A DNA stretch of 64,000 nt from Candidatus Woesearchaeota archaeon (GTDB lineage Archaea > Nanobdellota > Nanobdellia > Woesearchaeales > GW2011-AR4), in assembly GCA_016181305.1 (NCBI GenBank), contig JACOZN010000013.1:1-64000 (forward strand), in the 5' to 3' direction. The translations under genes and the position numbers were made by a program. Under the pieces are notes generated by a model. That model worked only from the letters and a program-made list of their open reading frames with translations. It had not been told where the DNA came from and ran no database searches. Positions 1 to 64,000 of this stretch are shown piece after piece (position 1 is the stretch's first letter; every line of letters starts with the position of its first letter).

Positions 1-99
1 CTTCGCTCCAGTCCCGAACTTGGTAACCCTTCTCTCAAAGAAGCCCTTAATGCCCTTTACGCTGATTTCATTAGAAATTGTTGTCTTTATCCTTCTCAT
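1..99 (-). CDS. small DUF2080-like (putative transposon-encoded, AbrB-like) protein, 5' part only, runs off the window
   Basis: Manual translation from ATG at 99: MRRIKTTISNEISVKGIKGFFERRVTKFGTGAK. The ERRVTKFGxGAK segment is typical of DUF2080-type proteins. Not in the ORF track. Confidence 0.55.
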   Translation of the reverse strand, partial: MRRIKTTISNEISVKGIKGFFERRVTKFGTGAK

Positions 100-221
100 G
101 GCAAAAACTCATTATTATCTTAATATATATAATATATATATTAACTATTTATAAACTTTTCGGTTAAATTTGTGATTTTCCAGAATTTTCTCAAAAACAC
201 AACAACTAACAAAAATCAAAA

Positions 222-273
222 AACGAGAGCGACTTTGGTCTGTAAGGGCTATAAAAGTAAACCGCTTTTGATG
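222..273 (+). repeat. dispersed structured motif, copy 1 of 4
   Basis: AAC GAGAGCG ACTTT GGTCTGTAAGGGCT AT AAAAGT AAAC CGCTTTT GATG; related copies at 28578-28628, 33248-33296 and 46879-46932. Confidence 0.85.
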
Positions 274-300
274 ATTAATAGAATTATACTAGTTTATATC

Positions 301-2331
301 TTATGGACTGATTAATTCCTGCTCAAAAACAGCATTCTGCCCCAGTGCGCCTTTCAGGAACAAGCTTCCTGTGCTGTTAACATAGGCAACAACCTGCTCA
401 TCCTTGTCCTGTATGATGAAAGAATTTGGCGTTGGCGCTAATAGCTCCTGATTTTCAAGCAGAGAGCCCTTAATCATCATGTTGCCTTCGGGGTTTGTAA
501 TGGCTAAATTCAAGCCGTTTGTGGAGTTCTGCACTATGAAGTCATTTTCGTCTGCAAACGGCTCAATGTTCGGTATCAGGACTCCTTTTATTTTCACATT
601 GCCAAGGCTGTCAAATACAGCCAGCTTATTGTTTGATGTGTCTCTTATCTCAAAGAAATTGACATCTGTTGGCTTTATTTCCCCGCTTATATTAATCATG
701 AATATGTTTGATACTGCAAAGCTTTCAGAGTCATTTGCAATTATGTAAGTGAACCTTGCTCCATTCACATTCCTGTCAGGCACTATTGTTGCTGTTTCAT
801 TCTCGAACAATATCGTTATGTTGTCAGCCTTGAAATAGCTGTAGGCCAAAATATCCCCGTCAGGGTCTGAAAAGTATTTGGACAGATTGATTGTTGCATT
901 TCCGTTTACTAAAATGTTGACGCCGCTGAAATTCTGCAGCAATACGGGAGGCTGGTTAACCACATCTGATATAACAGAATACTTAATCCTGTCAATCCTC
1001 AAAATGGCATTGTCTTCTATTTCAAATACAAGGCTGTAGGAGCTTTTGTTCAGGCCGGTTAAAGCGCATGTTTCCAGGCAAATGCCTGAAAACAAAGTTT
1101 CCTCTTCAAAGAACTTGGCGCTTAAATTGCCCCATTCAGAGTAGTATATTTCAGATTTTGGGTTGTCAATGCTTGTGTTTACATCATAGTAAAGCACTTG
1201 CGCAGAAACAATGTTGTTGTGGGCAGCGCCATCCTTGCCGAACGTTGAGTAATAGACATCATTCCAGTTGCTGCTGGTTGGCAAAAGGCTCACAAATGCG
1301 CAGCAGTCATTGTTGCCATTGCACAAAGTTGTCAGTTTGTCGTCCTCAAAGCTGTAAATTTCCCACCTTGTGCATAATCTGCTTTTGTCGGCATCCCAGC
1401 TAAACAAAGAGTCTTCAGCCGTCAAGTCAACAACACCATTAACGCTTTCCTCGCCGTTGTCATTAGCATCATAAACAGTGCCTGATTTATAGGCAAGATT
1501 TATCGCTATGGTTTTTGCAGTTATATTGGTCTGATTTGTTATGTTCGTTATAGTCTCATTAATTGTCGGCGTGATATTCAATGTTTGGTTTATCGTCTCG
1601 TTTATCGGTATTGTTATGTTTATCGTCTCGTTTGTCTGGTTTATAGCTGGAGTTTCATTTAAAGGCAGCGTTATATTCGCTGCAACACCTGTTTGCTCGG
1701 CAATCACTATCAAATTAACAACCTGGCTTTTGCTGTCAACTCCGTCAGAAGCTGTGAATATTATTGTTGTGTTGAATTCTGTACCCAGTATTGGGGTTAA
1801 TGTTGCAATCTCGTCTACTATAGCAGCTGCAATTCCGTCAGCATCAGAGGCAGAATAAACCATGGCGTCATTATCGTCGTCTATAAACTGCTGCGACAAG
1901 TTTATCTGGGTTGTTCCATTTATTATAAACTCATTTGCTCCAACCCATTTCGGCTTTTTGTTTTTGTCCTTCTTTTCCCCGTCAACGACAAAGCCCGTTA
2001 TCAAGTTTGACCCGTTTGCTGCTGCCTTGGTCTCATTCAGCATTGCGCTGTCAAATATCAAATGCCTGATGCCGTTGCTTTCCAAGTACACTCTTGCTTT
2101 GCCGTAGTTTGTAATGCTGCCGTCTATACTGGCTGATTTCAAGTCCCCGATATTGCCCAATTGCCAGGTATAATTGCCGCTCGACGTGACAACCAAATTC
2201 AAGTCTTCTGTGTAGCTGAATTCTTTTGTTACAAAGCCGGTTATAGTCGGGCCAAGATAATACAGCCCAATACTTACTATAATCAATATAGCCAAAAGCA
2301 TCAATAACCACTTTTTATTGTAGTCTGTCAA
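301..2331 (-). CDS. large secreted or membrane-anchored surface protein with cadherin/Ig-like repeats
   Basis: N-terminal TM/signal segment; two cadherin-like motifs (FIDDDNDAMVYS, YFSDPDGDILAYS); NxT-rich linker; three C-terminal beta repeats ending GNxxIKG or GSLFLKG. TTG start overlaps the upstream stop. Confidence 0.8.
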   Translation of the reverse strand: MTDYNKKWLLMLLAILIIVSIGLYYLGPTITGFVTKEFSYTEDLNLVVTSSGNYTWQLGNIGDLKSASIDGSITNYGKARVYLESNGIRHLIFDSAMLNETKAAANGSNLITGFVVDGEKKDKNKKPKWVGANEFIINGTTQINLSQQFIDDDNDAMVYSASDADGIAAAIVDEIATLTPILGTEFNTTIIFTASDGVDSKSQVVNLIVIAEQTGVAANITLPLNETPAINQTNETINITIPINETINQTLNITPTINETITNITNQTNITAKTIAINLAYKSGTVYDANDNGEESVNGVVDLTAEDSLFSWDADKSRLCTRWEIYSFEDDKLTTLCNGNNDCCAFVSLLPTSSNWNDVYYSTFGKDGAAHNNIVSAQVLYYDVNTSIDNPKSEIYYSEWGNLSAKFFEEETLFSGICLETCALTGLNKSSYSLVFEIEDNAILRIDRIKYSVISDVVNQPPVLLQNFSGVNILVNGNATINLSKYFSDPDGDILAYSYFKADNITILFENETATIVPDRNVNGARFTYIIANDSESFAVSNIFMINISGEIKPTDVNFFEIRDTSNNKLAVFDSLGNVKIKGVLIPNIEPFADENDFIVQNSTNGLNLAITNPEGNMMIKGSLLENQELLAPTPNSFIIQDKDEQVVAYVNSTGSLFLKGALGQNAVFEQELISP

Positions 2332-2849
2332 TGTTTCATTCCTCTCTTCATTTTTACCCTGTCATACACCGTCCATATAGTCCTATCATCAAGGCGCAGC
2401 ATTAATGCAACTTCATGGTTTGAATAGCCTAAATCCTTGATAAACCCGACAAGGCTTTCCAGAGTTGAAAATTTCCTGCCTGCGAAAACAGAGACCGGAA
2501 TAAAAATTTCATTTGAAATCGAGCCAAAAGTAGACGGCATTTTCCTTGCAGCATTGTGGTATGTTGCCCAGATTGTCTTGCTGCTCCTGTTGAGCAGCCT
2601 TGCAATTTTTGCAAGCCTGAGCTTTTGAGCCTCTTTCAGATACTTGACAATGGCTTCAAGGGAGCTTAAGGCATCGTTGCCAAAAATCCCGATAGGAATT
2701 GCCACTTCTTTTTTTCCAAGGATTTCCTGCTCGGTAATCTCGTGCAGGCTTTTCAACTCATCAATAAAATAAGAAACCAGCTGAAGCTTGTGCTCTTTTG
2801 AAAGCCCGTTAAACCTGGAAATAATCTTAGCAGATTCACTCTCCATCAT
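2328..2849 (-). CDS. DNA-binding protein with duplicated HTH (sigma70 region 4-like) modules
   Basis: Two internal repeats: IPIGIF..LSSLEAIVKYLK..IARLLNRSSKTIWATY and IPVSVF..FSTLESLVGFIK..VALMLRLDDRTIWTVY. Confidence 0.8.
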   Translation of the reverse strand: MMESESAKIISRFNGLSKEHKLQLVSYFIDELKSLHEITEQEILGKKEVAIPIGIFGNDALSSLEAIVKYLKEAQKLRLAKIARLLNRSSKTIWATYHNAARKMPSTFGSISNEIFIPVSVFAGRKFSTLESLVGFIKDLGYSNHEVALMLRLDDRTIWTVYDRVKMKRGMKH

Positions 2850-2867
2850 TTTTAAGCTCCAATCTAT

Positions 2868-3080
2868 CTTATTATATAAGAATTTATATATAAATCTTTC
2901 TTTTAAGTTAATAAAAACTTGTTATGTAGGAATTTTATCCTATTTTATAGGTTTAAGCTTTCTTATAATTTTAGTATTTTTTCTTATTATATAAGATTAA
3001 TTTCTTATTATATAAGTAATATTCTTATTATATAAGTATATACTTCCTATTAAATAAGTAAAATATCCTATTATATAAGA
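2868..3080. promoter_or_regulatory. phased array of 13-bp palindromes C(T/C)TAT-N3-ATA(A/G)G, probable operator array
   Basis: Sites start at 2868, 2918, 2939, 2962 (degenerate), 2983, 3004, 3024, 3046 and 3068. Spacing from 2918 onward is 20-23 bp. Located between divergent genes. Confidence 0.75.
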
Positions 3081-3144
3081 TAAAAAACTGATTGTTGAGC
3101 ATAAAAACATAGTTTATTAAACATTATAATTTCCAGATCTGAAA

Positions 3145-4059
3145 ATGAAGCACACAATTCAGGTAACCCTTGCCTTGGTTTTATTTTTCTTTCTGGCGCA
3201 GTTTACAGGGCTTCTCATAGTCAATGAATACATTGACCATAAAAAAACAACCGAGGCAAAAGCCATAGTAATGAAGCCGCTGCCATACGGCCTGGAAAGG
3301 CCTGAAGTCAAAAACCAGTCGACATCATTCTTGTACATAATAACAGCGATACTCATTGGAACAGGAATTATGCTGATTATTGCCAAGGCAAACATAACCA
3401 TAATATGGAAACTGATGTTTTTCGTTGCTGTTTCTGTCACATTATCGGTTGCGTTTGCGGCTTTCCTGAACGTCTATATTGCAGGCATTCTTGCAGTTGC
3501 AATATCAATTTTTAGGCTGTACAAGCCGAATATTGTAATCCACAATCTTTCTGAGATATTTATTTACGGCGGCATAGCTGCAATCATGGTAAACATCTTC
3601 AATTTGTTTGCGGCATTCATGCTCCTGATATTGATATCAATCTATGACTACATATCGGTTTTCAAGACAAAGCACATGATAAAGCTTGCAAAGTTCCAGA
3701 GCAAAGCAAGGGTTTTTGCCGGATTGTTTATTCCTTATGGCAAAGAAAAACCGGCTGGCAAAGAAATCTTGGGACGCGAGCCTGTTAAAGCGCAAAAATC
3801 TATGCCAAAAAGCTCTGTCGCTGTCCTCGGCGGAGGCGATATCGGCTTTACGCTGATTTTTGCAGGTGTTGTGATGAAGAGCCTGATGCTCAAAGAAACA
3901 ATACTGGCAGGATTCCTAAAGACATTGATAATACCAATTTTTGTAAGCATTGCTTTGCTGATTCTGCTTATTAAAGGGAAGGAAAACAAGTTTTATCCTG
4001 CAATGCCTGTGCTAAGCCTTGGATGCTTTTTGGGTTATCTGGCTGTTTTGGCTGTTTGA
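3145..4059 (+). CDS. presenilin/signal peptide peptidase family GxGD intramembrane aspartyl protease
   Basis: Multi-TM protein with YD (IYDYISVF), LGGGD and PAMP motifs. Confidence 0.92.
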   Translation: MKHTIQVTLALVLFFFLAQFTGLLIVNEYIDHKKTTEAKAIVMKPLPYGLERPEVKNQSTSFLYIITAILIGTGIMLIIAKANITIIWKLMFFVAVSVTLSVAFAAFLNVYIAGILAVAISIFRLYKPNIVIHNLSEIFIYGGIAAIMVNIFNLFAAFMLLILISIYDYISVFKTKHMIKLAKFQSKARVFAGLFIPYGKEKPAGKEILGREPVKAQKSMPKSSVAVLGGGDIGFTLIFAGVVMKSLMLKETILAGFLKTLIIPIFVSIALLILLIKGKENKFYPAMPVLSLGCFLGYLAVLAV

Positions 4060-4096
4060 GATGGCAATATTTAAAACCTGCCGCATATTCTACACC

Positions 4097-4371
4097 ATGG
4101 GAGGACTCTGCCGGGAAGCTAGCACTCTCCTGTCAGCGCAAATGTGCTTCAGGCGCGGTGAAGCTTTGGGAGCAGCCAAAGTTGTTGCAACTTAGTCTTG
4201 CTGCTGGCGTCGAAGCTCTGCCTTGTAGGACTTGTGCTTTTGAAAATCCGTAAGGTTCGGAAGAAAGCAGCGGTAATCTTGGGCATTGGTGCTTATGAGC
4301 CACAGAGTGGAGCTTGGAGCAAGGCAGCTAACTGCAATGGCTTTTGCCCATTTCTGAGCATGTCCTCCTAT
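4097..4371 (+). ncRNA. ffs: signal recognition particle (7S) RNA
   Basis: Helix 8 motif CCG-TAAGG-TTC-GGAA-GAA-AGCA-GCGG at 4248-4273; terminal helix ATGGGAGGAC / GTCCTCCTAT. Confidence 0.88.
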
Positions 4372-4407
4372 CTTATTTTAATTTAAAAGAGATGTGCTAA
4401 AATTGAT

Positions 4408-4686
4408 ATGATATTTATGAAAATGGTTTATGCAAGGCTATGGTTTAAAAAATACATAAAACACAACCATGCTAAATTTGATGACAAAACATTCAATCAC
4501 AAATTAAATTTGGCTATTGTAAATCTTTCGCATAGAGTCTATAAATCTCATGGACTTAGAGGTCATAATGGAAGGCAAAGGATAAGGAAATTACTCTGGA
4601 ATTATAGCAATATGGAATTAAAAAAATATCGTCCATCTATTATTAACAAAATAGTAAGTTATCTGAAGAGAGTTATTGGATTTTAG
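4408..4686 (+). CDS. hypothetical basic protein
   Basis: 92-aa AT-rich ORF with no recognised motif. Confidence 0.45.
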   Translation: MIFMKMVYARLWFKKYIKHNHAKFDDKTFNHKLNLAIVNLSHRVYKSHGLRGHNGRQRIRKLLWNYSNMELKKYRPSIINKIVSYLKRVIGF

Positions 4687-4715
4687 AAAGCGTGACTACA
4701 TTAACCTCAAATAAA

Positions 4716-5681
4716 ATGCAGCTCATCTACAATAAAATCTTCCTTGAGCATAAGGCAGAAATCCATCCTGAATGTCCTGAAAGGCTGCTTGCTTTTGGTA
4801 ATTTAGAGGAATCAGAAATTGAGAATGGAGAAAAATACCTGCAATTAATATACGATAAAAATTATATCGAAAAAATAAAAAATGCTTCTAAACAAGGATT
4901 AAACCTTGACGCTGACACTTACACAAACAGCAAAAGCTACGAGGTTGCCTGCTATGCGGCAGGGGCTGCAATAAAAGCGGCAAAAGAGAGCAATTTTGCA
5001 TTGATAAGGCCGCCAGGGCACCATGCGACTGCAGGCAAGGCAATGGGATTCTGCCTTTTCAACAATATTGCGATTGCGTGCAAGTGGCTTAATGAAAGGG
5101 GCAAAAAGGTTTTGGTTGTGGATTTTGACGGGCATCACGGGAACGGTACGCAGGAAATTTTTTACAAAACTGATAAAGTGCTGTACTTATCAACTCACCA
5201 GTATCCAGCATACCCCGGAACCGGCTGGATTAATGAAATCGGAGAGGGAAAAGGAAGGTATTTCACAATAAACATTCCAATGCCGTCTTACACAAGCGAT
5301 GACATTCTTATCGATACTTTAACAAAAATAATACCAGTTATTAAAGAGCAATACAAGCCCGATGTAGCGGCTGTCTCTGCAGGATTTGACGGGCACAAGG
5401 ATGATCCGCTGCTACAACTTAATCTGACTGTTAATTCGTATTATGAGGCTGGTAAACTGCTATCAAGCAGCTTCAAAAATGTCTTTGCATGCCTCGAAGG
5501 CGGCTATAATATTGAGGCTCTGCCCCATTGCGTATCTGCTTTTTTACGGGGCATCAATAACCAGAAGATGAACCTTAAATTTAGGGAATCTGCGACTGCA
5601 TCAGCAGCCAATGTCCAGCGTGAATTTGATTCCAGAATTAAGAGCTTAAAACCGAGTCATGACGGATTTTGGGATTTCTGA
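4716..5681 (+). CDS. histone deacetylase / acetoin utilization family deacetylase
   Basis: HPECPERL, RPPGHHA, GFCLFNN, DFDGHHGNGTQ, SAGFDGH and LEGGY motifs. Confidence 0.95.
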   Translation: MQLIYNKIFLEHKAEIHPECPERLLAFGNLEESEIENGEKYLQLIYDKNYIEKIKNASKQGLNLDADTYTNSKSYEVACYAAGAAIKAAKESNFALIRPPGHHATAGKAMGFCLFNNIAIACKWLNERGKKVLVVDFDGHHGNGTQEIFYKTDKVLYLSTHQYPAYPGTGWINEIGEGKGRYFTINIPMPSYTSDDILIDTLTKIIPVIKEQYKPDVAAVSAGFDGHKDDPLLQLNLTVNSYYEAGKLLSSSFKNVFACLEGGYNIEALPHCVSAFLRGINNQKMNLKFRESATASAANVQREFDSRIKSLKPSHDGFWDF

Positions 5682-6638
5682 CTATTTAAAATGGTCAAAC
5701 CCGCTTTTTAACCTGAATTCTTTATTGTTTTTAACCAATTTAATCCCGTACTTTTTATCAACGATCTTCCCGATAACCTTAACATCATATTTTTTAAGCT
5801 GCTTTAATTTTGATTTATCCGCAGTAAAAACCAGTTCAAAATCCTCCCCCCCGTAAAGGGCAAAATCAAGCGGATTTTTGTTCAGCTTTTTGGCGTCATT
5901 TATTGTGTTTTTTGACATTGGGATTTTGTCGGCATAAATGACTGCGCCGACTTTTGATTCATGGCAAATATGCCCTATTTCAGATGCAATGCCATCGCTT
6001 ATGTCAATCATCGAGTTGATTCCGATTTTGGCCAATTTCCTTGCCAAATCCAATCTTGCACACGGTTCAAGATGTTTTTTTATTGATTTTCCTTTTTTAT
6101 TATTTTTTAATAATTCCAATCCAACAGCGGATTTCCCGGCATCGCCGCTGCAAAAAACCAAGTCGCTGATTCTTGCGCCGCTCCTTAATGCCAAATACTT
6201 GTTTTCGACAAAGCCCGCCAAAAAAATGCCTACCACCACCTTACTCGATTGCGATAAATCCCCCCCGACAACGCTTATTTTGTATTTTCCAGATTTTTTG
6301 TTGATTCCCCTGTATAGCCTGTCAACAAAATCCACTTCAGTATTTTTGGGCAGGGCCAATGAAACAAGGGCGTACTTCGGCAAACCGCCCATGGAAGCGA
6401 TGTCGCTCACATTCTGCTCAATTGCCCTTGCCCCAATCTGCTCCGGGGTTGAATGTTTCAAGGAAAAGTGAACATCCTGCACAAGCATGTCAGTCTTCAA
6501 GAGCAGATATTTTTTGCCGTATTTTAAAACAGCAGAATCGTCTCCTATTCCCAGTATGACATCTTTAGAGAATAATCTTACATTTTTTTTAATCCTCTCA
6601 ATAAGCCCGAATTCACCCCCAATGCCTTTGATTTTCAT
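5682..6638 (-). CDS. thiL: thiamine-monophosphate kinase
   Basis: GIGDDSAV, NVSDIASMGG, GGD, MIDISDG and GGEDFELVFT motifs. Confidence 0.95.
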   Translation of the reverse strand: MKIKGIGGEFGLIERIKKNVRLFSKDVILGIGDDSAVLKYGKKYLLLKTDMLVQDVHFSLKHSTPEQIGARAIEQNVSDIASMGGLPKYALVSLALPKNTEVDFVDRLYRGINKKSGKYKISVVGGDLSQSSKVVVGIFLAGFVENKYLALRSGARISDLVFCSGDAGKSAVGLELLKNNKKGKSIKKHLEPCARLDLARKLAKIGINSMIDISDGIASEIGHICHESKVGAVIYADKIPMSKNTINDAKKLNKNPLDFALYGGEDFELVFTADKSKLKQLKKYDVKVIGKIVDKKYGIKLVKNNKEFRLKSGFDHFK

Positions 6639-6659
6639 ATTCTTTAAATTATATAAACT

Positions 6660-7556
6660 TCAAATAAAAGTCAGCCATTTAAAGTACTTCTTGTCTTTTC
6701 CTCTTACAATATCCATGTATTTGTTTTTTATCCTTAAAGTAACCTCGCCTGCCTTGCCGTCCCAGATTTTTTTATTGTTAACCTCAACAACAGGCGCTAC
6801 CTCTGTTGCAGTCCCGCAAAAGAACACTTCGTCGGCATTTTCCACTTCGTTTAGCCTGACTTTTCTTTCATAAGCCCCGATGCCCATATCTTTGCTTATC
6901 TCAAGTATGGAATTTCTTGTTATCCCGTGCAATGCGCTCCTGCTGTTTGGGGTTATCAAGCAGCCGTTTTTGACAATGAATATGTTTTCAGCAGGGCCTT
7001 CTGCCACATAGCCTTTTTCATCCAGCATCAGAGCCTCGTCATAGCCCTTTTTCCTCGCCTCGTACATAGCAAGAATTGAATTTGCATAGTTGCCTCCTAT
7101 TTTTGTACCAAAAACAGCTGATTTTTCGGAATGCCTTCTGAAATTTGAAGCTATAATCCTTAAGTCCTTTGAGTAATAATGCTCCCATGGAATTGCCACA
7201 AGCGCCACATCAGTCGGTACACCTTTCGGGAAAATGCCAATTGGGCCGTAGCCATAGTAAGCCAGTGGCCTAATGTAGCCATTGCCTATATTATTTCTCC
7301 TGACAAGCTCTTTTACTGCTTTTTTTATCTGCTTTTTTGTAAAACCCAGCTTCATGCTCAGAGCATCAGCAGAATTAAAAAACCTGTTAATGTGATCGTC
7401 AAGCCTGAACATAGCCGTGCCTTTTCCTGCTTTGTAAGAATGAATCCCCTCAAATATAGAGCTTCCATAGTGCAGCGCATGGGTTAGAATATGCACCTTT
7501 GCATCCTGCCATTTCACAAATTTCCCGCCCATCCAGGCGAATCTGGCTTTGCTCAT
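6660..7556 (-). CDS. ilvE: branched-chain amino acid aminotransferase (class IV PLP)
   Basis: HALHYGSSIFEGI, YIRPL, KIGGNY, EGPAENIF, LHGITR and GTATEVAPV. ATG overlaps the nadK stop. Confidence 0.95.
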   Translation of the reverse strand: MSKARFAWMGGKFVKWQDAKVHILTHALHYGSSIFEGIHSYKAGKGTAMFRLDDHINRFFNSADALSMKLGFTKKQIKKAVKELVRRNNIGNGYIRPLAYYGYGPIGIFPKGVPTDVALVAIPWEHYYSKDLRIIASNFRRHSEKSAVFGTKIGGNYANSILAMYEARKKGYDEALMLDEKGYVAEGPAENIFIVKNGCLITPNSRSALHGITRNSILEISKDMGIGAYERKVRLNEVENADEVFFCGTATEVAPVVEVNNKKIWDGKAGEVTLRIKNKYMDIVRGKDKKYFKWLTFI

Positions 7557-8341
7557 TCCCACACCGCGCTAAGATGCCTGCTGGACAGCCTTACAGAAAC
7601 CCTGCTTCCGCTCTTAAGGAAGTGCTCTCTGCCTACAGAGTCCGCAACAAGTATGCCGTCAAGCATCTCTGAAACTGCATCAACTTTTTGGGCTTTGCCC
7701 AGCACCCCATATTTCAGCCTGTAATTCTTGAAAACCTTTCCTTCATAAGGCTCCCTCACAACAAACTGGTATTTTTTTGAGCTCAACGGCAGTGTTTTGC
7801 CGCAGCAGGACTTTGCCCATGCGTAGCTTCCTGTCGGGGTTGCCACCAGAATGCCGCTGCTTTTCTGCCTTTCTTTCCTTTTGCCTATTTTGATGACGTA
7901 TTTAGCGGCATGATAGGATTTCCTTGCCCCTATAAAAAATTCATTCAGCGCAAGGCTGTCAATTTTTTTGCCGTTTATGCAAGCCTCGAGCCTTGGCAAT
8001 TTCCTGACATTAGCTGTGCCATTCATGATTTTTTTCAGCTTTTCTGCAAAATTGCTTTTGTCGGCTTTCATGAAAAACCCCTCCTTGTTTTTTACGTCGG
8101 CGTTCACTCCGAGCAAAACCTGCCTGCCGATAAAATGAGCAGCCCTCAGGAAAGTCCCGTCGCCTCCGACAGCAATAACCAACTCAATACCTTCAAGCTT
8201 ATTTTTGCCTAACTTGTCCCTGTTTGCAAGCCTGTAGTTAATTTTATGCTTTTTTAATATATCTTTTACCTTGCCCAAAGTTGATTTCTGCTCTTTTGTT
8301 GATGGCGGCGTGTAGATTATAATGGTATTGCTTATTTTCAT
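7553..8341 (-). CDS. nadK: NAD kinase
   Basis: GGDGTFL, ALNE and SSGILVATPTGS motifs. Start uncertain (8341 or 8365). Confidence 0.9.
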   Translation of the reverse strand: MKISNTIIIYTPPSTKEQKSTLGKVKDILKKHKINYRLANRDKLGKNKLEGIELVIAVGGDGTFLRAAHFIGRQVLLGVNADVKNKEGFFMKADKSNFAEKLKKIMNGTANVRKLPRLEACINGKKIDSLALNEFFIGARKSYHAAKYVIKIGKRKERQKSSGILVATPTGSYAWAKSCCGKTLPLSSKKYQFVVREPYEGKVFKNYRLKYGVLGKAQKVDAVSEMLDGILVADSVGREHFLKSGSRVSVRLSSRHLSAVWE

Positions 8342-8438
8342 AGCGTTTATTAAATTAAATATCATTTATATGCTTTATTGTTTTTTAGTGAAAGACACAA
8401 TATTCAGGACAGTATAGATGTCAACTAGAATAATTGCC

Positions 8439-9560
8439 CTAGTCGTGCAGTTCAATCAGCCTGTCCAGAATTGCTTCTGCCATCTCGGATGTTGTGTTGT
8501 TGCCGTCCAAGTCCTGGGTTCTTGTCTTTCCTTCCCTCAGGACAGACTCAATGGCTTTCAGAATCAAATTGCCGGATTTCTGCTGCCCAATGCAGCCAAG
8601 CATTAACGCCCCTGCCCAAATCGTCGCAATAGGGTTTACAATACCCTGCCCCTTCAGCTTGGGCGCGCTGCCATGAATAGGCTCGAACATTGAGATGCCC
8701 CCCGGGCTTATGTTTCCCTGGCACGCAAACGACAGGCCGCCCTGGAGCATTGTGCCCAAATCTCCCAGAATATCGCCAAACAGGTTTGGAGCCACTATAA
8801 CTTCGTATTTTTCGGGCTGCCTTATGAAGTTCATGACAACAGCGTCTATAAGGCTGAACTCAAGCACTGCTGCACTGTAATCCTTTGCAACCCTGTCAAA
8901 AGTTTCGCGCCAGAGATTATAAGATTCAATAATGTTGGCCTTGTCCACAGCCACAATCCTGCTTTTGCCGTTTTTGCCTGCATATTCAAAAGCGTACCTT
9001 GCAATCCTCTCGCAGCCCTTCCTGCTCAGGATTCCGATTTGATAAGCAACTTCACCGCCCTTTGCCTCGGCATCTATGCCAAGCTTTATTTTGCATGCGC
9101 TTTTGTCAATCTCAATCTTATGCCTGTTTTTCCCGTTTTTCGCCCTGCCTGACACTCCAATGTAAAAATCCTCTGTAGTCTCCCTTATGATGATGAAATC
9201 AATGTCGCCATGCGATTTATTTGCTACAGGGCTTTCAACGCCCGGCAGCAATTTTACAGGCCTCAGGCTTGCAAACTGGCCAAAGTAGTTTCTTATTGAA
9301 TCTGAAATTCCATTAATCTCTTTGACAGAGGCGTCAAAAGTGCCGCAATAAACCGCATTGCATGAGCTTTTAATCTCCTTCATGGTTTTTTCCTGAAGCA
9401 GCTCATTTGTTTCAGCGTAGTGCTCCGCTCCATGTGGATACTTAACCCATTCCACCTCAAACTTGTCAAGCTCGGCAGCCTTGTCTATTATTCTTATTCC
9501 TTCATTTATCAATTCAGGGCCTACGCCGTCACCCGGAAAAACAGCAATCTTGTATTTCAT
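8439..9560 (-). CDS. isocitrate/3-isopropylmalate/tartrate dehydrogenase family
   Basis: IAVFPGDGVGPE, NLFGDILGD and FEPIHGSAP motifs. Substrate not determinable from sequence. Confidence 0.9.
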   Translation of the reverse strand: MKYKIAVFPGDGVGPELINEGIRIIDKAAELDKFEVEWVKYPHGAEHYAETNELLQEKTMKEIKSSCNAVYCGTFDASVKEINGISDSIRNYFGQFASLRPVKLLPGVESPVANKSHGDIDFIIIRETTEDFYIGVSGRAKNGKNRHKIEIDKSACKIKLGIDAEAKGGEVAYQIGILSRKGCERIARYAFEYAGKNGKSRIVAVDKANIIESYNLWRETFDRVAKDYSAAVLEFSLIDAVVMNFIRQPEKYEVIVAPNLFGDILGDLGTMLQGGLSFACQGNISPGGISMFEPIHGSAPKLKGQGIVNPIATIWAGALMLGCIGQQKSGNLILKAIESVLREGKTRTQDLDGNNTTSEMAEAILDRLIELHD

Positions 9561-9649
9561 GTTAGAAATTCAAAAAATGTTCAGTTCTTATTTATATGGT
9601 TTTTGATTTTGATGGCAAAATTTATATACAATCCGATTTTTGCTGGATT

Positions 9650-10096
9650 ATGAAAAAAGAGGAGCTGATAAAGCTTGAAAAAGAGGAGCATAAGGAGTTC
9701 CACAGAAGAATTATATATATTGTTGCGGTAATAATGCTGTTCCTGTTCGGAGGCGCCACATTTTACAGCTATGCCGAAAAATGGCGCTACCTTGATGCGC
9801 TTTATTTCTCTGCATACACCATTACAACTGTTGGCTACGGGGATATAACCCCAAAAACAGACTTTGGCAAGATATTCACAATATTTTACATGTTTGCGGG
9901 CGTAGGGATGGCTTTGTACGGGCTGTCAGTTATAGCAGCGCACTTTGTCGAGGTAAGGGAGGAGTTCTGGCTGGAAAAAATCTCAAATATAAAAATAAGC
10001 CACCCAAGGACATTTTTTGAAAAAATCAAGAACCTATTAAATTTTGAATCCGGAAAACTGGTGGAAGAGTACAATAAATCTATGAGGAAAAAATAA
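9650..10096 (+). CDS. two-TM potassium channel (KcsA-like)
   Basis: Selectivity filter TITTVGYGD flanked by two TM helices. Confidence 0.92.
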   Translation: MKKEELIKLEKEEHKEFHRRIIYIVAVIMLFLFGGATFYSYAEKWRYLDALYFSAYTITTVGYGDITPKTDFGKIFTIFYMFAGVGMALYGLSVIAAHFVEVREEFWLEKISNIKISHPRTFFEKIKNLLNFESGKLVEEYNKSMRKK

Positions 10097-12805
10097 TCAT
10101 TCAACCAAAATAGCCGCCTTTCCTGGCAATGACTGCCTTGCCTTTGCCTCTTTCGAGTTTTCTGCCACTATCACCTCAACTTTGCATTTGAACTCACTTT
10201 CATAGCCTGCAGATGCATCATTCAAGGCATGAAACTCAGCATCCTGGCTTAAAACGAGGTGAGGAATTTTTGTTTCATCGTTAAGAAGCCTTGGAGCCAA
10301 TTTGCTTATCTCCTGCCCGTAAACCTTTAAGTCGCCAGCTATCAATGCCTTTATTATTTCAGCAGTATTTCTTGTTTTTTTCATTTCAAGCTTCAGTTTT
10401 TCCGTGAAGTCACGCTTCCATTTTTCCGCAACAAACAGGGTGATTTTCCTAGGCTTGTCTATTTTTGCCAATTTTAAAATTTCAATCAAGTCCCTTCTTG
10501 TGTTTTCAACAAGCATTGCAACTGCTTCTGCCTTTTTGTCAATCTTGTTTTCATCATAGGCAGGCCATTGCTGCAATGATGCAAGCCCCTGCTCTTTTGC
10601 CATGTGCCATATTTCCTCGCTCAAATGGGGGGTAAAAGGCAGCATAAGCAAAGCAAGGCTTCTGATTGCCTCCCCAAAAACCTCTTTGCTCTTGTCCTTG
10701 TATTTTTGCAGAACATCAACATATTCCATTATTTTTCCAATCGCAAGGCTGAATTCAAAATTCTCAATATGTTCTGTCGCACCCTTTATCGTTAGGTGCA
10801 GCCTGCTTATTACATATTTGTCCTTGTCATTTAGTTTGTGCTCGTCAATAGGTTTATGGGAAATACTCTGGACGTTATCATTTATCAAATTATAAATTTT
10901 ATTTAAGAATCTAAACGAGCCATTGACGCCTTTGTCGCTCCATTCCAATTCTTTCTCAGGCAGCGCCGCAAACAAAATAAAAAGCCTTGCTGTGTCAGGG
11001 CCGTACTTCTCGTAGATTTCAGCAGGGTCTACAACATTTCCGAGCGACTTCGACATTTTTGCGCCGTCTTTTGTAACCATTCCCTGTGTTAGAAGCCTTG
11101 CAAACGGCTCGTCAATTGTTGCAAGTCCCAAATCCCTCAATGCTTTTGTGAAGAATCTTGCATAAAGCAAGTGCAAAATTGCATGCTCTATGCCCCCAAT
11201 GTACTGGTCAACTGGCATCCAGTATTCTGCCTTTTCCCTGTCAAAAGGCTCCTTTTCATATTTCGGGCTGCAATATCGCAAAAAGTACCACGAGCTGTCT
11301 ACAAATGTGTCCATTGTATCTGTATCCCTTTTTGCCTTGCCATGGCATTTCGGGCATTTTGCATTGACAAACTCGCTGCACGTCTCCAATGGATTGCCCT
11401 GCCCGGTGAATTTGCATTTTTCAGGCTTTGGAAGCTTTACAGGCAGTTCGTCATAAGGCACAGGCACAACGCCGCATTTACTGCAGTAGATTATCGGAAT
11501 AGGGGTTCCCCAATATCTCTGCCTTGAGATAAGCCAGTCGCGGAGCTTGTAATTAGTTTGTCTGACTGCAAAGCCTTTTTCTTCACAATATTCAACAATT
11601 TCTGGAATTACATCTCCTGAGCGTTTTCCAGAAAATTCTTCAGGCTCAGCAAGAATTCCATTTTCCATATCGGTATAACATTCCTCAAGTGCTTTCACTC
11701 TTTTCGCACGCTCTTTATCTTTTGGGAAAAGTACCGGTTTTAGACGGATATTGTATTTCTTCGCAAATCTGAAATCTCTTTCATCGTGTGCAGAACATTT
11801 TACAATCCCAGTACCGTAGTCTTTTAATGCAAAGCTTGCAACCCAAATCGGCAGTTCCCCATTTCCTACGGGGTCAATAATGCATCTCCCTGTAAAAATT
11901 CCTTCAACTTCTTTTTCTTCTTCCTTGTCTCTAGCAATTCTTTCCCTCATAATCTTTCCACAAAAATCCAAAATTTCCTTTTTATTTGAAACACCTTCAA
12001 GAAGTTTAGGCAGCAAAGGATGGTCAGGAGCTATTACAACAAAAGTGTCCGCTTTGAATGCAGCAAAATGAGCGTTAAAAGTCTGAATTTCCAGATTTGT
12101 TCCCTTAACCTGTGCCGTAAACAACAAGCCATAACTCTTCCCAATCCAGTTCTTCTGCATTGTCCTGACTCTTTCAGGCCAGTGCTCTAGCTTCTCTATG
12201 TCATTCAATAACTCTTCAGCATAATCCGTTATTTTGAAAAACCACTGCTCCAAAAAAGACTCTGTGACATCGCTTTGGCAGCGCCAGCATTTGCCTTCCA
12301 CAACCTGCTCGTTTGCAAGCACTGTATTGCAGCTTGGGCACCAGTTTGCAGCAGCCTTTTTCTTGTAAGCCAACCCTTTCTCGTAGAATTTCAGGAATAT
12401 CCACTGGTTCCATGTGTAGTAATTTTGCCACAGGCTTGCAACCTCCCTGTCCCAATCATAGCTGAATCCCATTTCCTTCTGCTGCCGCCTGATTGTATTC
12501 ATGTTGGTAATGGTCCATTTTTCAGGGTCAATGCCGTGCTTTATTGCAGCATTTTCCGCAGGCAGCCCAAACGCATCATAGCCCATCGGATAAAGAACAT
12601 TGAAGCCCTGCATTCGCTTGTACCTTGCCAATGCGTCTCCAATGGAGTAATTTCGCAAATGCCCCATATGCAGACGCTCGGAAGGATACGGGTACATCTC
12701 CAAGCAATAGAACTTCTTCTTTTTAGGGTCTTCCTTTACCTTAAAGATTTCTTTCTCTTCCCACTTTTTCTGCCATTTCCTGGCTATTTCCCTGAAATCT
12801 GCCAT
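10097..12805 (-). CDS. leuS: leucine--tRNA ligase with bacterial-type core and archaeal-type C-terminal domain
   Basis: [33 protein letters not shown] and KMSKS motifs; C-terminus [14 protein letters not shown]. Confidence 0.97.
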
Positions 12806-12853
12806 AAAGAATGAGTTTTGCAGGCAGATTTTTAAAGATTTTGCAAATAATTA

Positions 12854-13429
12854 TCAAAATCCCTTTCTCTTTCTCAAATACTCAACCAGCTTTTCATTAA
12901 TTATCAACTTTTTCCCATCAACAGCATACCTAAAAGGCAAACTTACGCTTTCATTCTCATTTATTTCTATCTCCAATTCATCTGCAAACTTGAAGTCACT
13001 TAATTTTTTGCCGTCCAAAATCTTCCTTGCAATATAAACTGCTGTGTCAGTCGGCATCTGCCTACTGCCAAGGCTTCTTGATTCAAATTTTATTTTACGT
13101 TTTTTTAGGCTCTTAATCAAAATATTTGTCCTGTTTTTTGCAGGGTTGTCGCCAAGAATGCCGCCGAAAACAAAATATTCGAAGTTATTTTTGTCATTTG
13201 CCGCTAATGCCTTTCCAGCATATTGTGATAAAACACAAATCCCATCAAATCCCAGTTCAGAAACACTTTTATCATGAACAGTTCCGTATTTTTTTAGTTT
13301 TTTTGCATATTTTTTGCTAATGTTAGTGAATATTATACCCCCTTTGCCAACAATTTCAGAAATATGCCCGTATTCTATCAAACACCATTGGTAAAGTTCA
13401 GGTTCAAGATGCTCAATGACAAATTTCAT
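12854..13429 (-). CDS. SPOUT-class SAM-dependent methyltransferase (COG2428 / Sfm1-like)
   Basis: FVIEHLEPE..W..EY, FVFGGILGD and LGSRQMPTDTAV motifs. Confidence 0.85.
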   Translation of the reverse strand: MKFVIEHLEPELYQWCLIEYGHISEIVGKGGIIFTNISKKYAKKLKKYGTVHDKSVSELGFDGICVLSQYAGKALAANDKNNFEYFVFGGILGDNPAKNRTNILIKSLKKRKIKFESRSLGSRQMPTDTAVYIARKILDGKKLSDFKFADELEIEINENESVSLPFRYAVDGKKLIINEKLVEYLRKRKGF

Positions 13430-13445
13430 ACCAAGAAAAAACAAT

Positions 13446-13643
13446 TCAAAACTTCTTGAACTGCGCTGCAGTGTCTATCAAATCAACATGCCCCAAAAAC
13501 ATCGCCCTGCAGCAATACCTTTGCAGCCCCAAATCGTCCATGACTTTCTTTCTTTCCTCGCCTTTATTGACTCTCTCCTGGAAAGCCTCCCACAAATGCG
13601 CTATCGGCTTGCCGCAGCTCCAGCATCTTATTGGAATTATCAT
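13446..13643 (-). CDS. rpoN: RNA polymerase subunit N (Rpo10)
   Basis: MIIPIRCWSCGK...RYCCR. Start moved to the ATG at 13643. Confidence 0.97.
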   Translation of the reverse strand: MIIPIRCWSCGKPIAHLWEAFQERVNKGEERKKVMDDLGLQRYCCRAMFLGHVDLIDTAAQFKKF

Positions 13644-13653
13644 TTTTGCCTCC

Positions 13654-14058
13654 TCACCTGTACGACTTTTGCACTTTGCTTCTTGCCTGCCCATGCCTGT
13701 TTGGCTTTGCAGGCTCTTTTCTTCTGACGTCTGCAACCAGCAAATTCCTGTCATAATTCAAAAATGTCTCCTTAAGCTTGTCACTCTTTGTGAAATCAAC
13801 CAATGCCTTTGCTATTGCCAGCCTTGACGCTTCTGCCTGGCTTGTTATGCCGCCTCCGGCAACATCAATTTCTATGTCGACTTTGTTTGCAACATCGCCT
13901 GCCAATATCAGCGGCTCCCTTAACTTAAGCCTTGACATCCTGGGATGGACAAAATCTATTGGAATGCTGTTAACCCTCACTATGCCGCTGCCCTGCCTAA
14001 GCGTGGCTCTTGCAATTGCCCTCTTCCTTTTTCCTGATGCGTGCACGTTTTTCGTCAT
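13654..14058 (-). CDS. rps9: 30S ribosomal protein S9
   Basis: GKRKRAIARA, GGGITSQAEA and ARSKVQKSYR. Confidence 0.97.
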   Translation of the reverse strand: MTKNVHASGKRKRAIARATLRQGSGIVRVNSIPIDFVHPRMSRLKLREPLILAGDVANKVDIEIDVAGGGITSQAEASRLAIAKALVDFTKSDKLKETFLNYDRNLLVADVRRKEPAKPNRHGQARSKVQKSYR

Positions 14059-14468
14059 CTGCCACCTATTGCTTTGCATATTTCCTTTACCCTTACATAA
14101 TCCACTGACTGCAGCCTTTCCATGCCTGCGCCCTCAATTTTAAATGGCTTTTCATTCCTCAAGCTTTCAGGCGTGCCTATGTGGCATTTTATATTTTTAA
14201 AAACGTCCCTGCCCTTGCTTCTCTTGAACGGGAGCATGCCCCTTATGGTTCTTCTTACAAACATGTCGGGCCTTCTGTAGAGGTAAGGGCCCTTTCCCGG
14301 CGCTTTCCTGTCTATCCTTCTTATATACTGCTGAAGCACTGCCTGCTTTTTGCCGCTTACAACGCTTTCCTCGCAGTTAACTATCTCTATCCTGTTGCCA
14401 AGCAAAGCCTGCTTTGCCGCATAGCTGCCCAGCCTTCCCAAAATCATGTCTTTAGCGTCGATAATCAT
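14055..14468 (-). CDS. rpl13: 50S ribosomal protein L13
   Basis: IIDAKDMILGRLGS and RRTIRGMLP. Confidence 0.97.
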   Translation of the reverse strand: MIIDAKDMILGRLGSYAAKQALLGNRIEIVNCEESVVSGKKQAVLQQYIRRIDRKAPGKGPYLYRRPDMFVRRTIRGMLPFKRSKGRDVFKNIKCHIGTPESLRNEKPFKIEGAGMERLQSVDYVRVKEICKAIGGR

Positions 14469-14471
14469 TTG

Positions 14472-14834
14472 CTACCCTATTATTTTTATGCCCTTTCCGG
14501 TGGGGTTTTCCCTGCTTAGCTCGAGCAAAGGCACAATCTTTGCACCGGCTTTTTGAATCTTTTCCTTAGCGCCGCCTGAAAACTGGAACGCCGAGATTGT
14601 AAGCTTGTGCTCAAGGCTGCCTGCTCCAAGCACCTTGCCGGGAACAACAATCACTTCGTTCTCTTTTGTGGAGCGGTTCAGATTGGAGAGGTTCACAACT
14701 CTCCTCTGCCTTGTAGGCTTCTCCAAATCATTCGCAATTCTCTTCCAGATGCCTGCGCCCTGCCCGCTGCTTTTCTTCTTCAGCTCTAAGATAAGCTGCA
14801 GTAAAATCTGGTTTGTCGGTCCTGTTCTTTTCAT
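14472..14834 (-). CDS. rpl18e: 50S ribosomal protein L18e
   Basis: VNLSNLNR and VVPGKVLGAG. The longer ORF-track start lies inside the tRNA. Confidence 0.96.
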   Translation of the reverse strand: MKRTGPTNQILLQLILELKKKSSGQGAGIWKRIANDLEKPTRQRRVVNLSNLNRSTKENEVIVVPGKVLGAGSLEHKLTISAFQFSGGAKEKIQKAGAKIVPLLELSRENPTGKGIKIIG

Positions 14835-14859
14835 TTTGTTATTAATTTTTTTATTGCAA

Positions 14860-14972
14860 TGCGGGGGAAGGGATTCGAACCCTCGCACCCACTTAGGGAC
14901 TAGCACCTCAAGCTAGCGCATGAAGTCTGAAAGCAAAAATGCCTTCAATTGACCAGGCTCTGCCACCCCCGC
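14860..14972 (-). tRNA. tRNA-Leu(GAG) with a 27-nt intron at position 21/22
   Basis: Acceptor GCGGGGG/CCCCCGC; anticodon arm CTAGC-TTGAGGT-GCTAG. Intron 14922-14948 forms a BHB (GGTC/GACT, bulges AAT and TCA, inner stem TGAAGGCA/TGCTTTCA). Confidence 0.93.
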
Positions 14973-15035
14973 GAGTTATACGAGCGGGTTCCCGAACTTT
15001 AGTGAGAATACCCGCATTCATGATTTTCAGCGGGA

Positions 15036-15833
15036 CTATTTGGCTTTCTTCAGCTCCTCCACAAACTCGTCAAGCTGCTCGTCAAGAATGTCAACTGCCT
15101 TGTTGACAATCTCCTTGCAGCTCAGCTGCCCGAATGATTCTATATAAAAAACAAAGTCCGTGTCGCTTGCAGCAACTTTGACGTTTTTATCTATCTCTGA
15201 AAAGTCCATTGACAAGTCGGATTCCAAAACCCTGTCTTTGTTGACTACAAGCTTCCTGTCTTTTATTTCAAATATATTGTTGTGGTCTACCTCTATTATG
15301 GCTTCCGGGTTTTTAACCTCGCCTGTTATTTCCACCACTGGCTTATACTTGTAATACGCATGGCACGGGCTCCATTTAATGTGGGATTTTCCTGTGCCCA
15401 AAACTGCAGTAGCTTCAAGTTCCAAAGTCTGGCCTTTCAGCAGCTTCACAATGGGCATGTCGCCATAAACGGGCTTTACAGCCGGGTCTTTGCTTTTCAG
15501 CTCGGATGCGTAGACTGTTCCGGAGCCTTTTGTGGCCCTTAGCACAAGCTTCAGCTGGCACCTGTTGCAGCCCTTCCCTTCGCATTTGCATTTTTCCGGA
15601 ATGTTGTATGACTTCAAGTCGGTTTTAAGCGGAATCAGCCCAAGCCTGTGGGCAATTATCTCGTCATAGAGTATTGAGTTGTTCTTTACGAATTCAACAT
15701 CTTCAATTGCCATTGCAGGGACTTCGTCTATCATAATCCTTCTCAAAGTGTTTGCGTAAACAGGATTTGAGTCTTTCAAAATAAAAGAAATTTTGCCCTG
15801 TTCTTTGCTGTTTTCCAAAACCCTGATTTCCAT
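15036..15833 (-). CDS. rpoD: RNA polymerase subunit D (Rpo3)
   Basis: ANTLRRIMIDEVP, DEIIAHRLGLIP and GTGKSHIKWSP. Confidence 0.97.
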   Translation of the reverse strand: MEIRVLENSKEQGKISFILKDSNPVYANTLRRIMIDEVPAMAIEDVEFVKNNSILYDEIIAHRLGLIPLKTDLKSYNIPEKCKCEGKGCNRCQLKLVLRATKGSGTVYASELKSKDPAVKPVYGDMPIVKLLKGQTLELEATAVLGTGKSHIKWSPCHAYYKYKPVVEITGEVKNPEAIIEVDHNNIFEIKDRKLVVNKDRVLESDLSMDFSEIDKNVKVAASDTDFVFYIESFGQLSCKEIVNKAVDILDEQLDEFVEELKKAK

Positions 15834-16232
15834 TTAAACCCTCCTTCCCCTTTTGCCCCCTTTTTTCCTGCACCCGTCATGCGGCAGAGGGGTAACCTCT
15901 TCTATAATGCCGATTTTCAGCCCCATCCTTGACAACGCCCTTATTGCAGCCTGAGCTCCGGGTCCGGGGCTTGTAGGCCCGTTATGCCCTCCTGGAGCCT
16001 TTATTTTTACATGTATTCCTGTGACTCCATTGTCCATGGCAGTCTCGGCAGCTTTTTTTGCAGCTATCATCGCAGCCGTGGGCGAACCTTCCATTCTGTC
16101 TGCTTTCACGACCATCCCGCCTGAGCCGACTGCCAATGTTTCAGTTCCTGTTATATCTGTGATATGGATAATTGTATTGTTGTATGATGCGTAAATGTGC
16201 GCTATCCCCCACCTTTGCTGCCTTTGTTCCAT
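15834..16232 (-). CDS. rps11: 30S ribosomal protein S11
   Basis: [21 protein letters not shown] and [10 protein letters not shown]. Confidence 0.98.
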
Positions 16233-16233
16233 A

Positions 16234-16761
16234 TTATTCCGCCTTTAGATTCCCGTGCTTTTGCTCCTTTGCCACAATCTGCAGGCTTATAGGGTGCACA
16301 AGCCTTATTTCCGGCTCTTCATTTATTGAGACCAAGTAGCTCGGGGTTGTTATTTTCCTGCTGCCGACTGCTATATGCTCATGCGTTATGAACTGCCTTG
16401 CCTGCAGCATTGTTGACGCCATCTGCTTCCTGCAAACCAGCGTCTGCAGCCTTCTCTCAAGCAAGTCCTTCAGCGTGAGGTTTAATACCTCCTCGATTTT
16501 CGAGTCTTTCTTTACCAATCCCATGGCATAAAGCCTCTGGAGCAGCTGGACTTTCTCCTTTTCGGACTGGGAGGTCCTTTCACCTATAATTGTTTTGGCC
16601 CTGTGGAGAAATTTCTTCAGCATCGAGTCCATCTTCCAGATTTCATATTTTCGCCTCAGGCCATACTGCTTTAATATTCCCCTTTCTGCCTCAATCCTTT
16701 CCTTCTGCCACGGGTGCCCTGGCTTTGAAAATTTCTTCCTTTGCCTTTTTGGATCTCCCAT
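16234..16761 (-). CDS. rps4: 30S ribosomal protein S4
   Basis: [18 protein letters not shown] and [10 protein letters not shown]. Confidence 0.98.
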
Positions 16762-16778
16762 TTTAAACCATTATACCA

Positions 16779-17264
16779 TTAGACTTTGCCGGCTTTTGCG
16801 CCTTCTTTTCTCTTGACTCCGAGAACCTTGCCCTTGTTTTTCCTGAAGTTTGATTTTGTCCTCTGGCCGCGTACAGGCAAGCCAAGCGAGTGCCTTACTC
16901 CTTTGTAGGACTTTATCTTCTTCATCATTTTTATGTCATTATCCTGCGTAAATGTGAGGCTTGTACCTGTCAAGTGCCTGTCTGTGTTGTCTTCAGGGTC
17001 CCTTTTCCTGTTGAAAAGCCATGCCGGAATCCTGAACTTTGAAGGCTCCTTTATGATGTCGTCTATCATGGCAGCTTCCTGCTCTGTCAAATACCCTGTC
17101 TTTCTGGTTTTTTCAATTTTGGCTGTATTGCATATGGCATTGGAGAACATGAAGCTTATGCCCTTTATCTTTGTCAGGGAATGATAGACTGACTTGTTTC
17201 CGTCTAGGTCTGTGTTTGCAATCCTTACAAAATATTTCAGTTCCTGCTTTGGTTGTTCTGTCAT
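16779..17264 (-). CDS. rps13: 30S ribosomal protein S13
   Basis: VRIANTDLDG and YKGVRHSLGLPVRGQRT. Confidence 0.98.
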   Translation of the reverse strand: MTEQPKQELKYFVRIANTDLDGNKSVYHSLTKIKGISFMFSNAICNTAKIEKTRKTGYLTEQEAAMIDDIIKEPSKFRIPAWLFNRKRDPEDNTDRHLTGTSLTFTQDNDIKMMKKIKSYKGVRHSLGLPVRGQRTKSNFRKNKGKVLGVKRKEGAKAGKV

Positions 17265-17382
17265 GATGGAAATAGCCGAGAATAAAGCGTTATGTGTTTA
17301 AAAACCCTAGAAACGCTCTTGTCGAACTCGGGCTGATGAAGAACGGGATATTATGGCTATTTAAAAAGGTTACTGATTTTTT

Positions 17383-17475
17383 GCCTTTTGCCTAGGCCTG
17401 GATTTTGGAATCCGAAGATTCTTGTAAGCAACACATGCCGAAGCATGCATCACCTCCCAGGATGCCCCAAAAAGC
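17383..17475 (-). ncRNA. candidate structured RNA or leader with two cUUCGg hairpins
   Basis: On the minus strand: CATGC-TTCG-GCATG and GAATC-TTCG-GATTC enclosed by CCTGG/CCAGG and GCTTTTTG/CAAAAGGC. A TTTATAAG box lies ~23 nt upstream. Confidence 0.5.
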
Positions 17476-17555
17476 AATAAAATGTAATATTCAATGTCTT
17501 ATAAATTTATTCAATGCAAAACCTTTAAAACCCTGCTTTTAATCCTAGTTTAGAT

Positions 17556-17741
17556 GACTGCGGTAGTTTAATGGCAGAATAAGCGGCTGTGGAGCAACCT
17601 TTTCTTTTGCAAAGAAAAGCTTGACCAAAAGAAAGGCACTCACGAGGTGGTGGGGTAAACCCCACTGGGATTAAGCATTACTTCATGATGGGAAGGTTGT
17701 GTAGAGCCCGCTTGGCGCGAGTTCGATTCTCGCCCGCGGTC
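17556..17741 (+). tRNA. tRNA-His(GTG) with encoded G-1 and a 114-nt intron at 37/38
   Basis: G-1 plus ACTGCGG/CCGCGGT and C73. Intron 17593-17706 forms a BHB (CTGT/GTAG, bulges GGA and AGC, stem GCAACCTT/AAGGTTGT). Confidence 0.93.
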
Positions 17742-17763
17742 CCTTTATCAAAAGGGAAAGCCA

Positions 17764-18150
17764 ATGCCAAAAACAGAAGACGAGTGGAAAAAGAAGCTGA
17801 CTCCAGAGCAATTTCATGTCCTGAGGGAGAAAGGCACAGAGCCGGCTTTCACAGGCAAATACTGCAAGAACAAGGGAAAGGGCACATATGTATGCGCCGG
17901 ATGCGGAGCTGAATTATTCTCGTCTGACACAAAGTTTGAGTCTGGCACGGGATGGCCAAGCTTTTACGCGCCAATGGCAAAAGACAGCATAGAAGAGAAG
18001 AAGGATTTTTCTCATGGAATGATGAGGGCAGAGGTGTTGTGCAAGAAATGCAAGGGGCATCTCGGGCACGTGTTTAATGACGGGCCAAAGCCAACAGGAT
18101 TGAGATACTGCATGAATTCTGCAGCATTGGGTTTCAGGAAGCCAAAATAA
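17764..18150 (+). CDS. msrB: peptide methionine (R)-sulfoxide reductase
   Basis: GTEPAFTG, Cxx[23 protein letters not shown] and RYCMNS. Confidence 0.97.
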
Positions 18151-18153
18151 CTG

Positions 18154-18669
18154 CTATTCCTTTGCGTAATATTCTATCTTCAGCACAAACCTGTAAACTA
18201 TATACGGCAGGACAAAGGAAACGGAATAAACCAAGGCAATAACTATCGAGTTATGCAGATTTGCCAGGCTTAATTTTGACATCAAGTTGTTTGACATATT
18301 TGATATGACAAAGGCATTTGCCAATGCAATTAACGGTATCAGGACGGCCAGAAGCAAATGATGCTTTTTCTCAAGGTGCTCTATGCTTCTTATTACAAGC
18401 TCGAACAACAAGCCAAAAACAATGCCCAAAACCATAAGCACAAGATAAAGAAATGCGCCGTTTAAGGCCACCAGTACAGGAATCAACGCAATTGAGATTG
18501 CGAAGTTTGCGGTGATTATAACGGCAAGAAGCACCCAGTAAATACGCTCTTCCAGAAACTTTATATCGTGCGGCTTGTTTTGCTTGGCGTCCCGTATAAT
18601 CCCGACTGCCCTGACAATCTCTTTTTTTCGCCACCCCTTTTTTTCAAGCCTTTTTACAAGGTTTTCCAT
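18154..18669 (-). CDS. hypothetical membrane protein (about 4 TM)
   Basis: 171-aa ORF with four hydrophobic segments, in an operon-like run. Confidence 0.75.
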   Translation of the reverse strand: MENLVKRLEKKGWRKKEIVRAVGIIRDAKQNKPHDIKFLEERIYWVLLAVIITANFAISIALIPVLVALNGAFLYLVLMVLGIVFGLLFELVIRSIEHLEKKHHLLLAVLIPLIALANAFVISNMSNNLMSKLSLANLHNSIVIALVYSVSFVLPYIVYRFVLKIEYYAKE

Positions 18670-18675
18670 GCTTTG

Positions 18676-19146
18676 CTAGTGCTCTTCCTTCTCCTCATTT
18701 ATTTCCTTTTTGACAAAAGCTATGAAGCTTCTTGTCTTCTCGTAGTATTCTTTCAAAATGTCTATGCTTACCTCGACAATCTCGCCTTTGTCGATTGTCG
18801 CAATCATTGTGACGTGCCTTCTGAACTCCTCCCTTTTTGTGTACTCTGCCTTGCTGAGCTTCCTGAGCCTCATATAAAAATTAATGTAGTCAATCAGCTC
18901 CGCATTGTCAGGAAAAGTTTTTCTGAGCAAGTCGCATCTCAGCCCCTGGTTTGCCGGAATGTTCGCCACAAGCTTTTTTTCCTTTGCGTACTTCAGCAGC
19001 GCCTCAATCCCAAAGCCGATGCAGTTTATCAGCCTGTCAATGACATGCTTTATGACATCTACTGTCCTGGTGTATTTCAGGCTTACCCAGAATAAATGGT
19101 CAACCCTTTTCAACTCCTGAACTGCCTCGTCAAATGACTCCTTCAT
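18676..19146 (-). CDS. conserved hypothetical protein
   Basis: 156-aa helical ORF, tightly packed with its neighbours. Confidence 0.75.
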   Translation of the reverse strand: MKESFDEAVQELKRVDHLFWVSLKYTRTVDVIKHVIDRLINCIGFGIEALLKYAKEKKLVANIPANQGLRCDLLRKTFPDNAELIDYINFYMRLRKLSKAEYTKREEFRRHVTMIATIDKGEIVEVSIDILKEYYEKTRSFIAFVKKEINEEKEEH

Positions 19147-19160
19147 AGAACATCCAAAAA

Positions 19161-19502
19161 TTATTTGTTTTGTATTTTTAATATCGCCTTTGCCAGATTG
19201 CCGTTATTGCTCTGCAAGGCCTCCAATGCCTCATTTTTTGTGCAGTTGGTTTGCTCCATAACTGTTGCCAAGTCGTCTTCGTCTATCTCCGGTGTTTCAT
19301 TCTTTTCAATTTCCGTTATATCGCCAACGACCTGAAATGTTTCCTGCCCCATCATGTTGACTTTGCTTACACGGGGGTTTTTAATGACAAAGTCCTTTTC
19401 GGCTGTTTTAATGATGACGAGCTCTGCATCGATTTCTTCCTGCCTGATGCCTAGCCTTTTCATCGCCTTCTGCATCTCCCTCGGGTTCATTCCAGGAAAC
19501 AT
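19161..19502 (-). CDS. nac: nascent polypeptide-associated complex protein
   Basis: MNPREMQKAMKRLGI N-terminus and a C-terminal UBA-like DDLATVMEQT..GNLAKAI. Confidence 0.95.
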   Translation of the reverse strand: MFPGMNPREMQKAMKRLGIRQEEIDAELVIIKTAEKDFVIKNPRVSKVNMMGQETFQVVGDITEIEKNETPEIDEDDLATVMEQTNCTKNEALEALQSNNGNLAKAILKIQNK

Positions 19503-19506
19503 TATC

Positions 19507-19683
19507 TCACCTTATTCCAAGCAGCCTGTTGCCGTAAGAGTAGAGAAGCAGCATTATGACAATGACGACAACACACAGCACTATTATGTGCCCGGGCTTG
19601 AACTTAATCTTGCTCTTGTACTCGTCAAAATATCGCACTAAGCCGCCCATTCCCGAGGGCATTGAAATCCTGTCTTGGGCCAT
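19507..19683 (-). CDS. secG: preprotein translocase Sec61beta/SecG
   Basis: Manual translation MAQDRISMPSGMGGLVRYFDEYKSKIKFKPGHIIVLCVVVIVIMLLL... (58 aa). Not in the ORF track. Confidence 0.92.
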   Translation of the reverse strand: MAQDRISMPSGMGGLVRYFDEYKSKIKFKPGHIIVLCVVVIVIMLLLYSYGNRLLGIR

Positions 19684-19721
19684 TTTTAATCACTACAAAT
19701 TCCAGTTTATAAATTAAAGCT

Positions 19722-20057
19722 GCAGGGCTTGAATAAGCCGCCTTTTGTCAGGCCCCGAGTGTGACATGAAAATCACGACAGCCTGCCTTAGCATTAAACT
19801 AAGCGTCTTTTAAGACTTGCACCAGCCAGGGCTCACCGTTTCACCCATGCTGCAAAAACGTCAGTTGGTTAGCTCGATTCCCTCGCAGGAACCTTCACAA
19901 ATTTCATCCTTAATTGCAGCGGTCTCGTTTCTGAGTGGTTGCCCCCTATTGCTAGGGCTCGCTTCCGCGAGTGGCTCTGATCAGTCAGCAAGCCTTTGAG
20001 GCTTGAGTGGGCGGACTTTCCTCAGTTGCAAAAACCGAAGCTAAGTACAAACCCTGC
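19722..20057 (-). ncRNA. rnpB: RNase P RNA
   Basis: GAGGAAAGTCCGCCC at 20023-20009, 3' ACAAAAGGCGGCTTAT, and terminal helix GCAGGGTT/AGCCCTGC. Confidence 0.93.
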
Positions 20058-20088
20058 TTATTATAGAATGAAAAGTGTATATATAAAA

Positions 20089-20367
20089 TTATCTGTTTTT
20101 TCTTTTCAGTATGGTTTCCTTTAAGCCCTTAATCTCGTCAAGCTGCTCAAGCAGAATGCCCTCCTTTATGTCCTCCCCTATTGCAAGCAGAATTATAAAT
20201 ATCACCATCAAAAGCCACAAAAAGACCGTCTGGAGGAAGCCCCAGCTTATTTTGTAGCCCTCTGCAATAAAAACCTTGTTTATGAAAAAATACCCGATGA
20301 TAAGGACAAGGAAGCCAACCACCAATAGCAGCTTCTCAAAAACACTCGTGCGCCTCTTTTTTTCCAT
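20089..20367 (-). CDS. small two-TM hypothetical protein
   Basis: 92 aa with two hydrophobic helices and a charged tail. Confidence 0.75.
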   Translation of the reverse strand: MEKKRRTSVFEKLLLVVGFLVLIIGYFFINKVFIAEGYKISWGFLQTVFLWLLMVIFIILLAIGEDIKEGILLEQLDEIKGLKETILKRKNR

Positions 20368-20391
20368 TGCGAGACAATTTGAATGTTATGT

Positions 20392-21516
20392 TTATATATT
20401 TTTCTTTTTGAACACCATGATTTTCAGCACCTGCTCGCCGCTCCAGACATCCTTTTCCCTGTGAACGGCAAAATCGCGCTTTTCCGCATGCTTTTTCACG
20501 AAATCAGGAATTCTGGACACTATTGCAACAGTCCCATTATTTTTCAGTATGTAATCGCACTGGTAAAAAAATTCGCCATACACCTTCTCCAGATTCGCAT
20601 TTTTCGATGTCGGGGGGTTGGTTATGATTCTGTCAACGCTTTCTTTACTGAACTTTATGTCAAGCCATTCGAGCTCAACCCTGCTGAAATTAATGTGCTT
20701 GTCCACGCCTGCAATTTTGGCATTTTTCCTTGAGTAATCAACATACTTGAACAGGTGGTCATATGAGTATATCTCCGCCTTTGACTTTTTTATGCTTTTG
20801 TCAACGCCTTCAAAGAATTCCTCAAAATCAACCCCAATCCTCAATCTCAAAAAGGCAAACTTGCCCTTCTTATAATAGTTGACGGGAAAGCCGGCTGCGT
20901 AAAAGGCAGCTTCTATCGCAACAACCCCGTCCCTTGAAAAAGGGTCGAGCGCCACATCATCCTTTCCAAAGCCGCTTTCCTTCACCAAGGCGTATGCAAT
21001 TGTGCCCCTCAAGGAATTGGAGTGGAGGAAAATCTTGTAAGCCCTTTTGTTAAGCTCGAACCCGGAAAAGTCAACCCCGAAATAGCATTTGTTATCAAAG
21101 ATATAAACCAAAAAAATGATGACATGGCTTTTCATGTCAAATTTTTTATTTTTGAATTTGCCCTGTATAAGCCCCGCAGCCTTCCCCTCCACGTTCACGC
21201 TGTTAAAATCATGCTTTCCCTCCCTTATGCACTCAACCCTGAATTTCTTGCTTTCACCAATCCACTTGTCAAATTTCAATTTATCTATAAATTTTCTAAA
21301 ATCTTCAAAAAAATCTTCAAACTCAAAGCTTCCTAGAAGATAAGCAATCCTGTCGGCAGACTGGCACTTGTAGCACAGCAGGCATAAGTCCTTAAAATCC
21401 CTGAAATCAAAGATAACACACCCGGTTTCCTGCTTGCAATTGGCATTTATAAGCCCTTTAATCTCTATAGCTGCCGTGCCTTCAATGCCTCTTGATGTTA
21501 TGGCAAGCCCTTTCAT
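20392..21516 (-). CDS. THUMP-domain RNA methyltransferase (Trm14/RlmL-like)
   Basis: THUMP region, ELNKRAYK, a degenerate DPFSRDG SAM motif and ITNPP. Confidence 0.85.
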   Translation of the reverse strand: MKGLAITSRGIEGTAAIEIKGLINANCKQETGCVIFDFRDFKDLCLLCYKCQSADRIAYLLGSFEFEDFFEDFRKFIDKLKFDKWIGESKKFRVECIREGKHDFNSVNVEGKAAGLIQGKFKNKKFDMKSHVIIFLVYIFDNKCYFGVDFSGFELNKRAYKIFLHSNSLRGTIAYALVKESGFGKDDVALDPFSRDGVVAIEAAFYAAGFPVNYYKKGKFAFLRLRIGVDFEEFFEGVDKSIKKSKAEIYSYDHLFKYVDYSRKNAKIAGVDKHINFSRVELEWLDIKFSKESVDRIITNPPTSKNANLEKVYGEFFYQCDYILKNNGTVAIVSRIPDFVKKHAEKRDFAVHREKDVWSGEQVLKIMVFKKKNI

Positions 21517-21553
21517 AGAATAAAAGCAATCAGCCTTGTTTAAAAATATTTGG

Positions 21554-21736
21554 CTATTTTTTAATCAATGATTTTTTATTTAGCCTTGCCTGCAATCCGT
21601 GGCTTGACTTTAAGTGCTTGAAGAACTCGATCTGCCTGAGCCTTTTCACTGCTTCCTTTTTTGTTTTGTAAGTGCCGAACTTCCTGCCTGTTGTCTCTGA
21701 CAGGACAACGTATTTGCCTTTAATCTTTTTTATCAT
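21554..21736 (-). CDS. small basic hypothetical protein
   Basis: 60 aa, YVVLSETTGRKFGTYKTKKEAVKRLRQIEFFKH; translationally coupled to the upstream gene. Confidence 0.7.
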   Translation of the reverse strand: MIKKIKGKYVVLSETTGRKFGTYKTKKEAVKRLRQIEFFKHLKSSHGLQARLNKKSLIKK

Positions 21737-23832
21737 TAACCCTTTTTCACATCCAGTATTATATAATCTTCTGAATCACAAGAAGTTGTTATACTGAAAT
21801 AACTGATCCCGCATCTGCTTCCATCGGCATTGCACCGTTCACTGCAGGATTTGCCGGCATAAGCAAGCCACGTATCAGTTGTTTTGCACGATGTCGGCTC
21901 TCCCTGAGTTTCAGCGTATCCGTCTGCACATGTCCATTCAGCGTTCCTGAAAGTCTGCTCCTGCGGGCTCTTTATGCAGGCTCCATTTCTGCACCCGCTG
22001 TAGCATCCGTAAGCGTAGGTGAAAATACTCCCATCCTCATCGCACAATGCCTCATTGAGATTAAATTTGTCAAGGCAGTAGTCCGTTACCGTTATTTTGT
22101 AATATAAGCCCAAACTCGATTCAGCGACTCCTTTTGCAAAAATATTCTTCCCGCCATCAGAATCCGTGCATACAGGCGGTTGCACGATGCTGAATGGAGC
22201 GTCGCTTGCGTCATAAGCACCATTCCCTTCCTGCCCTAAAAGATAAATTACAATATAAACATCATCGGCAGCCAGTTGGGGAACCCAGTCATAACTTCCG
22301 GTATTGGCAACATTTGCGGCAATCATATTTTCATATGCAGGAGTTACATCGTACCCCCCGCCCCTTAAGGCAATATTAACCATGCTGTTAGCTGGGAAAT
22401 TTGAAGTCTGCCATTTTACTGTTATTGTTTCACCCACTCTAAATGCCCCCCACCCATTCGGCGAAATAACTTGGATATACGGTTTTGGCTTATCAGCGCA
22501 TTTCTGTATTGGAGGCGGCGGCGGTTGTTTTCCACCTCCACCAGGCTTGCTTATAGTGTCAGCAAGCTGGCAGTAGTCATACTTTAAGCATTCTTCCACA
22601 CTTAATTCAGAGCAGCTTTTCAGGCAAGCTCCGTCTTTGCAGCCGTTGGGACAATCATATTTCTCTTTACCTGAAGTTCCGTCTTTATTGCAGGAATGCT
22701 CTGCTAAGACACATCCACCTTTGCCTTCGCACGGGCCATAACCCTGATCATAATTGTAGCAGAAATCAGTTGCTTCTTGTCCATTTGCAGATACTGTTCC
22801 TTTAACAAAATAATCCTTTCCGCCGTCAGAATCCGTGCATACATTAACTATTGAAGCGTCCAAATTCGCCAGCTTAAAGCCTGCAGGATCCCCATAATTC
22901 AGCCCGTTAAATGCTATCTTAAGCCCCAAGCCTTCAACGCTTGAGCCTTGGGAAATTGTATATTCCGATGATTGGGAAGTGCAGTAGTCCCCTCCCAGTG
23001 GGCGGCAGTAATTAGGGCTTGAAACCGTAATCTTTACAGAAGGCACAGGCGGTGGGGGCGGTTGCTTCCCACCTCCTCCAGCAGCTTGCGCATCATTTAT
23101 ACTTTCAAGCTTGATTTTCACATCTTGGTAGTTTGTTGTTCTGGCTGATTGCCCTTCTGAAAGTGAAAATGGTGAAGGCACGCTGATTTCTATTTCTTTT
23201 TGGCAGTCCTGCGGGCAGGTTCCTTTTGTGCATGGCGCTAGGCAAGGTGGATTTGCATTTGTGCAAGGCGGGCAATGGGAATCCTCTCCTTCCTCGCATA
23301 TGCTGTTGCCGCAAGTTGACTCCAAACATTTTCCGCCAATGCATGAATATTGCGGGCATGGCGCCCGAATGCACCTTATCTGCGGGCAATCAGAATCTGT
23401 TGAGCATTTTTTTACACATTTGCCGCCTGCATCCGGGAAGTCTCCTGCAAGCTGGCATGCCAATCTATCGCAGCATCCGATACCAGCAATGCCGCCGCAG
23501 AATTGATTCTCCTCCGCACATTTTGTTGGAGGTATTGGCGGAGGCACAGCCTTTTCCCCGCACTTGTCGGTGCAGGTATTGGGAATAATTCTGCTTGACT
23601 CGCCATCGTCGTCAATCTCGCAATAATGGGTGCACTCCTGTTGGTCCTCCCCTCCGCAGGCTCTTGTATATTTAGTATCGCCGTCATCATCATATTGTCT
23701 GGCATTGCATGCAGTAACAGCCTGAGAAGGCACTCCAAGCTGCCCGAGCTGGGCAATTGCCATGCCTGCCAAAAACACTAAAACCACTAAGACAAAGAAA
23801 AACCTGCTCTTAAAATCACCTTTTTTGAGCAT
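21736..23832 (-). CDS. cysteine-rich secreted/surface protein with repeated modules
   Basis: Signal peptide; many Cys clusters; CTDSDGGK twice; GGGGKQPPPPP twice; Ig-like IQVISPNG..GETITVKW module. Confidence 0.85.
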   Translation of the reverse strand: MLKKGDFKSRFFFVLVVLVFLAGMAIAQLGQLGVPSQAVTACNARQYDDDGDTKYTRACGGEDQQECTHYCEIDDDGESSRIIPNTCTDKCGEKAVPPPIPPTKCAEENQFCGGIAGIGCCDRLACQLAGDFPDAGGKCVKKCSTDSDCPQIRCIRAPCPQYSCIGGKCLESTCGNSICEEGEDSHCPPCTNANPPCLAPCTKGTCPQDCQKEIEISVPSPFSLSEGQSARTTNYQDVKIKLESINDAQAAGGGGKQPPPPPVPSVKITVSSPNYCRPLGGDYCTSQSSEYTISQGSSVEGLGLKIAFNGLNYGDPAGFKLANLDASIVNVCTDSDGGKDYFVKGTVSANGQEATDFCYNYDQGYGPCEGKGGCVLAEHSCNKDGTSGKEKYDCPNGCKDGACLKSCSELSVEECLKYDYCQLADTISKPGGGGKQPPPPPIQKCADKPKPYIQVISPNGWGAFRVGETITVKWQTSNFPANSMVNIALRGGGYDVTPAYENMIAANVANTGSYDWVPQLAADDVYIVIYLLGQEGNGAYDASDAPFSIVQPPVCTDSDGGKNIFAKGVAESSLGLYYKITVTDYCLDKFNLNEALCDEDGSIFTYAYGCYSGCRNGACIKSPQEQTFRNAEWTCADGYAETQGEPTSCKTTDTWLAYAGKSCSERCNADGSRCGISYFSITTSCDSEDYIILDVKKG

Positions 23833-23905
23833 AATAATCCATTTTTTTTCCCATATATAAATATTTTACTAAAGAGAATTTTGATTATCTATATATTTGT
23901 CAAAT

Positions 23906-24039
23906 CCTAAAAATGCATAATGCATTTTTTGGAACTTCAAAATTAAAATTTTGAAGTATTCTCTAAGAGAACTTTGAATGTCCTAAAAAATTGCAATGCA
24001 ATTTTTGGGAATGTCGAAAATGCTTTGCATTTTCGAACA
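23906..24039. repeat. cluster of short palindromes
   Basis: CCTAAAAATGCA-TAA-TGCATTTTTTGG; TTCAAAATT-AA-AATTTTGAA; TCCTAAAAAATTGCA-A-TGCAATTTTTGGGA; TCGAAAATGC-TTT-GCATTTTCGA. Confidence 0.8.
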
Positions 24040-24915
24040 CCTCGCAATTCCAAGGACGTCTATATCAAAAAAAGCAACTTTGCTTTGGCAGTCAATTTTC
24101 TTTGATAGAATCACATTTTTTTTGCCCCCATCCTCGCTAATCTGGACAAAAGGAATCTCTGGAGGGCATTCGCTGCCGATAACAGCGGGGTTGTACCTGA
24201 TCCTTAACTCGGCTTGCGGGCTAAATCTGGTCCCTACAGGGCCAAACTTGTAAATATCGCTTGCGCCCTGCTGGGCTTGCGCAATTGTAGGCTCCACAAC
24301 CTCTATTGTGATCTCATCCGAGTTAACTTGGGTCCCTTTATGCACTTCTATAGTAACTATTTCGTCAGCAGACTGGAGGATTGTCTTCTCTTCCCTGACG
24401 ATTTTCGCCTTGGTTATAAAATCTGCAACAATTTTGGCTTTTCCGCCGCCTAAACCCTCAAGTCCAATCTCAACCTTGTTGTTTTTGCTGTGAAAGCAGT
24501 TCATATAGGGGTAGTGATTTATGTTAAAGTTCCCGATTTCTGAAGAATGGATATCGGCATAGCCTATAAAGAACAGGTTTTTGCTTGTATTGCTGGTTAG
24601 GCTGTCCATGACAAGAGGATAATACGCTATTAATTTGCTTGAAAGCACCTGGTCTTTTTTGCCGGTATCAACAAAGCACACCTCATTAAGATTCCGAGGG
24701 ACAAGATAAGAAATCTTCTTGAAGGTCCCATACTCCCTGCCAACGGACTTTGCGTCTGCCTCAAGCTTGTTCTGAAACTGCAAAAGCTCTCCCTTGTCGA
24801 TTACTTTCCTGCTGCTGCCCAAGTACCTGTAGCCCATGACAAGGATTACCCCTACAACCACAACAGTCAATGCGTAAACAAAAGCCTCTGAACCGAGCTG
24901 GCCTCTTTTTGCCAT
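23983..24915 (-). CDS. pilin-like (class III signal peptide) protein with a C-terminal beta domain
   Basis: MAKRGQ|LGSEAFVYALTVVVVGVILVMG prepilin-like N-terminus; C-terminal YKFGPVGTRFSPQAELRIRY (ZU5-like). Confidence 0.7.
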   Translation of the reverse strand: MAKRGQLGSEAFVYALTVVVVGVILVMGYRYLGSSRKVIDKGELLQFQNKLEADAKSVGREYGTFKKISYLVPRNLNEVCFVDTGKKDQVLSSKLIAYYPLVMDSLTSNTSKNLFFIGYADIHSSEIGNFNINHYPYMNCFHSKNNKVEIGLEGLGGGKAKIVADFITKAKIVREEKTILQSADEIVTIEVHKGTQVNSDEITIEVVEPTIAQAQQGASDIYKFGPVGTRFSPQAELRIRYNPAVIGSECPPEIPFVQISEDGGKKNVILSKKIDCQSKVAFFDIDVLGIARCSKMQSIFDIPKNCIAIF

Positions 24916-24998
24916 GAGCGGAATTTGTCTGCTTAATTTAAATAACTTTCCACTATGGCACAGAAATATTTATATCAACATGCGGGTACTCAGCCCTG

Positions 24999-25379
24999 AT
25001 GAAGAGGATAATACTTGACACAAATTTTTTGCTTATACCCATTCAGTTCAGGGTAGACATATTTTCAGAGCTTGGCAGGATATGCAATTTCAACTACAAC
25101 CTATGCATTTTTGAGCAGACAATAAGCGAACTCAAAAATATCATTGAAAAGCAGTCAGGAAAAAGCAAAAAAGCCGCCCAATTTGCCCTGAAGCTTATAA
25201 GGCTTAAGAATATTGGAATAATCAAGTCAGGGCAAAAGGATACTGATTCATTGATTTTGGAAAATCTGGACAAAAACACAATAGTGGCGACACAGGACAT
25301 TGAGCTTAAAAGGCAGCTGCTTAAGAAAGGCACTTCTGTGGTTATACTAAGGAAGAAAAAATACCTCGAGCTTTACTGA
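24999..25379 (+). CDS. PIN-domain nuclease (Fcf1/Utp24-like)
   Basis: IILDTNFLL, DTD and VATQD; canonical position upstream of rpoE1. Confidence 0.92.
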   Translation: MKRIILDTNFLLIPIQFRVDIFSELGRICNFNYNLCIFEQTISELKNIIEKQSGKSKKAAQFALKLIRLKNIGIIKSGQKDTDSLILENLDKNTIVATQDIELKRQLLKKGTSVVILRKKKYLELY

Positions 25380-25454
25380 AAGAAAGCTTTATAAATGAGG
25401 CTCTTATCCTGGAAAGCATTGACTAGTTGAAGTCATTTAATAATTGAGGGCAAA

Positions 25455-26063
25455 ATGTTCTATAAAACTGAACTGAAAGACTATATCAGGGTGCCTCCTA
25501 ACTTATTCAGCATGCCGCTGGAGGAGGCCGTAATCAAGAGGATAAAGACAAAATACAGCGGCTTTATCTCAAAAGACCTTGGCATCGTCATAGATGTTGC
25601 AGGAGTCAAGGAAATAGGCGAGGGCGTGATAATAGCAGGAGACGGCGCTTCCTACTACAACGTCATGTTCGAGCTTTTGACTTTCAAGCCTGAGATGCAG
25701 GAAGTCGTGCTTGGCAAGATAAAGGACATTGCCGAATTTGGAGCTTTCATCAACATAGGGCCAATAGACGGCATGATTCACATAAGCCAGACTATGGATG
25801 ATTTTGTGAGCTTCAGCAAGGATAAGTCACTCACAGGAAAGGAGACAAAAAGGGTTTTGAAGGTTAATGACTTGTGCCGGGCAAGGATAATAGCGGTCTC
25901 GTTCAAGGATATGCTTAACCCCAAGCTTGGGCTTACAATGAGGCAGCAGGGCCTGGGGAGAATTGACTGGGTAAAGGAAGACATAGAGGAAAAAGCCCCG
26001 AAGAAAGATGAAAAGGAGGGCAAAGATAAGGAGCCAAGGGAAAAGAGGGAGCATAAAAAATAA
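25455..26063 (+). CDS. rpoE1: RNA polymerase subunit E' (Rpo7)
   Basis: IRVPP, GDGASYY, EFGAFINIGPIDGMIHISQ and LTMRQQGLG. Confidence 0.97.
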   Translation: MFYKTELKDYIRVPPNLFSMPLEEAVIKRIKTKYSGFISKDLGIVIDVAGVKEIGEGVIIAGDGASYYNVMFELLTFKPEMQEVVLGKIKDIAEFGAFINIGPIDGMIHISQTMDDFVSFSKDKSLTGKETKRVLKVNDLCRARIIAVSFKDMLNPKLGLTMRQQGLGRIDWVKEDIEEKAPKKDEKEGKDKEPREKREHKK

Positions 26064-26084
26064 TCAAAACAAGGTGTTTTAACC

Positions 26085-26270
26085 ATGAAAAAAAAATCAT
26101 GCAAAAGATGCAAAATGCTTGTTGAAGGCAGCGAGTGCCCTGTCTGCAAGACAAACCAGTTTTCAACGAACTGGCAGGGGCGCCTGTACATAATTGACCC
26201 CAACAAGTCAATAATAGCAGAGAAGATAGGGCTTAAGGCCAAAGGCGAATACGCAATCAAGGTGAGGTAA
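26085..26270 (+). CDS. spt4: transcription elongation factor Spt4 (RpoE'')
   Basis: CKRC..CPVC, WQG and GEYAIKVR. Confidence 0.96.
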   Translation: MKKKSCKRCKMLVEGSECPVCKTNQFSTNWQGRLYIIDPNKSIIAEKIGLKAKGEYAIKVR

Positions 26271-26275
26271 TCCCC

Positions 26276-26572
26276 ATGCAGCTGAATGTAACAAGCAAAA
26301 AGGAAGAGCCGTTGCTTTCAAGGACAATGGTAAAGGCAACCCTGGATTTCGAAAAGGCAACGCCGTCCTATAATGAAGTTACCTCCCTGCTCGCAACGCA
26401 GATGAAAACCGACGAAAAATTGATTGCGATAAGGCATGTTTACAATTCATTCGGCGCAAGAAAAGCGGATGTTACAGCATACATCTACAATGACGAAGCC
26501 AAGAAGCAGCTGATCGAGCCGAAGCTGAAAGAGAAAAAGGACAAGAAGGCGAAAGAGGCAAAGAAAGCGTAA
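26276..26572 (+). CDS. rps24e: 30S ribosomal protein S24e
   Basis: EPLLSR, ATPS and FG..A.IY pattern; conserved context. Confidence 0.93.
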   Translation: MQLNVTSKKEEPLLSRTMVKATLDFEKATPSYNEVTSLLATQMKTDEKLIAIRHVYNSFGARKADVTAYIYNDEAKKQLIEPKLKEKKDKKAKEAKKA

Positions 26573-26610
26573 ATCAATAAAATATACAAAATCAAGCAAT
26601 CCAGTTAAAA

Positions 26611-26790
26611 ATGGCCAAAGAAGCAAAGAAAAAATCCAAAGGCAAGTGGAATTTATACCAAGTGTCAGGCAGCAAAATTGAAAGGAAAAACAAATCATGC
26701 CCGAAGTGCGGCTCCGGGACATTCATGGCAAAGCATGCAAGCAGAATGTACTGCGGGCAATGCCATTATACGGAATTCTCCGGGAAATGA
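26611..26790 (+). CDS. rps27ae: 30S ribosomal protein S27ae
   Basis: Manual translation ...RKNKSCPKCGSGTFMAKHASRMYCGQCHYTEF. Not in the ORF track. Confidence 0.96.
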   Translation: MAKEAKKKSKGKWNLYQVSGSKIERKNKSCPKCGSGTFMAKHASRMYCGQCHYTEFSGK

Positions 26791-26832
26791 CGTTTACAAA
26801 AATATAAATAGATATTCTAAACTTATTACTTT

Positions 26833-27282
26833 ATGTCTAAAAAATCTCTAAAAGAAAGTAATAAAGACTATTTTATAATATGCCCCAGATGCGGAAGCAC
26901 TAATGTATATCACGACTTAAGTAAAGATATGATGGCATGGGGTGCTCCCACTAGATGGTTATGCAAAAATTGTGATTACTCTGCAATTGTATTCCCTAAA
27001 TTACACAAATCCAAAATAGAAGAATTCAAAAAGAAATTACAACAAAGAACTAAAGAACAAGCAGAAATTATAAATAGATCAACAATCACAAAAGGATTTG
27101 TAAATAAAAAATTTAATACTATATTGTTAGTTATTTATGTGATTAGCATACTAATTGGTTTGATAATGTTAATTGATTATATTATAAAAAATCAGAACTA
27201 TGCATTATTTGTTTTTATTTTGTTGCTAATTTTCACAATTTCTATAGGAGTTTTTTTGAATAAATTAATTAAAGATTTTTAA
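26833..27282 (+). CDS. Zn-ribbon plus two-TM hypothetical protein
   Basis: CPRC and CKNC pairs with C-terminal TMs; AT-rich. Confidence 0.75.
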   Translation: MSKKSLKESNKDYFIICPRCGSTNVYHDLSKDMMAWGAPTRWLCKNCDYSAIVFPKLHKSKIEEFKKKLQQRTKEQAEIINRSTITKGFVNKKFNTILLVIYVISILIGLIMLIDYIIKNQNYALFVFILLLIFTISIGVFLNKLIKDF

Positions 27283-27290
27283 AATAAAAA

Positions 27291-28181
27291 CTAATCTTTC
27301 CCAAACTTCTGGAACACAAGCAAATCCTCTGTAGTCAATTTTTCCTTTCTCTTTATTTTTTCATTGACAGCGTCTTCCTTTGACTTCAGGAATGACTCAA
27401 CTTCCTGCCTCTTTTTTTCCCTTCTGTCAGAGCTTATCCTGTCCAATGAGGCTTTAACGTCATTCATAGCCTTCAGCTTTTCCTTCAGTTGGGAATTTAC
27501 ATCGCTGAACTTTGACTTTAGCTCGGAAAATTTCCTGAAAACAGCTTCTTCCTCAATTTTCATCTTGTCAATCTCGGCAGAAAGCTTCAGAATGCCCTCA
27601 TGCAATATTTGGCTTTGGTGCGCTTTTTCCTGCACTAGCTTGTGGATATCATTTGCCTCTTTTTTCATCCTTTTGATTTCATCGGAGGAATTCTTGAGAT
27701 TTTTATCGGCATCGTCAATGGCCTTAGAATCCTCATATAATTTTTTCAATTGCTTTATCTTTTTCATCAGCTCTTTTTCTTTTTCAAAAGAGCTTGTTTC
27801 GGTTTCAATCCTGAACTCCAGCTTTTCAATGTTCTGCTTTATCCTGGATGGGGGTTCTTTGATATCGAGAGATTTTGCAATGCCCAGCTTTTCTTTTTTC
27901 AGCCTGTCAAACTCCTTTAATTCGCCGTTTATATCCTTGTTTATGGCATCCCTTTTCGGCTTCAGCTCCCTGACCTCTTTTGTCAAAAAGTCCCTCTTGG
28001 CTTTGCTGTACTTTATTGCTTGTATTGAATCCCGTATCTTCTTTGAGAATTCTTCCTTTTTCTTAAACCAGGATTCTTTTTCTTTATCGAGTTCGTTAAG
28101 GGCATTCCTTAATTTAGATGCCTCTATCCTGTGCCTGTTAAGTTCCTCAACTAGCTCTTTCGGGCTTTGCTGCAATGTCAT
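27291..28181 (-). CDS. archaeal coiled-coil protein (COG1340-like)
   Basis: Long heptad pattern, IEKLEFRIET..S.EKEKEL and the KEKLTTEDLL C-terminus. Confidence 0.85.
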   Translation of the reverse strand: MTLQQSPKELVEELNRHRIEASKLRNALNELDKEKESWFKKKEEFSKKIRDSIQAIKYSKAKRDFLTKEVRELKPKRDAINKDINGELKEFDRLKKEKLGIAKSLDIKEPPSRIKQNIEKLEFRIETETSSFEKEKELMKKIKQLKKLYEDSKAIDDADKNLKNSSDEIKRMKKEANDIHKLVQEKAHQSQILHEGILKLSAEIDKMKIEEEAVFRKFSELKSKFSDVNSQLKEKLKAMNDVKASLDRISSDRREKKRQEVESFLKSKEDAVNEKIKRKEKLTTEDLLVFQKFGKD

Positions 28182-28210
28182 GAATTTGATATGTAAATTC
28201 CAGCATTTAC

Positions 28211-28528
28211 TCAGCCGAATAAAGCTCCCAAGCCGGCTGCTGCAGCTTCCTCTGATTTCTTCTCTTCAGCTGCCTTCTTTGCATGGTCTGCCTTTGCGTC
28301 ATGCTTTGCCTCATGAGTTCCAGCTGCTGCCGGAGCTGCAACTGCAACAGGCATTGCCGCCTTTTCGATTGCCTCTTCTATGTTGACTCCTTCCAAGGCT
28401 GCAACCAATGCTTTGGCTCTTGCATCGTCCACTTTCACATGGGCTGCCTCGAGCACCTTCTTTACATTTGCTTCGTCTACTTTTTGCCCTGCCTTGTGAA
28501 GCAACATAGCTGCGTACACGTATTCCAT
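28211..28528 (-). CDS. rpl12: 50S ribosomal protein L12 (P1/P2-type)
   Basis: [11 protein letters not shown] and [10 protein letters not shown]. Confidence 0.98.
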
Positions 28529-28577
28529 TTTAGTTACCTCCTAATAATCTGATTTTTTAGTTTTTAATCAAATCCAA

Positions 28578-28628
28578 CATCAAAAGCGGATTACTTTTAT
28601 CGCCTATGCAGCGCAAAGTCGCTCTCGT
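28578..28628 (-). repeat. dispersed structured motif, copy 2 of 4
   Basis: CAC GAGAGCG ACTTT GCGCTGCATAGGCG AT AAAAGT AATC CGCTTTT GATG, between rplP0 and rpl12. Confidence 0.85.
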
Positions 28629-28683
28629 GTTTGATTTAATTTGTTTTATTGGAATTTTTTTTATTGTTATGGACTATTCTAAA

Positions 28684-29796
28684 TTAACTTTTATCCTTTT
28701 TATCCTGCCCTTCTATTGCCTTTTTATGTATATCGTGATAAATATTTTCCACTTGCTTGACTTCCTGCTGCTTTTCCCTCATTTTAATGTTTGCTTCAAG
28801 CTCTTCTCTTGTCGGAGCTTTTATTTCTGCTGATTCGTGTTTTTCTGCCATTTCTTTTTTTTCTGCTGGCTGCTCATGCTTTTCTTCTTTGCGCTCTGCT
28901 TGAATTTCGTGCTTAGTTTCAACAACTTCTATGTTTGCAGTTGTTTTCAGGCTGAGCATCTGCTGCTGGGCTTTGCCGAGCAGGAAATCAATGATTCCTT
29001 TATCAAAAATATTCTGCGCAATGCCAATCGCTTTTGCATCGTTGTAGGCTTTCCCAATCAGCAGGTTTATGTTGCTTTTTGTTGGATAGCTTATGCTGAA
29101 AGCAAGGTTGAATGCCCATCTTGAGGCATTGCTTAGCCTGTTTTTGTACTCGGACTCGTCAACCGACAAAACATCTCTTGTGTAGATTAATCCATTTTCA
29201 TAGACAGCAACCAAGTCCAAGCCAACTTCCATTGGCTGTATTCCCAGCCTTGTCAAAATCTCTGCAACCTTTGGCTTTATCTTTTCCCCTGATTTTACAA
29301 CAACAACGTCTTCTTTTATGGCAACCTTGCCGCCTTCGACTCCTGACTTTATGCCAGCCATTGCAAGCTCTCCAATTATCGGGCCAGGCGCAAATGAGGT
29401 TGCTCCTTTGTTGACAATGATGTCCCTTGGAGCTGTTTGATTGGCTTTTGCAGGAGCTGGACTCTTGCTTTTCTGCAGGGTTTTGCTCAGCTTGAACGGA
29501 TTTTCCTTTGTGAAGATTAAAGCAGGCATTCCGCCAAGATGCGCTTCAATGCTTTCAATGCCTTTCTTTTTTTGCTTTGTTGCTGCAATGGCAAGCTTCA
29601 TCAGCCTTCTTTTTGTCATTGTCATGACGAATTTTCCCCTTAATTGCGCACGCATGGTTTGCAGCTGCGGAGCAGGCAAATTTTCCATGTTTACAACTGC
29701 TATGATGGGGTACTCACTGATGAGATTTATGAGATTGCCTACAATTTCCTTTTTGTAGTCAGCTACATGAGCCTGCACTTTTGATATTTGTTCCAT
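28684..29796 (-). CDS. rplP0: 50S ribosomal protein L10/P0
   Basis: LPAPQLQTMR, ENPFKL, TSFAPGP and LGIQPMEVGL. Confidence 0.97.
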   Translation of the reverse strand: MEQISKVQAHVADYKKEIVGNLINLISEYPIIAVVNMENLPAPQLQTMRAQLRGKFVMTMTKRRLMKLAIAATKQKKKGIESIEAHLGGMPALIFTKENPFKLSKTLQKSKSPAPAKANQTAPRDIIVNKGATSFAPGPIIGELAMAGIKSGVEGGKVAIKEDVVVVKSGEKIKPKVAEILTRLGIQPMEVGLDLVAVYENGLIYTRDVLSVDESEYKNRLSNASRWAFNLAFSISYPTKSNINLLIGKAYNDAKAIGIAQNIFDKGIIDFLLGKAQQQMLSLKTTANIEVVETKHEIQAERKEEKHEQPAEKKEMAEKHESAEIKAPTREELEANIKMREKQQEVKQVENIYHDIHKKAIEGQDKKDKS

Positions 29797-29797
29797 T

Positions 29798-30478
29798 TTA
29801 TTTTGTTTCTTTTACTACCTCTATCTTTTCTCCTACCTTGACTGGCTTTCCCATTGTGAGCTTGATGTAGGTGTCCTTTATGTTGTGCTTTTCATTCGGC
29901 AGGGCTTGCAATAATGAGCTGTAGACAGTCAATGCGTTTTCAGCGATGTCATTCGGCTTCATGTCCTCTGTGCCGATTGCGCATTGGATTAAAGGGGCGC
30001 TTTTTGTTGTGGCCCTTACTGTGCGCTGGAGCTTTTCATACAACGGCTTTAGGTTTGCATTGGGAGGGACAACTGCCCCTGATTTTGGGTTCGGCATCTT
30101 GCCTCGTGGTCCAAAAACCCTTCCAAATGCAGTTGCAACCTTTGGCATTATGTTTGCCTGGGCAATGAAGAAATCAAAGCTGTTTGCAAGCTTCTTCACT
30201 TCCTTTTTGTCCTTGTATTTGTCAAAGCTGTCAGAGAGAATTGCAGAGTCGCAGACATTTTTTGCCTGGGTTTCCAGTTCAGCAGCAACCAATGCGCATA
30301 CCTTTACTTTCTTGCCTCTTGGATGGGGCAGTGTAATGAAAGTGTCTACCTGGTGCTCCTGCTTCTTGACATCCAATCCCTTTAAGTTTATGATTAAGTC
30401 AAAGCTCTGCCTGAAGTTTCTCCTTGTAGAAATATCCTTTGCCTTGGCTATCGCAGCCTGTACCTGCTCTTTGTCCAT
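29798..30478 (-). CDS. rpl1: 50S ribosomal protein L1
   Basis: RNFRQSFDLIINL, FGRVFGPRGKMP and KLTMGKP. Confidence 0.97.
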   Translation of the reverse strand: MDKEQVQAAIAKAKDISTRRNFRQSFDLIINLKGLDVKKQEHQVDTFITLPHPRGKKVKVCALVAAELETQAKNVCDSAILSDSFDKYKDKKEVKKLANSFDFFIAQANIMPKVATAFGRVFGPRGKMPNPKSGAVVPPNANLKPLYEKLQRTVRATTKSAPLIQCAIGTEDMKPNDIAENALTVYSSLLQALPNEKHNIKDTYIKLTMGKPVKVGEKIEVVKETK

Positions 30479-30639
30479 TTATGTCCCTCCTACGCTAGGT
30501 AGTCTTAATCGGGTTATATGGAAGTGGAATGTTAAGGGGTTTTTAAATGTTATTATGCAAATTTGGTTTTTAGAAGGATTTATTATGCAAAGCCCATTTT
30601 TCCGAAACATTTATATTTTACCACTCCATCAAATATACT

Positions 30640-30831
30640 ATGCCTAAAAAATCTAAATTGAAAGTAATGAAGTTCAAAGTATTAGTTGAAAAAGACGAGG
30701 ATGGTTATTATGTAGCTGATGTGCCAGAACTGCAAGGCTGCCACACACAAGCAAAGAATAAAAAGGAGCTTATGAAAAGGGTGAAGGAAGTGATAGCTTT
30801 ATGTTTGGAAGATAATTCTTCAGATTTTTAA
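30640..30831 (+). CDS. hicB: HicB-family antitoxin (orphan)
   Basis: VEKDEDGYYVADVPELQGCHTQA..ELM...EVI. No hicA adjacent. Confidence 0.9.
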   Translation: MPKKSKLKVMKFKVLVEKDEDGYYVADVPELQGCHTQAKNKKELMKRVKEVIALCLEDNSSDF

Positions 30832-30941
30832 ATTTGGCTATTATACAAATTCTAATCACACATTGTGTGTTTATGTCTTGAATTTTCATTTTCCACAACC
30901 TTTATAAACATAAATTAACCTTCATCTGCTTAGGGGTGCTT

Positions 30942-32900
30942 ATGAAAAAAGAAAAATCATTAAACAAACTGCTGTCTTCGAAAAAAGCGCAGACTCTTCT
31001 TGGGCAGCAGTTGAAAGAGGAAATCGCCCAAAGGCAGGAAAAAAAGGCAAGCATTCTAAGTAAAGTAAACTCCCCAAGAGACCTGAAAAGGCTGAGCAGG
31101 CAGCAGCTTAAAATCCTTGCCCAGGAAATAAGGAACAAGATAATAGAGGTTGTGTCAAAAAACGGCGGGCATCTTGGAGGGCCTTTAGGGGCAGTTGAAC
31201 TCACTTTAGCAGTCCATTACGTCTTTAATGCGCCTTACGACAAGATTGTAATAGACACAGGGCATCAGTCATATCCCCACAAGCTTGTGACAGGAAGAAG
31301 GCAAAATTTCCACACTTTGAGGCAGTACAAGGGAGTTTGCGGGTTCTGCAACATTTTTGAATCAGAGTATGATGTTTTTGGCGCAGGGCATGCCTCAACA
31401 GCAATATCAGCAGCTTTGGGAATTGCAAAGGCAAGGGACTATCAAAGCCAAAAGCACAAGATTGTTGCAATTGTCGGAGACGGGGCTTTGACAGCAGGCT
31501 TGGCTTTTGAAGGCTTGAACAATGCCGGCTACTCAAAAACAAGCATTTTGGTTATACTAAATGACAACAGGATGTCAATAAGCCCAAATGTTGGTGCTAT
31601 TTCAAGCTACTTGAACAAGATTGTCCTGAAGCCGGGATATTTTGAACTCAGGAAAAGAACAAGGGAATTGCTTGAGAAAATACCGGGCATTGGCAGGGAA
31701 GAAATTGACAAGGTTTTCAAGATGCAGGAAAGGCTGAGGACAATCACAAACGAGGGTATATTCTTTGAAAGCATGGGCTTCCAGTATTATGGGCCAATTG
31801 ACGGGCACAACATTGACGAGCTTATACTGGCGCTGCAGAATGTTAAGGACTTGAAAGGCCCTGTTTTGCTCCATGTAAAGACAGAAAAGGGCAAGGGATA
31901 TGCTTTTGCAGAGAAAGACACTGATAAGTTCCACGGAATGTCGCCATTCGACCCTGTAAACGGAAGCAAGTATGTCACAACAACAAAGATGACTTATACA
32001 GATGCATTTGCAAATGCGCTGATAAGGATTGCCGAGCAGGACAAAAGGGTTGTTGCGATAACTGCGGCAATGAAGTCAGGAACAGGCCTAAACAAGTTCG
32101 AGAAGCATTTCCCTGAAAGAACAATTGATGTCGGCATTGCAGAGCAGCATGCGGTTACTTTTGCTGCAGGGCTGGCAATTGCAGGAATGAAGCCTGTGTG
32201 CGCGATTTACTCGACATTTTTGCAAAGGGCTTATGACCAAATCATCCATGATGTATGCCTGCAAAATCTTGGAGTCATATTTGCATTGGACAGGGCAGGG
32301 CTAGTGGGAGATGACGGGCCAACCCATAACGGCCCTTTTGACATTGCTTATTTCAGGGCAATCCCGAACATCACAATAATGGTGCCAAAGGATGAGAATG
32401 AATTGCAGCACATGCTTTACACTGCAACATTATTGAAGGGGCCGTGCGCCTTAAGGTATCCAAGAGGAAACGGGATTGGAGTTGGCCTGGATTCGGAGTT
32501 CAGAAAGCTCGAAACGGGAAAAGGGGAATTGATCAAGGAAGGCAAGGACCTGCTGATTATTGGCATAGGGCCTATTCTGTACGATGCGATGCAGGCAGTT
32601 GAAGAGCTTAAGTGCAGCGCAGCAATAATCAACGCGAGGTTTGCAAAGCCACTTGACGAGGAATTAATTCTAAGACATGCGAGAAAAATAATAAATATAA
32701 TAACACTGGAAGAAGGGGCTTTAAATGGCGGCTTTGGAAGCGCTGTTTTGGGGCTGTTAAACAAAAATAAAATAAAATCCAATGTAAAAATCATCGGAAT
32801 TCCTGACAATTTCATAGAGCACGGCAAGCCCGACATACAGAAAAAATTGGCTGGCATCGACAGGGAAAGCATCAAAAAGGCAATACAGGAGGCAATTTAA
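30942..32900 (+). CDS. dxs: 1-deoxy-D-xylulose-5-phosphate synthase
   Basis: GGHLG..LGAVELT, DTGHQSYPHK, GAGHAST, GDGA..G...E.LNN..NDN TPP motif, DVGIAEQHAV, YSTFLQRAYDQ and DGPTH. Confidence 0.97.
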   Translation: MKKEKSLNKLLSSKKAQTLLGQQLKEEIAQRQEKKASILSKVNSPRDLKRLSRQQLKILAQEIRNKIIEVVSKNGGHLGGPLGAVELTLAVHYVFNAPYDKIVIDTGHQSYPHKLVTGRRQNFHTLRQYKGVCGFCNIFESEYDVFGAGHASTAISAALGIAKARDYQSQKHKIVAIVGDGALTAGLAFEGLNNAGYSKTSILVILNDNRMSISPNVGAISSYLNKIVLKPGYFELRKRTRELLEKIPGIGREEIDKVFKMQERLRTITNEGIFFESMGFQYYGPIDGHNIDELILALQNVKDLKGPVLLHVKTEKGKGYAFAEKDTDKFHGMSPFDPVNGSKYVTTTKMTYTDAFANALIRIAEQDKRVVAITAAMKSGTGLNKFEKHFPERTIDVGIAEQHAVTFAAGLAIAGMKPVCAIYSTFLQRAYDQIIHDVCLQNLGVIFALDRAGLVGDDGPTHNGPFDIAYFRAIPNITIMVPKDENELQHMLYTATLLKGPCALRYPRGNGIGVGLDSEFRKLETGKGELIKEGKDLLIIGIGPILYDAMQAVEELKCSAAIINARFAKPLDEELILRHARKIINIITLEEGALNGGFGSAVLGLLNKNKIKSNVKIIGIPDNFIEHGKPDIQKKLAGIDRESIKKAIQEAI

Positions 32901-32901
32901 A

Positions 32902-33174
32902 ATGCCGCATGAACTTCATCCAAAAATGAAAAAATCTGAATGCCCGCATAATTCCGAAATTAAGATTACCAAATCAAGCAAGAAGGAATGCGAGGTTTGC
33001 GGCGACAAGGAGCATCTTAGGATTTGCACGTCATGCGGCAAAGTTCATTGCTGTGAATCGCATCAAGCGCACGACACAGAGCATTCCAGGAAAACAGGGC
33101 ATCCTATAATCAAGACAATACACTGTGATTATGATTTCATTTGGTGCTATAAGTGCAATGCTTATTTGGTTTGA
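32902..33174 (+). CDS. stand-alone UBP-type zinc finger protein
   Basis: CPH..CEVC..LRICTSCGKVHCC....H...H...TGHP...W CYKC. Confidence 0.88.
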   Translation: MPHELHPKMKKSECPHNSEIKITKSSKKECEVCGDKEHLRICTSCGKVHCCESHQAHDTEHSRKTGHPIIKTIHCDYDFIWCYKCNAYLV

Positions 33175-33247
33175 ATTTGATATAACTACAATAAAACATT
33201 GATTATAAAAATAATTCAAAACATTAAACTAAAAATAAATAAAAAAT

Positions 33248-33296
33248 AACGAGAGCGTCCTCTAAAAGTAATTGTAAAGGAGGAAACCCGCTGATG
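33248..33296 (+). repeat. dispersed structured motif, copy 4 of 4 (covariant stem)
   Basis: AAC GAGAGCG TCCTC TAAAAGTAATTGTAAAG GAGGA AACC CGCT GATG, ending 23 nt before the ispG start. Confidence 0.7.
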
Positions 33297-33319
33297 TTTA
33301 CTCAACTAAAAAAAATAAA

Positions 33320-34228
33320 ATGCTACAAAGAAGAAACTCAAGAAAAGTAAAAGTCGGAAAATTGCACATTGGGGGAGATGCGCCGATAACAGTCCAGTCA
33401 ATGACAACCACTGATACAACTGACGTAAAGGCAACTATCAAGCAGATTCAAGGATTGGAAGATGTTGGCTGCGATATTGTGAGGGTTTCTGCGCCTACAA
33501 TGGAGGCTGCAAAGGCGTTGAAAGAAATTAAGGAGAATATAAGCATTCCTCTTGTTGTTGACATTCATTTTGATTACCGCATAGCGTTAGAGGCGGTAAA
33601 ATATGTTGACAAGTTAAGGATTAATCCTGGCAACATTGGAAACACTGACAAGGTTCAGCAGGTTGTAAATGCGTGCAAAAATTATGGAGTTTCAATGAGA
33701 ATTGGAGTGAATCTTGGCTCTCTTGAGAGGGATTTGTTTGAAAAGTACGGGTACGCGCCTGAGGCAATGGTTGAAAGCGCAATGAGGCATGTCAAAATTC
33801 TTGAGGACTTGGATTTTTACAACACAATCGTTTCATTGAAAGCATCTGATGTCACTAGAATGGTGAAAGCGTATAGATTGTTTGCAGAAAAAACTGATTA
33901 TCCGCTGCATCTTGGGGTTACAGAAGCAGGAAGCAAGATTCCAGGGACTGTGAAGTCAGCAATATGCGCAAGGACAGAGGTTGATGTGATTAAACTGGTT
34001 GAGCAATTGGAAAATGCAACTGAAAGGGTAAAAAAGCCGATAAAGGTTGCAATCATGGGATGCGCTGTCAACGGGCCGGGCGAATCACGAAAAGCTGACA
34101 TCGGGATTGTAGGCGCTCCTGGAAATCATTTGTTGTACAAGGAAGGCAAGATTGTAAAAAGAGTCAATGACAATGAGATTTATGAAGTTCTTCTGAAGGA
34201 GATAAATGAGATGGAGAATGGTAAATAA
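33320..34228 (+). CDS. ispG: HMBPP synthase IspG/GcpE with an in-frame internal deletion
   Basis: VQSMTTT, VVDIHFD, RINPGN, RIGVNLGS, LHLGVTEAG and MGCAVNGPGE are present. GIGDTIRVSL and the first Cys of CPTC are absent (junction 33964/33965). Confidence 0.93.
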   Translation: MLQRRNSRKVKVGKLHIGGDAPITVQSMTTTDTTDVKATIKQIQGLEDVGCDIVRVSAPTMEAAKALKEIKENISIPLVVDIHFDYRIALEAVKYVDKLRINPGNIGNTDKVQQVVNACKNYGVSMRIGVNLGSLERDLFEKYGYAPEAMVESAMRHVKILEDLDFYNTIVSLKASDVTRMVKAYRLFAEKTDYPLHLGVTEAGSKIPGTVKSAICARTEVDVIKLVEQLENATERVKKPIKVAIMGCAVNGPGESRKADIGIVGAPGNHLLYKEGKIVKRVNDNEIYEVLLKEINEMENGK

Positions 34229-34925
34229 AATTTTTTTGATATTTTTCTTTTCTATATTGTTAATTTTTCCAATTTTTGTGAATGGTGAAGAAGAATGTGT
34301 ACTTGATAAATATATAGAAGTATCTGGAGATTTTGTTAAAGTAAACTGCGCAACTAAAGATATAACATCAAAAGAAAAAACAAATATACTTATTATAACG
34401 AAGGACAATGGTATTTCTATCAGCCCATTACTTATAGATGGAAAATATTTGCCTATGGATTTCAAAGAAATATCTAAAGACCCCATTATCTATAAATTAA
34501 ATCAATCACAAGATATGGGTCACTATGCTTTTCAATTAACAGTTCAGGGAGAAGGTTTTTGGTTATTTAATATATTTTATATTAATTCTAGAGAGTGGAA
34601 TTTAAAATATGAAAATAAAACATCACCAACTATTGAAAAATGTGGAGATAAAATATGTAATTTGGATGAAAATTGCCAGAATTGTACCATAGATTGTGGA
34701 AAATGCCCATTTCATACACCTCCCAAAATAACTCAACCTCAAAAAGATGAACAAGAATCTACTTCAAAACTTAAAGCATGGATTAAGACAAAACTTATAG
34801 ACTTGGGTATAGAATTAGAAACTAAAAATGTTACGTTAATCTTTCTTGTAGTTCTTGTAATATGTATTGGATTTTATTATTTTTTAATAAGAGGGAAAGT
34901 CACAAATAAAAAATCTAAACCCTAG
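34218..34925 (+). CDS. AT-rich membrane-anchored protein with a Cys-rich motif
   Basis: Signal peptide, CGDKICNLDENCQNCTIDC motif and C-terminal TM. Confidence 0.8.
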   Translation: MVNKIFLIFFFSILLIFPIFVNGEEECVLDKYIEVSGDFVKVNCATKDITSKEKTNILIITKDNGISISPLLIDGKYLPMDFKEISKDPIIYKLNQSQDMGHYAFQLTVQGEGFWLFNIFYINSREWNLKYENKTSPTIEKCGDKICNLDENCQNCTIDCGKCPFHTPPKITQPQKDEQESTSKLKAWIKTKLIDLGIELETKNVTLIFLVVLVICIGFYYFLIRGKVTNKKSKP

Positions 34926-34973
34926 TCTTAACAACCACCTTTCTCCTCTTATTCAACGGCTCTATAACCAAAG

Positions 34974-35075
34974 TGTCAAAAATCGCAATAATCCATTTTA
35001 AATAGTTGCGATTTTTGAGCATGCTCGGAAATTTTTGCAAATTTAATCAATAGTAAAAATTTCCGACATGTCAAA
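34974..35075. mobile_element. 95-bp double-palindrome insert flanked by a 7-bp direct repeat (MITE-like)
   Basis: TGTCAAA at 34974 and 35069; inverted repeats TCAAAAATCGCAA/TTGCGATTTTTGA and TCGGAAATTTTT/AAAAATTTCCGA. Confidence 0.55.
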
Positions 35076-35202
35076 CAAGTCAATCATTTTCCTGATAAAT
35101 AGGTAATGGAATATAATCTTTATACCACCACTGGACACTGGACATGTGCGCATGAAATATATAAAGGGCAAGTTCTTACATTTTTATCAAAATAAAAAAG
35201 AA

Positions 35203-35249
35203 TGGCCGAGTAGGCCAAAAAGCGCTGGAATAAGTTTAGCGTTCCGAAC
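35203..35249 (+). pseudogene. decayed duplicate of the 5' part of the adjacent tRNA-Leu
   Basis: TGGCCGAGTAGGCCAAAAGCGCTGGAATAAGTTTAGCGTTCCGAAC aligns with TGGCAGAGTCTGGCCCATTGCGCTGGACTTAAGATCCAGTTAGCGTTCCGAAC. Confidence 0.6.
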
Positions 35250-35291
35250 TTAATCAAAGCGGATTAGAAACTATATAAAACTTTCGGTAAA

Positions 35292-35433
35292 GCCGGGGTG
35301 GCAGAGTCTGGCCCATTGCGCTGGACTTAAGATCCAGTTAGCGTTCCGAACGCTTCACGGGTTCGAATGCTATAACGGAAATCCCGTAGTTGCTTGCGAG
35401 AACGCTCGCAAGCTCGCGTTCAACTCCCCAGCG
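35292..35433 (+). tRNA. tRNA-Leu(TAA)-like gene with a 14-nt T-loop intron and a 38-nt hairpin insert before the acceptor 3' strand (possibly non-functional)
   Basis: GCCGGGG.../CCCCAGC (C3xA70 mismatch, G73); anticodon arm CTGGA-CTTAAGA-TCCAG; intron 35368-35381; insert 35388-35425. Confidence 0.7.
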
Positions 35434-35441
35434 CCGTGAAA

Positions 35442-36098
35442 ATGCTGATAAGACAGATTTCAATAGAGCAAAGGCCAAGAGAAAGAGCCAAAGAAAAAGG
35501 CATTGAATCGCTCAGCGACTCAGAGCTAGTTGCAATTCTGCTTGAAAATGGAACAAACGGGGAGAGTGTAATTGACCTCAGCAACAGGCTGATTTCATTT
35601 TTTGGGCTTGAAAAGCTCAACTCTTTGTCTTTGCAGGAACTTATGAAAATAAAAGGCATCAAGCTTGCCAAAGCCTGCAAGCTATCTGCCGCTTTTGAAT
35701 TGAGCAAAAGGGTTAATTCAGGGAAATTAATGGGCAAGGTTGTTAAGAACCCTTCTGACATAGCCTCTTATTACAGGCATAAGCTTAAGGAATTGAAGAA
35801 GGAGTATTTCATTGCCGTGTTTCTGGACTCGAAGAACAGGATAATAAAGGACGAGGTTGTCTCTATCGGCACTTTGAACAGCTCAATTGTGCATCCACGC
35901 GAAGTATTCAAAGGAGCAATCAAAAATTCCGCCAATTCAATTATACTGGTGCACAACCACCCAAGCGGCGATGTTGAGCCTTCGGAGGAAGATTGCAGGG
36001 TTAATAAGGTTCTTGTTGAGGCTGGCGACATGGTGGGGATAAAAGTGCTTGATCACCTGATTGTCAGCGGTAAGAAATGGAAAAGCATGGCTGAGTAA
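35442..36098 (+). CDS. radC: RadC-family JAB-domain protein
   Basis: RPRER, LSDSELVAILL, VHPREVF, HNHPSGD and LDHLI. Confidence 0.95.
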   Translation: MLIRQISIEQRPRERAKEKGIESLSDSELVAILLENGTNGESVIDLSNRLISFFGLEKLNSLSLQELMKIKGIKLAKACKLSAAFELSKRVNSGKLMGKVVKNPSDIASYYRHKLKELKKEYFIAVFLDSKNRIIKDEVVSIGTLNSSIVHPREVFKGAIKNSANSIILVHNHPSGDVEPSEEDCRVNKVLVEAGDMVGIKVLDHLIVSGKKWKSMAE

Positions 36099-36100
36099 TC

Positions 36101-36370
36101 CTATTTTTGACTAGCCTTATCTTTGTATTTCCTTGCCAATTCATGCCCTTTTTGGGTAAGCTCAGCTTCAAAATAATATTTCCCGTTTTTCGCATGGTGC
36201 TCCTTTTTTTCCACCTTGACAAAGCCGTAGTCTTCCAATTCTTTGATGTTGTTTTTGACGGAATCATAATTTGTGCTTAACTTAGTCTGTATCTTCGTGT
36301 AAGAAGCCCTTTTTTCCCTCAGCACCAGAATTATGTCTTTTTTAATTTCATATGATGTTTTCTTAGCCAT
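36101..36370 (-). CDS. winged-helix DNA-binding protein
   Basis: IILVLRE..ASYTKIQTKL..NYDSVKNNIKELEDYGFV. Confidence 0.85.
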   Translation of the reverse strand: MAKKTSYEIKKDIILVLREKRASYTKIQTKLSTNYDSVKNNIKELEDYGFVKVEKKEHHAKNGKYYFEAELTQKGHELARKYKDKASQK

Positions 36371-36430
36371 CCTACATCATTGTAGTAAGTTTTAAATATA
36401 ACCCTTCCTCACAACTTTGTAGGGTGTAAA

Positions 36431-37108
36431 ATGAAACACGCCAAAAAGCCAAAATTACCTAAAAAACAAATTGAACCAAGAAATAGGATAACTAAATTGC
36501 TATCATTAGAATTTGTGAAATCATTCTACTATAAATGGAAACATATTTTACTGAGATTTTTTAATATCACTCTTAATAATAAAGCACAACATAACTACTG
36601 GAAACATATGAACACAACACAATACATGAAAAAAGAGAATTACTGCAAAGACTATCATACCCACTATAAGTTATGGGATGATTTAATGGAAAATGTCAGT
36701 CTAAAAGGCTTATTTGGATATGACTATGGGTGCGGGGGAGGCATTTTCAGCAAAAGGTTATCAGACAAAGGCGCAAAAGTCATTGGTGTTGATTATGCTG
36801 CAAATAAAAACTATGAATATCCCTTTATAAGTGAGGATATCACTAAGTTTATAGTAAAAAAGAAGGCGGACTTTGTAAACTGCTGCAGGGTTCTTTCCCA
36901 TATAGAGCATCGCAATCAAGACAAAACATTAGAAAATATAAAACAAAATCTAAAAAAGAGAGGATTATTCATACTGCTGGAATCTGAAAGGGGCATATCA
37001 AAATATGGGCATTATAGGGACTGGAAGAACTGTCTGATATTTCATGGTTTTAAGATAAAAGGATTTTTGTCAGATGGGGTAATGCACTGTATCTTAGCTG
37101 AAAAATAA
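36431..37108 (+). CDS. class I SAM-dependent methyltransferase
   Basis: YDYGCGGG, VIGVD and LKKRGLFIL; AT-rich. Confidence 0.85.
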   Translation: MKHAKKPKLPKKQIEPRNRITKLLSLEFVKSFYYKWKHILLRFFNITLNNKAQHNYWKHMNTTQYMKKENYCKDYHTHYKLWDDLMENVSLKGLFGYDYGCGGGIFSKRLSDKGAKVIGVDYAANKNYEYPFISEDITKFIVKKKADFVNCCRVLSHIEHRNQDKTLENIKQNLKKRGLFILLESERGISKYGHYRDWKNCLIFHGFKIKGFLSDGVMHCILAEK

Positions 37109-37234
37109 TTTATGATATAAATCTACTACTTTTTATCACAATCCTCTTTTTCTTATTCAGCGGTTTTATAAATATATGGAAAGATTTATAATCAAACTTA
37201 TTACTACAAGCTTATAAGGGGTGGAGTTAACTAA

Positions 37235-38395
37235 ATGAAATATCTTAGCATTTTAGGCAGCACAGGCAGCATCGGCACACAAACTCTGGAAATAATAAGG
37301 CAGTTTCCAAATGAGTTCAAGATAGTTGGCCTGACAGCAAACAAGAATTCTGAATTGCTGCTGAAGCAAATAAAGGAGTTCAAGCCAAAGGCAGCTGCAA
37401 TAATGGACAAAAGCAAAGTAGATGATTTGCTGAATTTCTCGCCCTGCCAGGTTTATTCAGGAATTGAAGGATTAAATAGAATTGCAGCATTAAGCGAGGC
37501 TGACACTATAGTAAATGCTCTGGTTGGAAGCATAGGAATCGAGCCAACTCATAATGCAATAAAAGCAAAGAAAAACATTGCATTGGCAAACAAGGAAACT
37601 TTGGTTGCAGCAGGCTCTGTAATCATGGAAGAAGCCAAGAAAAACAATATTGAATTTATGCCGATTGACTCTGAGCACAGCGCTATATTTCAGTGTCTGA
37701 ACGGAGAAAATGTAAAAGAAGTAAATAATATAACAATAACATGTTCTGGAGGCCCATTTAAAAATTACACAAAAGAGCAGATGGAAAATGTTAACGTGCA
37801 GGACGCATTAAGCCACCCAACATGGAGCATGGGCAATAAAATAACAATTGACTCTGCAACCTTGATGAACAAGGGCTTTGAAGTGATAGAAGCTCATTGG
37901 CTTTATGACATTGAATATGAGAAAATAAAAGTTGTGATTCATCCACAGAGCATTGTGCATTCCCTTATTGAGTTTGCTGATAAATCAGTCATTGCGCAGC
38001 TTGGCATTCCTGATATGAAAATTCCAATACAATATGCTTTAAGCTACCCAAAAAGATTCCACAGTAGCAATCCGCAGCTTGATTTGGTGAAAATAAAAAC
38101 TCTGGAATTCAAAGAGCCTGATTTTGATATGTTTCCGTGCCTGAAATACGCCTATGAAGCTGGAATAAAAGGGGGAACTTTGCCTGCTGTGATGAATGCC
38201 GCAAATGAAGCTGCCGTTCATGCTTTCTTAGCCAACAAAATAAGGTTCTTGGACATTCCAAGGCTGATTAGAAAAATGATGGATGAGTCTAGTCCAATGC
38301 AAAACCCGACACTAAATGATATTCTTGAAGTTGACAGAAAAACAAAAGAGGAAACTAACAAGCTAATCGAAGAAGAAATGGTTGTTGAGCATTAA
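37235..38395 (+). CDS. dxr: 1-deoxy-D-xylulose-5-phosphate reductoisomerase
   Basis: ILGSTGSIGTQTL, LANKETLV, PIDSEHSAIFQ and HPTWSMGNKITIDSATLMNKG. Confidence 0.98.
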   Translation: MKYLSILGSTGSIGTQTLEIIRQFPNEFKIVGLTANKNSELLLKQIKEFKPKAAAIMDKSKVDDLLNFSPCQVYSGIEGLNRIAALSEADTIVNALVGSIGIEPTHNAIKAKKNIALANKETLVAAGSVIMEEAKKNNIEFMPIDSEHSAIFQCLNGENVKEVNNITITCSGGPFKNYTKEQMENVNVQDALSHPTWSMGNKITIDSATLMNKGFEVIEAHWLYDIEYEKIKVVIHPQSIVHSLIEFADKSVIAQLGIPDMKIPIQYALSYPKRFHSSNPQLDLVKIKTLEFKEPDFDMFPCLKYAYEAGIKGGTLPAVMNAANEAAVHAFLANKIRFLDIPRLIRKMMDESSPMQNPTLNDILEVDRKTKEETNKLIEEEMVVEH

Positions 38396-38403
38396 TATTA
38401 AGA

Positions 38404-39261
38404 ATGATAAATTCAAATGAGCATCATAAAAGAGTTATTTCTTATTTTAAAGAGTCAAAGCTCGGCTATGACATAGTTCTTGGCGGCTCGAAGCATTTTG
38501 GCTGTTATCCTGATGGCATAAACAATATCAGCGAGAAAAAGGCACAGGAGTTGATGCAGGATTTGCTTGCAAAAGCCCTAAGAATAACAAAGAACCAAAC
38601 AATATTGGATGCAGGATGCGGCCAGGGCGTAGTAAGCACCTATTTGGCAAAAAAATATGGCTGCAGCATAATTGGAATAACCATAGTCCCATTTGAAATA
38701 GGCAAAGCTGAGAGATTGGCTGAAAAATTAGGTGTAAGCTCAAATGTTGAATACCACTTAATGGATTACTCGAATACAGATTTTGAAAATAATAAATTTG
38801 ACTCCGTATATGCAATAGAGTCCTTTGTGCATTCCCCAGATGCTAATTCAACTCTTAAGGAATTCTTCAGAATTTTAAAGCCCGGCGGAAGATTGGCCAT
38901 TTTTGATTATACTATATCGCACGATAATGAGTTTACAGCTTATGAGAAAAATATATTTAGAATTATAGCGGAGCGCACGGCGATGGGCTCAATAAAAAAC
39001 ATGAGGCATGGCTCATTTGCGGATTTATTAAAAAAAGCAGGCTTTGAATCTATAATCCAAAAAGATATATCCAGAAATGTGCTTCCTTCAATTAAAAGAT
39101 TGACTAAGCTAGCTAAATTTCCATATGTTTTTGTAAATTCCCTTAAGCTGCATAAAAACTTTATAAATGTGACAGCTGCCATTGAAGTTTATAAGCTTGC
39201 AGAAAAGGGCTTATTTAAGTACAATATTTTCACAGCCCAAAAATCAGGTAAAAATATCTAA
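38404..39261 (+). CDS. SAM-dependent methyltransferase of the tocopherol/sterol/RebM-like type
   Basis: KHFGCY, ILDAGCGQG, FDSVYAIES and RILKPGGRLAIFD. Confidence 0.88.
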   Translation: MINSNEHHKRVISYFKESKLGYDIVLGGSKHFGCYPDGINNISEKKAQELMQDLLAKALRITKNQTILDAGCGQGVVSTYLAKKYGCSIIGITIVPFEIGKAERLAEKLGVSSNVEYHLMDYSNTDFENNKFDSVYAIESFVHSPDANSTLKEFFRILKPGGRLAIFDYTISHDNEFTAYEKNIFRIIAERTAMGSIKNMRHGSFADLLKKAGFESIIQKDISRNVLPSIKRLTKLAKFPYVFVNSLKLHKNFINVTAAIEVYKLAEKGLFKYNIFTAQKSGKNI

Positions 39262-39263
39262 AA

Positions 39264-40412
39264 ATGAACTTTGCAATCATTGTTGCTGCGGGCAAGAGCA
39301 AAAGGATGGGGAAAAGCATTAACAAATTATTTCTTCCATTGTTAAATAAGCCTATGATTTATTACACTATTAAAAATTTTCAGGAATGCAATTTAGTTGT
39401 GGCACAAAAAAATTACATTAAAAAAATCAATGAAATAAAGCAGGAATGTCATTTTAACAAGATTAAAAAAATTGCTGAAGGCGGCAGAGAGAGGCAGGAT
39501 TCTGTTTATAACGGATTGATTTCTATCAAAAATGCTAAAAATGATGACGTTATTGTCGTGCACAATGGAAGCAACCCTTTAGTTAAGGAAAACGAAATTA
39601 TAGGATGCATAAATGCTGCAAAAAAATATGGCGCAGCAGTTTCAGGATTCCAATTGAAGGACACAATCAAAAAAATAAGAAATGATTTTATTGAGAAAAC
39701 AATTGACAGAAAAAATGTGTACCAAGTGCAAACTCCCCAGACAATCCGGTACGGGCTGTTTATTGAAGCTTTCAAAAATGCAAAAAAGAAAAATCTTAAA
39801 GTTACCGATGATGTTTCTTTGGTTGAGGCTCTTGGCAAAAAAGTCAAAATCGTACCATGCTCTTACGAAAATATAAAAATTACAACTTATGAAGACTTGA
39901 AAATTGCAGAGGCAATTCTGGCGAAAAGGAACAATGCTGGGTTTAGGATAGGCTTCGGGCAGGACAGCCATAAATTCTCAAAAAATAAAAATAAAAAGCT
40001 TGTTTTAGGCGGCTGTATTTTGCTAGATGAAACGGGGTTGGAGGCAAACTCAGATGGAGATGTTGTTTTGCACGCATTGTTCAATGCAGTAAGCACTGCA
40101 ATTGGAGAGAGAAGCCTTGGCTATTACTCTGATGAAATGTGCAGAAAAGGCATTACTGACAGCAAAGAGTACCTGAAAGTGATTTTGGATAAATTAAAGC
40201 AAAAAAATATGGAATTGAATAATGTCAGCATCATGATAGAGGCAGGCAAGCCAAAATTAGAAAAATATACGGATAAAATTAAAAACTCATTGTCTAAAAT
40301 ATTAAAGCTTGAAAAAGAAAGGATTGGAATTGCCTACACTTCAGGGGAAAAGCTAACTGCTTTCGGGAGAGGCGAGGGGATTCAGGGGTTTGCTGTGGTG
40401 AGTTTGGGTTAA
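39264..40412 (+). CDS. ispDF: bifunctional IspD/IspF
   Basis: IspD: AAGKSKRM, GGRERQDSV, QVQTPQ, TDD and NIKITT. IspF: RIGFGQDSH, NSDGDVVLHA and TSGEKL..FGRGEGI. Confidence 0.95.
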   Translation: MNFAIIVAAGKSKRMGKSINKLFLPLLNKPMIYYTIKNFQECNLVVAQKNYIKKINEIKQECHFNKIKKIAEGGRERQDSVYNGLISIKNAKNDDVIVVHNGSNPLVKENEIIGCINAAKKYGAAVSGFQLKDTIKKIRNDFIEKTIDRKNVYQVQTPQTIRYGLFIEAFKNAKKKNLKVTDDVSLVEALGKKVKIVPCSYENIKITTYEDLKIAEAILAKRNNAGFRIGFGQDSHKFSKNKNKKLVLGGCILLDETGLEANSDGDVVLHALFNAVSTAIGERSLGYYSDEMCRKGITDSKEYLKVILDKLKQKNMELNNVSIMIEAGKPKLEKYTDKIKNSLSKILKLEKERIGIAYTSGEKLTAFGRGEGIQGFAVVSLG

Positions 40413-40753
40413 AATGTTTGTTTTGTTATTATTGTTCCTTGCGAATCATACATTTCAGTATCTGGATTAAAGTACAAACCAGAAAGACTCAGCATATCAG
40501 CTATATTGGCTACTGCAGCCCCTAACAAACTTTTACCATCATCATATTTTTGAGGGTCAGGTCCCCTAACCCCAGTTTTTGTTATTTCATATCGTGCTAA
40601 TACTTGCTGTGATTCTGGATTAATAACATGAACTATCGGGAATTTCTTATCTGGCACTGTTTTCGATTCGAGACCACTACTTTGTACCCAACTTTGAATT
40701 TGCTCTGCTAAATTATTAAGATTTTTACTAATATCTGTTTTTCTCTCCTTCAT
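40409..40753 (-). CDS. hypothetical protein
   Basis: 114-aa AT-rich ORF antisense to the MEP genes, preceded by GGAGG. Confidence 0.65.
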   Translation of the reverse strand: MKERKTDISKNLNNLAEQIQSWVQSSGLESKTVPDKKFPIVHVINPESQQVLARYEITKTGVRGPDPQKYDDGKSLLGAAVANIADMLSLSGLYFNPDTEMYDSQGTIITKQTF

Positions 40754-40868
40754 TTTATCTCCTCCCCATAAAATCTTATATATAACTAAAGGTCAACCCT
40801 TTAAAAACCTTTCTCTTTTGCTCTTAAAATCAGCAAATATTAAATACCATTGCTTCTACCTTTTCCTT

Positions 40869-41717
40869 ATGGGAATCCCATCGTATGCCAAAATCAACCT
40901 TTACCTTAAGATAGGCAGGAAAATAAGCTCGGGCTACCACCAAATCCAGTCAGTAATGCAGAAGATAGAGCTTGCAGACAATATCACAATTGAGCCCTTG
41001 ACAGAGGACAAAATAATAGTCGAGTGCACAAACAAGGAGCTTGAAAATGAGAACAACCTTGCATACAAGGCGGCTTTGCTGCTGAAAAAGAAGTTCAAGG
41101 TAAGGCAGGGCGCAAGGATTTTCATAGAGAAGAACGTGCCTATAGAAGCAGGATTGGGGGGCGGAAGCTCTGATGCAGCCACCACCTTGATGAATCTGAG
41201 CAAGCTGTGGAGCCTAAGGCTTAAAGAAAAGCAATTGATTGATTTGGCTGCCCAGCTTGGCTCTGATGTGCCTTTCTTTATAGGGGAAAATGCGGCACTG
41301 GTGGAAGGAATAGGAGACAGGATAAAAAGGATAAAGAAGTCATTCAGCATCAACATAGTGCTTATCAACCCCGGATTCAGGGTTTCGACAAAATGGGCTT
41401 ACAAGGCGTTTGACAAGAACAAGCCCAAGATAAGGACAAAAGCTGACATTAAATCCCTTGTGAAGGCAATAGAAAAAAAGGACATCAAAGAAATAGCAAA
41501 CAACCTGCATAATGACTTCGAGCCGATTGTGGCAAAAAGGTACAAGATTGTTGCAGACATTAAGAACAGCCTGCTGAAGAATGACGCGCTGAATGCGATT
41601 GTCTCAGGCTCAGGACCGACTGTTTTCGGGGTTTTCAACAGCATTTACGAGGCAAGGGAGGCATTTTTCAAGATACAATATGACTATCCGTTCGTTTTTT
41701 TGACAAAAACTATATAA
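40869..41717 (+). CDS. ispE: 4-diphosphocytidyl-2-C-methyl-D-erythritol kinase
   Basis: AKINLYL, GYHQIQSVM, AGLGGGSSDAA, LGSDVPF and SGSGPTVF. Confidence 0.97.
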   Translation: MGIPSYAKINLYLKIGRKISSGYHQIQSVMQKIELADNITIEPLTEDKIIVECTNKELENENNLAYKAALLLKKKFKVRQGARIFIEKNVPIEAGLGGGSSDAATTLMNLSKLWSLRLKEKQLIDLAAQLGSDVPFFIGENAALVEGIGDRIKRIKKSFSINIVLINPGFRVSTKWAYKAFDKNKPKIRTKADIKSLVKAIEKKDIKEIANNLHNDFEPIVAKRYKIVADIKNSLLKNDALNAIVSGSGPTVFGVFNSIYEAREAFFKIQYDYPFVFLTKTI

Positions 41718-41756
41718 TCTGATACATATTAATTTGGCTTGGGGACTTGTTTTAAA

Positions 41757-42680
41757 ATGGAAATAAAGGTTGCAAAGCACGCGGGATTCTGCTTTGGCGT
41801 AAAGAAAGCCATAGAGATCGCAGAGGAAGTTGCGCAAAAAAACAAAGAAAAAACTTATGTCTACGGGCAGCTTGTGCATAACGAGCAGGTAATAAAAGAC
41901 TTAGAGGGAAAAGGAATAGTTTTTGTTGAAAATATCAATGAAATCCCGGAAAATTCGGTCACTGTGCTCAGGGCGCACGGCGAGCCAGGCACAACGTACA
42001 GCATTCTTGGGCAAAAATCAATCGTGAGGGGAAAAAACCTGAATGACGCAACCTGCCCCCTTGTTACCCTGGTGCATAACGTTGCAATCAAGCTGAAGAA
42101 CAGCGGATACGAGGTAATCCTCTTTGGCAAAAGAAACCATCCGGAGGCTATAGGCACGAGCTACCACCTTAAAGGAAAAGACACTTTTATTGTCGAGAAG
42201 CCGGAGCAGGCTGGCATGGCCGCTGATTACATATCCAAAAACAATTTTGAAAAAGTCGCAATAATCTCTCAGACGACAATGTCCGTTTACGGATATAAAA
42301 TGCTGATTGACAATATAAACTCAAAACTGGGCAATGATAAGTTCGAGGAAATACCCTTGAGCCTGAAGGATTTGACAAAAAAATACGGCTATGTTGACAC
42401 AATCTGCAACCCTACAAAGCAGAGGCAAAGCGATACAGACGAGATTGCGAAAGATTCAGAGATTGTAATTGTCATAGGCGGCAAAAACTCGAGCAACTCA
42501 AAAGAGCTTTATGCAAAGTGCAGGGAACTGGGAGTTGAGAGCTATTTCATACAATCAGGGCAGCAATTGCAGAAAGAGTGGTTTAAAGGAAAGGAAAAGA
42601 TTGGAGTTACAGCAGGAGCTTCAACTCCGGATTATCTGATAAATGAGGTTGTGGAGAAGATAAGAGAAATAACAAGTTAA
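41757..42680 (+). CDS. ispH: HMBPP reductase IspH/LytB
   Basis: GFCFGV, LVHN, RAHG, DATCP, HPE, SQTT, DTICN, SSNS and TAGASTP; all three Fe-S Cys present. Confidence 0.97.
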   Translation: MEIKVAKHAGFCFGVKKAIEIAEEVAQKNKEKTYVYGQLVHNEQVIKDLEGKGIVFVENINEIPENSVTVLRAHGEPGTTYSILGQKSIVRGKNLNDATCPLVTLVHNVAIKLKNSGYEVILFGKRNHPEAIGTSYHLKGKDTFIVEKPEQAGMAADYISKNNFEKVAIISQTTMSVYGYKMLIDNINSKLGNDKFEEIPLSLKDLTKKYGYVDTICNPTKQRQSDTDEIAKDSEIVIVIGGKNSSNSKELYAKCRELGVESYFIQSGQQLQKEWFKGKEKIGVTAGASTPDYLINEVVEKIREITS

Positions 42681-42681
42681 A

Positions 42682-43140
42682 TCACTCAGTAGCAAAAAAC
42701 CCAGTCCTTTCAGGGTCAAACTTCCATGCTTCGGAAACTCTCCCTGTCCTTTTGTAGTATTTTACAATCCTTCCTATTTTTGACTCTGTCAGGAGCAGGC
42801 CCCGCTTTGCTGTTTCGTCGTTCTTGTTTGAGTCAAGGTGCTTTTTTATCGCAGCGTACCTCTTGAACAATGAAGTCAGGTCTTCGGGCACTTCTGGAAG
42901 GGCTTTTTTTTCGCCAAGAATTTCGCCTACTGACTTGCCGCATAATGCCGATATGCTCGGGATTCCATAGACATCCCTGAACAGAATCCCAATCTGGGAT
43001 GCAGTCTTGCCTTCCTTGGCAAGCTTTGCTATCAAAAGCTCAACTTCCTTTGCCTTGTACCTTATCCATGAAGGAGCTGTCTTCTTTGCAGGCTTTTTCG
43101 AGCCGTGCTTTCCCCTCTTCCTTGAGTGCATTCTTGCCAT
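42682..43140 (-). CDS. rps15: 30S ribosomal protein S15 (S13e-type)
   Basis: MARMHSRKRGKHGS, PEDL and LTESKI. Confidence 0.97.
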   Translation of the reverse strand: MARMHSRKRGKHGSKKPAKKTAPSWIRYKAKEVELLIAKLAKEGKTASQIGILFRDVYGIPSISALCGKSVGEILGEKKALPEVPEDLTSLFKRYAAIKKHLDSNKNDETAKRGLLLTESKIGRIVKYYKRTGRVSEAWKFDPERTGFFATE

Positions 43141-43264
43141 TTTAAGCCAATTTAATTATTTTAAAATCTGGAGAAAACATATTTTCATCCAGTATAGCTG
43201 AGCTTTCACCAAGCTATCTTTATGAATTGGGATAGTTAAATGCTTTATAAATTTATTGTAAAAA

Positions 43265-43409
43265 TAGCCCCGGGCAGATTCGAACTGCCGTCCATGCCTT
43301 TCGTTAGCAACGAAAGACCAGAAAATCTCTGATTTTCGCTGCCTCCAAAGGGCACGATGCTTGACCGCTACATTCCGCAGAATAAATTGCTTTATTCTTC
43401 CACGGGGCT
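43265..43409 (-). tRNA. tRNA-Gln(TTG) with two introns (27 nt at 10/11, 45 nt at 37/38)
   Basis: Acceptor AGCCCCG/CGGGGCT; introns 43373-43399 and 43300-43344, each with BHB-like pairing; spliced length 73 nt. Confidence 0.92.
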
Positions 43410-43473
43410 ATAAAAACGAATCTGCCGAGACTAGGCAAGAGAATTTCCTACTTTGTTTATAAAATTATCCACA

Positions 43474-44091
43474 TCAAGAATACAATTTCAACGCTTCCTC
43501 TTCCATGAAATGCAGCTTGCCGGGCACTATGAGGCAATGGACTGGCTTGCCGAAATTTTGTTTTAACAAATCCTTTGCCATACTGGCTTTTATAATCTGG
43601 CTTTCGCTTCCGAGCCTTGCACAGCCAACGCAAAGAGTTTTTTCCGAGAATATTCTTTCATTTCTCTTTAATTCCACTTTCAGCAAATACCTTATTGCAT
43701 CATTAACGGACATGAATTTTTCTTCATCCGGGTTTAAATCCAGCAAAAACAAAGTATGCAGTCCAAGGCTTGAATTGCCTTTCAGCACATCATACGGAGA
43801 TTCAATGTCCTCATTCTCCAAAGGAATTGAGGTAATTTTGCCGAATTTATACACTTGAAGCCCTGTTATTCCAACAGCGCTTGCAATAGAAGCATTATGC
43901 AAAATATGGCATTTTATGCCCTCTTTTTTCGCCCTTAAGAACAAGTCGATGTGGGTTGTTGCTGCAAACGGGTCTCCAATCACAAGAAAAGCGACATTTT
44001 TTGATTTTGCATTTTCAATGATTTCATTGTTGTCAGCTTCCACTAAGCTTCTTCTTGCAAGAATTATTTTTTTGCTGTAAAGCTTTTCCAA
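43474..44091 (-). pseudogene. dph5: diphthine synthase, N-terminally truncated as assembled
   Basis: GDPFAATTH, LQVYKFG, HTLFLLD and PVHCLIVPG present. The N-terminal LYLIGLGL..YTS segment is missing and the ORF starts at LEKLY. Confidence 0.85.
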
Positions 44092-44129
44092 ACATAAGAA
44101 TAAAGGAGTTAAGTAGTGTTTATAAATTA

Positions 44130-45281
44130 TTAAGCTTCTGTCTGTTGTTTTTGAAGAGCATTTTGTCTGTAAAATTCCCTAATTCTGCCAAAAGCATCGT
44201 TAAATTTTTGAACTTCTCCGGTATTTTGATGCAGTGATGGACTGTTGAACACAGCACTATATACTCCCATCATTAGCGACCTGTATTCCTTGTGAGCTTT
44301 TTCCCAAGGAGTTTTCCTGTTAATTCCAAAAAGAGCAAAATCCTCTTCAGTAGCTGGCTGCACTTTAGCTGAAGTCCCTTCTTTAGGCTCTTTGCTTAAA
44401 TCCGGCACTTCTGTGAAATGTTCCAATCTAAAAATGTCGTAATGACCCAAGCCAAAAATAATTTTATTAAGTGGTGATGATAGGCTATCATACTTCATAC
44501 TTCTTGGAACTTCTCCTGTTGAGGCTGTGTCCATGCCACATTTATGTGATGCATACTCATCCAAAATTTCATGGGGTATTCCTTTTATTTCATAACCTCC
44601 ACCTGTTTCATCATGAAGTCCCATATAATCTAAAACCATCTGTTTAGAACCTAAAATTTGTGCAGCTAGAGCCATATCAACGTAAACATCTCTTAGTAGA
44701 AGTAGCTTATTAAACGCTTCATCTTTTGCTTTTTCTCCTTCTTCAAGAGAATTAATATAGTTTTTGAAAGTCATATGGCCAATATGATTAGCCACACCCG
44801 TTCCTATAACAATAACCTGCTTGGCAAGTTCTTCAAGAGATAACTGCAATTTAGAATATTTTTTATCGTAGTAAGAAAAATTATGCGACTTATATCCTAA
44901 ATAATTCATTGCACCTCTAAATTCGCCAAGCAATTTTGATAATTCAGGAACGTCATTAGAAATAATCATTACATAATCAATTAATCTATCAGGATGCTTA
45001 AGTTCAAGCAAAGCTTTTGGGTCTCTGCTCAGTTTCTCAAATCCTTTCAATCCATATATCAGCCCTTCCTCTTTTTCATGCAGAGCATCAAAAATAGCCA
45101 GCATAATTTTGGGATTGTCTCCATCATAAGGTCCTTCCTGCTTCATATAAGCAATAAGTTGATCTTTTAGCGCGTGAGTGCTTGCCAAGATTTCGAAAAG
45201 TGCTTCGCGACCTTGAAACCTTTTGATTTCTCCCCACGTTGTTTCAGGTCCGAACAAATCATCAATTGAATCAGTTTTCAT
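44130..45281 (-). CDS. hypothetical protein with a C-terminal J-domain-like segment
   Basis: 383 aa, AT-rich; FALFGI....W..AHKEYRSL..........EVQKFNDAF without the HPD motif. Confidence 0.7.
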   Translation of the reverse strand: MKTDSIDDLFGPETTWGEIKRFQGREALFEILASTHALKDQLIAYMKQEGPYDGDNPKIMLAIFDALHEKEEGLIYGLKGFEKLSRDPKALLELKHPDRLIDYVMIISNDVPELSKLLGEFRGAMNYLGYKSHNFSYYDKKYSKLQLSLEELAKQVIVIGTGVANHIGHMTFKNYINSLEEGEKAKDEAFNKLLLLRDVYVDMALAAQILGSKQMVLDYMGLHDETGGGYEIKGIPHEILDEYASHKCGMDTASTGEVPRSMKYDSLSSPLNKIIFGLGHYDIFRLEHFTEVPDLSKEPKEGTSAKVQPATEEDFALFGINRKTPWEKAHKEYRSLMMGVYSAVFNSPSLHQNTGEVQKFNDAFGRIREFYRQNALQKQQTEA

Positions 45282-45420
45282 ATTGATTAGGAATGTAAAT
45301 CATTTTATAAATTTATACGAACAAATACCTTTGATTTATATAAACCAACCTATATTTTTAAACCCAGAAATCTTTATAAATCACTTTATATATAAATATA
45401 AAATTAAGAAAAGATTAATT

Positions 45421-45544
45421 ATGAGTTTTTTTGGCGAAAAACTCATCTAAAGCAGCTTTTTTGGCGAAAAGCGGCTTGAAATAGTCTTGTTTTGGAAATT
45501 CTAGTTTTGGCTTGAAATAGTCTTGTTTTGGAAATTCTAGTTTT
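45421..45544. repeat. two hairpins with an identical TTGGCG loop followed by a perfect 36-bp tandem duplication
   Basis: ATGAGTTTTT-TTGGCG-AAAAACTCAT (45421-45446); GCTTTT-TTGGCG-AAAAGC (45455-45472); repeat units 45473-45508 and 45509-45544. Confidence 0.85.
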
Positions 45545-45709
45545 TTAGTACGATAAAAACTATAAAACGATATCAAATCAACCTGTTGGCACAGGCTAAT
45601 TCTAAAAGGATAACTACAGAAGAGCAATATAAACATTTCGGTAATCGAAAATTTATATTGTAAACTATAGATGAAAACCACTGGGCTAGGGGAAAGGGGG
45701 TAGATAAAA

Positions 45710-46762
45710 ATGGAATTTTCGTTAGATGGGGCTCAAGACATGAGCGGTTTGGTAGGACAGGCGAACATAAAGGTTATAGGCGTTGGAGGAGCCGGCAATA
45801 ACATGGTTGGCTGGCTCTACAAAAAGGGCATCAAAGGCGCTGAGATAATAGCATGCAACACAGACAAGCAGCATCTTGGCATCATCGATGCTGACCGTAA
45901 GTTCCTGATTGGAAAAGGCGTTACAAGAGGGCTTGGATGCGGAGGCTTTCCCGAGAAAGGGGCTGAGGCTGCAAAAGAATCTATGAATGAGCTGAAAGAA
46001 AGCCTGAAAGGGGCTGACATGGTTTTTGTATGTGCCGGCATGGGCGGCGGCACGGGAACAGGAGCTGCCCCTGTTGTAGGGCACCTTGCAAAAGACACAG
46101 GCTCTATTGTAATCGGCACTGTCACAATGCCTTTCAAGATTGAAAGGGCAAGGGTTGACAAGGCTGAGTTTGGATTGCAGCAGCTTAGGCAAATTTCTGA
46201 TACAGTAATCGTGATTGACAACAATAGGCTGGTGCAGATTGCAGGCAATTTGCCTATACAGCAGGCATTTGCAGTTGCAAACGAGCTTGTTGCAACTATG
46301 ATAAAAGGCATTGTAGAGACGATTGCAGTTCCTTCCCTTGTCAATCTGGACTATGCTGATGTAAAAGCCATAATGCAGAACGGCGGAGTTGCTGTAATCG
46401 GAGTCGGCTCTTCTGACACTAACAGCAGGGTTGATGAAGCTGTCAAAGGAGCTTTGGCAAACCCATTATTAGAAGTTGATTACAGGGGCGCAACAGGCGC
46501 TTTAATCCATGTAGTGGGCGGGCCTGACATGACATTGGATGACATCAACAGGATAGGTGAGCTTGTGACAGAAAGCCTTGACCAGGATGCAAATGTCATC
46601 TGGGGCGCCCGAGTTGTCGAGGACATGAAAGGCAGGATAACTGTCATGACTATCATCACAGGGGTTAAAAGCCCCTGGGTGCTTGGCAAGGTTGACCACT
46701 CAATACCATCCGCAGAAGCAGTTGCGGTTTCGCAGGAGCTAGGGATAGAACTGGTTCATTAG
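45710..46762 (+). CDS. ftsZ: cell division protein FtsZ (FtsZ2-like)
   Basis: GVGGAGNN, GMGGGTGTG and NLDYAD. The YAD variant and the absence of a downstream secE suggest the FtsZ2 clade. Confidence 0.96.
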   Translation: MEFSLDGAQDMSGLVGQANIKVIGVGGAGNNMVGWLYKKGIKGAEIIACNTDKQHLGIIDADRKFLIGKGVTRGLGCGGFPEKGAEAAKESMNELKESLKGADMVFVCAGMGGGTGTGAAPVVGHLAKDTGSIVIGTVTMPFKIERARVDKAEFGLQQLRQISDTVIVIDNNRLVQIAGNLPIQQAFAVANELVATMIKGIVETIAVPSLVNLDYADVKAIMQNGGVAVIGVGSSDTNSRVDEAVKGALANPLLEVDYRGATGALIHVVGGPDMTLDDINRIGELVTESLDQDANVIWGARVVEDMKGRITVMTIITGVKSPWVLGKVDHSIPSAEAVAVSQELGIELVH

Positions 46763-46809
46763 CAGGGATTCACAATCACCCCTTTAGTCTTTGTGGTGAG
46801 ATTGTTTCT

Positions 46810-46857
46810 TTGCCTTCATTAGAAAACCACCCCCAACGTTTTTCATTATGAAGGCAA
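46810..46857 (+). terminator. hairpin downstream of ftsZ
   Basis: TTGCCTTCAT / ATGAAGGCAA 10-bp inverted repeat between convergent genes. Confidence 0.45.
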
Positions 46858-46878
46858 GCGGTGGCTCATTCAATAAAA

Positions 46879-46932
46879 CATTAAAAGCGGTTCACTTTCA
46901 TCACGCTGTTAAATCCAAAAGTCGCTCTCGTT
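46879..46932 (-). repeat. dispersed structured motif, copy 3 of 4
   Basis: AAC GAGAGCG ACTTT TGGATTTAACAGCGTG AT GAAAGT GAAC CGCTTTT AATG. Confidence 0.85.
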
Positions 46933-46991
46933 TTTTAATTTTATTTATTATTGTATTGTTTTATTGAATTAAAAAATCAAAGAATTAAAAT

Positions 46992-47642
46992 TCACTTTTT
47001 CCTAATCTTTTCCTTTAATTTATTAACATGCTTCTTAATGTGCTTATGTGTCCTTTGCACAGCGCTTTTTATCACAGGGCTCCACATTCCAAGGGCTGTC
47101 TTTGGCCCTTCAATCCTGCCCCACCATTTCTCGAAGTACATGGTATGCTCTATTCTGTATTTTGGAGGCGCTGTCGGAGTTTCATCGGCATAGCCTATTG
47201 TTATGATTCCCTGCACATTGACATGCTCAGGCAGATTGCAAAGCCTTCTTATTTCCTCTTCATCAAAAGCCCCAACCCAGCAGCTTCCCAGTCCAAGCGA
47301 GTGTGCTGTAAGCAGCATGTTTTCAATCGCAGCAGCAGCGCCCTGTATCGTGTAAAGCCTTACACCCCTTGTGCCGTAATACCTTTCAGCCTTTTCCGGC
47401 TCGCCCACAACAACAATATGTATCGGAGCGTCTGCCATCCAATGCTGCTGCACGCTAGCCTCTGCGATATCCCTTCTTTTATCCTCGTTCTTGACAACAA
47501 TAAACTTAAGATTGAAAATGTTGCCTGCGCAAGGGGCATATTTGCCTGCCTGAAGAATCTCGACAATATCGTCCCATGGAACATCCTTTTCCTTGTACTT
47601 TCTTATCGAGCGCCTGGTCCTGATGCAGTCAAAAACATCCAT
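46992..47642 (-). CDS. nitroreductase family protein
   Basis: RRSIRKY, APCAGN, ENMLLTAHSLGLGSCWVG and GYAD. Confidence 0.95.
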   Translation of the reverse strand: MDVFDCIRTRRSIRKYKEKDVPWDDIVEILQAGKYAPCAGNIFNLKFIVVKNEDKRRDIAEASVQQHWMADAPIHIVVVGEPEKAERYYGTRGVRLYTIQGAAAAIENMLLTAHSLGLGSCWVGAFDEEEIRRLCNLPEHVNVQGIITIGYADETPTAPPKYRIEHTMYFEKWWGRIEGPKTALGMWSPVIKSAVQRTHKHIKKHVNKLKEKIRKK

Positions 47643-47726
47643 AATTGAATTTTTGGATAAGGGTATTTAAATAGTTAACTGAAACATGAGCTGTAAAATG
47701 AGTGGAAGTTATTTTGATATACTACA

Positions 47727-50384
47727 TCAAGTATTTACAATATCTAGAACCTTTTGAGATACATTCTGTTGCAACACAATCATTGAATGTTCATATTGAG
47801 GGCCCTTAAATACTATAAAATCTTTAGCATTCTTTAGTTTTGCATCTTCAACATAAATAACCCCATCACATCTTTGTCCAAGTCCTAAATCACAAGCCTT
47901 ACTATCCCCCATAATAGAATATGTATTGACAAGTGAATCTTCAGGATAATTTAGTAGATTCAGAAAAGGGGAACCAGGTTTCATTTCTTTTGATTCAGAT
48001 TCACCTGCATTACTTAAAAAGTTAATCCAATTGTTTGTTCCATAATGCGGACTACTTATAGTAATCAATCTGTAAATTTTAGACTGACCATCCTTCTTCA
48101 ATATGTAATATCGACTAATTATTCCCCCCATTGAATGAGAAACAATTATCGCTTTATCTTTATTAGTTGCTGTTAAAACCGCATCAATTTCTTTACTTAG
48201 AGTTGGTGCATAATCCCCTATACTATTCTTATACTGAACTGCTCCTCCATTCATTATACCTTCATAATATGTAACCATCACTGCAATAGGCTTACAGTAA
48301 GGCCAACTACCTTTAGTCAATTCTGTTGCCTTTTCTGGATATAAAATATCTTTAAGAACATAACCTCTCTGAGCAAAATACGAAGACATACTGGCGAAAG
48401 TGTCAAGAGAGCTTTTGACTGTTTTTTGCCCAGTTTCTGCAGCGTGCCCATGAACAAAAATAACTGGATAAAGGTCTTTTCTTGATTTATACTCATCACT
48501 ATCACAGCATTTATTTGTTCGTTGGCCGTTTTCATCAATACAATTTTTTTCTACATTCTTTAAATCAGTTTTTATATCAGATTGCTTTTCAGAAGTTTGA
48601 ATATTCAAAGTATTCGCTTGTAATTGAGTAAGTTGATTCTGAGAAATTTTACATGAATCCGTAAAAAATTTAACAGTTTCATCTTCTATATTAACATTTT
48701 TAGCTGGTGTTATATTATTTTGTAATTCTGATATGAGTTTTGGTATTGTTTCATTTATTTCCAAATTCAATTTGTAATCTAATTCTTGCTTGCTTCCTAA
48801 AATTCTATAATATAATTTTTTAAAAAAAGCAAAAAAATTATTTTCTTGAGATTTTATTTTATCGGCTTCAGTTCTGACCTTTTTGGATTCCTCTTCTAAA
48901 TTTTTCAATTTAGCTTCCTTCTTTTGAAAATCTAAAGCATTATATTCCTTTACCAATTCTATGTATTTAGAAATATCGATTGTTTTTCCTAATAAGTTTA
49001 TATCATTAAGTGAATCTTGTATATCTTTTTCTACTTTTATTGCTTCAGAATTTGTATTTTGTTTTAAGTCATTGATTTTTTTAGTTTTATCAATTTCTTT
49101 TTGTATGGGAATGTTTTTATCATTAATTTCTTGATTTTTCTTATTCAGTTCGTCTAATTCAATTTTTTGTCTATTAATCTCTTTATCATTGAAGATTTTT
49201 ACTTCTTTCGATAAGGAATCATATGAAAAACAGAAACCGGTAAAATCTTTGGCAGTTGCTAAATTTATCTCGTCAATTTTCCCCTTAGTGTCACACAGCT
49301 TAAAATCACTGCAAATTTTATTAACCTGTTTTGATATTAGGTTTACTGCTTTATTGGCATAGTCATTCAGGTTACTTTGCATTTGATTTATTATCTTATC
49401 TTTAGAATCCGAATACGTTTTAACTAAATTATCGGCGTCATCCAAATCTGTGAACTTATAGCTATTAATTTTTAAGCTAACTTCTTTTCCAACTTCGTCG
49501 AGTTTACTTATTAATTCATTGTTAAACATATATCTTAATTTTGCTGACTTATCTTTAGCATCTGAAACTAAATTTTGTAGATTTAAACCAATCTGTTTGT
49601 ATCTTTGAATATTATTATTTGTCATAGTATTCATATCGGTAATCTTCATATCTGAGTTTGATAATGAAATCAAATCGGAATTTTTATCAACTTGAGAACC
49701 AAGATTGTATTGTTCTTGCTCAAGCGAGTCATGTACATTTTGAAATTTACTCTTTAATGCGTTGACATTCTGTTGGATATTTGAATTATCCTGATTGATA
49801 CCTTTTGGTAGAATAGGAGTAGGAGTTTTTGATATCAAATCATTGATTTGTTGAGCTTTTTTATCTATATCAGTTATTTTATTTGCTAAACTATTCCTAT
49901 AATCCTCTAAAATATCAAAATTTTTTTGGTCTTGGTCACTTAAAACATAATTAATATTAACGGAGTGGGGGAAGGGCTTTGAATCATAATAGCATGTCGT
50001 AAGGAATGGAAATTCAGTTGTTGGACAAGTGTAAGGTGCTGCGGTTGTTTTACAATCTGTAGTAAAAGTTATGCTAGCTGGTTTTCCAAAAAAACTTTTT
50101 ATCGTGTTAGGTACGTTATGTCTAAAGTAGAGAGTTTGCTGGCTTCCCGCTGGTAATAAGTTTGTTGATGAGGAACCTAAAGAAGAGCTGATTGTACAAG
50201 TTATACTTATAGAATCTGGATTAACTACAGTAACTGGAATGTCAATATAACTACCCTTATATGCTGTAAAGCTTTGCTGTGGAGAAGAAGGTAAAAAATT
50301 TAGAGTGATATACTTAATTGAATAAGCAAAAGGAGTAATTAACAATGCAACTAATATGATAACGAACATATTTTTTACTGGCAT
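47727..50384 (-). CDS. secreted long coiled-coil protein with a C-terminal alpha/beta hydrolase (lipase-like) domain
   Basis: Signal peptide; ~450-aa helical stalk; VIFVHGH, IVSHSMGG, SSPHYG, CDGVI and EHSM; AT-rich. Confidence 0.85.
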   Translation of the reverse strand: MPVKNMFVIILVALLITPFAYSIKYITLNFLPSSPQQSFTAYKGSYIDIPVTVVNPDSISITCTISSSLGSSSTNLLPAGSQQTLYFRHNVPNTIKSFFGKPASITFTTDCKTTAAPYTCPTTEFPFLTTCYYDSKPFPHSVNINYVLSDQDQKNFDILEDYRNSLANKITDIDKKAQQINDLISKTPTPILPKGINQDNSNIQQNVNALKSKFQNVHDSLEQEQYNLGSQVDKNSDLISLSNSDMKITDMNTMTNNNIQRYKQIGLNLQNLVSDAKDKSAKLRYMFNNELISKLDEVGKEVSLKINSYKFTDLDDADNLVKTYSDSKDKIINQMQSNLNDYANKAVNLISKQVNKICSDFKLCDTKGKIDEINLATAKDFTGFCFSYDSLSKEVKIFNDKEINRQKIELDELNKKNQEINDKNIPIQKEIDKTKKINDLKQNTNSEAIKVEKDIQDSLNDINLLGKTIDISKYIELVKEYNALDFQKKEAKLKNLEEESKKVRTEADKIKSQENNFFAFFKKLYYRILGSKQELDYKLNLEINETIPKLISELQNNITPAKNVNIEDETVKFFTDSCKISQNQLTQLQANTLNIQTSEKQSDIKTDLKNVEKNCIDENGQRTNKCCDSDEYKSRKDLYPVIFVHGHAAETGQKTVKSSLDTFASMSSYFAQRGYVLKDILYPEKATELTKGSWPYCKPIAVMVTYYEGIMNGGAVQYKNSIGDYAPTLSKEIDAVLTATNKDKAIIVSHSMGGIISRYYILKKDGQSKIYRLITISSPHYGTNNWINFLSNAGESESKEMKPGSPFLNLLNYPEDSLVNTYSIMGDSKACDLGLGQRCDGVIYVEDAKLKNAKDFIVFKGPQYEHSMIVLQQNVSQKVLDIVNT

Positions 50385-50492
50385 ATCCTAAAGAAAACCA
50401 TAACCATTTAAATATTTTTATAATATCCATCTTAATTAATTAGTCAAATATTTCAAAAAACTTAATAAACAATAAGGAATATCAAATACCCT

Positions 50493-51539
50493 ATGGAATA
50501 CTCAAAGCTTGTCGATATTTACGAGCAGCTGAACACGACTACAAAAAGGCTGGAAAAAACACATATTATTTCAGAGTTCCTGAAAGAAGTGAGTGCTGAT
50601 GACATGGAGCATGTGATGCTGCTTCTTGAAGGCAGGATTTTCCCGAATTATGATGCAAGGGAGATAGGAGTTGCATCCCGCTTAATGCTGAAATCCCTAA
50701 GCGTTGCAACAGGAATAAGCATTGAAAAGATAGAAAACGAGTGGAAAAAGCAGGGCGATCTTGGATTAGTGGCTGAAGTGCTTGTCAAGACAAAGAAGCA
50801 GGCAACTTTGCACTCCGCAAAACTGACTGTGAAGAAGGTTTTTGACAATATCAGAAAGCTTGCGGGGCTTGAAGGCGAGGGAACTGTCGATAGGAAAACA
50901 CAGCTTATTGCAGAGCTGCTTACATCAGCAAAGCCCGTGGAATCAAAGTACATTGTAAAGACCATTCTTGGAGAAATGAGGATTGGGGTCGGCGAAGGCG
51001 CCATGCGGGATGCAATTGTATGGGCGTTCTTCGGCGGCAAAATAGGCATCAAATATACAAAGGAAATGAATGACATCGATGTTGAGGACAGGGAAGTGTA
51101 CAACAAGTACGCGGATGCTGTGCAGCATGCATATGACATGACAAACGAGTTTGCGGTTGTTGCAAAGGCTGCAAAATCAAAAGGATTGGATGGCTTGGAA
51201 AATATCGGCATGAAAGTGGGCATTCCGATACAGGTGATGCTTGCTTTGAAAGTTGATACAATCGAGGAAGCATTTGAGACTGTAGGAAAGCCAGCTGCAA
51301 TAGAGTTCAAGTATGACGGCTTCAGGATACAGGCGCATAAGGACGATAAGGGAAACATCAAATTATTCACAAGAAGGCTTGAGGATGTCACAAGGCAGTT
51401 TCCTGATGTCGTCGAGTTTGTAAAGAAAAATGTGAAAGGAAAAAGCTTTATCATTGATTCAGAGGCAGTCGGCTATAATAAAAAAAATGGAAAATACCTG
51501 CCGTTCCAGAGCATCTCGCAAAGAATAAAGAGAAAATAA
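50493..51539 (+). CDS. lig: ATP-dependent DNA ligase, N-terminal fragment
   Basis: DNA-binding domain, EFKYDGFR (motif I) and IIDSE (motif III); stops after QRIKRK. Confidence 0.93.
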   Translation: MEYSKLVDIYEQLNTTTKRLEKTHIISEFLKEVSADDMEHVMLLLEGRIFPNYDAREIGVASRLMLKSLSVATGISIEKIENEWKKQGDLGLVAEVLVKTKKQATLHSAKLTVKKVFDNIRKLAGLEGEGTVDRKTQLIAELLTSAKPVESKYIVKTILGEMRIGVGEGAMRDAIVWAFFGGKIGIKYTKEMNDIDVEDREVYNKYADAVQHAYDMTNEFAVVAKAAKSKGLDGLENIGMKVGIPIQVMLALKVDTIEEAFETVGKPAAIEFKYDGFRIQAHKDDKGNIKLFTRRLEDVTRQFPDVVEFVKKNVKGKSFIIDSEAVGYNKKNGKYLPFQSISQRIKRK

Positions 51540-52212
51540 TGTTTTTGATGTAATTTATTTTGAAGGCAGGAGCGTGATTAGCGAGGAGTTTGAGAAAAGG
51601 AGGAAGCTATTGGAGAGGACAATAAGGCAGGAGCCGAAAAAAATAGTGCTTTCAAAAATAAAAATTGTTTCTGAAAAGAAAGACGTGGAGAAATTTTTCA
51701 AGGATGCCGTCAATGCCGGCAACGAAGGCCTGATGTTCAAGTCGCTTAAGTCGCCTTACAAGCCAGGCGCAAGAGTCGGCTACATGATAAAGTTCAAGCA
51801 TATCATGGAAACTCTGGACCTGGTAATTGTAGGGGCGGAGTGGGGGGAAGGTAAAAGGTCAAAATGGCTCAGCAGCTACACAATCGCATGCATCGATGAC
51901 AATGGCAATTTTCTTGAGGTTGGAAAGGCAAGCACCGGATTGAAGGAAAAAGAGGAAGAAGGCCTGAGTTTCATGGAAATGACAAGATTGCTTAAGCCTT
52001 TGATAATTTCAGAGAAAGGAAAAGAAGTGAAAGTCAAGCCGAAAATTGTCATTGAAGTCGGCTATGAGGAAATACAAAAATCGCCGACATATGAAAGCGG
52101 GTTTGCTTTGAGGTTTCCAAGAGTAATCTCCCAAAGATTGGATAAAGGACCTCATGAGGCTTCTACACTGGATTATGTAAAGAAATTGTATGCGTCGCAG
52201 AAAAAGAGCTGA
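51538..52212 (+). CDS. lig: ATP-dependent DNA ligase, C-terminal fragment (shifted frame)
   Basis: Frame from 51538 reads NVFDVIYFEG (motif IIIa), EGLMFK, YKPGARVGYMIKFK and ALRFPR. Confidence 0.9.
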   Translation, partial: NVFDVIYFEGRSVISEEFEKRRKLLERTIRQEPKKIVLSKIKIVSEKKDVEKFFKDAVNAGNEGLMFKSLKSPYKPGARVGYMIKFKHIMETLDLVIVGAEWGEGKRSKWLSSYTIACIDDNGNFLEVGKASTGLKEKEEEGLSFMEMTRLLKPLIISEKGKEVKVKPKIVIEVGYEEIQKSPTYESGFALRFPRVISQRLDKGPHEASTLDYVKKLYASQKKS

Positions 52213-52282
52213 TTTTTCTATTATTACTATCTAGTACTCAAAACCGAAAGCTTTAAAAAGGCATTTTTACATTGTTTCTTAT

Positions 52283-53284
52283 ATGGAAAGCGGCGAAACT
52301 GCCGAAGCTGTTGAAGGCAAAACAGTGGAAGATAGTGATTCTGGGAGGCATGATTCTAGGCATTACGAGAAAGCTGAGCAAGAAGATTATCAATCAGAGC
52401 CTGTGCAGTCAAGATATTCAAAAAATGCCAGGGACTCTGAAGACGGCAGGGGAAGTGAAAAAAAATCACGTTCAAAAAAAGGCTTGGAGAAAATAGTCAA
52501 CAGCCTGAAAAAAGAGGCAGGAAACTCAGGAATTGATGAAACAGAATACGCATCTGCCCATTTTCATGAAAATATAAGCGAATTTTTAGAGGAAAGCGAT
52601 GATTCTGAAGAGGAGGAATTCAGCTATAAAGATGCGGTAGCTTTCATATACAACAAGGCAACAGGAGAATTTCTGCTTGAGGAGAAGCCAGGCACTTACT
52701 ATTGGAAATCAGAGAGGTGGAAGAAGGCTCTTATAGGCGGAAAGGGCAACAAAAAAGATTACAGCACTTATGCAACGCTCAAGAGAGAGCTGGGAGAGGA
52801 AATTCAGAAAGGCGCTGCAAAGGATACAATCATAAGGACTTTAGAGTCAAGCGGGACTTTAGTTGAGAGAATAACAGACCTTTGGAAAGGAAGGGAGATT
52901 ATAGATGACATATATAAAATACACATTGAGCCTGTCCAAGAATGGCATATAGCGAGGGAAGCAAAATCAACGCATGATGCAGGGCCTTTCCATGTGCTGA
53001 CATATGACCAAATCTTGAGCATGCCGAACAGCGCATTTGCATTCAACCACGGGCAGTTGCTCAAGAAATTCATTTTGGAGGAGTTTGTCCGCAATAAGCC
53101 CTCAAGCGCTTTGGCGCCTTACGCAAGCTATGCTCTGCCGCTTTTCAGCACCAGCCCAAGCCATTTAAAGGCTATTCAGGATTATTCTAATCCCTCATTG
53201 GCTTTAAGAAGCAATCCATTAATCCCAAATCAGCAGAATTCATTCCAAAAATCGAACTATTCACAACCTTTATATACACAATAA
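52283..53284 (+). CDS. protein with an acidic disordered N-terminus and a NUDIX-like domain
   Basis: FIYN...EFLLEEK and LIGGKGNKKDYSTYATLKRELGEEI (degenerate Nudix box). Confidence 0.65.
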   Translation: MESGETAEAVEGKTVEDSDSGRHDSRHYEKAEQEDYQSEPVQSRYSKNARDSEDGRGSEKKSRSKKGLEKIVNSLKKEAGNSGIDETEYASAHFHENISEFLEESDDSEEEEFSYKDAVAFIYNKATGEFLLEEKPGTYYWKSERWKKALIGGKGNKKDYSTYATLKRELGEEIQKGAAKDTIIRTLESSGTLVERITDLWKGREIIDDIYKIHIEPVQEWHIAREAKSTHDAGPFHVLTYDQILSMPNSAFAFNHGQLLKKFILEEFVRNKPSSALAPYASYALPLFSTSPSHLKAIQDYSNPSLALRSNPLIPNQQNSFQKSNYSQPLYTQ

Positions 53285-53300
53285 AAACACGAACAATAAA

Positions 53301-56412
<3,112 letters not shown>

Positions 56413-56413
56413 A

Positions 56414-56809
56414 ATGGCAACACTAAAAACTTTGAAAAGAGGAACTGCTGGTGAACCTATAAAGAGCGAAGAACTTAGTGATAAGCCTAGATCATATGGT
56501 GCAAAGAAAATAAATTTAAACGCAGAAAACATCAAAACGAAAGAAGAATTATTAAGAGAATTGGCAAAAATTACGGAAGGATATGTGGGTGCTGACATAG
56601 AATTAGTTTGCAGGGAAGCGGCAATTCTTGCTTTAAGAGAAAATATACGGGCTAGGGAAATCCTGCCCAAACACTTTGAGCAAGCACTTGAAAAAGTGAG
56701 ACCCAGTGTCACTAAGGAAGTTCAGCAAACTTATGAAGAGTTACGCGAAACCCTTAGTGCAGCAAGAGCGAAACAAATGCTTGATGAAAAGCCAAGCTAT
56801 ATGGGTTAA
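56414..56809 (+). CDS. cdc48: CDC48 C-terminal fragment (D2 helical lid)
   Basis: ELAKITEGYVGADIELVCREAA and FEQALEKVRPSV; starts 1 nt after the upstream stop. Confidence 0.88.
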   Translation: MATLKTLKRGTAGEPIKSEELSDKPRSYGAKKINLNAENIKTKEELLRELAKITEGYVGADIELVCREAAILALRENIRAREILPKHFEQALEKVRPSVTKEVQQTYEELRETLSAARAKQMLDEKPSYMG

Positions 56810-56866
56810 AATTTTGCAACTTTTCAAATAAAAACCTTTAAATAAGCTTATCCTAACTTTTTATTC

Positions 56867-58159
56867 ATGATACCTGAGTTTGGAGACACGATTAAGGTAC
56901 ACACTAAAGAACAAGTCTATGAAGGAATACTTCTGCCGCGCCCGGAGATTTTTGACGAGAATTACACAGTCATAAAGCTGGACAACGGCTACAACATAGG
57001 GGTTGAAAACAAAAGAATTGAGAAAATCGAGGTTGTGTCAAAATACCAGAAGAAAAAAGAGGAAAGGCACAAGATAGAGCATAAAAAGGGACTGCCTAAT
57101 GTGCCGGTTTTGTCCTTTGGAGGCACTATTTCTTCGAGAGTCGACTACAAGACAGGCGGAGTTTATGCCGACTACACCGCAGAGGATTTTGTTGAGATGC
57201 TGCCTGAGCTGACAAATGTTGCAAACTTAAAAGCAGAGAAAGTAATGAGCATAATGAGCGAAGATATGGCTCCTGAGGACTGGCAGGCAATGGCAAGAAG
57301 AATTGCAAAAGAGCTTAATGAAGACAATGCAGGGGTTGTTGTGACGCAAGGCACAGACACTTTGCATTTTTCAACGGCAGCGATGTCTTTTTTTCTGAAG
57401 AATCTGAACAAGCCTGTTGTTTTTACCGCAGCGCAGAGAAGCATTGACAGGGGAAGTTCCGACGCTCTCTCCAATTTATTGTGTGCTGTGCACGCCGCAT
57501 CAAAATTTGACGGGGCTGCCGTTGTAACCTGCATGCACGGCACAAGCGACGATAACTACTGCATTTTAAACAGGGGCACAAAGGTGAGGAAGATGCACAC
57601 AAGCAGAAGGGATGCTTTCCGCCCGATAAATGAGCTGCCCCTTGCAAAGGTTTTTGAAGACGGAAAAATCGAGGTTTTGAATAAAAATTACAATAAGAGA
57701 AATAATGAAAAAGTGCATGTTGATGACAAGTTCGAGCATAAAACCGGATTGGTTTATGTTTATCCTGGGATGGATCCAGAGATTCTTGACTATTATCCAG
57801 AGAAAAAATACAGGGGAATTGTGATTGCTGCAACAGCGCTCGGGCATGTTGCTACAATAAATCCAAAATATTCCTTAATTAAAAAATTAAAGGAATTAAT
57901 TGACAATAATGTTGCTGTGGTGATTTCAACGCAAACAATTTATGGAAGAGTCCATCCTTATGTCTATACAAATCTGAGAAAACTATCGGTAGAATTAAAC
58001 TGCATCTTTGCGGAGGACATGCTTCCAGAAACAGCTTATGTAAAGCTAGGCTGGGTGCTTGGGCATACGCACAAAATTGACGAAGTCAGGGAGATGATGC
58101 TCACTAATAGTGCTGGGGAGATGAGCGAGAGAAGTAGTGAAAAGGCATTTTTGTACTGA
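56867..58159 (+). CDS. gatD: glutamyl-tRNA(Gln) amidotransferase subunit D
   Basis: KLDNGYNIG, GGTISSRVDY.TG, TQGTDT, AQRSIDRGSSD and KMHTSRRDAF. Confidence 0.97.
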   Translation: MIPEFGDTIKVHTKEQVYEGILLPRPEIFDENYTVIKLDNGYNIGVENKRIEKIEVVSKYQKKKEERHKIEHKKGLPNVPVLSFGGTISSRVDYKTGGVYADYTAEDFVEMLPELTNVANLKAEKVMSIMSEDMAPEDWQAMARRIAKELNEDNAGVVVTQGTDTLHFSTAAMSFFLKNLNKPVVFTAAQRSIDRGSSDALSNLLCAVHAASKFDGAAVVTCMHGTSDDNYCILNRGTKVRKMHTSRRDAFRPINELPLAKVFEDGKIEVLNKNYNKRNNEKVHVDDKFEHKTGLVYVYPGMDPEILDYYPEKKYRGIVIAATALGHVATINPKYSLIKKLKELIDNNVAVVISTQTIYGRVHPYVYTNLRKLSVELNCIFAEDMLPETAYVKLGWVLGHTHKIDEVREMMLTNSAGEMSERSSEKAFLY

Positions 58160-58398
58160 TGACCCCTATTCAAGATTTATTAAACAAAATCAAGTGGGAC
58201 AAAAGGGAAAATACAAGCGATTACACGCTTTTTTATTTCGATAGAATTTTAAACAAGATGATTTCTGTTCCCTATAATAATATTAAAAGGCTGGAAGGCA
58301 GCTTTATGGTTTTAAATAATGAGGATGAAACAAACATTCCGCTGCACAGGATTAAAAAGGTAGCTAAAAAAGATGCGATAATATGGGAAAGGAAATGA
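58159..58398 (+). CDS. DUF504 / MJ1316-like putative RNA-binding protein
   Basis: LLNKIKWD, YFDRI, IPLHRI and IWER. Confidence 0.85.
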   Translation: MTPIQDLLNKIKWDKRENTSDYTLFYFDRILNKMISVPYNNIKRLEGSFMVLNNEDETNIPLHRIKKVAKKDAIIWERK

Positions 58399-59801
58399 AC
58401 TATCAGGAATTGGGATTCAGATGCGGGCTTGAAATCCACCAGCAATTGGAAGGAAAAAAGCTGTTCTGCAACTGCCCTACTCTGAACTCTGACAAAGAGC
58501 CTGATGTAAGGGTTGAGAGAAGATTAAGGGCTGTTGCAGGCGAGACAGGCGACATTGACATTGCAGCAGAGTTTGAGATGTCAAAGAAAAAGAAATTTCT
58601 TTACGAGAGCAATTCTGAAGACACCTGCCTTGTTGAATATGATGAGGAGCCGCCGCATGAATTGAACAAGAAGGCTTTGGAAACTGCATTGAAAATTGCC
58701 TTGCTTCTCAACGCAAAAATTGTTGACGAAATCCAAGTAATGCGCAAAACCGTTGTTGACGGCAGCAACGTATCCGGATTCCAGAGGACTGCATTGGTTG
58801 CAATGGACGGCTTTGTGGAAAGCTCTCTTGGCATGGTTAAGATTCCAACAATCTGCCTGGAAGAGGAAGCTGCCCAGAAATTAGGGGAAGGCAATGATTT
58901 TGTAAAATACAAGCTTGACAGGCTTGGAATTCCACTGATAGAAATTGCAACAGACTCGGGCATAAAAAGCCCTGAGCATGCAAAGGAGGTTGCAAGCCAT
59001 ATCGGAATGGTGTTGAGAAGCGTTGAAAATGTCAAAAGGGGCATTGGCACGATAAGGCAGGATGTTAACATTTCAATTGAAGGCGGGGCAAGAACTGAAA
59101 TAAAGGGATTTCAGGACCTGAGGAGCATTCCAAAAGTGATTGAGTATGAAGTTAAAAGACAAATTAATGGGATAAACCAAGGAAAAACATTAAACAAGGA
59201 AGTTAGAAAAGCAGAGCCAGACTTCACAACGTCGTTTTTGAGGCCATTGCCTGGCGCTGCAAGATTGTACCCCGAGACAGATGTTTTGCCGGTTAAATCA
59301 GAGAAGAATCACATAGATGAATTGAGGAAAAAGCTTCCAAGATTGCTGACGGAAAAAGTCGATGAATTCGCAAAAAAATACAACATAACAAAAGAAATGG
59401 CAAAGGAATTGGTTGACAATGCTGATTTTGAATACCTAAAGCAAAAATTCAAGCATAAAGACACATGGGTTATAGTCCGAACTTTGATAAACACGCCAAA
59501 GGAAATAAAATCAAAACTAAGCGCCGAGGATTTTGAAGAGATAATCTCCTATTATTACGACGGAAAAATAGCGAAGGAAGCAATAACAGACTTGCTGGAA
59601 AAAAAGGCTTTAGGAGAAAAAGTAAAAATATCAGAGTTTGAAGCAGTTTCAGAAGAGCAGCTTGAAAAGGAAATAAAGCAGATAATAAAGGAAAAGCCCG
59701 GCTTGAGCCAAAGCGCCTACATGGGGCTGGCAATGTCAAAGTACAGGGGGAGGGTTGACGGCAGGAAAGTGATGGAAGTGGTGAAGAAATTTGTTAAGTA
59801 A
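58395..59801 (+). CDS. gatE: glutamyl-tRNA(Gln) amidotransferase subunit E, short form
   Basis: GLEIHQQL, MRKTVVDGSNVSGFQRT, RGIGTIRQDVN and RPLPGAARLYPETD; ~470 aa. Start approximate (58383 in the ORF track). Confidence 0.95.
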   Translation: MNYQELGFRCGLEIHQQLEGKKLFCNCPTLNSDKEPDVRVERRLRAVAGETGDIDIAAEFEMSKKKKFLYESNSEDTCLVEYDEEPPHELNKKALETALKIALLLNAKIVDEIQVMRKTVVDGSNVSGFQRTALVAMDGFVESSLGMVKIPTICLEEEAAQKLGEGNDFVKYKLDRLGIPLIEIATDSGIKSPEHAKEVASHIGMVLRSVENVKRGIGTIRQDVNISIEGGARTEIKGFQDLRSIPKVIEYEVKRQINGINQGKTLNKEVRKAEPDFTTSFLRPLPGAARLYPETDVLPVKSEKNHIDELRKKLPRLLTEKVDEFAKKYNITKEMAKELVDNADFEYLKQKFKHKDTWVIVRTLINTPKEIKSKLSAEDFEEIISYYYDGKIAKEAITDLLEKKALGEKVKISEFEAVSEEQLEKEIKQIIKEKPGLSQSAYMGLAMSKYRGRVDGRKVMEVVKKFVK

Positions 59802-59843
59802 CATTTATATTAAAATGCCTTTTTCTTTGCTTTGGTGATTTTA

Positions 59844-60086
59844 ATGGCATTTGGGAAATTTGACAAGAGCTTGGACAAGGAAATATTCTCGGAAACAATC
59901 CAGTTTGAGACATCAAGTATAACTGTTGGGATTTTTTCATATAATGACGGCGAGAAAAAGATGCAGGTTTCAAGGGAAAATATGTCTCAAGACGGAGAAT
60001 GGAGCTTCGCAAAGCTAGGCAGGATGTTCAAGTATGAGGCCGAGAAAGTGATTCCAGTAATGGAAAAGGCTTTGGAGCATATGTGA
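59844..60086 (+). CDS. small PC4/YdbC-like putative ssDNA-binding protein
   Basis: TVGIFSYNDGEKKMQVSRE..WSFAKLGRM pattern. Confidence 0.6.
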   Translation: MAFGKFDKSLDKEIFSETIQFETSSITVGIFSYNDGEKKMQVSRENMSQDGEWSFAKLGRMFKYEAEKVIPVMEKALEHM

Positions 60087-60197
60087 CTCCTTATTTCTTT
60101 CCTGCTCTCTCGCTTCGGATAACTTTTTTCATGCTATGCTAGATAGCACTACTCCAAGGGTTCCTCATAAGTACGAGGCAGCCGCTATAAGCGAAAA

Positions 60198-60306
60198 CGC
60201 GCCGGGGAAGATTCGAACTCCCGGCCTAAAGGTTAGGAACCTTTCGCTCTATTTGCACGAAGCAAAGCGAGTGCTCGCTAGCCTCTCCAAGCTGAGCTAC
60301 CGGCGC
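60198..60306 (-). tRNA. tRNA-Arg(CCT) with a 34-nt D-loop intron at 19/20
   Basis: Acceptor GCGCCGG/CCGGCGC; AAAGG-TTCCTAA-CCTTT; intron 60253-60286 with a GAGGC/GCTTC stem; the spliced D-loop reads AGCTTGGATA. Confidence 0.9.
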
Positions 60307-60425
60307 ATAAGGTTTTAGAATTTAACTTGGTTTAAAAAGCTTGTTTTATTGCAAACCGGGAACAGCAATGTTAAAATCGGCAATCCATAAACTTTATAAA
60401 TACCTACTAAATAGCTAGTATATAC

Positions 60426-61298
60426 ATGGAAATACGCAACATACAGAAGACAGGCGACATGCATTACCTTTACCTGCCAACATCATGGTGCAGGGAGCAC
60501 AAGATCGGCTCAAAATCAAAGGTTAGCATTGAGCAGAGCAGCGACGGCTCATTGACTATTTCTCCGCAAATTACTGAAAGGAAGCCAAAGCACCTGAAGC
60601 TGAATATCTCTGAAGATGATCAGGAAATAATACACAAGCTTGTTGTTGCATGCTACATCAACCCATTAAGCTCTTTCGAGATTAACTTCGAGAAAGAGAT
60701 GGACTTTACAAAGCTGCTGAACCAGAAAAGGCTGATAAGCCTTGAGTCAGTGGAGATTGACAAAAAGCAGATAACATGCAACGGTGCGATTTCCATAAGC
60801 GACCCGGAGTCATTGCTCAAGACAATGGCAAAAAAAATAAAGAACATGGTTATAGTGATGCAGAAGAGCTACGACAAGGAGCTGATTGAAAGGTATGAAG
60901 ACGAGATTGACAGGAGCAAGATGCTCATAGACAAGTCAATAATAAGCTCGCTCACTTTTGAAAGGACAACAAAAGCAAACACAATCGACCTTTATTACAT
61001 TTCGCTTATATCAAAAGACCTGGAAAGGATGGTTGACCATCTTATCTGCATAAGCAGCAAGGAAACGGAATTTTTGACATTAGTTCAGGAGACTATAGAC
61101 CAGCTTCAAAGCATAATTGAAAACACAAATAACCTGAACTATAAGGCTGCATTGCAGTTTGTAAAAAAAGTAACTAAAATCAGGGGCTTCGAAGTCAAAG
61201 ACATAAAAAGCTATGACAAGGAGAGGATAAGGCTTTCATTGACAACGATTGCCGAGGTTGTCACAGACTGGGCAATAACAAAAGAGACGGAGAAATAG
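60426..61298 (+). CDS. AbrB-N / PhoU-like phosphate uptake regulator
   Basis: RNIQKTG....YLPTSWC N-terminus, ACYI and SKDLERMVDH. Confidence 0.88.
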   Translation: MEIRNIQKTGDMHYLYLPTSWCREHKIGSKSKVSIEQSSDGSLTISPQITERKPKHLKLNISEDDQEIIHKLVVACYINPLSSFEINFEKEMDFTKLLNQKRLISLESVEIDKKQITCNGAISISDPESLLKTMAKKIKNMVIVMQKSYDKELIERYEDEIDRSKMLIDKSIISSLTFERTTKANTIDLYYISLISKDLERMVDHLICISSKETEFLTLVQETIDQLQSIIENTNNLNYKAALQFVKKVTKIRGFEVKDIKSYDKERIRLSLTTIAEVVTDWAITKETEK

Positions 61299-61418
61299 CT
61301 ACTTGTGCCTGGGCTTCATCAGGGCGTACTGAATCGCCATTGAAAGCCTGCCGGTTATCACTCCAATGACAAAAACAGACGAATATTTTGCATAAAGCGC
61401 AAATTGGCCAAAGTCCAT
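61299..61418 (-). CDS. possible small membrane peptide (39 aa)
   Basis: MDFGQFALYAKYSSVFVIGVITGRLSMAIQYALMKPRHK; no homolog can be checked here. Confidence 0.35.
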   Translation of the reverse strand: MDFGQFALYAKYSSVFVIGVITGRLSMAIQYALMKPRHK

Positions 61419-61501
61419 AACAAAGCGCATAAAGGGCAGTAGAAAAGCGTAACCCAAATAAAAAATATAAAGTATTTATAATAGTTATTTTATATAGGTT
61501 A

Positions 61502-61557
61502 TATAGAGAACTTTGAATAATTCATTATTTTCGCCATTTCATTCAAAGTTCTCTATA
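61502..61557. promoter_or_regulatory. 17-bp perfect inverted repeat upstream of the ATP synthase operon
   Basis: TATAGAGAACTTTGAAT-N22-ATTCAAAGTTCTCTATA. Confidence 0.6.
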
Positions 61558-61628
61558 CAAATGTTTTCCATATAACATTTAGGCATTGTTATTAAGGCTA
61601 TTCAGAATACTTCAGGACTGGTGTACAG

Positions 61629-61976
61629 ATGGAAGCTTTAAGCGATTCAAAAGAAGCTGAGATCCTGGGAGAAATCAGAGAAGCTGAAAAAAAGGCAGAC
61701 GAGCTTATAGAAAGGGCTGGCAGGGAAAAGGAATCCCTGCTGCGCGAGGCAGCTGCAAATGCCTCAAAGCTTTTGTCATCCAAAAAAGAAGAGATAAGAA
61801 AGGCGCAGGAAAAGAAAGTAATGGATTTCAGGGAGAAGGCAGGGCTGATTGGCGAGGAGAAGTCCGCCGAAGGCAAAATGGCTGCAAAGCAGCTAAAATC
61901 AAAGTCAGAAAAAAACACCGGAAAGGCTGTTGACTTCATACTGAAGAAATTCGAGGATATGGTCCAAAATGCTTAA
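61629..61976 (+). CDS. atpH: A/V-type ATP synthase subunit H (G-like stator)
   Basis: EIREAEKKADELIE..A helical pattern; first gene of the operon. Confidence 0.85.
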   Translation: MEALSDSKEAEILGEIREAEKKADELIERAGREKESLLREAAANASKLLSSKKEEIRKAQEKKVMDFREKAGLIGEEKSAEGKMAAKQLKSKSEKNTGKAVDFILKKFEDMVQNA

Positions 61977-63807
61977 GCCGCATGAGATGAGCAGCGTCAT
62001 AATAACAGGCCCGAACAGCGAGCTTGAGGCTGTCATCAAGGAGATGCATGATATGGGGGTGCTCCACATAGTTGAGCATTCAAAAAATGAACTGGCGGAT
62101 ACAGGCAAGCCACTGGATAGCGCCGGCAGGCTTTCCGAAACCCTTGTCAAAATAAGGGCATTGACTGCAGCGCTGAGCATCAGGCAAGAGGAAAACAGAT
62201 TCGAGCTTAAGAAAGGCCTGCCTGAAATCGAATCCAATGTCAGAAAAATCGGAAATGAGCTTGGCGCGCTCAATGACGAGCTAAAAAAGACAGAAGAGCT
62301 GGTATCGAAAAACGATGCTGTAAGGCAGGAGCTCGAAATCCTGAAGGGCTTGAACATTCCGCTTGAAAACTTCACGTCTTACAAGTCGTTGGCTTGCTTT
62401 ATGGGCTGTATAAATGAAAAGAATTTCCGGCATATGAATGGGGAGCTTTCAAAAACGACGAAAAATTTCCTGATTTTCAAAAGCGGCGAGAAGCGAAAAT
62501 TCATTGCGTTGTTCATAGACTCAAAGAACAGGGAAGATGCAGGCAGCATATTGAATAAAAACGGCTTTTCGCAGCTGAACTTCTCCAATATAGGCGGCTT
62601 TAAGGGGACTGCAATGAGCAATCTTAAGAGGACAGGGGAGGAAAATGCAAGGCTCCAAAGGAAAAGAGCAGAGATTAAAAACAGCGTTGAAAAGCTGGCA
62701 AATGGGCATAAGGCCTTTTTGGCAGCTGCCGACAAATTTTTAAGCATCCAGCTTGAAAAGGCAGAAGCGCCTTTGCAGTTTGCATCAACGCCAAGCAGCT
62801 TCCTCATTAAGGGATGGATTCCAAGCGGGCAGTTAAACAGCTCCATAGAAAGGCTGAATAAGGCGGCTAAAAACATGATATTCGTGCATTTTGAGCCTGC
62901 AAAGGCGCATGACAAAGTGCCTGTCAAGCTGAAAAACCCGAAGTATGCAAAATCTTTTGAGTTCTTCATCGACCTTTACAGCATGCCCACCTACAGGGAG
63001 ATTGACCCGACTTTTTTCATATTCCTGACTTTTCCGATATTTTTCGGGATAATGCTCGGTGATGTTGGCTATGGGATAACAAGCTTATTGATTTTCTGGC
63101 TTTTAAAAAAGAAGATGCCGAAGGCAGGCGGTTTTTTCAACATACTGATGCTTGCGTCTTTTGTGTCAATGCTGTTCGGGTTTTTGTATGGGGAATTTTT
63201 TGGCTATGAGTTTATTCATCCAGTAATAAGCAGGGAGCATGAGATGTTCACCTTGATGTACATGGCCATTGCAATCGGCATAGTGCATGTAAATCTAGGA
63301 TTGGCAATAGGATTTATAAACGAGCTGAAATCGCATGGATTGATGAAGGCTGTATATGAGAAATTAAGCTGGATTATACTTGAAATAGGAGCTGCATTGC
63401 TTGCATTATCATATTTTGGAAAAATATCAATATCCCCATTAATCGGAGCTGTATTTTTAGGATTGTCAATATTAATGCTTTTTAAGGGCGAAGGGGTAAA
63501 AGGGCTTATGGAGCTGCCGAGCATTTTCACGAATATTTTGTCCTATGCAAGGCTTATGGCAATAGGGCTTTCTTCGGTTGTGCTTGCAGTCATAATAAAC
63601 GACTCTGCAAAGGAATTTTTTCATCAAGGGGGATTTTTTGTATTAATAGGGGTGCTGATTTTGGTTGTTGGGCACATAATAAACATAATGCTTGGATTAC
63701 TTGGGAGCTTTTTGCACTCATTGAGGCTCCATTACGTTGAGTTTTTTTCAAAATTTTTTCACGGTGGCGCTAAGAAGTACCAGCCGTTCGGGATGAAAGA
63801 AGATTAA
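61969..63807 (+). CDS. atpI: A/V-type ATP synthase subunit I
   Basis: Y.EIDPT, GIMLGDVGYG, SYARLMAIG and LRLHYVEFFSKF. Confidence 0.97.
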   Translation: MLKPHEMSSVIITGPNSELEAVIKEMHDMGVLHIVEHSKNELADTGKPLDSAGRLSETLVKIRALTAALSIRQEENRFELKKGLPEIESNVRKIGNELGALNDELKKTEELVSKNDAVRQELEILKGLNIPLENFTSYKSLACFMGCINEKNFRHMNGELSKTTKNFLIFKSGEKRKFIALFIDSKNREDAGSILNKNGFSQLNFSNIGGFKGTAMSNLKRTGEENARLQRKRAEIKNSVEKLANGHKAFLAAADKFLSIQLEKAEAPLQFASTPSSFLIKGWIPSGQLNSSIERLNKAAKNMIFVHFEPAKAHDKVPVKLKNPKYAKSFEFFIDLYSMPTYREIDPTFFIFLTFPIFFGIMLGDVGYGITSLLIFWLLKKKMPKAGGFFNILMLASFVSMLFGFLYGEFFGYEFIHPVISREHEMFTLMYMAIAIGIVHVNLGLAIGFINELKSHGLMKAVYEKLSWIILEIGAALLALSYFGKISISPLIGAVFLGLSILMLFKGEGVKGLMELPSIFTNILSYARLMAIGLSSVVLAVIINDSAKEFFHQGGFFVLIGVLILVVGHIINIMLGLLGSFLHSLRLHYVEFFSKFFHGGAKKYQPFGMKED

Positions 63808-63855
63808 TAATAAAATATACACCTACAATAAAAAATTAAAAACTCGGAGGTAAAA

Positions 63856-64000
63856 ATGGTAGACATATCGACTGGATTGGTGGCGATGGCGTCAGGGCTG
63901 GCAATCGGCTTGAGCGCAATTGCGGCAGCTATTGCTGAAAAGGAAATCGGAGTTGCAGCTGTGGGCGCTATGGCGGAAAAGGAGGAGCTGTTTGGAAAGG
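63856..64000 (+). CDS. atpK: A/V-type ATP synthase subunit K (proteolipid), 5' part
   Basis: MVDISTGLVAMASGLAIGLSAIAAAIAEKEIGVAAVGAMAEKEELFGK; runs off the window. Confidence 0.93.
   Translation, partial: MVDISTGLVAMASGLAIGLSAIAAAIAEKEIGVAAVGAMAEKEELFGK

Follow-up and report, generated by a model that had tools for sequence, protein, structure and literature searches.

A genus-restricted, multi-copy imperfect palindrome of roughly 58-62 nt, here named H1, is present in the woesearchaeotal genome under study, and it has been copied, gained and lost among intergenic spacers. The evidence supports the view that base pairing in H1 is under selection and that its sense strand is the strand that folds. 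The reading that we prefer, and to which we give about as much belief as doubt, is that H1 is a structured repeat of REP-like character that becomes part of leaders and operon spacers by co-transcription and would there form a hairpin that is probably bound by a protein or blocks exonucleases.

The window, that is, the whole 64,000-nt stretch of DNA that was analysed, corresponds to positions 1-64000 of contig C19 in an assembly (designated G000) of 1.07 Mb in 22 contigs. An initial annotation had reported four copies of the motif in the window, two of them close to rpl12 and ispG, one past a nitroreductase gene and one with no cotranscribed gene. All four copies are present and match the covariance model described below at 70-72 bits, and Pfam analysis confirmed their gene contexts. 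The copies and the parts of the first one are as follows.

212-279, plus strand: H1 copy 1, model match of 70.5 bits, with the repeat unit at about 217-274.
225-231, plus strand: GAGAGCG of copy 1, followed by the upper helix formed by 232-236 with 254-258.
259-262, plus strand: bulge AAAC of copy 1, followed by CGCTT (263-267) and the 3' flank TTGATG (268-273).
28572-28639, minus strand: H1 copy 2, 72.4 bits, in sense in the rpl10(P0)-rpl12(P1) spacer, with the rpl12 start 55 nt downstream and provided with a GGAGG Shine-Dalgarno sequence.
33238-33305, plus strand: H1 copy 3, 71.4 bits, of the TCCTC/GAGGA stem type, in sense in the spacer that separates a zf-UBP gene from ispG, with the ATG of ispG 26 nt downstream.
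46873-46942, minus strand: H1 copy 4, 71.7 bits, in sense, about 50 nt past the nitroreductase gene (46992-47642, minus strand).

Copy 1 adjoins the 3' end of an opposite-strand gene (301-2331, 676 aa, unknown by Pfam), and an orthologous copy is present in the related genome G015. Neither a promoter nor a Shine-Dalgarno sequence was found in the interval between copy 3 and the ispG ATG. The spacer of copy 4 is convergent with ftsZ (45710-46762, plus strand), and a hairpin module comes next to the copy at about 46790-46870; this hairpin-rich stretch lies on the minus strand directly past copy 4, and contains two pairings, CTTGCCTTCAT/ATGAAGGCAAAG and CCACC/GGTGG.

Some other features of the window were recorded. 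Matches to Rfam were obtained for RNase P RNA (19725-20054, minus strand), SRP RNA (4099-4369, plus strand) and two tRNA genes (14860-14972, minus strand, and 17557-17741, plus strand). Since the two tRNA genes are 113 and 185 nt in length, they must carry introns; ARAGORN detected no tRNA in the window. The ispG (GcpE) ORF (33320-34228, plus strand, 302 aa) has its best Pfam stretch at profile positions 2-211 of 343, plus a second matched stretch, and is overlapped by an ORF of 239 aa (34206-34925, plus strand) with no Pfam match; the pattern of the ispG ORF may reflect an insertion domain or a frame problem.

The decamer AACGAGAGCG, with at most one mismatch allowed, occurs seven times in the window against 1.6 expected, and seven occurrences were reached in none of 100 shuffles. 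The genome was searched with nhmmer and then with a covariance model (R1, Infernal) built from an alignment (A1), as the initial annotation had proposed. This search detected 29 full copies at E<1e-9, plus two copies split by loop insertions, so that the four copies noticed at first are a small part of the total in the genome. All 29 are located outside credible ORFs, and each is one bulged hairpin.

The consensus of H1 is 5'-AAAAWHAC-GAGAGCG-(5-6 bp)-loop of 13-17 nt-(5-6 bp)-RAHC-CGCUU-KUGAUK-3'. The lower helix consists of 5 bp, GAGCG/CGCUU, closed by a conserved G·U pair, and a 4-nt 3' bulge, RAHC, lies above it. RNAalifold analysis of the 29 copies paired GAGC with GCUU and ACUUU with AAAGU, the A-G-C/G-C-U pairs being Watson-Crick and the outer G-U a wobble pair. 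Three upper-helix pairs covary (A-U/U-A, U-A/C-G and C-G/U-A) and are intact in all 29 copies. The stem swap between ACTTT/AAAGT and TCCTC/GAGGA noticed in the window is therefore real and general: across 83 distinct copies of the genus the upper helix is paired in 99.3%, in an alignment that was fitted to the model, so that pairing counts lean towards the structure. The lower-helix pair 21-64 is G-C in 76 of these copies, A-U in 7 and broken in none. Covariation, on which the initial annotation had let its case depend, holds in this larger alignment, with a score of 0.248; shuffled alignments gave 0.134 (0/500), and sliding the partners gave at most 0.093.

The outer part of the hairpin is less uniform. 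It had been claimed that the outer stem uses G-U pairs which work only on the motif strand. This stands for one closing pair of the lower helix, 18-66, which is G·U in 77/83 copies and A-U in 3, and in part for the others: the further GAGA/UUUU pairs are confined to the CGCTTTTGAT subclass. The outer pairs C13-G70 and A17-U68 fail in 27 and 46 of the 83 copies, respectively. An outer helix ATCAC/GTGAT as an extension of the stem was rejected, since the 5' and 3' flanks show no covariation and are conserved as sequence. The loop can be enlarged: two copies of the genome (C18 43549-43679, plus strand, and C10 17127-17303, minus strand) have in their loops nested mini-hairpins that amount to 50-100 nt, of the types TCGAAAAT...ATTTTCGA and CGGAAATGC-GAA-GCATTTCCG. 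These mini-hairpins are a second dispersed hairpin family that inserts into H1 loops.

The folding strand was evaluated from predicted free energies. Copy 1 folds at -15.0 kcal/mol in sense (z -2.9) and at -5.3 kcal/mol in antisense, and copies 2 and 4 give -15.7 and -8.5 kcal/mol in sense against -7.9 and -5.0 kcal/mol in antisense. For copy 3 the two strands are about equal (-10.4 in sense and -10.5 kcal/mol in antisense). The assumption that it is the motif strand that folds thus holds for three of the four window copies, with hardly any difference between strands in the TCCTC/GAGGA one. In the family as a whole, 77/82 copies fold more stably in sense, and the mean energies are -11.9 kcal/mol in sense and -8.1 kcal/mol in antisense (p=4e-13). 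At the locus of the ribosomal protein gene S19e, the first upper pair of orthologous H1 copies is mostly A-U, with G-C in a single species and G·U in a further one. This series is the usual route of RNA compensation and operates solely on the sense strand.

Comparison with known RNA families gave no match. In Rfam 15, no family matched over H1 when the window was scanned at the gathering score, or when 14 loci comprising H1 and its companion modules were scanned at E<=1; the sole match in these 14 loci, IsrM (E=0.48, 14.9 bits against a cut-off of 376 bits), is noise. The literature searched contains no description of such repeats in Woesearchaeota or DPANN. The proposal that the motif represents an undescribed structured RNA family is consistent with both results, and the comparison with Rfam suggested along with it matched no family at either threshold.

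Several structural elements were considered and rejected. With two bulges on opposite strands and a 4-bp helix (AGCG/CGCU) between them, H1 resembles the bulge-helix-bulge (BHB) substrate of EndA. A BHB has two 3-nt bulges, each placed 3' of its strand of a 4-bp helix that has helices on both sides. On the sense strand of H1 this arrangement is mirrored, with the bulges 5' of the helix strands; the 3' bulge counts 4 nt, and 27-46 of 83 copies leave the outer helix unpaired. The BHB geometry fits the antisense strand alone, which folds worse. A K-turn in the lower internal loop is excluded by the UU(G/U) that faces GAGA, which gives no tandem G·A. A K-loop in the apical loop was rejected, since the GA...GA register occurs in 18/83 copies with the two sides unassociated (p=0.44).

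In many cases H1 opens a larger array of modules. One companion, M2/M3, has the form UAGGCGAGGC-(stem)-GCCGAGCAC-N8-(small hairpin)-RGAUUGAAA, is about 90-110 nt long, often lies 10-20 nt downstream of H1 and, in about 16 genomes, comes after the H1 copy with the highest score. A third module consists of CUUUGCCUGAAAGC...GGGGCACCCAUU...AUGGGUCUCUCG and a T-run. Their copies in the genome are as follows.

C15 138467-138560, minus strand: M2/M3.
C20 26770-26858, plus strand: M2/M3.
C2 75233-75361, minus strand: M2/M3.
C2 5440-5530, minus strand: third module.
C11 11930-12015, minus strand: third module, standing alone and antisense to both neighbouring genes.
C18 15380-15465, minus strand: third module.
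C21 60230-60310, minus strand: third module.

The 3' CUCUCGU of the third module is complementary to the 5' ACGAGAG of H1, and the two could close into a multi-branched RNA. Neither companion has an Rfam match.

The position of H1 relative to genes was examined by using crude ORF maps of the genome, with the following result.

Same-direction spacers: 14 H1 copies, all in sense.
Same-direction spacers: 2 composite copies, antisense.
Divergent spacers: 8 H1 copies, orientation uninformative.
Convergent spacers: 5 H1 copies, orientation uninformative.

In other genomes, 27/27 copies of same-direction spacers are in sense, and all 41 of 41 copies that lie cleanly between same-direction genes have this orientation. 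The downstream genes are unrelated (atpB, rpl12, ispG, S19e, tal, tyrS, bcp, MTAP and others). A riboswitch or gene-specific regulator was accordingly rejected: there is no single functional gene class, and presence differs at orthologous loci of sister species. The cis-regulatory role offered as one option in the initial annotation is thus unsupported as far as it is gene-specific, given these unrelated genes, a presence that varies from spacer to spacer and copy numbers that run from 0 to at least 83 per genome; of the three options named there, a processing or stability element, or else a small mobile one, fits best.

The canonical promoter of this genome is RAAA-NN-TTTAAATA, with a TATA box that begins 30-31 nt upstream of the start codons of about 140 genes; from this distance, a large share of the mRNAs should be leaderless. 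Some H1 copies precede genes that have a canonical promoter of their own. Eight copies end 17-29 nt ahead of a start codon in an AAAAATG-type context, those of atpB, ispG, bcp, MTAP, C15 14961, C2 65809, C7 32701 and C12 8552, and neither GGAGG nor a TATA box was found in these eight intervals. The ATG in the ...GATG tail of the motif was rejected as a start codon, as the frames it opens have 3-18 codons and no conservation.

The S19e locus is informative about transcription. Its layout is constant in all 30 genomes examined: a promoter-like box, a two-hairpin leader, a variable stretch of 20-330 nt, and AAAAAUG. H1 occurs in the variable stretch in 11/30 genomes, always in sense, and one further genome has a 3' remnant alone. 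The sole promoter-like box of the locus is located 90-115 nt upstream of H1. As there is none between H1 and the start codon, H1 should belong to the 5' UTR of S19e, and from promoter positions we infer that H1 is probably transcribed with the genes it accompanies.

Two further observations concern ribosomal protein genes. The two-hairpin leader of S19e, GCGCUAAC-N4-GUUAGCC-ARUCUR-RCACC-GCAA-GGUG (C5 ~65380-65445 in G000), is conserved with compensatory changes and matches no Rfam family; it may represent an S19e leader or an autoregulatory RNA. The rpl10-rpl12 spacers of genomes G002, G026 and G062 contain GGAGG-(mini-hairpin)-CCTCC and then a second GGAGG before the ATG; the Shine-Dalgarno-like sequence sequestered in this hairpin may serve translational control, or may stem from an insertion that duplicated the Shine-Dalgarno sequence.

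H1 might be a dedicated cis-acting RNA signal, with a hairpin base that one particular protein recognises, such as an endonuclease or a binder of the chaperone-like kind; we judge this unlikely. Stated in full, with the same low chance of being right, it has a new 5' end made or protected about 20 nt upstream of cistrons that lack a Shine-Dalgarno sequence or promoter, which would then be translated in a leaderless-like manner. The eight copies ahead of AAAAATG-type starts and the roughly 140 genes that should be leaderless speak for it, and a hairpin in which base, G·U and bulge are conserved and the loop is free is as expected of a protein site. Many copies have no such gene next to them, however: five lie in convergent spacers, and others stand before genes with their own promoters or before other RNA modules. 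Close relatives, moreover, manage the same genes without H1. An extended version, which we consider unlikely, makes H1 a punctuation module: a dedicated protein would read the G·U helix, RAHC and the AAAAWHAC/KUGAUK flanks and cut or cap the transcript, internal cistrons would gain protected 5' ends, and the module would spread without a classical transposase. If true, it would be a new archaeal way to build and rewire operons.

The sequence in front of H1 is peculiar. The A-rich leaders noticed in the window were borne out as tracts of 41-49 nt without any G ahead of each copy, as listed here.

184-224, plus strand: A/C-rich tract of 41 nt before copy 1.
28627-28673, minus strand: A-rich tract of 47 nt before copy 2, its last bases overlapping the model match.
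33202-33250, plus strand: A-rich tract of 49 nt before copy 3, overlapping the 5' flank of the model match.
46930-46977, minus strand: A-rich tract of 48 nt before copy 4.

In 68 H1 copies, G makes up at most 7% at positions -27 to -1 (13% at -28), and A exceeds 95% at -6, -5 and -2. Same-direction spacers of the genome in general hold 18% G; the tract is therefore specific to H1, and ordinary spacer composition is ruled out as its source. The tract shows no homology between copies, and the similarity of paralogues usually stops at about -8 and about +7. It could reflect a target preference or selection against T-runs on the sense strand. A fixed promoter in the tract was rejected, because matches to the TATA matrix are few and those adjoining H1 would place the start inside the hairpin.

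Within the genus, the model R1 matches 28/36 sampled genomes with 0 to at least 83 copies each, the number being counted among 84 scored candidates per genome. Under strict filters, it matched none of 24 genomes of other families and none of 150 genomes representing 143 other genera of the order. The zero-copy genomes are scattered across a weakly resolved S19e tree. A side observation concerns G018, whose S19e locus is sequence-identical to that of G015 and which has a second, different S19e gene and one H1 match in 1.8 Mb; this bin may be mixed.

Gain and loss are seen in the comparison with the closest relative, G015, whose L12 is 96% identical. The rpl10-rpl12 spacer has 155 nt in G000 and 13 nt, without H1, in G015; likewise, the zf-UBP gene and ispG are separated by a 145-nt spacer in G000 and are 1 nt apart in G015. 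Of 11 copies of G015 with flanks that map to G000, six are shared and four occur in G015 only. In the cleanest filled/empty pair, a 122-nt insertion has AAAAATG, a 7-nt direct repeat, on both sides. The filled/empty indels measure 120-145 nt, have A-rich non-conserved ends and are larger than the homologous unit of 58 nt. Two copies within G000, C5 25662 and C5 65459, are 100% identical over 58 nt with the ends AAATCAC...GTGATTT, and the synteny between G015 and G000 breaks at C5 25662.

The shared orthologous copies keep their stem type and core and have widely different loops. Between orthologues, the helices are 93-97% identical and the bulge 83%, and the loop and outer flanks reach about 50%, a contrast that is inflated, as the copies collected were those still matching the model. 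The conservation of the hairpin base at orthologous sites would seem more in line with a role in the host than with a repeat that is selfish and nothing else.

H1 could nevertheless be a DNA-level miniature palindromic mobile element of the MITE, PATE or REP class, with the RNA hairpin as a by-product; the folded single strand would then be the substrate of a recombinase, borrowed from the host or of another kind. We think this reading improbable. The patchy copy number, presence and absence at orthologous sites, the identical 58-nt pair with its inverted ends and the one insertion with a 7-nt direct repeat are all in keeping with it, and G·T wobble is also possible in single-stranded DNA. On the other side, the transposases Y1, TnpB, DDE_Tnp_1, rve and IS240 were not detected in the high-copy genomes G000, G001 and G017. 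The flank motifs show no covariation, there is no general target-site duplication, the indel ends differ from the repeat ends, and the orthologues keep their core while the loops diverge, unlike a dead transposon copy.

Mobilisation by a RAYT or IS200/IS605 enzyme in particular was rejected, as the Y1 transposase (PF01797) is missing from every high-copy genome checked (G000, G001, G015, G017, G022 and G027, with 25 to at least 83 copies); PF01797 is present in several zero-copy genomes and tends towards low-copy ones. A classic MITE was rejected as well, since the flank motifs of 5-7 nt do not covary and no parent IS (IS4/5, IS6, rve or TnpB) was found in G000, G001 and G017; as for a target-site duplication, the 7-nt direct repeat comes from a single filled/empty pair, and none was seen in the others. 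H1 shares with MITEs and with PATEs derived from IS200/IS605 a small, non-coding, hairpin-forming, dispersed and patchy nature, along with inverted flank motifs, AAATCAC...GTGATTT. It differs from them in that its inverted ends are 5-7 nt and do not covary, consistent target-site duplication is lacking, a transposase was not found, the hairpin core is conserved better than the ends, and the orientation strictly follows the direction of transcription.

We regard as very unlikely that H1 is a terminator or attenuator, formed by the hairpin and U4 in sense or by the hairpin and a long T-rich tract in antisense. This was the simpler alternative of the initial annotation, in the form of a bidirectional terminator, and it accounts for a minority of copies. 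The antisense hairpin is indeed followed by 25-45 nt of T-rich, C-free sequence, CGCUUUU occurs on the sense strand in about 45% of copies, 7/29 copies are turned towards the 3' end of a gene on the opposite strand, and 19/29 come after a gene on their own strand. On the other hand, about ten copies lie within operons, immediately ahead of start codons and between co-transcribed essential genes such as atpA|atpB and rpl10|rpl12, with no promoter after them, and eight occupy divergent spacers, which call for no termination. An intrinsic or oligo-T terminator on the sense strand was rejected, as the T-run there has at most 4 nt, is interrupted (CGCUUGUGAU) in more than half of the copies and sits inside the helix. 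The antisense fold is the weaker one and has five bases between stem and T-run. Archaeal termination is known to need oligo-T alone, a need that would leave the conserved G·U, bulge and flanks unexplained.

That H1 is the core of independent sRNA genes, 50-70 nt in length and driven by a promoter within the A-rich tract, is extremely improbable: the 3' ends of TATA-matrix matches do cluster 5-12 nt upstream of H1 in about 13/68 copies, and some of the composite copies are isolated and have T-runs at their ends (for instance C11 12013-12083), but most copies have no match, other upstream matches lie at no fixed distance, operon-internal copies need no promoter of their own, and a TATA box in that place would start transcription inside the hairpin and destroy the covarying structure.

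The preferred reading, that of a REP-like repeat acting as an RNA hairpin, takes its name from a close likeness to the bacterial REP/BIME and ERIC elements, such as the malE-malF REP of E. coli. Like these, H1 is a short imperfect palindrome present in tens of copies, extragenic, and located in operon spacers and in 3' and 5' UTRs; it is lineage-restricted, varies in copy number, is gained and lost from spacers and forms composite arrays. The RNA hairpin of REP shields neighbouring cistrons from exonucleases, the effect that is proposed here for H1. H1 differs from these elements in its archaeal (DPANN) host, in the lack of RAYT/Y1 in high-copy genomes, and in having neither a GTAG head nor inverted doublets of the REPIN type. 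Its sequence is AT-rich and not GC-rich, its bulge and G·U are conserved, and a long tract without G lies upstream of it. Among the 29 copies, no closely spaced inverted pair of the REPIN/BIME kind was found; the nearest inverted pair flanks a whole gene (C5 25662 and 26546), and in composite copies the inverted sequence at the end is limited to 7 nt of the 5' end. As neither RAYT nor another transposase was found alongside in the high-copy genomes checked, the analogy with REP is functional and not mechanistic.

As we picture it, the H1 hairpin would be stable, probably protein-bound, and would punctuate transcripts, serving as an exonuclease barrier and as a folding insulator between cistrons; we would class it neither as a switch for a ligand nor as a terminator. 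A conserved G·U and bulge, with flanks that are single-stranded and a free loop, resemble a protein-binding site. A reversed H1 would put the hairpin and a long T-run, the archaeal terminator signal, onto the mRNA strand, and we propose that H1 survives inside operons in sense only because the reverse orientation would terminate transcription. In this picture, the effect of H1 on RNA, its protein partner and its copying mechanism are what we infer.

DPANN genomes are tiny and streamlined, and this genus spends up to several kb on H1. If the hairpin shapes mRNA stability or processing, H1 would be an archaeal counterpart of the REP elements. Its spread in the absence of any transposase that could be recognised would suggest a copying route hitherto undescribed. 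A clean natural experiment is offered by sister species that differ in the presence of H1 at atpAB, rpl10-rpl12 and the S19e leader. Even if it is tolerated junk, H1 is absent from Rfam, mimics opposite-strand terminators and enlarges spacers, in which gene callers then place spurious ORFs.

Follow-up and report, generated by a model that had tools for sequence, protein, structure and literature searches.

Interrupted tRNA genes of a Woesearchaeota archaeon contain hairpin modules that are also dispersed through intergenic DNA

The window that we analysed, a 64,000-nt stretch of DNA from a tiny groundwater archaeon of the Woesearchaeota, holds five tRNA genes, and all five are interrupted. An earlier note on this DNA had placed six introns of the BHB type and one unexplained insert in these genes, with four of the introns at non-canonical sites, and this proved to be genuine: six BHB introns, four of them non-canonically placed, accompany one 38-nt insert that lacks a BHB. 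Rfam detects the genes at the coordinates given below; ARAGORN in its default mode reports zero tRNA genes in the window and in its intron mode assigns the wrong type to several genes of the kind seen here.

The tRNA-Leu(GAG) gene (14860-14972, minus strand; Rfam 45.7 bits) has a 27-nt D-loop BHB intron (14922-14948, minus strand; 8-bp stem, 4-nt loop, four of four BHB pairs), and its spliced form is a full cloverleaf. On the plus strand, the tRNA-His(GUG) gene (17556-17742; Rfam 40.5 bits) encodes its G-1 and carries a canonical 114-nt intron at 37/38 (17593-17706) with a perfect hBHBh' (inner helix 11 bp, outer helix 7 bp), whose junction is the same one defined by an intron-free orthologue (L120). 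Two inserts lie in tRNA-Leu(UAA) (35292-35433, plus strand), namely a 14-nt intron in the T loop (59/60; 35368-35381) and the 38-nt non-BHB insert at the boundary between T stem and acceptor strand (65/66; 35388-35425). The gene for tRNA-Gln(UUG) (43265-43409, minus strand) contains two introns, one of 27 nt at 10/11 (43373-43399) and a canonical one of 45 nt at 37/38 (43300-43344), and again yields a full cloverleaf when spliced, while tRNA-Arg(CCU) (60198-60306, minus strand) has a 34-nt D-loop intron (60253-60286) with one U.U pair in its central helix. Repeated letters leave the numbering of the D-loop introns (19/20 versus 20/21, and 21/22) uncertain by one base.

An archaeal BHB consists of two 3-nt bulges on opposite strands with a 4-bp helix between them, and the cuts fall within the bulges. 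All six BHB introns of the window have correct bulges and a central helix with four of four pairs (four introns) or three of four (Gln 37/38 and Arg), as archaeal BHB introns do; the 38-nt insert of tRNA-Leu(UAA), with one pair of four, falls outside the class, and no BHB at its 65/66 site, strict or relaxed, gives the cloverleaf back. Intron-free alleles in the genus, along with orthologues that carry other interruptions, confirm the junctions of the Arg D-loop intron, the canonical His intron and both Gln introns, and the junctions in tRNA-Leu(GAG) and in the T loop of tRNA-Leu(UAA) were placed from the fold alone. For the splicing endonuclease, the genome has one PF01974 match (97.8 bits), which lies on contig C21 in an open frame of 200 aa. 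Alpha4-type endonucleases of DPANN archaea with an extra loop have been linked to heavy tRNA gene disruption (PMC5829648). Judged from sequence and fold, the window introns are protein-spliced BHB introns in ordinary archaeal tRNA genes, and their excision is predicted.

At its 5' end the His intron bears a CAACCTTTT-hairpin-AAAAGCTTGACCAAAAG module (17595-17631, plus strand) that encloses the CTTTTCTTT-TGC-AAAGAAAAG hairpin quoted in the earlier note (17599-17619). Further copies of the module lie in introns of Thr and Lys and at two places between genes in the same genome, and the His-intron portion by itself matches many loci in relatives. Across 43 congeneric genomes the pattern CAACCTTTT-hairpin-AAAAGC occurs in about 190 copies, as against 3 for a reversed control, and the hairpin arms co-vary among module copies. 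One unit has the inverted ends CAACCTTTT and AAAAGGTTG, and composites start with CAACCT(T/Y)TT and finish with its complement, in either orientation, which gives them terminal inverted repeats. The introns that contain the CAACC module include canonical ones (His, Thr, Pro), ones in the D loop (Lys and others) and ones in the T loop (Gln, His and others), and the module runs in the direction of the host tRNA in His, Thr and Pro but against it in Lys, L075 and L081; such sharing of intron sequence across isoacceptors and positions is of the kind by which intron 'transposition' is recognised in Thermoproteales. Of the module copies sampled, with one further regex match set aside as spurious, 31 are genuine and about half of them, by our own reading, lie in or adjoin tRNA or rRNA genes, enrichment here being a figure for the sampled loci.

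The canonical Gln intron contains the hairpin GAAAATC-AGA-GATTTTC (43321-43337, minus strand), present as quoted earlier and kept in six Gln introns, with both isoacceptors represented. At 18 of 19 positions it matches CGAAAATC-AGA-GATTTTCG, of which G027 and G016 have copies that lie in no tRNA gene, and the family pattern CGAAAATS-loop-SATTTTCG has about 281 sites as against one control site. A single intergenic composite of G027 carries both this hairpin and the 38-nt module of tRNA-Leu(UAA).

The third hairpin quoted earlier, an intergenic one, likewise exists (24014-24036), and the 24016-24034 palindrome is part of an intergenic composite of four A-run/T-run hairpins (23906-24039), the second half of which is found again on contigs C14 and C22. 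Perfect hairpins in intergenic DNA are 2.3 times as frequent as in dinucleotide shuffles when stems of at least 7 bp are counted, and 4.8 times as frequent at 9 bp or more; A/T runs of 4 bp around a 3-nt loop are common between the genes of this genome. Convergent spacers have the fewest hairpins (0.51 per kb, as against 0.75 in tandem and 1.01 in divergent ones), and a terminator reading was rejected on this ground. An Rfam search of ten hairpin-rich regions returned no known RNA family. Junction elements bounded by inverted repeats, with which hairpin modules are associated, occur at 61502-61557 in the window and on contigs C2, C14, C20 and C22. The one in the window, with a 17-bp inverted repeat, is an empty form without hairpins, and its counterpart site on contig C20 is filled by a 56-nt two-hairpin unit, the right-hand part of this comparison having been aligned by eye.

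The 38-nt insert of tRNA-Leu(UAA) is a GC-hairpin module in which AGTTG and CAACT flank a GCGAG/CTCGC stem. BLAST finds no second copy in this genome; relatives hold at least 80 copies at 87-100% identity in many differing contexts, including copies identical to that of the window. The gene has a C3xA70 acceptor mismatch and a G73 that is typical of the lineage, and its orthologues possess the T-loop intron, lack the 65/66 insert and have a matched acceptor stem. A second Leu-UAA gene is predicted on contig C1 by ARAGORN, and the window copy is probably decaying. That inserts survive in tRNAs when they form a BHB, as the earlier note had proposed, finds its support by contrast, with perfect-BHB T-loop inserts sitting in otherwise intact genes and the non-BHB insert in this gene with its acceptor mismatch and predicted second copy; in five T-loop composite introns, all four pairs of the central helix co-vary with the host T loop, next to a 5-bp outer helix. 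Upstream of the gene lie two A-run/T-run hairpins with long loops (34974-35075, a direct reading of the sequence). A decayed partial twin of tRNA-Leu(UAA) is seen at about 35203-35260.

When BLASTed against this genome alone, the seven inserts give chance-level or borderline matches, and the families emerge only genus-wide. Four of the seven (both mini-introns of 27 nt, the 14-nt intron in the T loop and that of tRNA-Arg) have no family match above chance in this BLAST comparison, the Leu-GAG intron among them belonging to no module family detected. The likeness of intron hairpins to intergenic palindromes that had been noted before therefore holds for three inserts (His, Gln and the 38-nt insert) and is not seen in the other four; the hairpins and palindromes that were named belong to the same dispersed families by sequence homology, and not through A/T style. 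A two-hairpin unit in the His intron of G016 has three intergenic counterparts in this genome at 81-85% identity, with the G016 insert aligning to window positions 23898-23962 at 81% identity and a score of 51 (shuffle maximum of the pair, 30). A His T-loop intron of G019 shares 94% identity across 77 nt with a spacer on contig C16 of this genome (score 121, shuffle maximum 24).

Ancient and fixed intron positions are contradicted by the intron-free, short and module-filled alleles of one tRNA that exist within the genus. Among Arg, Gln and His orthologues, introns were gained, lost and remodelled inside the genus, gain and loss at any single site looking alike in this comparison of alleles: tRNA-Arg(CCU) has intron-free orthologues (L014, L015) and relatives that keep the intron ends around a varying interior, and each of the two Gln introns is present in some orthologues and absent in others. 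Many module copies are nested in older introns and form only part of the intron (for example in L108 and L111). Nested mini-introns were considered for a 41-nt insert of the G002 His intron and rejected, no BHB being seen by eye at either boundary. Dispersed copies together with filled and empty sites are characteristic of MITE-like elements, and modules placed between repeats of a tRNA 3' end are characteristic of integrative elements, as with the two to three repeats of the tRNA-Gln 3' end that surround modules in L078, L080, L083, L088, L090 and L091; these units, of 60-130 bp and without an open reading frame, encode no integrase. All genomes compared are metagenome bins, in which repeats are prone to assembly error.

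We consider it moderately probable that small non-autonomous hairpin elements insert as DNA and that BHB splicing neutralises them and sometimes makes introns of them. The genus would thereby carry families of tiny gene-less modules (the unit ended by CAACCTTTT and AAAAGGTTG, the CGAAAAT-type A-run/T-run hairpins and the 38-nt GC hairpin) that would multiply as DNA, often nested in each other, and accumulate where extra DNA is tolerated, that is in intergenic spacers, cassette junctions, tRNA 3' flanks and tRNA and rRNA introns. A module within an existing intron costs nothing because it is removed along with that intron. When a module enters a tRNA loop, four adjacent bases may pair with the exon just upstream, and the inverted ends of the module would then give the BHB inner helix, such that the entire insert becomes a new intron; the clearest candidate is the T-loop site 59/60, where TTCG or TTCA would pair with CGAA or TGAA. 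At sites that allow no BHB, such as 65/66 of tRNA-Leu(UAA), the gene would be damaged and decay. Behaviour at the level of DNA we infer from the two orientations, the one non-BHB insert, the filled and empty sites and the nested insertions, and an enzyme that would move the modules and the origin of whole introns from them are presumed along with it. The earlier idea of a palindrome-generating process that seeds both compartments thus stands as far as the shared families go, whereas the mechanism of insertion and the direction of transfer are what we infer. Several observations count against our reading: target-site duplication is not evident at the insertions compared and no excision product was seen; the Y1 transposase (PF01797) has no match in this 78%-complete genome, which encodes three tyrosine recombinases for which no link to the modules was seen; and four of the seven inserts show no family membership. 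The strong conservation of some modules, loops included, may reflect function rather than recent movement. That these are archaeal 'introners', inverted-end hairpin elements that enter conserved tRNA and rRNA loops and, with their ends and four flanking bases forming the BHB, are born spliceable, is a bolder form of the proposal that we hold tentatively and find somewhat more doubtful than convincing.

Other explanations need weighing against these data. AT-rich DNA is rich in short hairpins and any BHB intron has a stem, so that the likeness could be one of style only, as the four inserts matching nothing above shuffled controls and the frequency of 4-bp A/T runs with 3-nt loops in intergenic DNA here might suggest; we give this almost no credence, since the pattern counts (about 190 versus 3 and about 281 versus 1) and alignments that span 58-77 columns with 81-94% identity lie far above controls and shuffles and, with copies of the 38-nt module identical to that of the window, chance is already refuted for three inserts. 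Selection could keep the hairpins without any mobility if they were functional signals, be it protein sites, promoter or 5'-leader elements or folding aids. A Gln intron hairpin identical in six genomes and both isoacceptors fits such a role, as do module copies that often stop a few bases before a start codon and stems that co-vary as expected of selected structure, but both orientations occur inside transcripts, orthologous sites vary in presence and absence, one copy damages a tRNA gene (Leu-UAA) and convergent spacers are not enriched in hairpins, which are thus not terminator-like; we regard function alone as improbable.

It is also conceivable, though in our judgement rather unlikely, that introns came before modules, the latter having arisen in tRNA and rRNA introns and the spacer copies being displaced leftovers of intron-bearing tRNA halves, which integrative elements or recombination rebuilding tRNA 3' ends would shift from tRNA genes to spacers. 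Modules of relatives do sit among the repeated last 15-17 nt of tRNA-Gln in arrays of up to three, and the copy on C16 follows immediately after tRNA-Arg(UCU). The left flanks of several intergenic copies resemble a T loop, the window has a partial twin of tRNA-Leu(UAA) upstream of that gene, and in a published model both intron gain and tRNA fragments are connected with mobile-element integration (PMC3293823). Many copies, however, are found just upstream of protein genes or in cassette-junction repeats with no tRNA remnant, one filled/empty junction pair has no tRNA context, and modules are inserted into each other. Different tRNAs do have similar introns at one and the same T-loop position, with a central helix that fits in every case, as would be expected if circularised excised introns reverse-spliced at BHB-like sites and were then copied to DNA, but the modules are also found reversed, at a non-BHB site and in apparently untranscribed junction repeats, and we think such spread at the RNA level very improbable.

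The insertion of hairpin elements as DNA, which we favour, has partial counterparts in known systems. Thermoproteales have multi-intron tRNA genes, non-canonical BHB introns and families of intron 'transposition' (Sugahara 2008; Fujishima 2010, reviewed in PMC4090602), and the likeness extends to several introns per gene, non-canonical sites, related introns across tRNA types and positions and a BHB that filters persistence; here, however, the lineage is Woesearchaeota, of the DPANN, and the shared sequences also lie outside tRNAs, in both orientations and as nested hairpin modules. The mechanism of transposition is called unknown, and no such intergenic donor is mentioned, in both a 2014 review (PMC4090602) and a 2026 Asgard preprint. 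In Caldiarchaeum, intron gain and tRNA fragments have been ascribed to integration of a 1.8-kb recombinase-encoding mobile element (Sugahara 2012, PMC3293823); tRNA disruption is there too tied to mobile DNA, with duplicated tRNA fragments adjoining the element, whereas the units described here are of 20-130 bp, gene-less, multi-copy genus-wide and themselves form the intron. Introner elements are MITE-like transposons that create eukaryotic spliceosomal introns (reviewed in PMC11282704) and are likewise small non-autonomous inverted-end repeats that become introns as host splicing removes them, but splicing here involves a protein endonuclease and a BHB, the hosts are tRNAs and rRNAs, and neither target duplication nor transposase was found. 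REP/BIME and IS200/IS605 palindromes share with our modules the short imperfect palindromes, intergenic mosaic clusters and co-varying stems; membership in REP/BIME would entail a RAYT-type Y1 enzyme and a location at gene 3' ends, whereas here no Y1 (RAYT/TnpA) gene was found in the 78%-complete genome and the hairpins are not concentrated at gene 3' ends and occur within introns. Hairpin modules at repeated junctions bounded by inverted repeats also recall integron attC or folded cassette sites, except that the junctions here exist both with and without hairpins, which makes the hairpins additions and not the recombination site itself.

These modules, as a likely source of protein-spliced introns, bear on the question of how such introns come to lie in archaeal tRNA genes. 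Within one genus and 43 sampled genomes, intron-free, short and module-filled alleles occur together with donor-like repeats outside tRNAs and one failed insertion, which makes the question directly testable. A practical consequence is that standard tRNA finders overlook most such interrupted genes. The 'introner' reading, if true, would account for the sudden abundance of non-canonical introns among DPANN archaea and would supply the donor sequences that were sought but not found for Asgard tRNA introns.

Dissecting the five tRNA genes of the window by hand and with a bulge-helix-bulge (BHB) scanner gave the same count as the earlier note had read from the sequence, namely six BHB introns plus one unexplained insert. 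The intron of the tRNA-His(GUG) gene is canonical, measures 114 nt and forms a textbook hBHBh' motif. tRNA-Leu(GAG) has a single 27-nt D-loop intron, tRNA-Arg(CCU) a 34-nt D-loop intron with one U.U pair in its central helix, and tRNA-Gln(UUG) two introns, of 27 nt at 10/11 and of 45 nt at the canonical site. tRNA-Leu(UAA) combines a 14-nt T-loop intron at 59/60 with a 38-nt insert between T stem and acceptor strand, and for this insert central-helix pairing reached 1/4 and no excision tried restored the cloverleaf. In Leu-UAA orthologues the insert is absent and every acceptor-stem position is paired; the window gene has a C3xA70 mismatch. ARAGORN called another Leu-UAA gene elsewhere in the source genome, on contig C1, and a decayed partial tRNA-Leu(UAA) copy (anticodon-stem and variable-arm part, 35203-35260) lies ~40 nt upstream of the window gene.

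Standard searches recovered these genes poorly, with a default ARAGORN run on the window detecting zero tRNA genes, its intron mode recovering part of them (several with the wrong type), and Rfam placing two above and three below threshold. Sequence data throughout were metagenome bins, the source genome being a 1.07-Mb, 78%-complete bin in which contig C19 opens with the window (64 kb). Rfam identified RNase P and SRP RNAs of archaeal type in the window, the former with ~34 nt extra near its 3' end relative to the family model (19757-19790) that could be another small intron. The closest protein relatives of the window are Candidatus Woesearchaeota bins from groundwater. A 902-aa protein (10097-12805, minus strand) has Woesearchaeota relatives of up to 72% identity and, listed below DPANN bins, bacterial matches (Tepidanaerobacter, Clostridia) of ~50%, a distribution that suggests a bacterial-type gene common to DPANN archaea.

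The intergenic palindromes described in the earlier note are real, as perfect hairpins in putative spacers of the genome outnumber those in dinucleotide-preserving shuffles by factors of 2.3 (stems of >=7 bp), 3.2 (8 bp) and 4.8 (9 bp). Their loops most commonly have three bases, and the excess is polar, an A-run preceding the T-run. A role as terminators was rejected because hairpin density is lowest in convergent spacers. Many of these hairpins belong to repeated multi-hairpin composites, such as window 23906-24039, whose second half also occurs on contigs C14 and C22. Separately, a segment of genome G000 (contig C4:2487-2740) that follows a stop codon is GC-rich and looks structured; it possesses a hairpin pair (CAAAAATC / CGAAAATGC) and, twice, a GTTCTCAGTC...GATTGAGCG motif, and had no Rfam match.

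The hairpin modules fall into three families. The first forms the 5' end of the window His intron, where CAACCTTTT is followed by a hairpin and AAAAGCTTGACCAAAAG. The source genome has further copies, whose hairpin arms co-vary: one belongs to the canonical intron of Thr-CGU, one, reversed, to the D-loop intron of Lys-CUU, one immediately follows tRNA-Arg(UCU) on contig C16, and one occupies a spacer at ~77.5 kb of C19. Genus-wide, CAACCTTTT-N(3-20)-AAAAGC had ~190 matches versus 3 for a reversed control, and we assigned contexts by eye to 31 genuine sampled copies, after excluding one regex match (locus L074) judged spurious. Of the 31, eight are in tRNA introns of canonical, D-loop and T-loop type and in either orientation, one opens a 16S rRNA intron, and seven are located between repeated tRNA-Gln 3' ends; the remainder lie in spacers, often a few bases upstream of a start codon. 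In a relative (G061, contig C7, ~58925) an intron of ~130 nt that opens with the tRNA-His intron module splits the 16S rRNA gene after GGATTAGATA. Composites that start with the CAACCTTTT motif end with its complement, so that either orientation can supply the BHB inner helix.

Family 2, CGAAAATS-N(3-5)-SATTTTCG, has ~281 sites versus 1 control site and includes the window palindrome at 24016-24034. The window Gln intron hairpin matches, at 18/19 positions, family 2 copies with the same AGA loop outside tRNA genes in two genomes (G027, G016), and is conserved in six Gln introns, both isoacceptors being represented. Family 3, a 38-nt GC hairpin, is the unexplained Leu-UAA insert, with at least 80 copies in relatives (87-100% identity) in many contexts, often adjoining family 1 and 2 modules. 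One copy (genome G013, contig C14, ~7210) sits in the 5' part of an ORF that runs into a GTPase P-loop (NIGMVGHVDHGKTT); it may represent a BHB-type mRNA intron or an insertion that the gene tolerates.

Longer stretches are also common to introns and spacers. A two-hairpin unit of 59 nt in the canonical His intron of G016 is 81% identical to window 23898-23962 (alignment score 51, versus a maximum of 30 over 200 shuffles of the pair) and 83-85% identical to two further spacers of the source genome, and the His T-loop intron of genome G019 matches the C16 spacer at 94% identity over 77 columns (score 121, shuffle maximum 24). The likeness is thus greater than for shuffled hairpins, contrary to one of the two outcomes that the earlier note had named as refuting its proposal. 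The proposed link between intron hairpins and intergenic palindromes holds for three of the seven window inserts, which belong to the families; the other four showed no membership. Filled and empty sites were found as well. The junction repeat at 61502-61557 has a near-identical copy on contig C20 of the same genome, and a two-hairpin unit is present in that copy but missing from the window repeat. Relative to the window His intron, those of G002 and G016 have additional hairpins inserted within the CAACCTTTT module.

Among the 43 genomes of the genus, introns turn over. Two Arg-CCU orthologues (L014, L015) have no intron, and others keep the D-loop intron ends with different interiors, or possess a canonical intron instead or additionally. 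Gln orthologues vary in their combinations of introns at 10/11, the D loop, 37/38 and 59/60, with two unrelated types at 37/38. The 45-nt canonical intron is near-identical in Gln-UUG and Gln-CUG genes despite differing exons (L033, L039, L031-L035), and in G008 it stands in tandem behind the second, unrelated type. In His orthologues, which have a common downstream gene, site 37/38 is uninterrupted or contains either a hairpin intron of 17-29 nt or the 114-nt form, and the T loop has nothing, a short hairpin or a 90-130 nt composite. Because Arg, Gln and His orthologues differ in this way, intron positions are neither ancient nor fixed, so that the other refuting outcome named in the earlier note falls away.

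Five T-loop composite introns of relatives each have a 5-bp outer helix and a central helix pairing 4/4 that matches the host T loop (TTCG/CGAA, TTCA/TGAA), a BHB geometry from which they are predicted to be spliceable. In the source genome, a 200-aa frame contains the single endonuclease catalytic domain found. Alpha4-type DPANN enzymes with an extra loop have been linked to heavy tRNA gene disruption, and the same work notes that prediction of the tRNA sets of these archaea was incomplete (PMC5829648).

The simplest account, and one we consider fairly probable, is that small gene-less hairpin elements insert at the DNA level, because modules occur in both orientations, one insert lacks a BHB, sites are found filled and empty, and modules are nested. 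No transposase was found in the 78%-complete source genome, and no target duplication at the insertions compared. The main rival reverses the flow, making spacer copies the remnants of intron-containing tRNA halves that integration events had displaced. At six tRNA-Gln loci of relatives (L078, L080, L083, L088, L090, L091) a complete gene is followed by its last 15-17 nt once or twice more, with hairpin composites separating the repeats; such arrays would be expected after successive integrations at the T loop, and they fit this rival, as does the published Caldiarchaeum model (PMC3293823), yet we hold it to be unlikely. Less likely still is a purely functional explanation of the hairpins, which is consistent with some copies being conserved but with neither the reversed orientations nor the damaged Leu gene.

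Multi-intron tRNA genes, intron families common to several tRNAs, and intron gain via mobile-element integration (PMC3293823) are already published; we found no description in the literature of small palindromic modules common to BHB introns and intergenic DNA. Under DNA-level insertion, hairpin elements would enter DNA and be kept where they are harmless, as in introns, and an element would itself become an intron if its ends together with four flanking bases formed a BHB.
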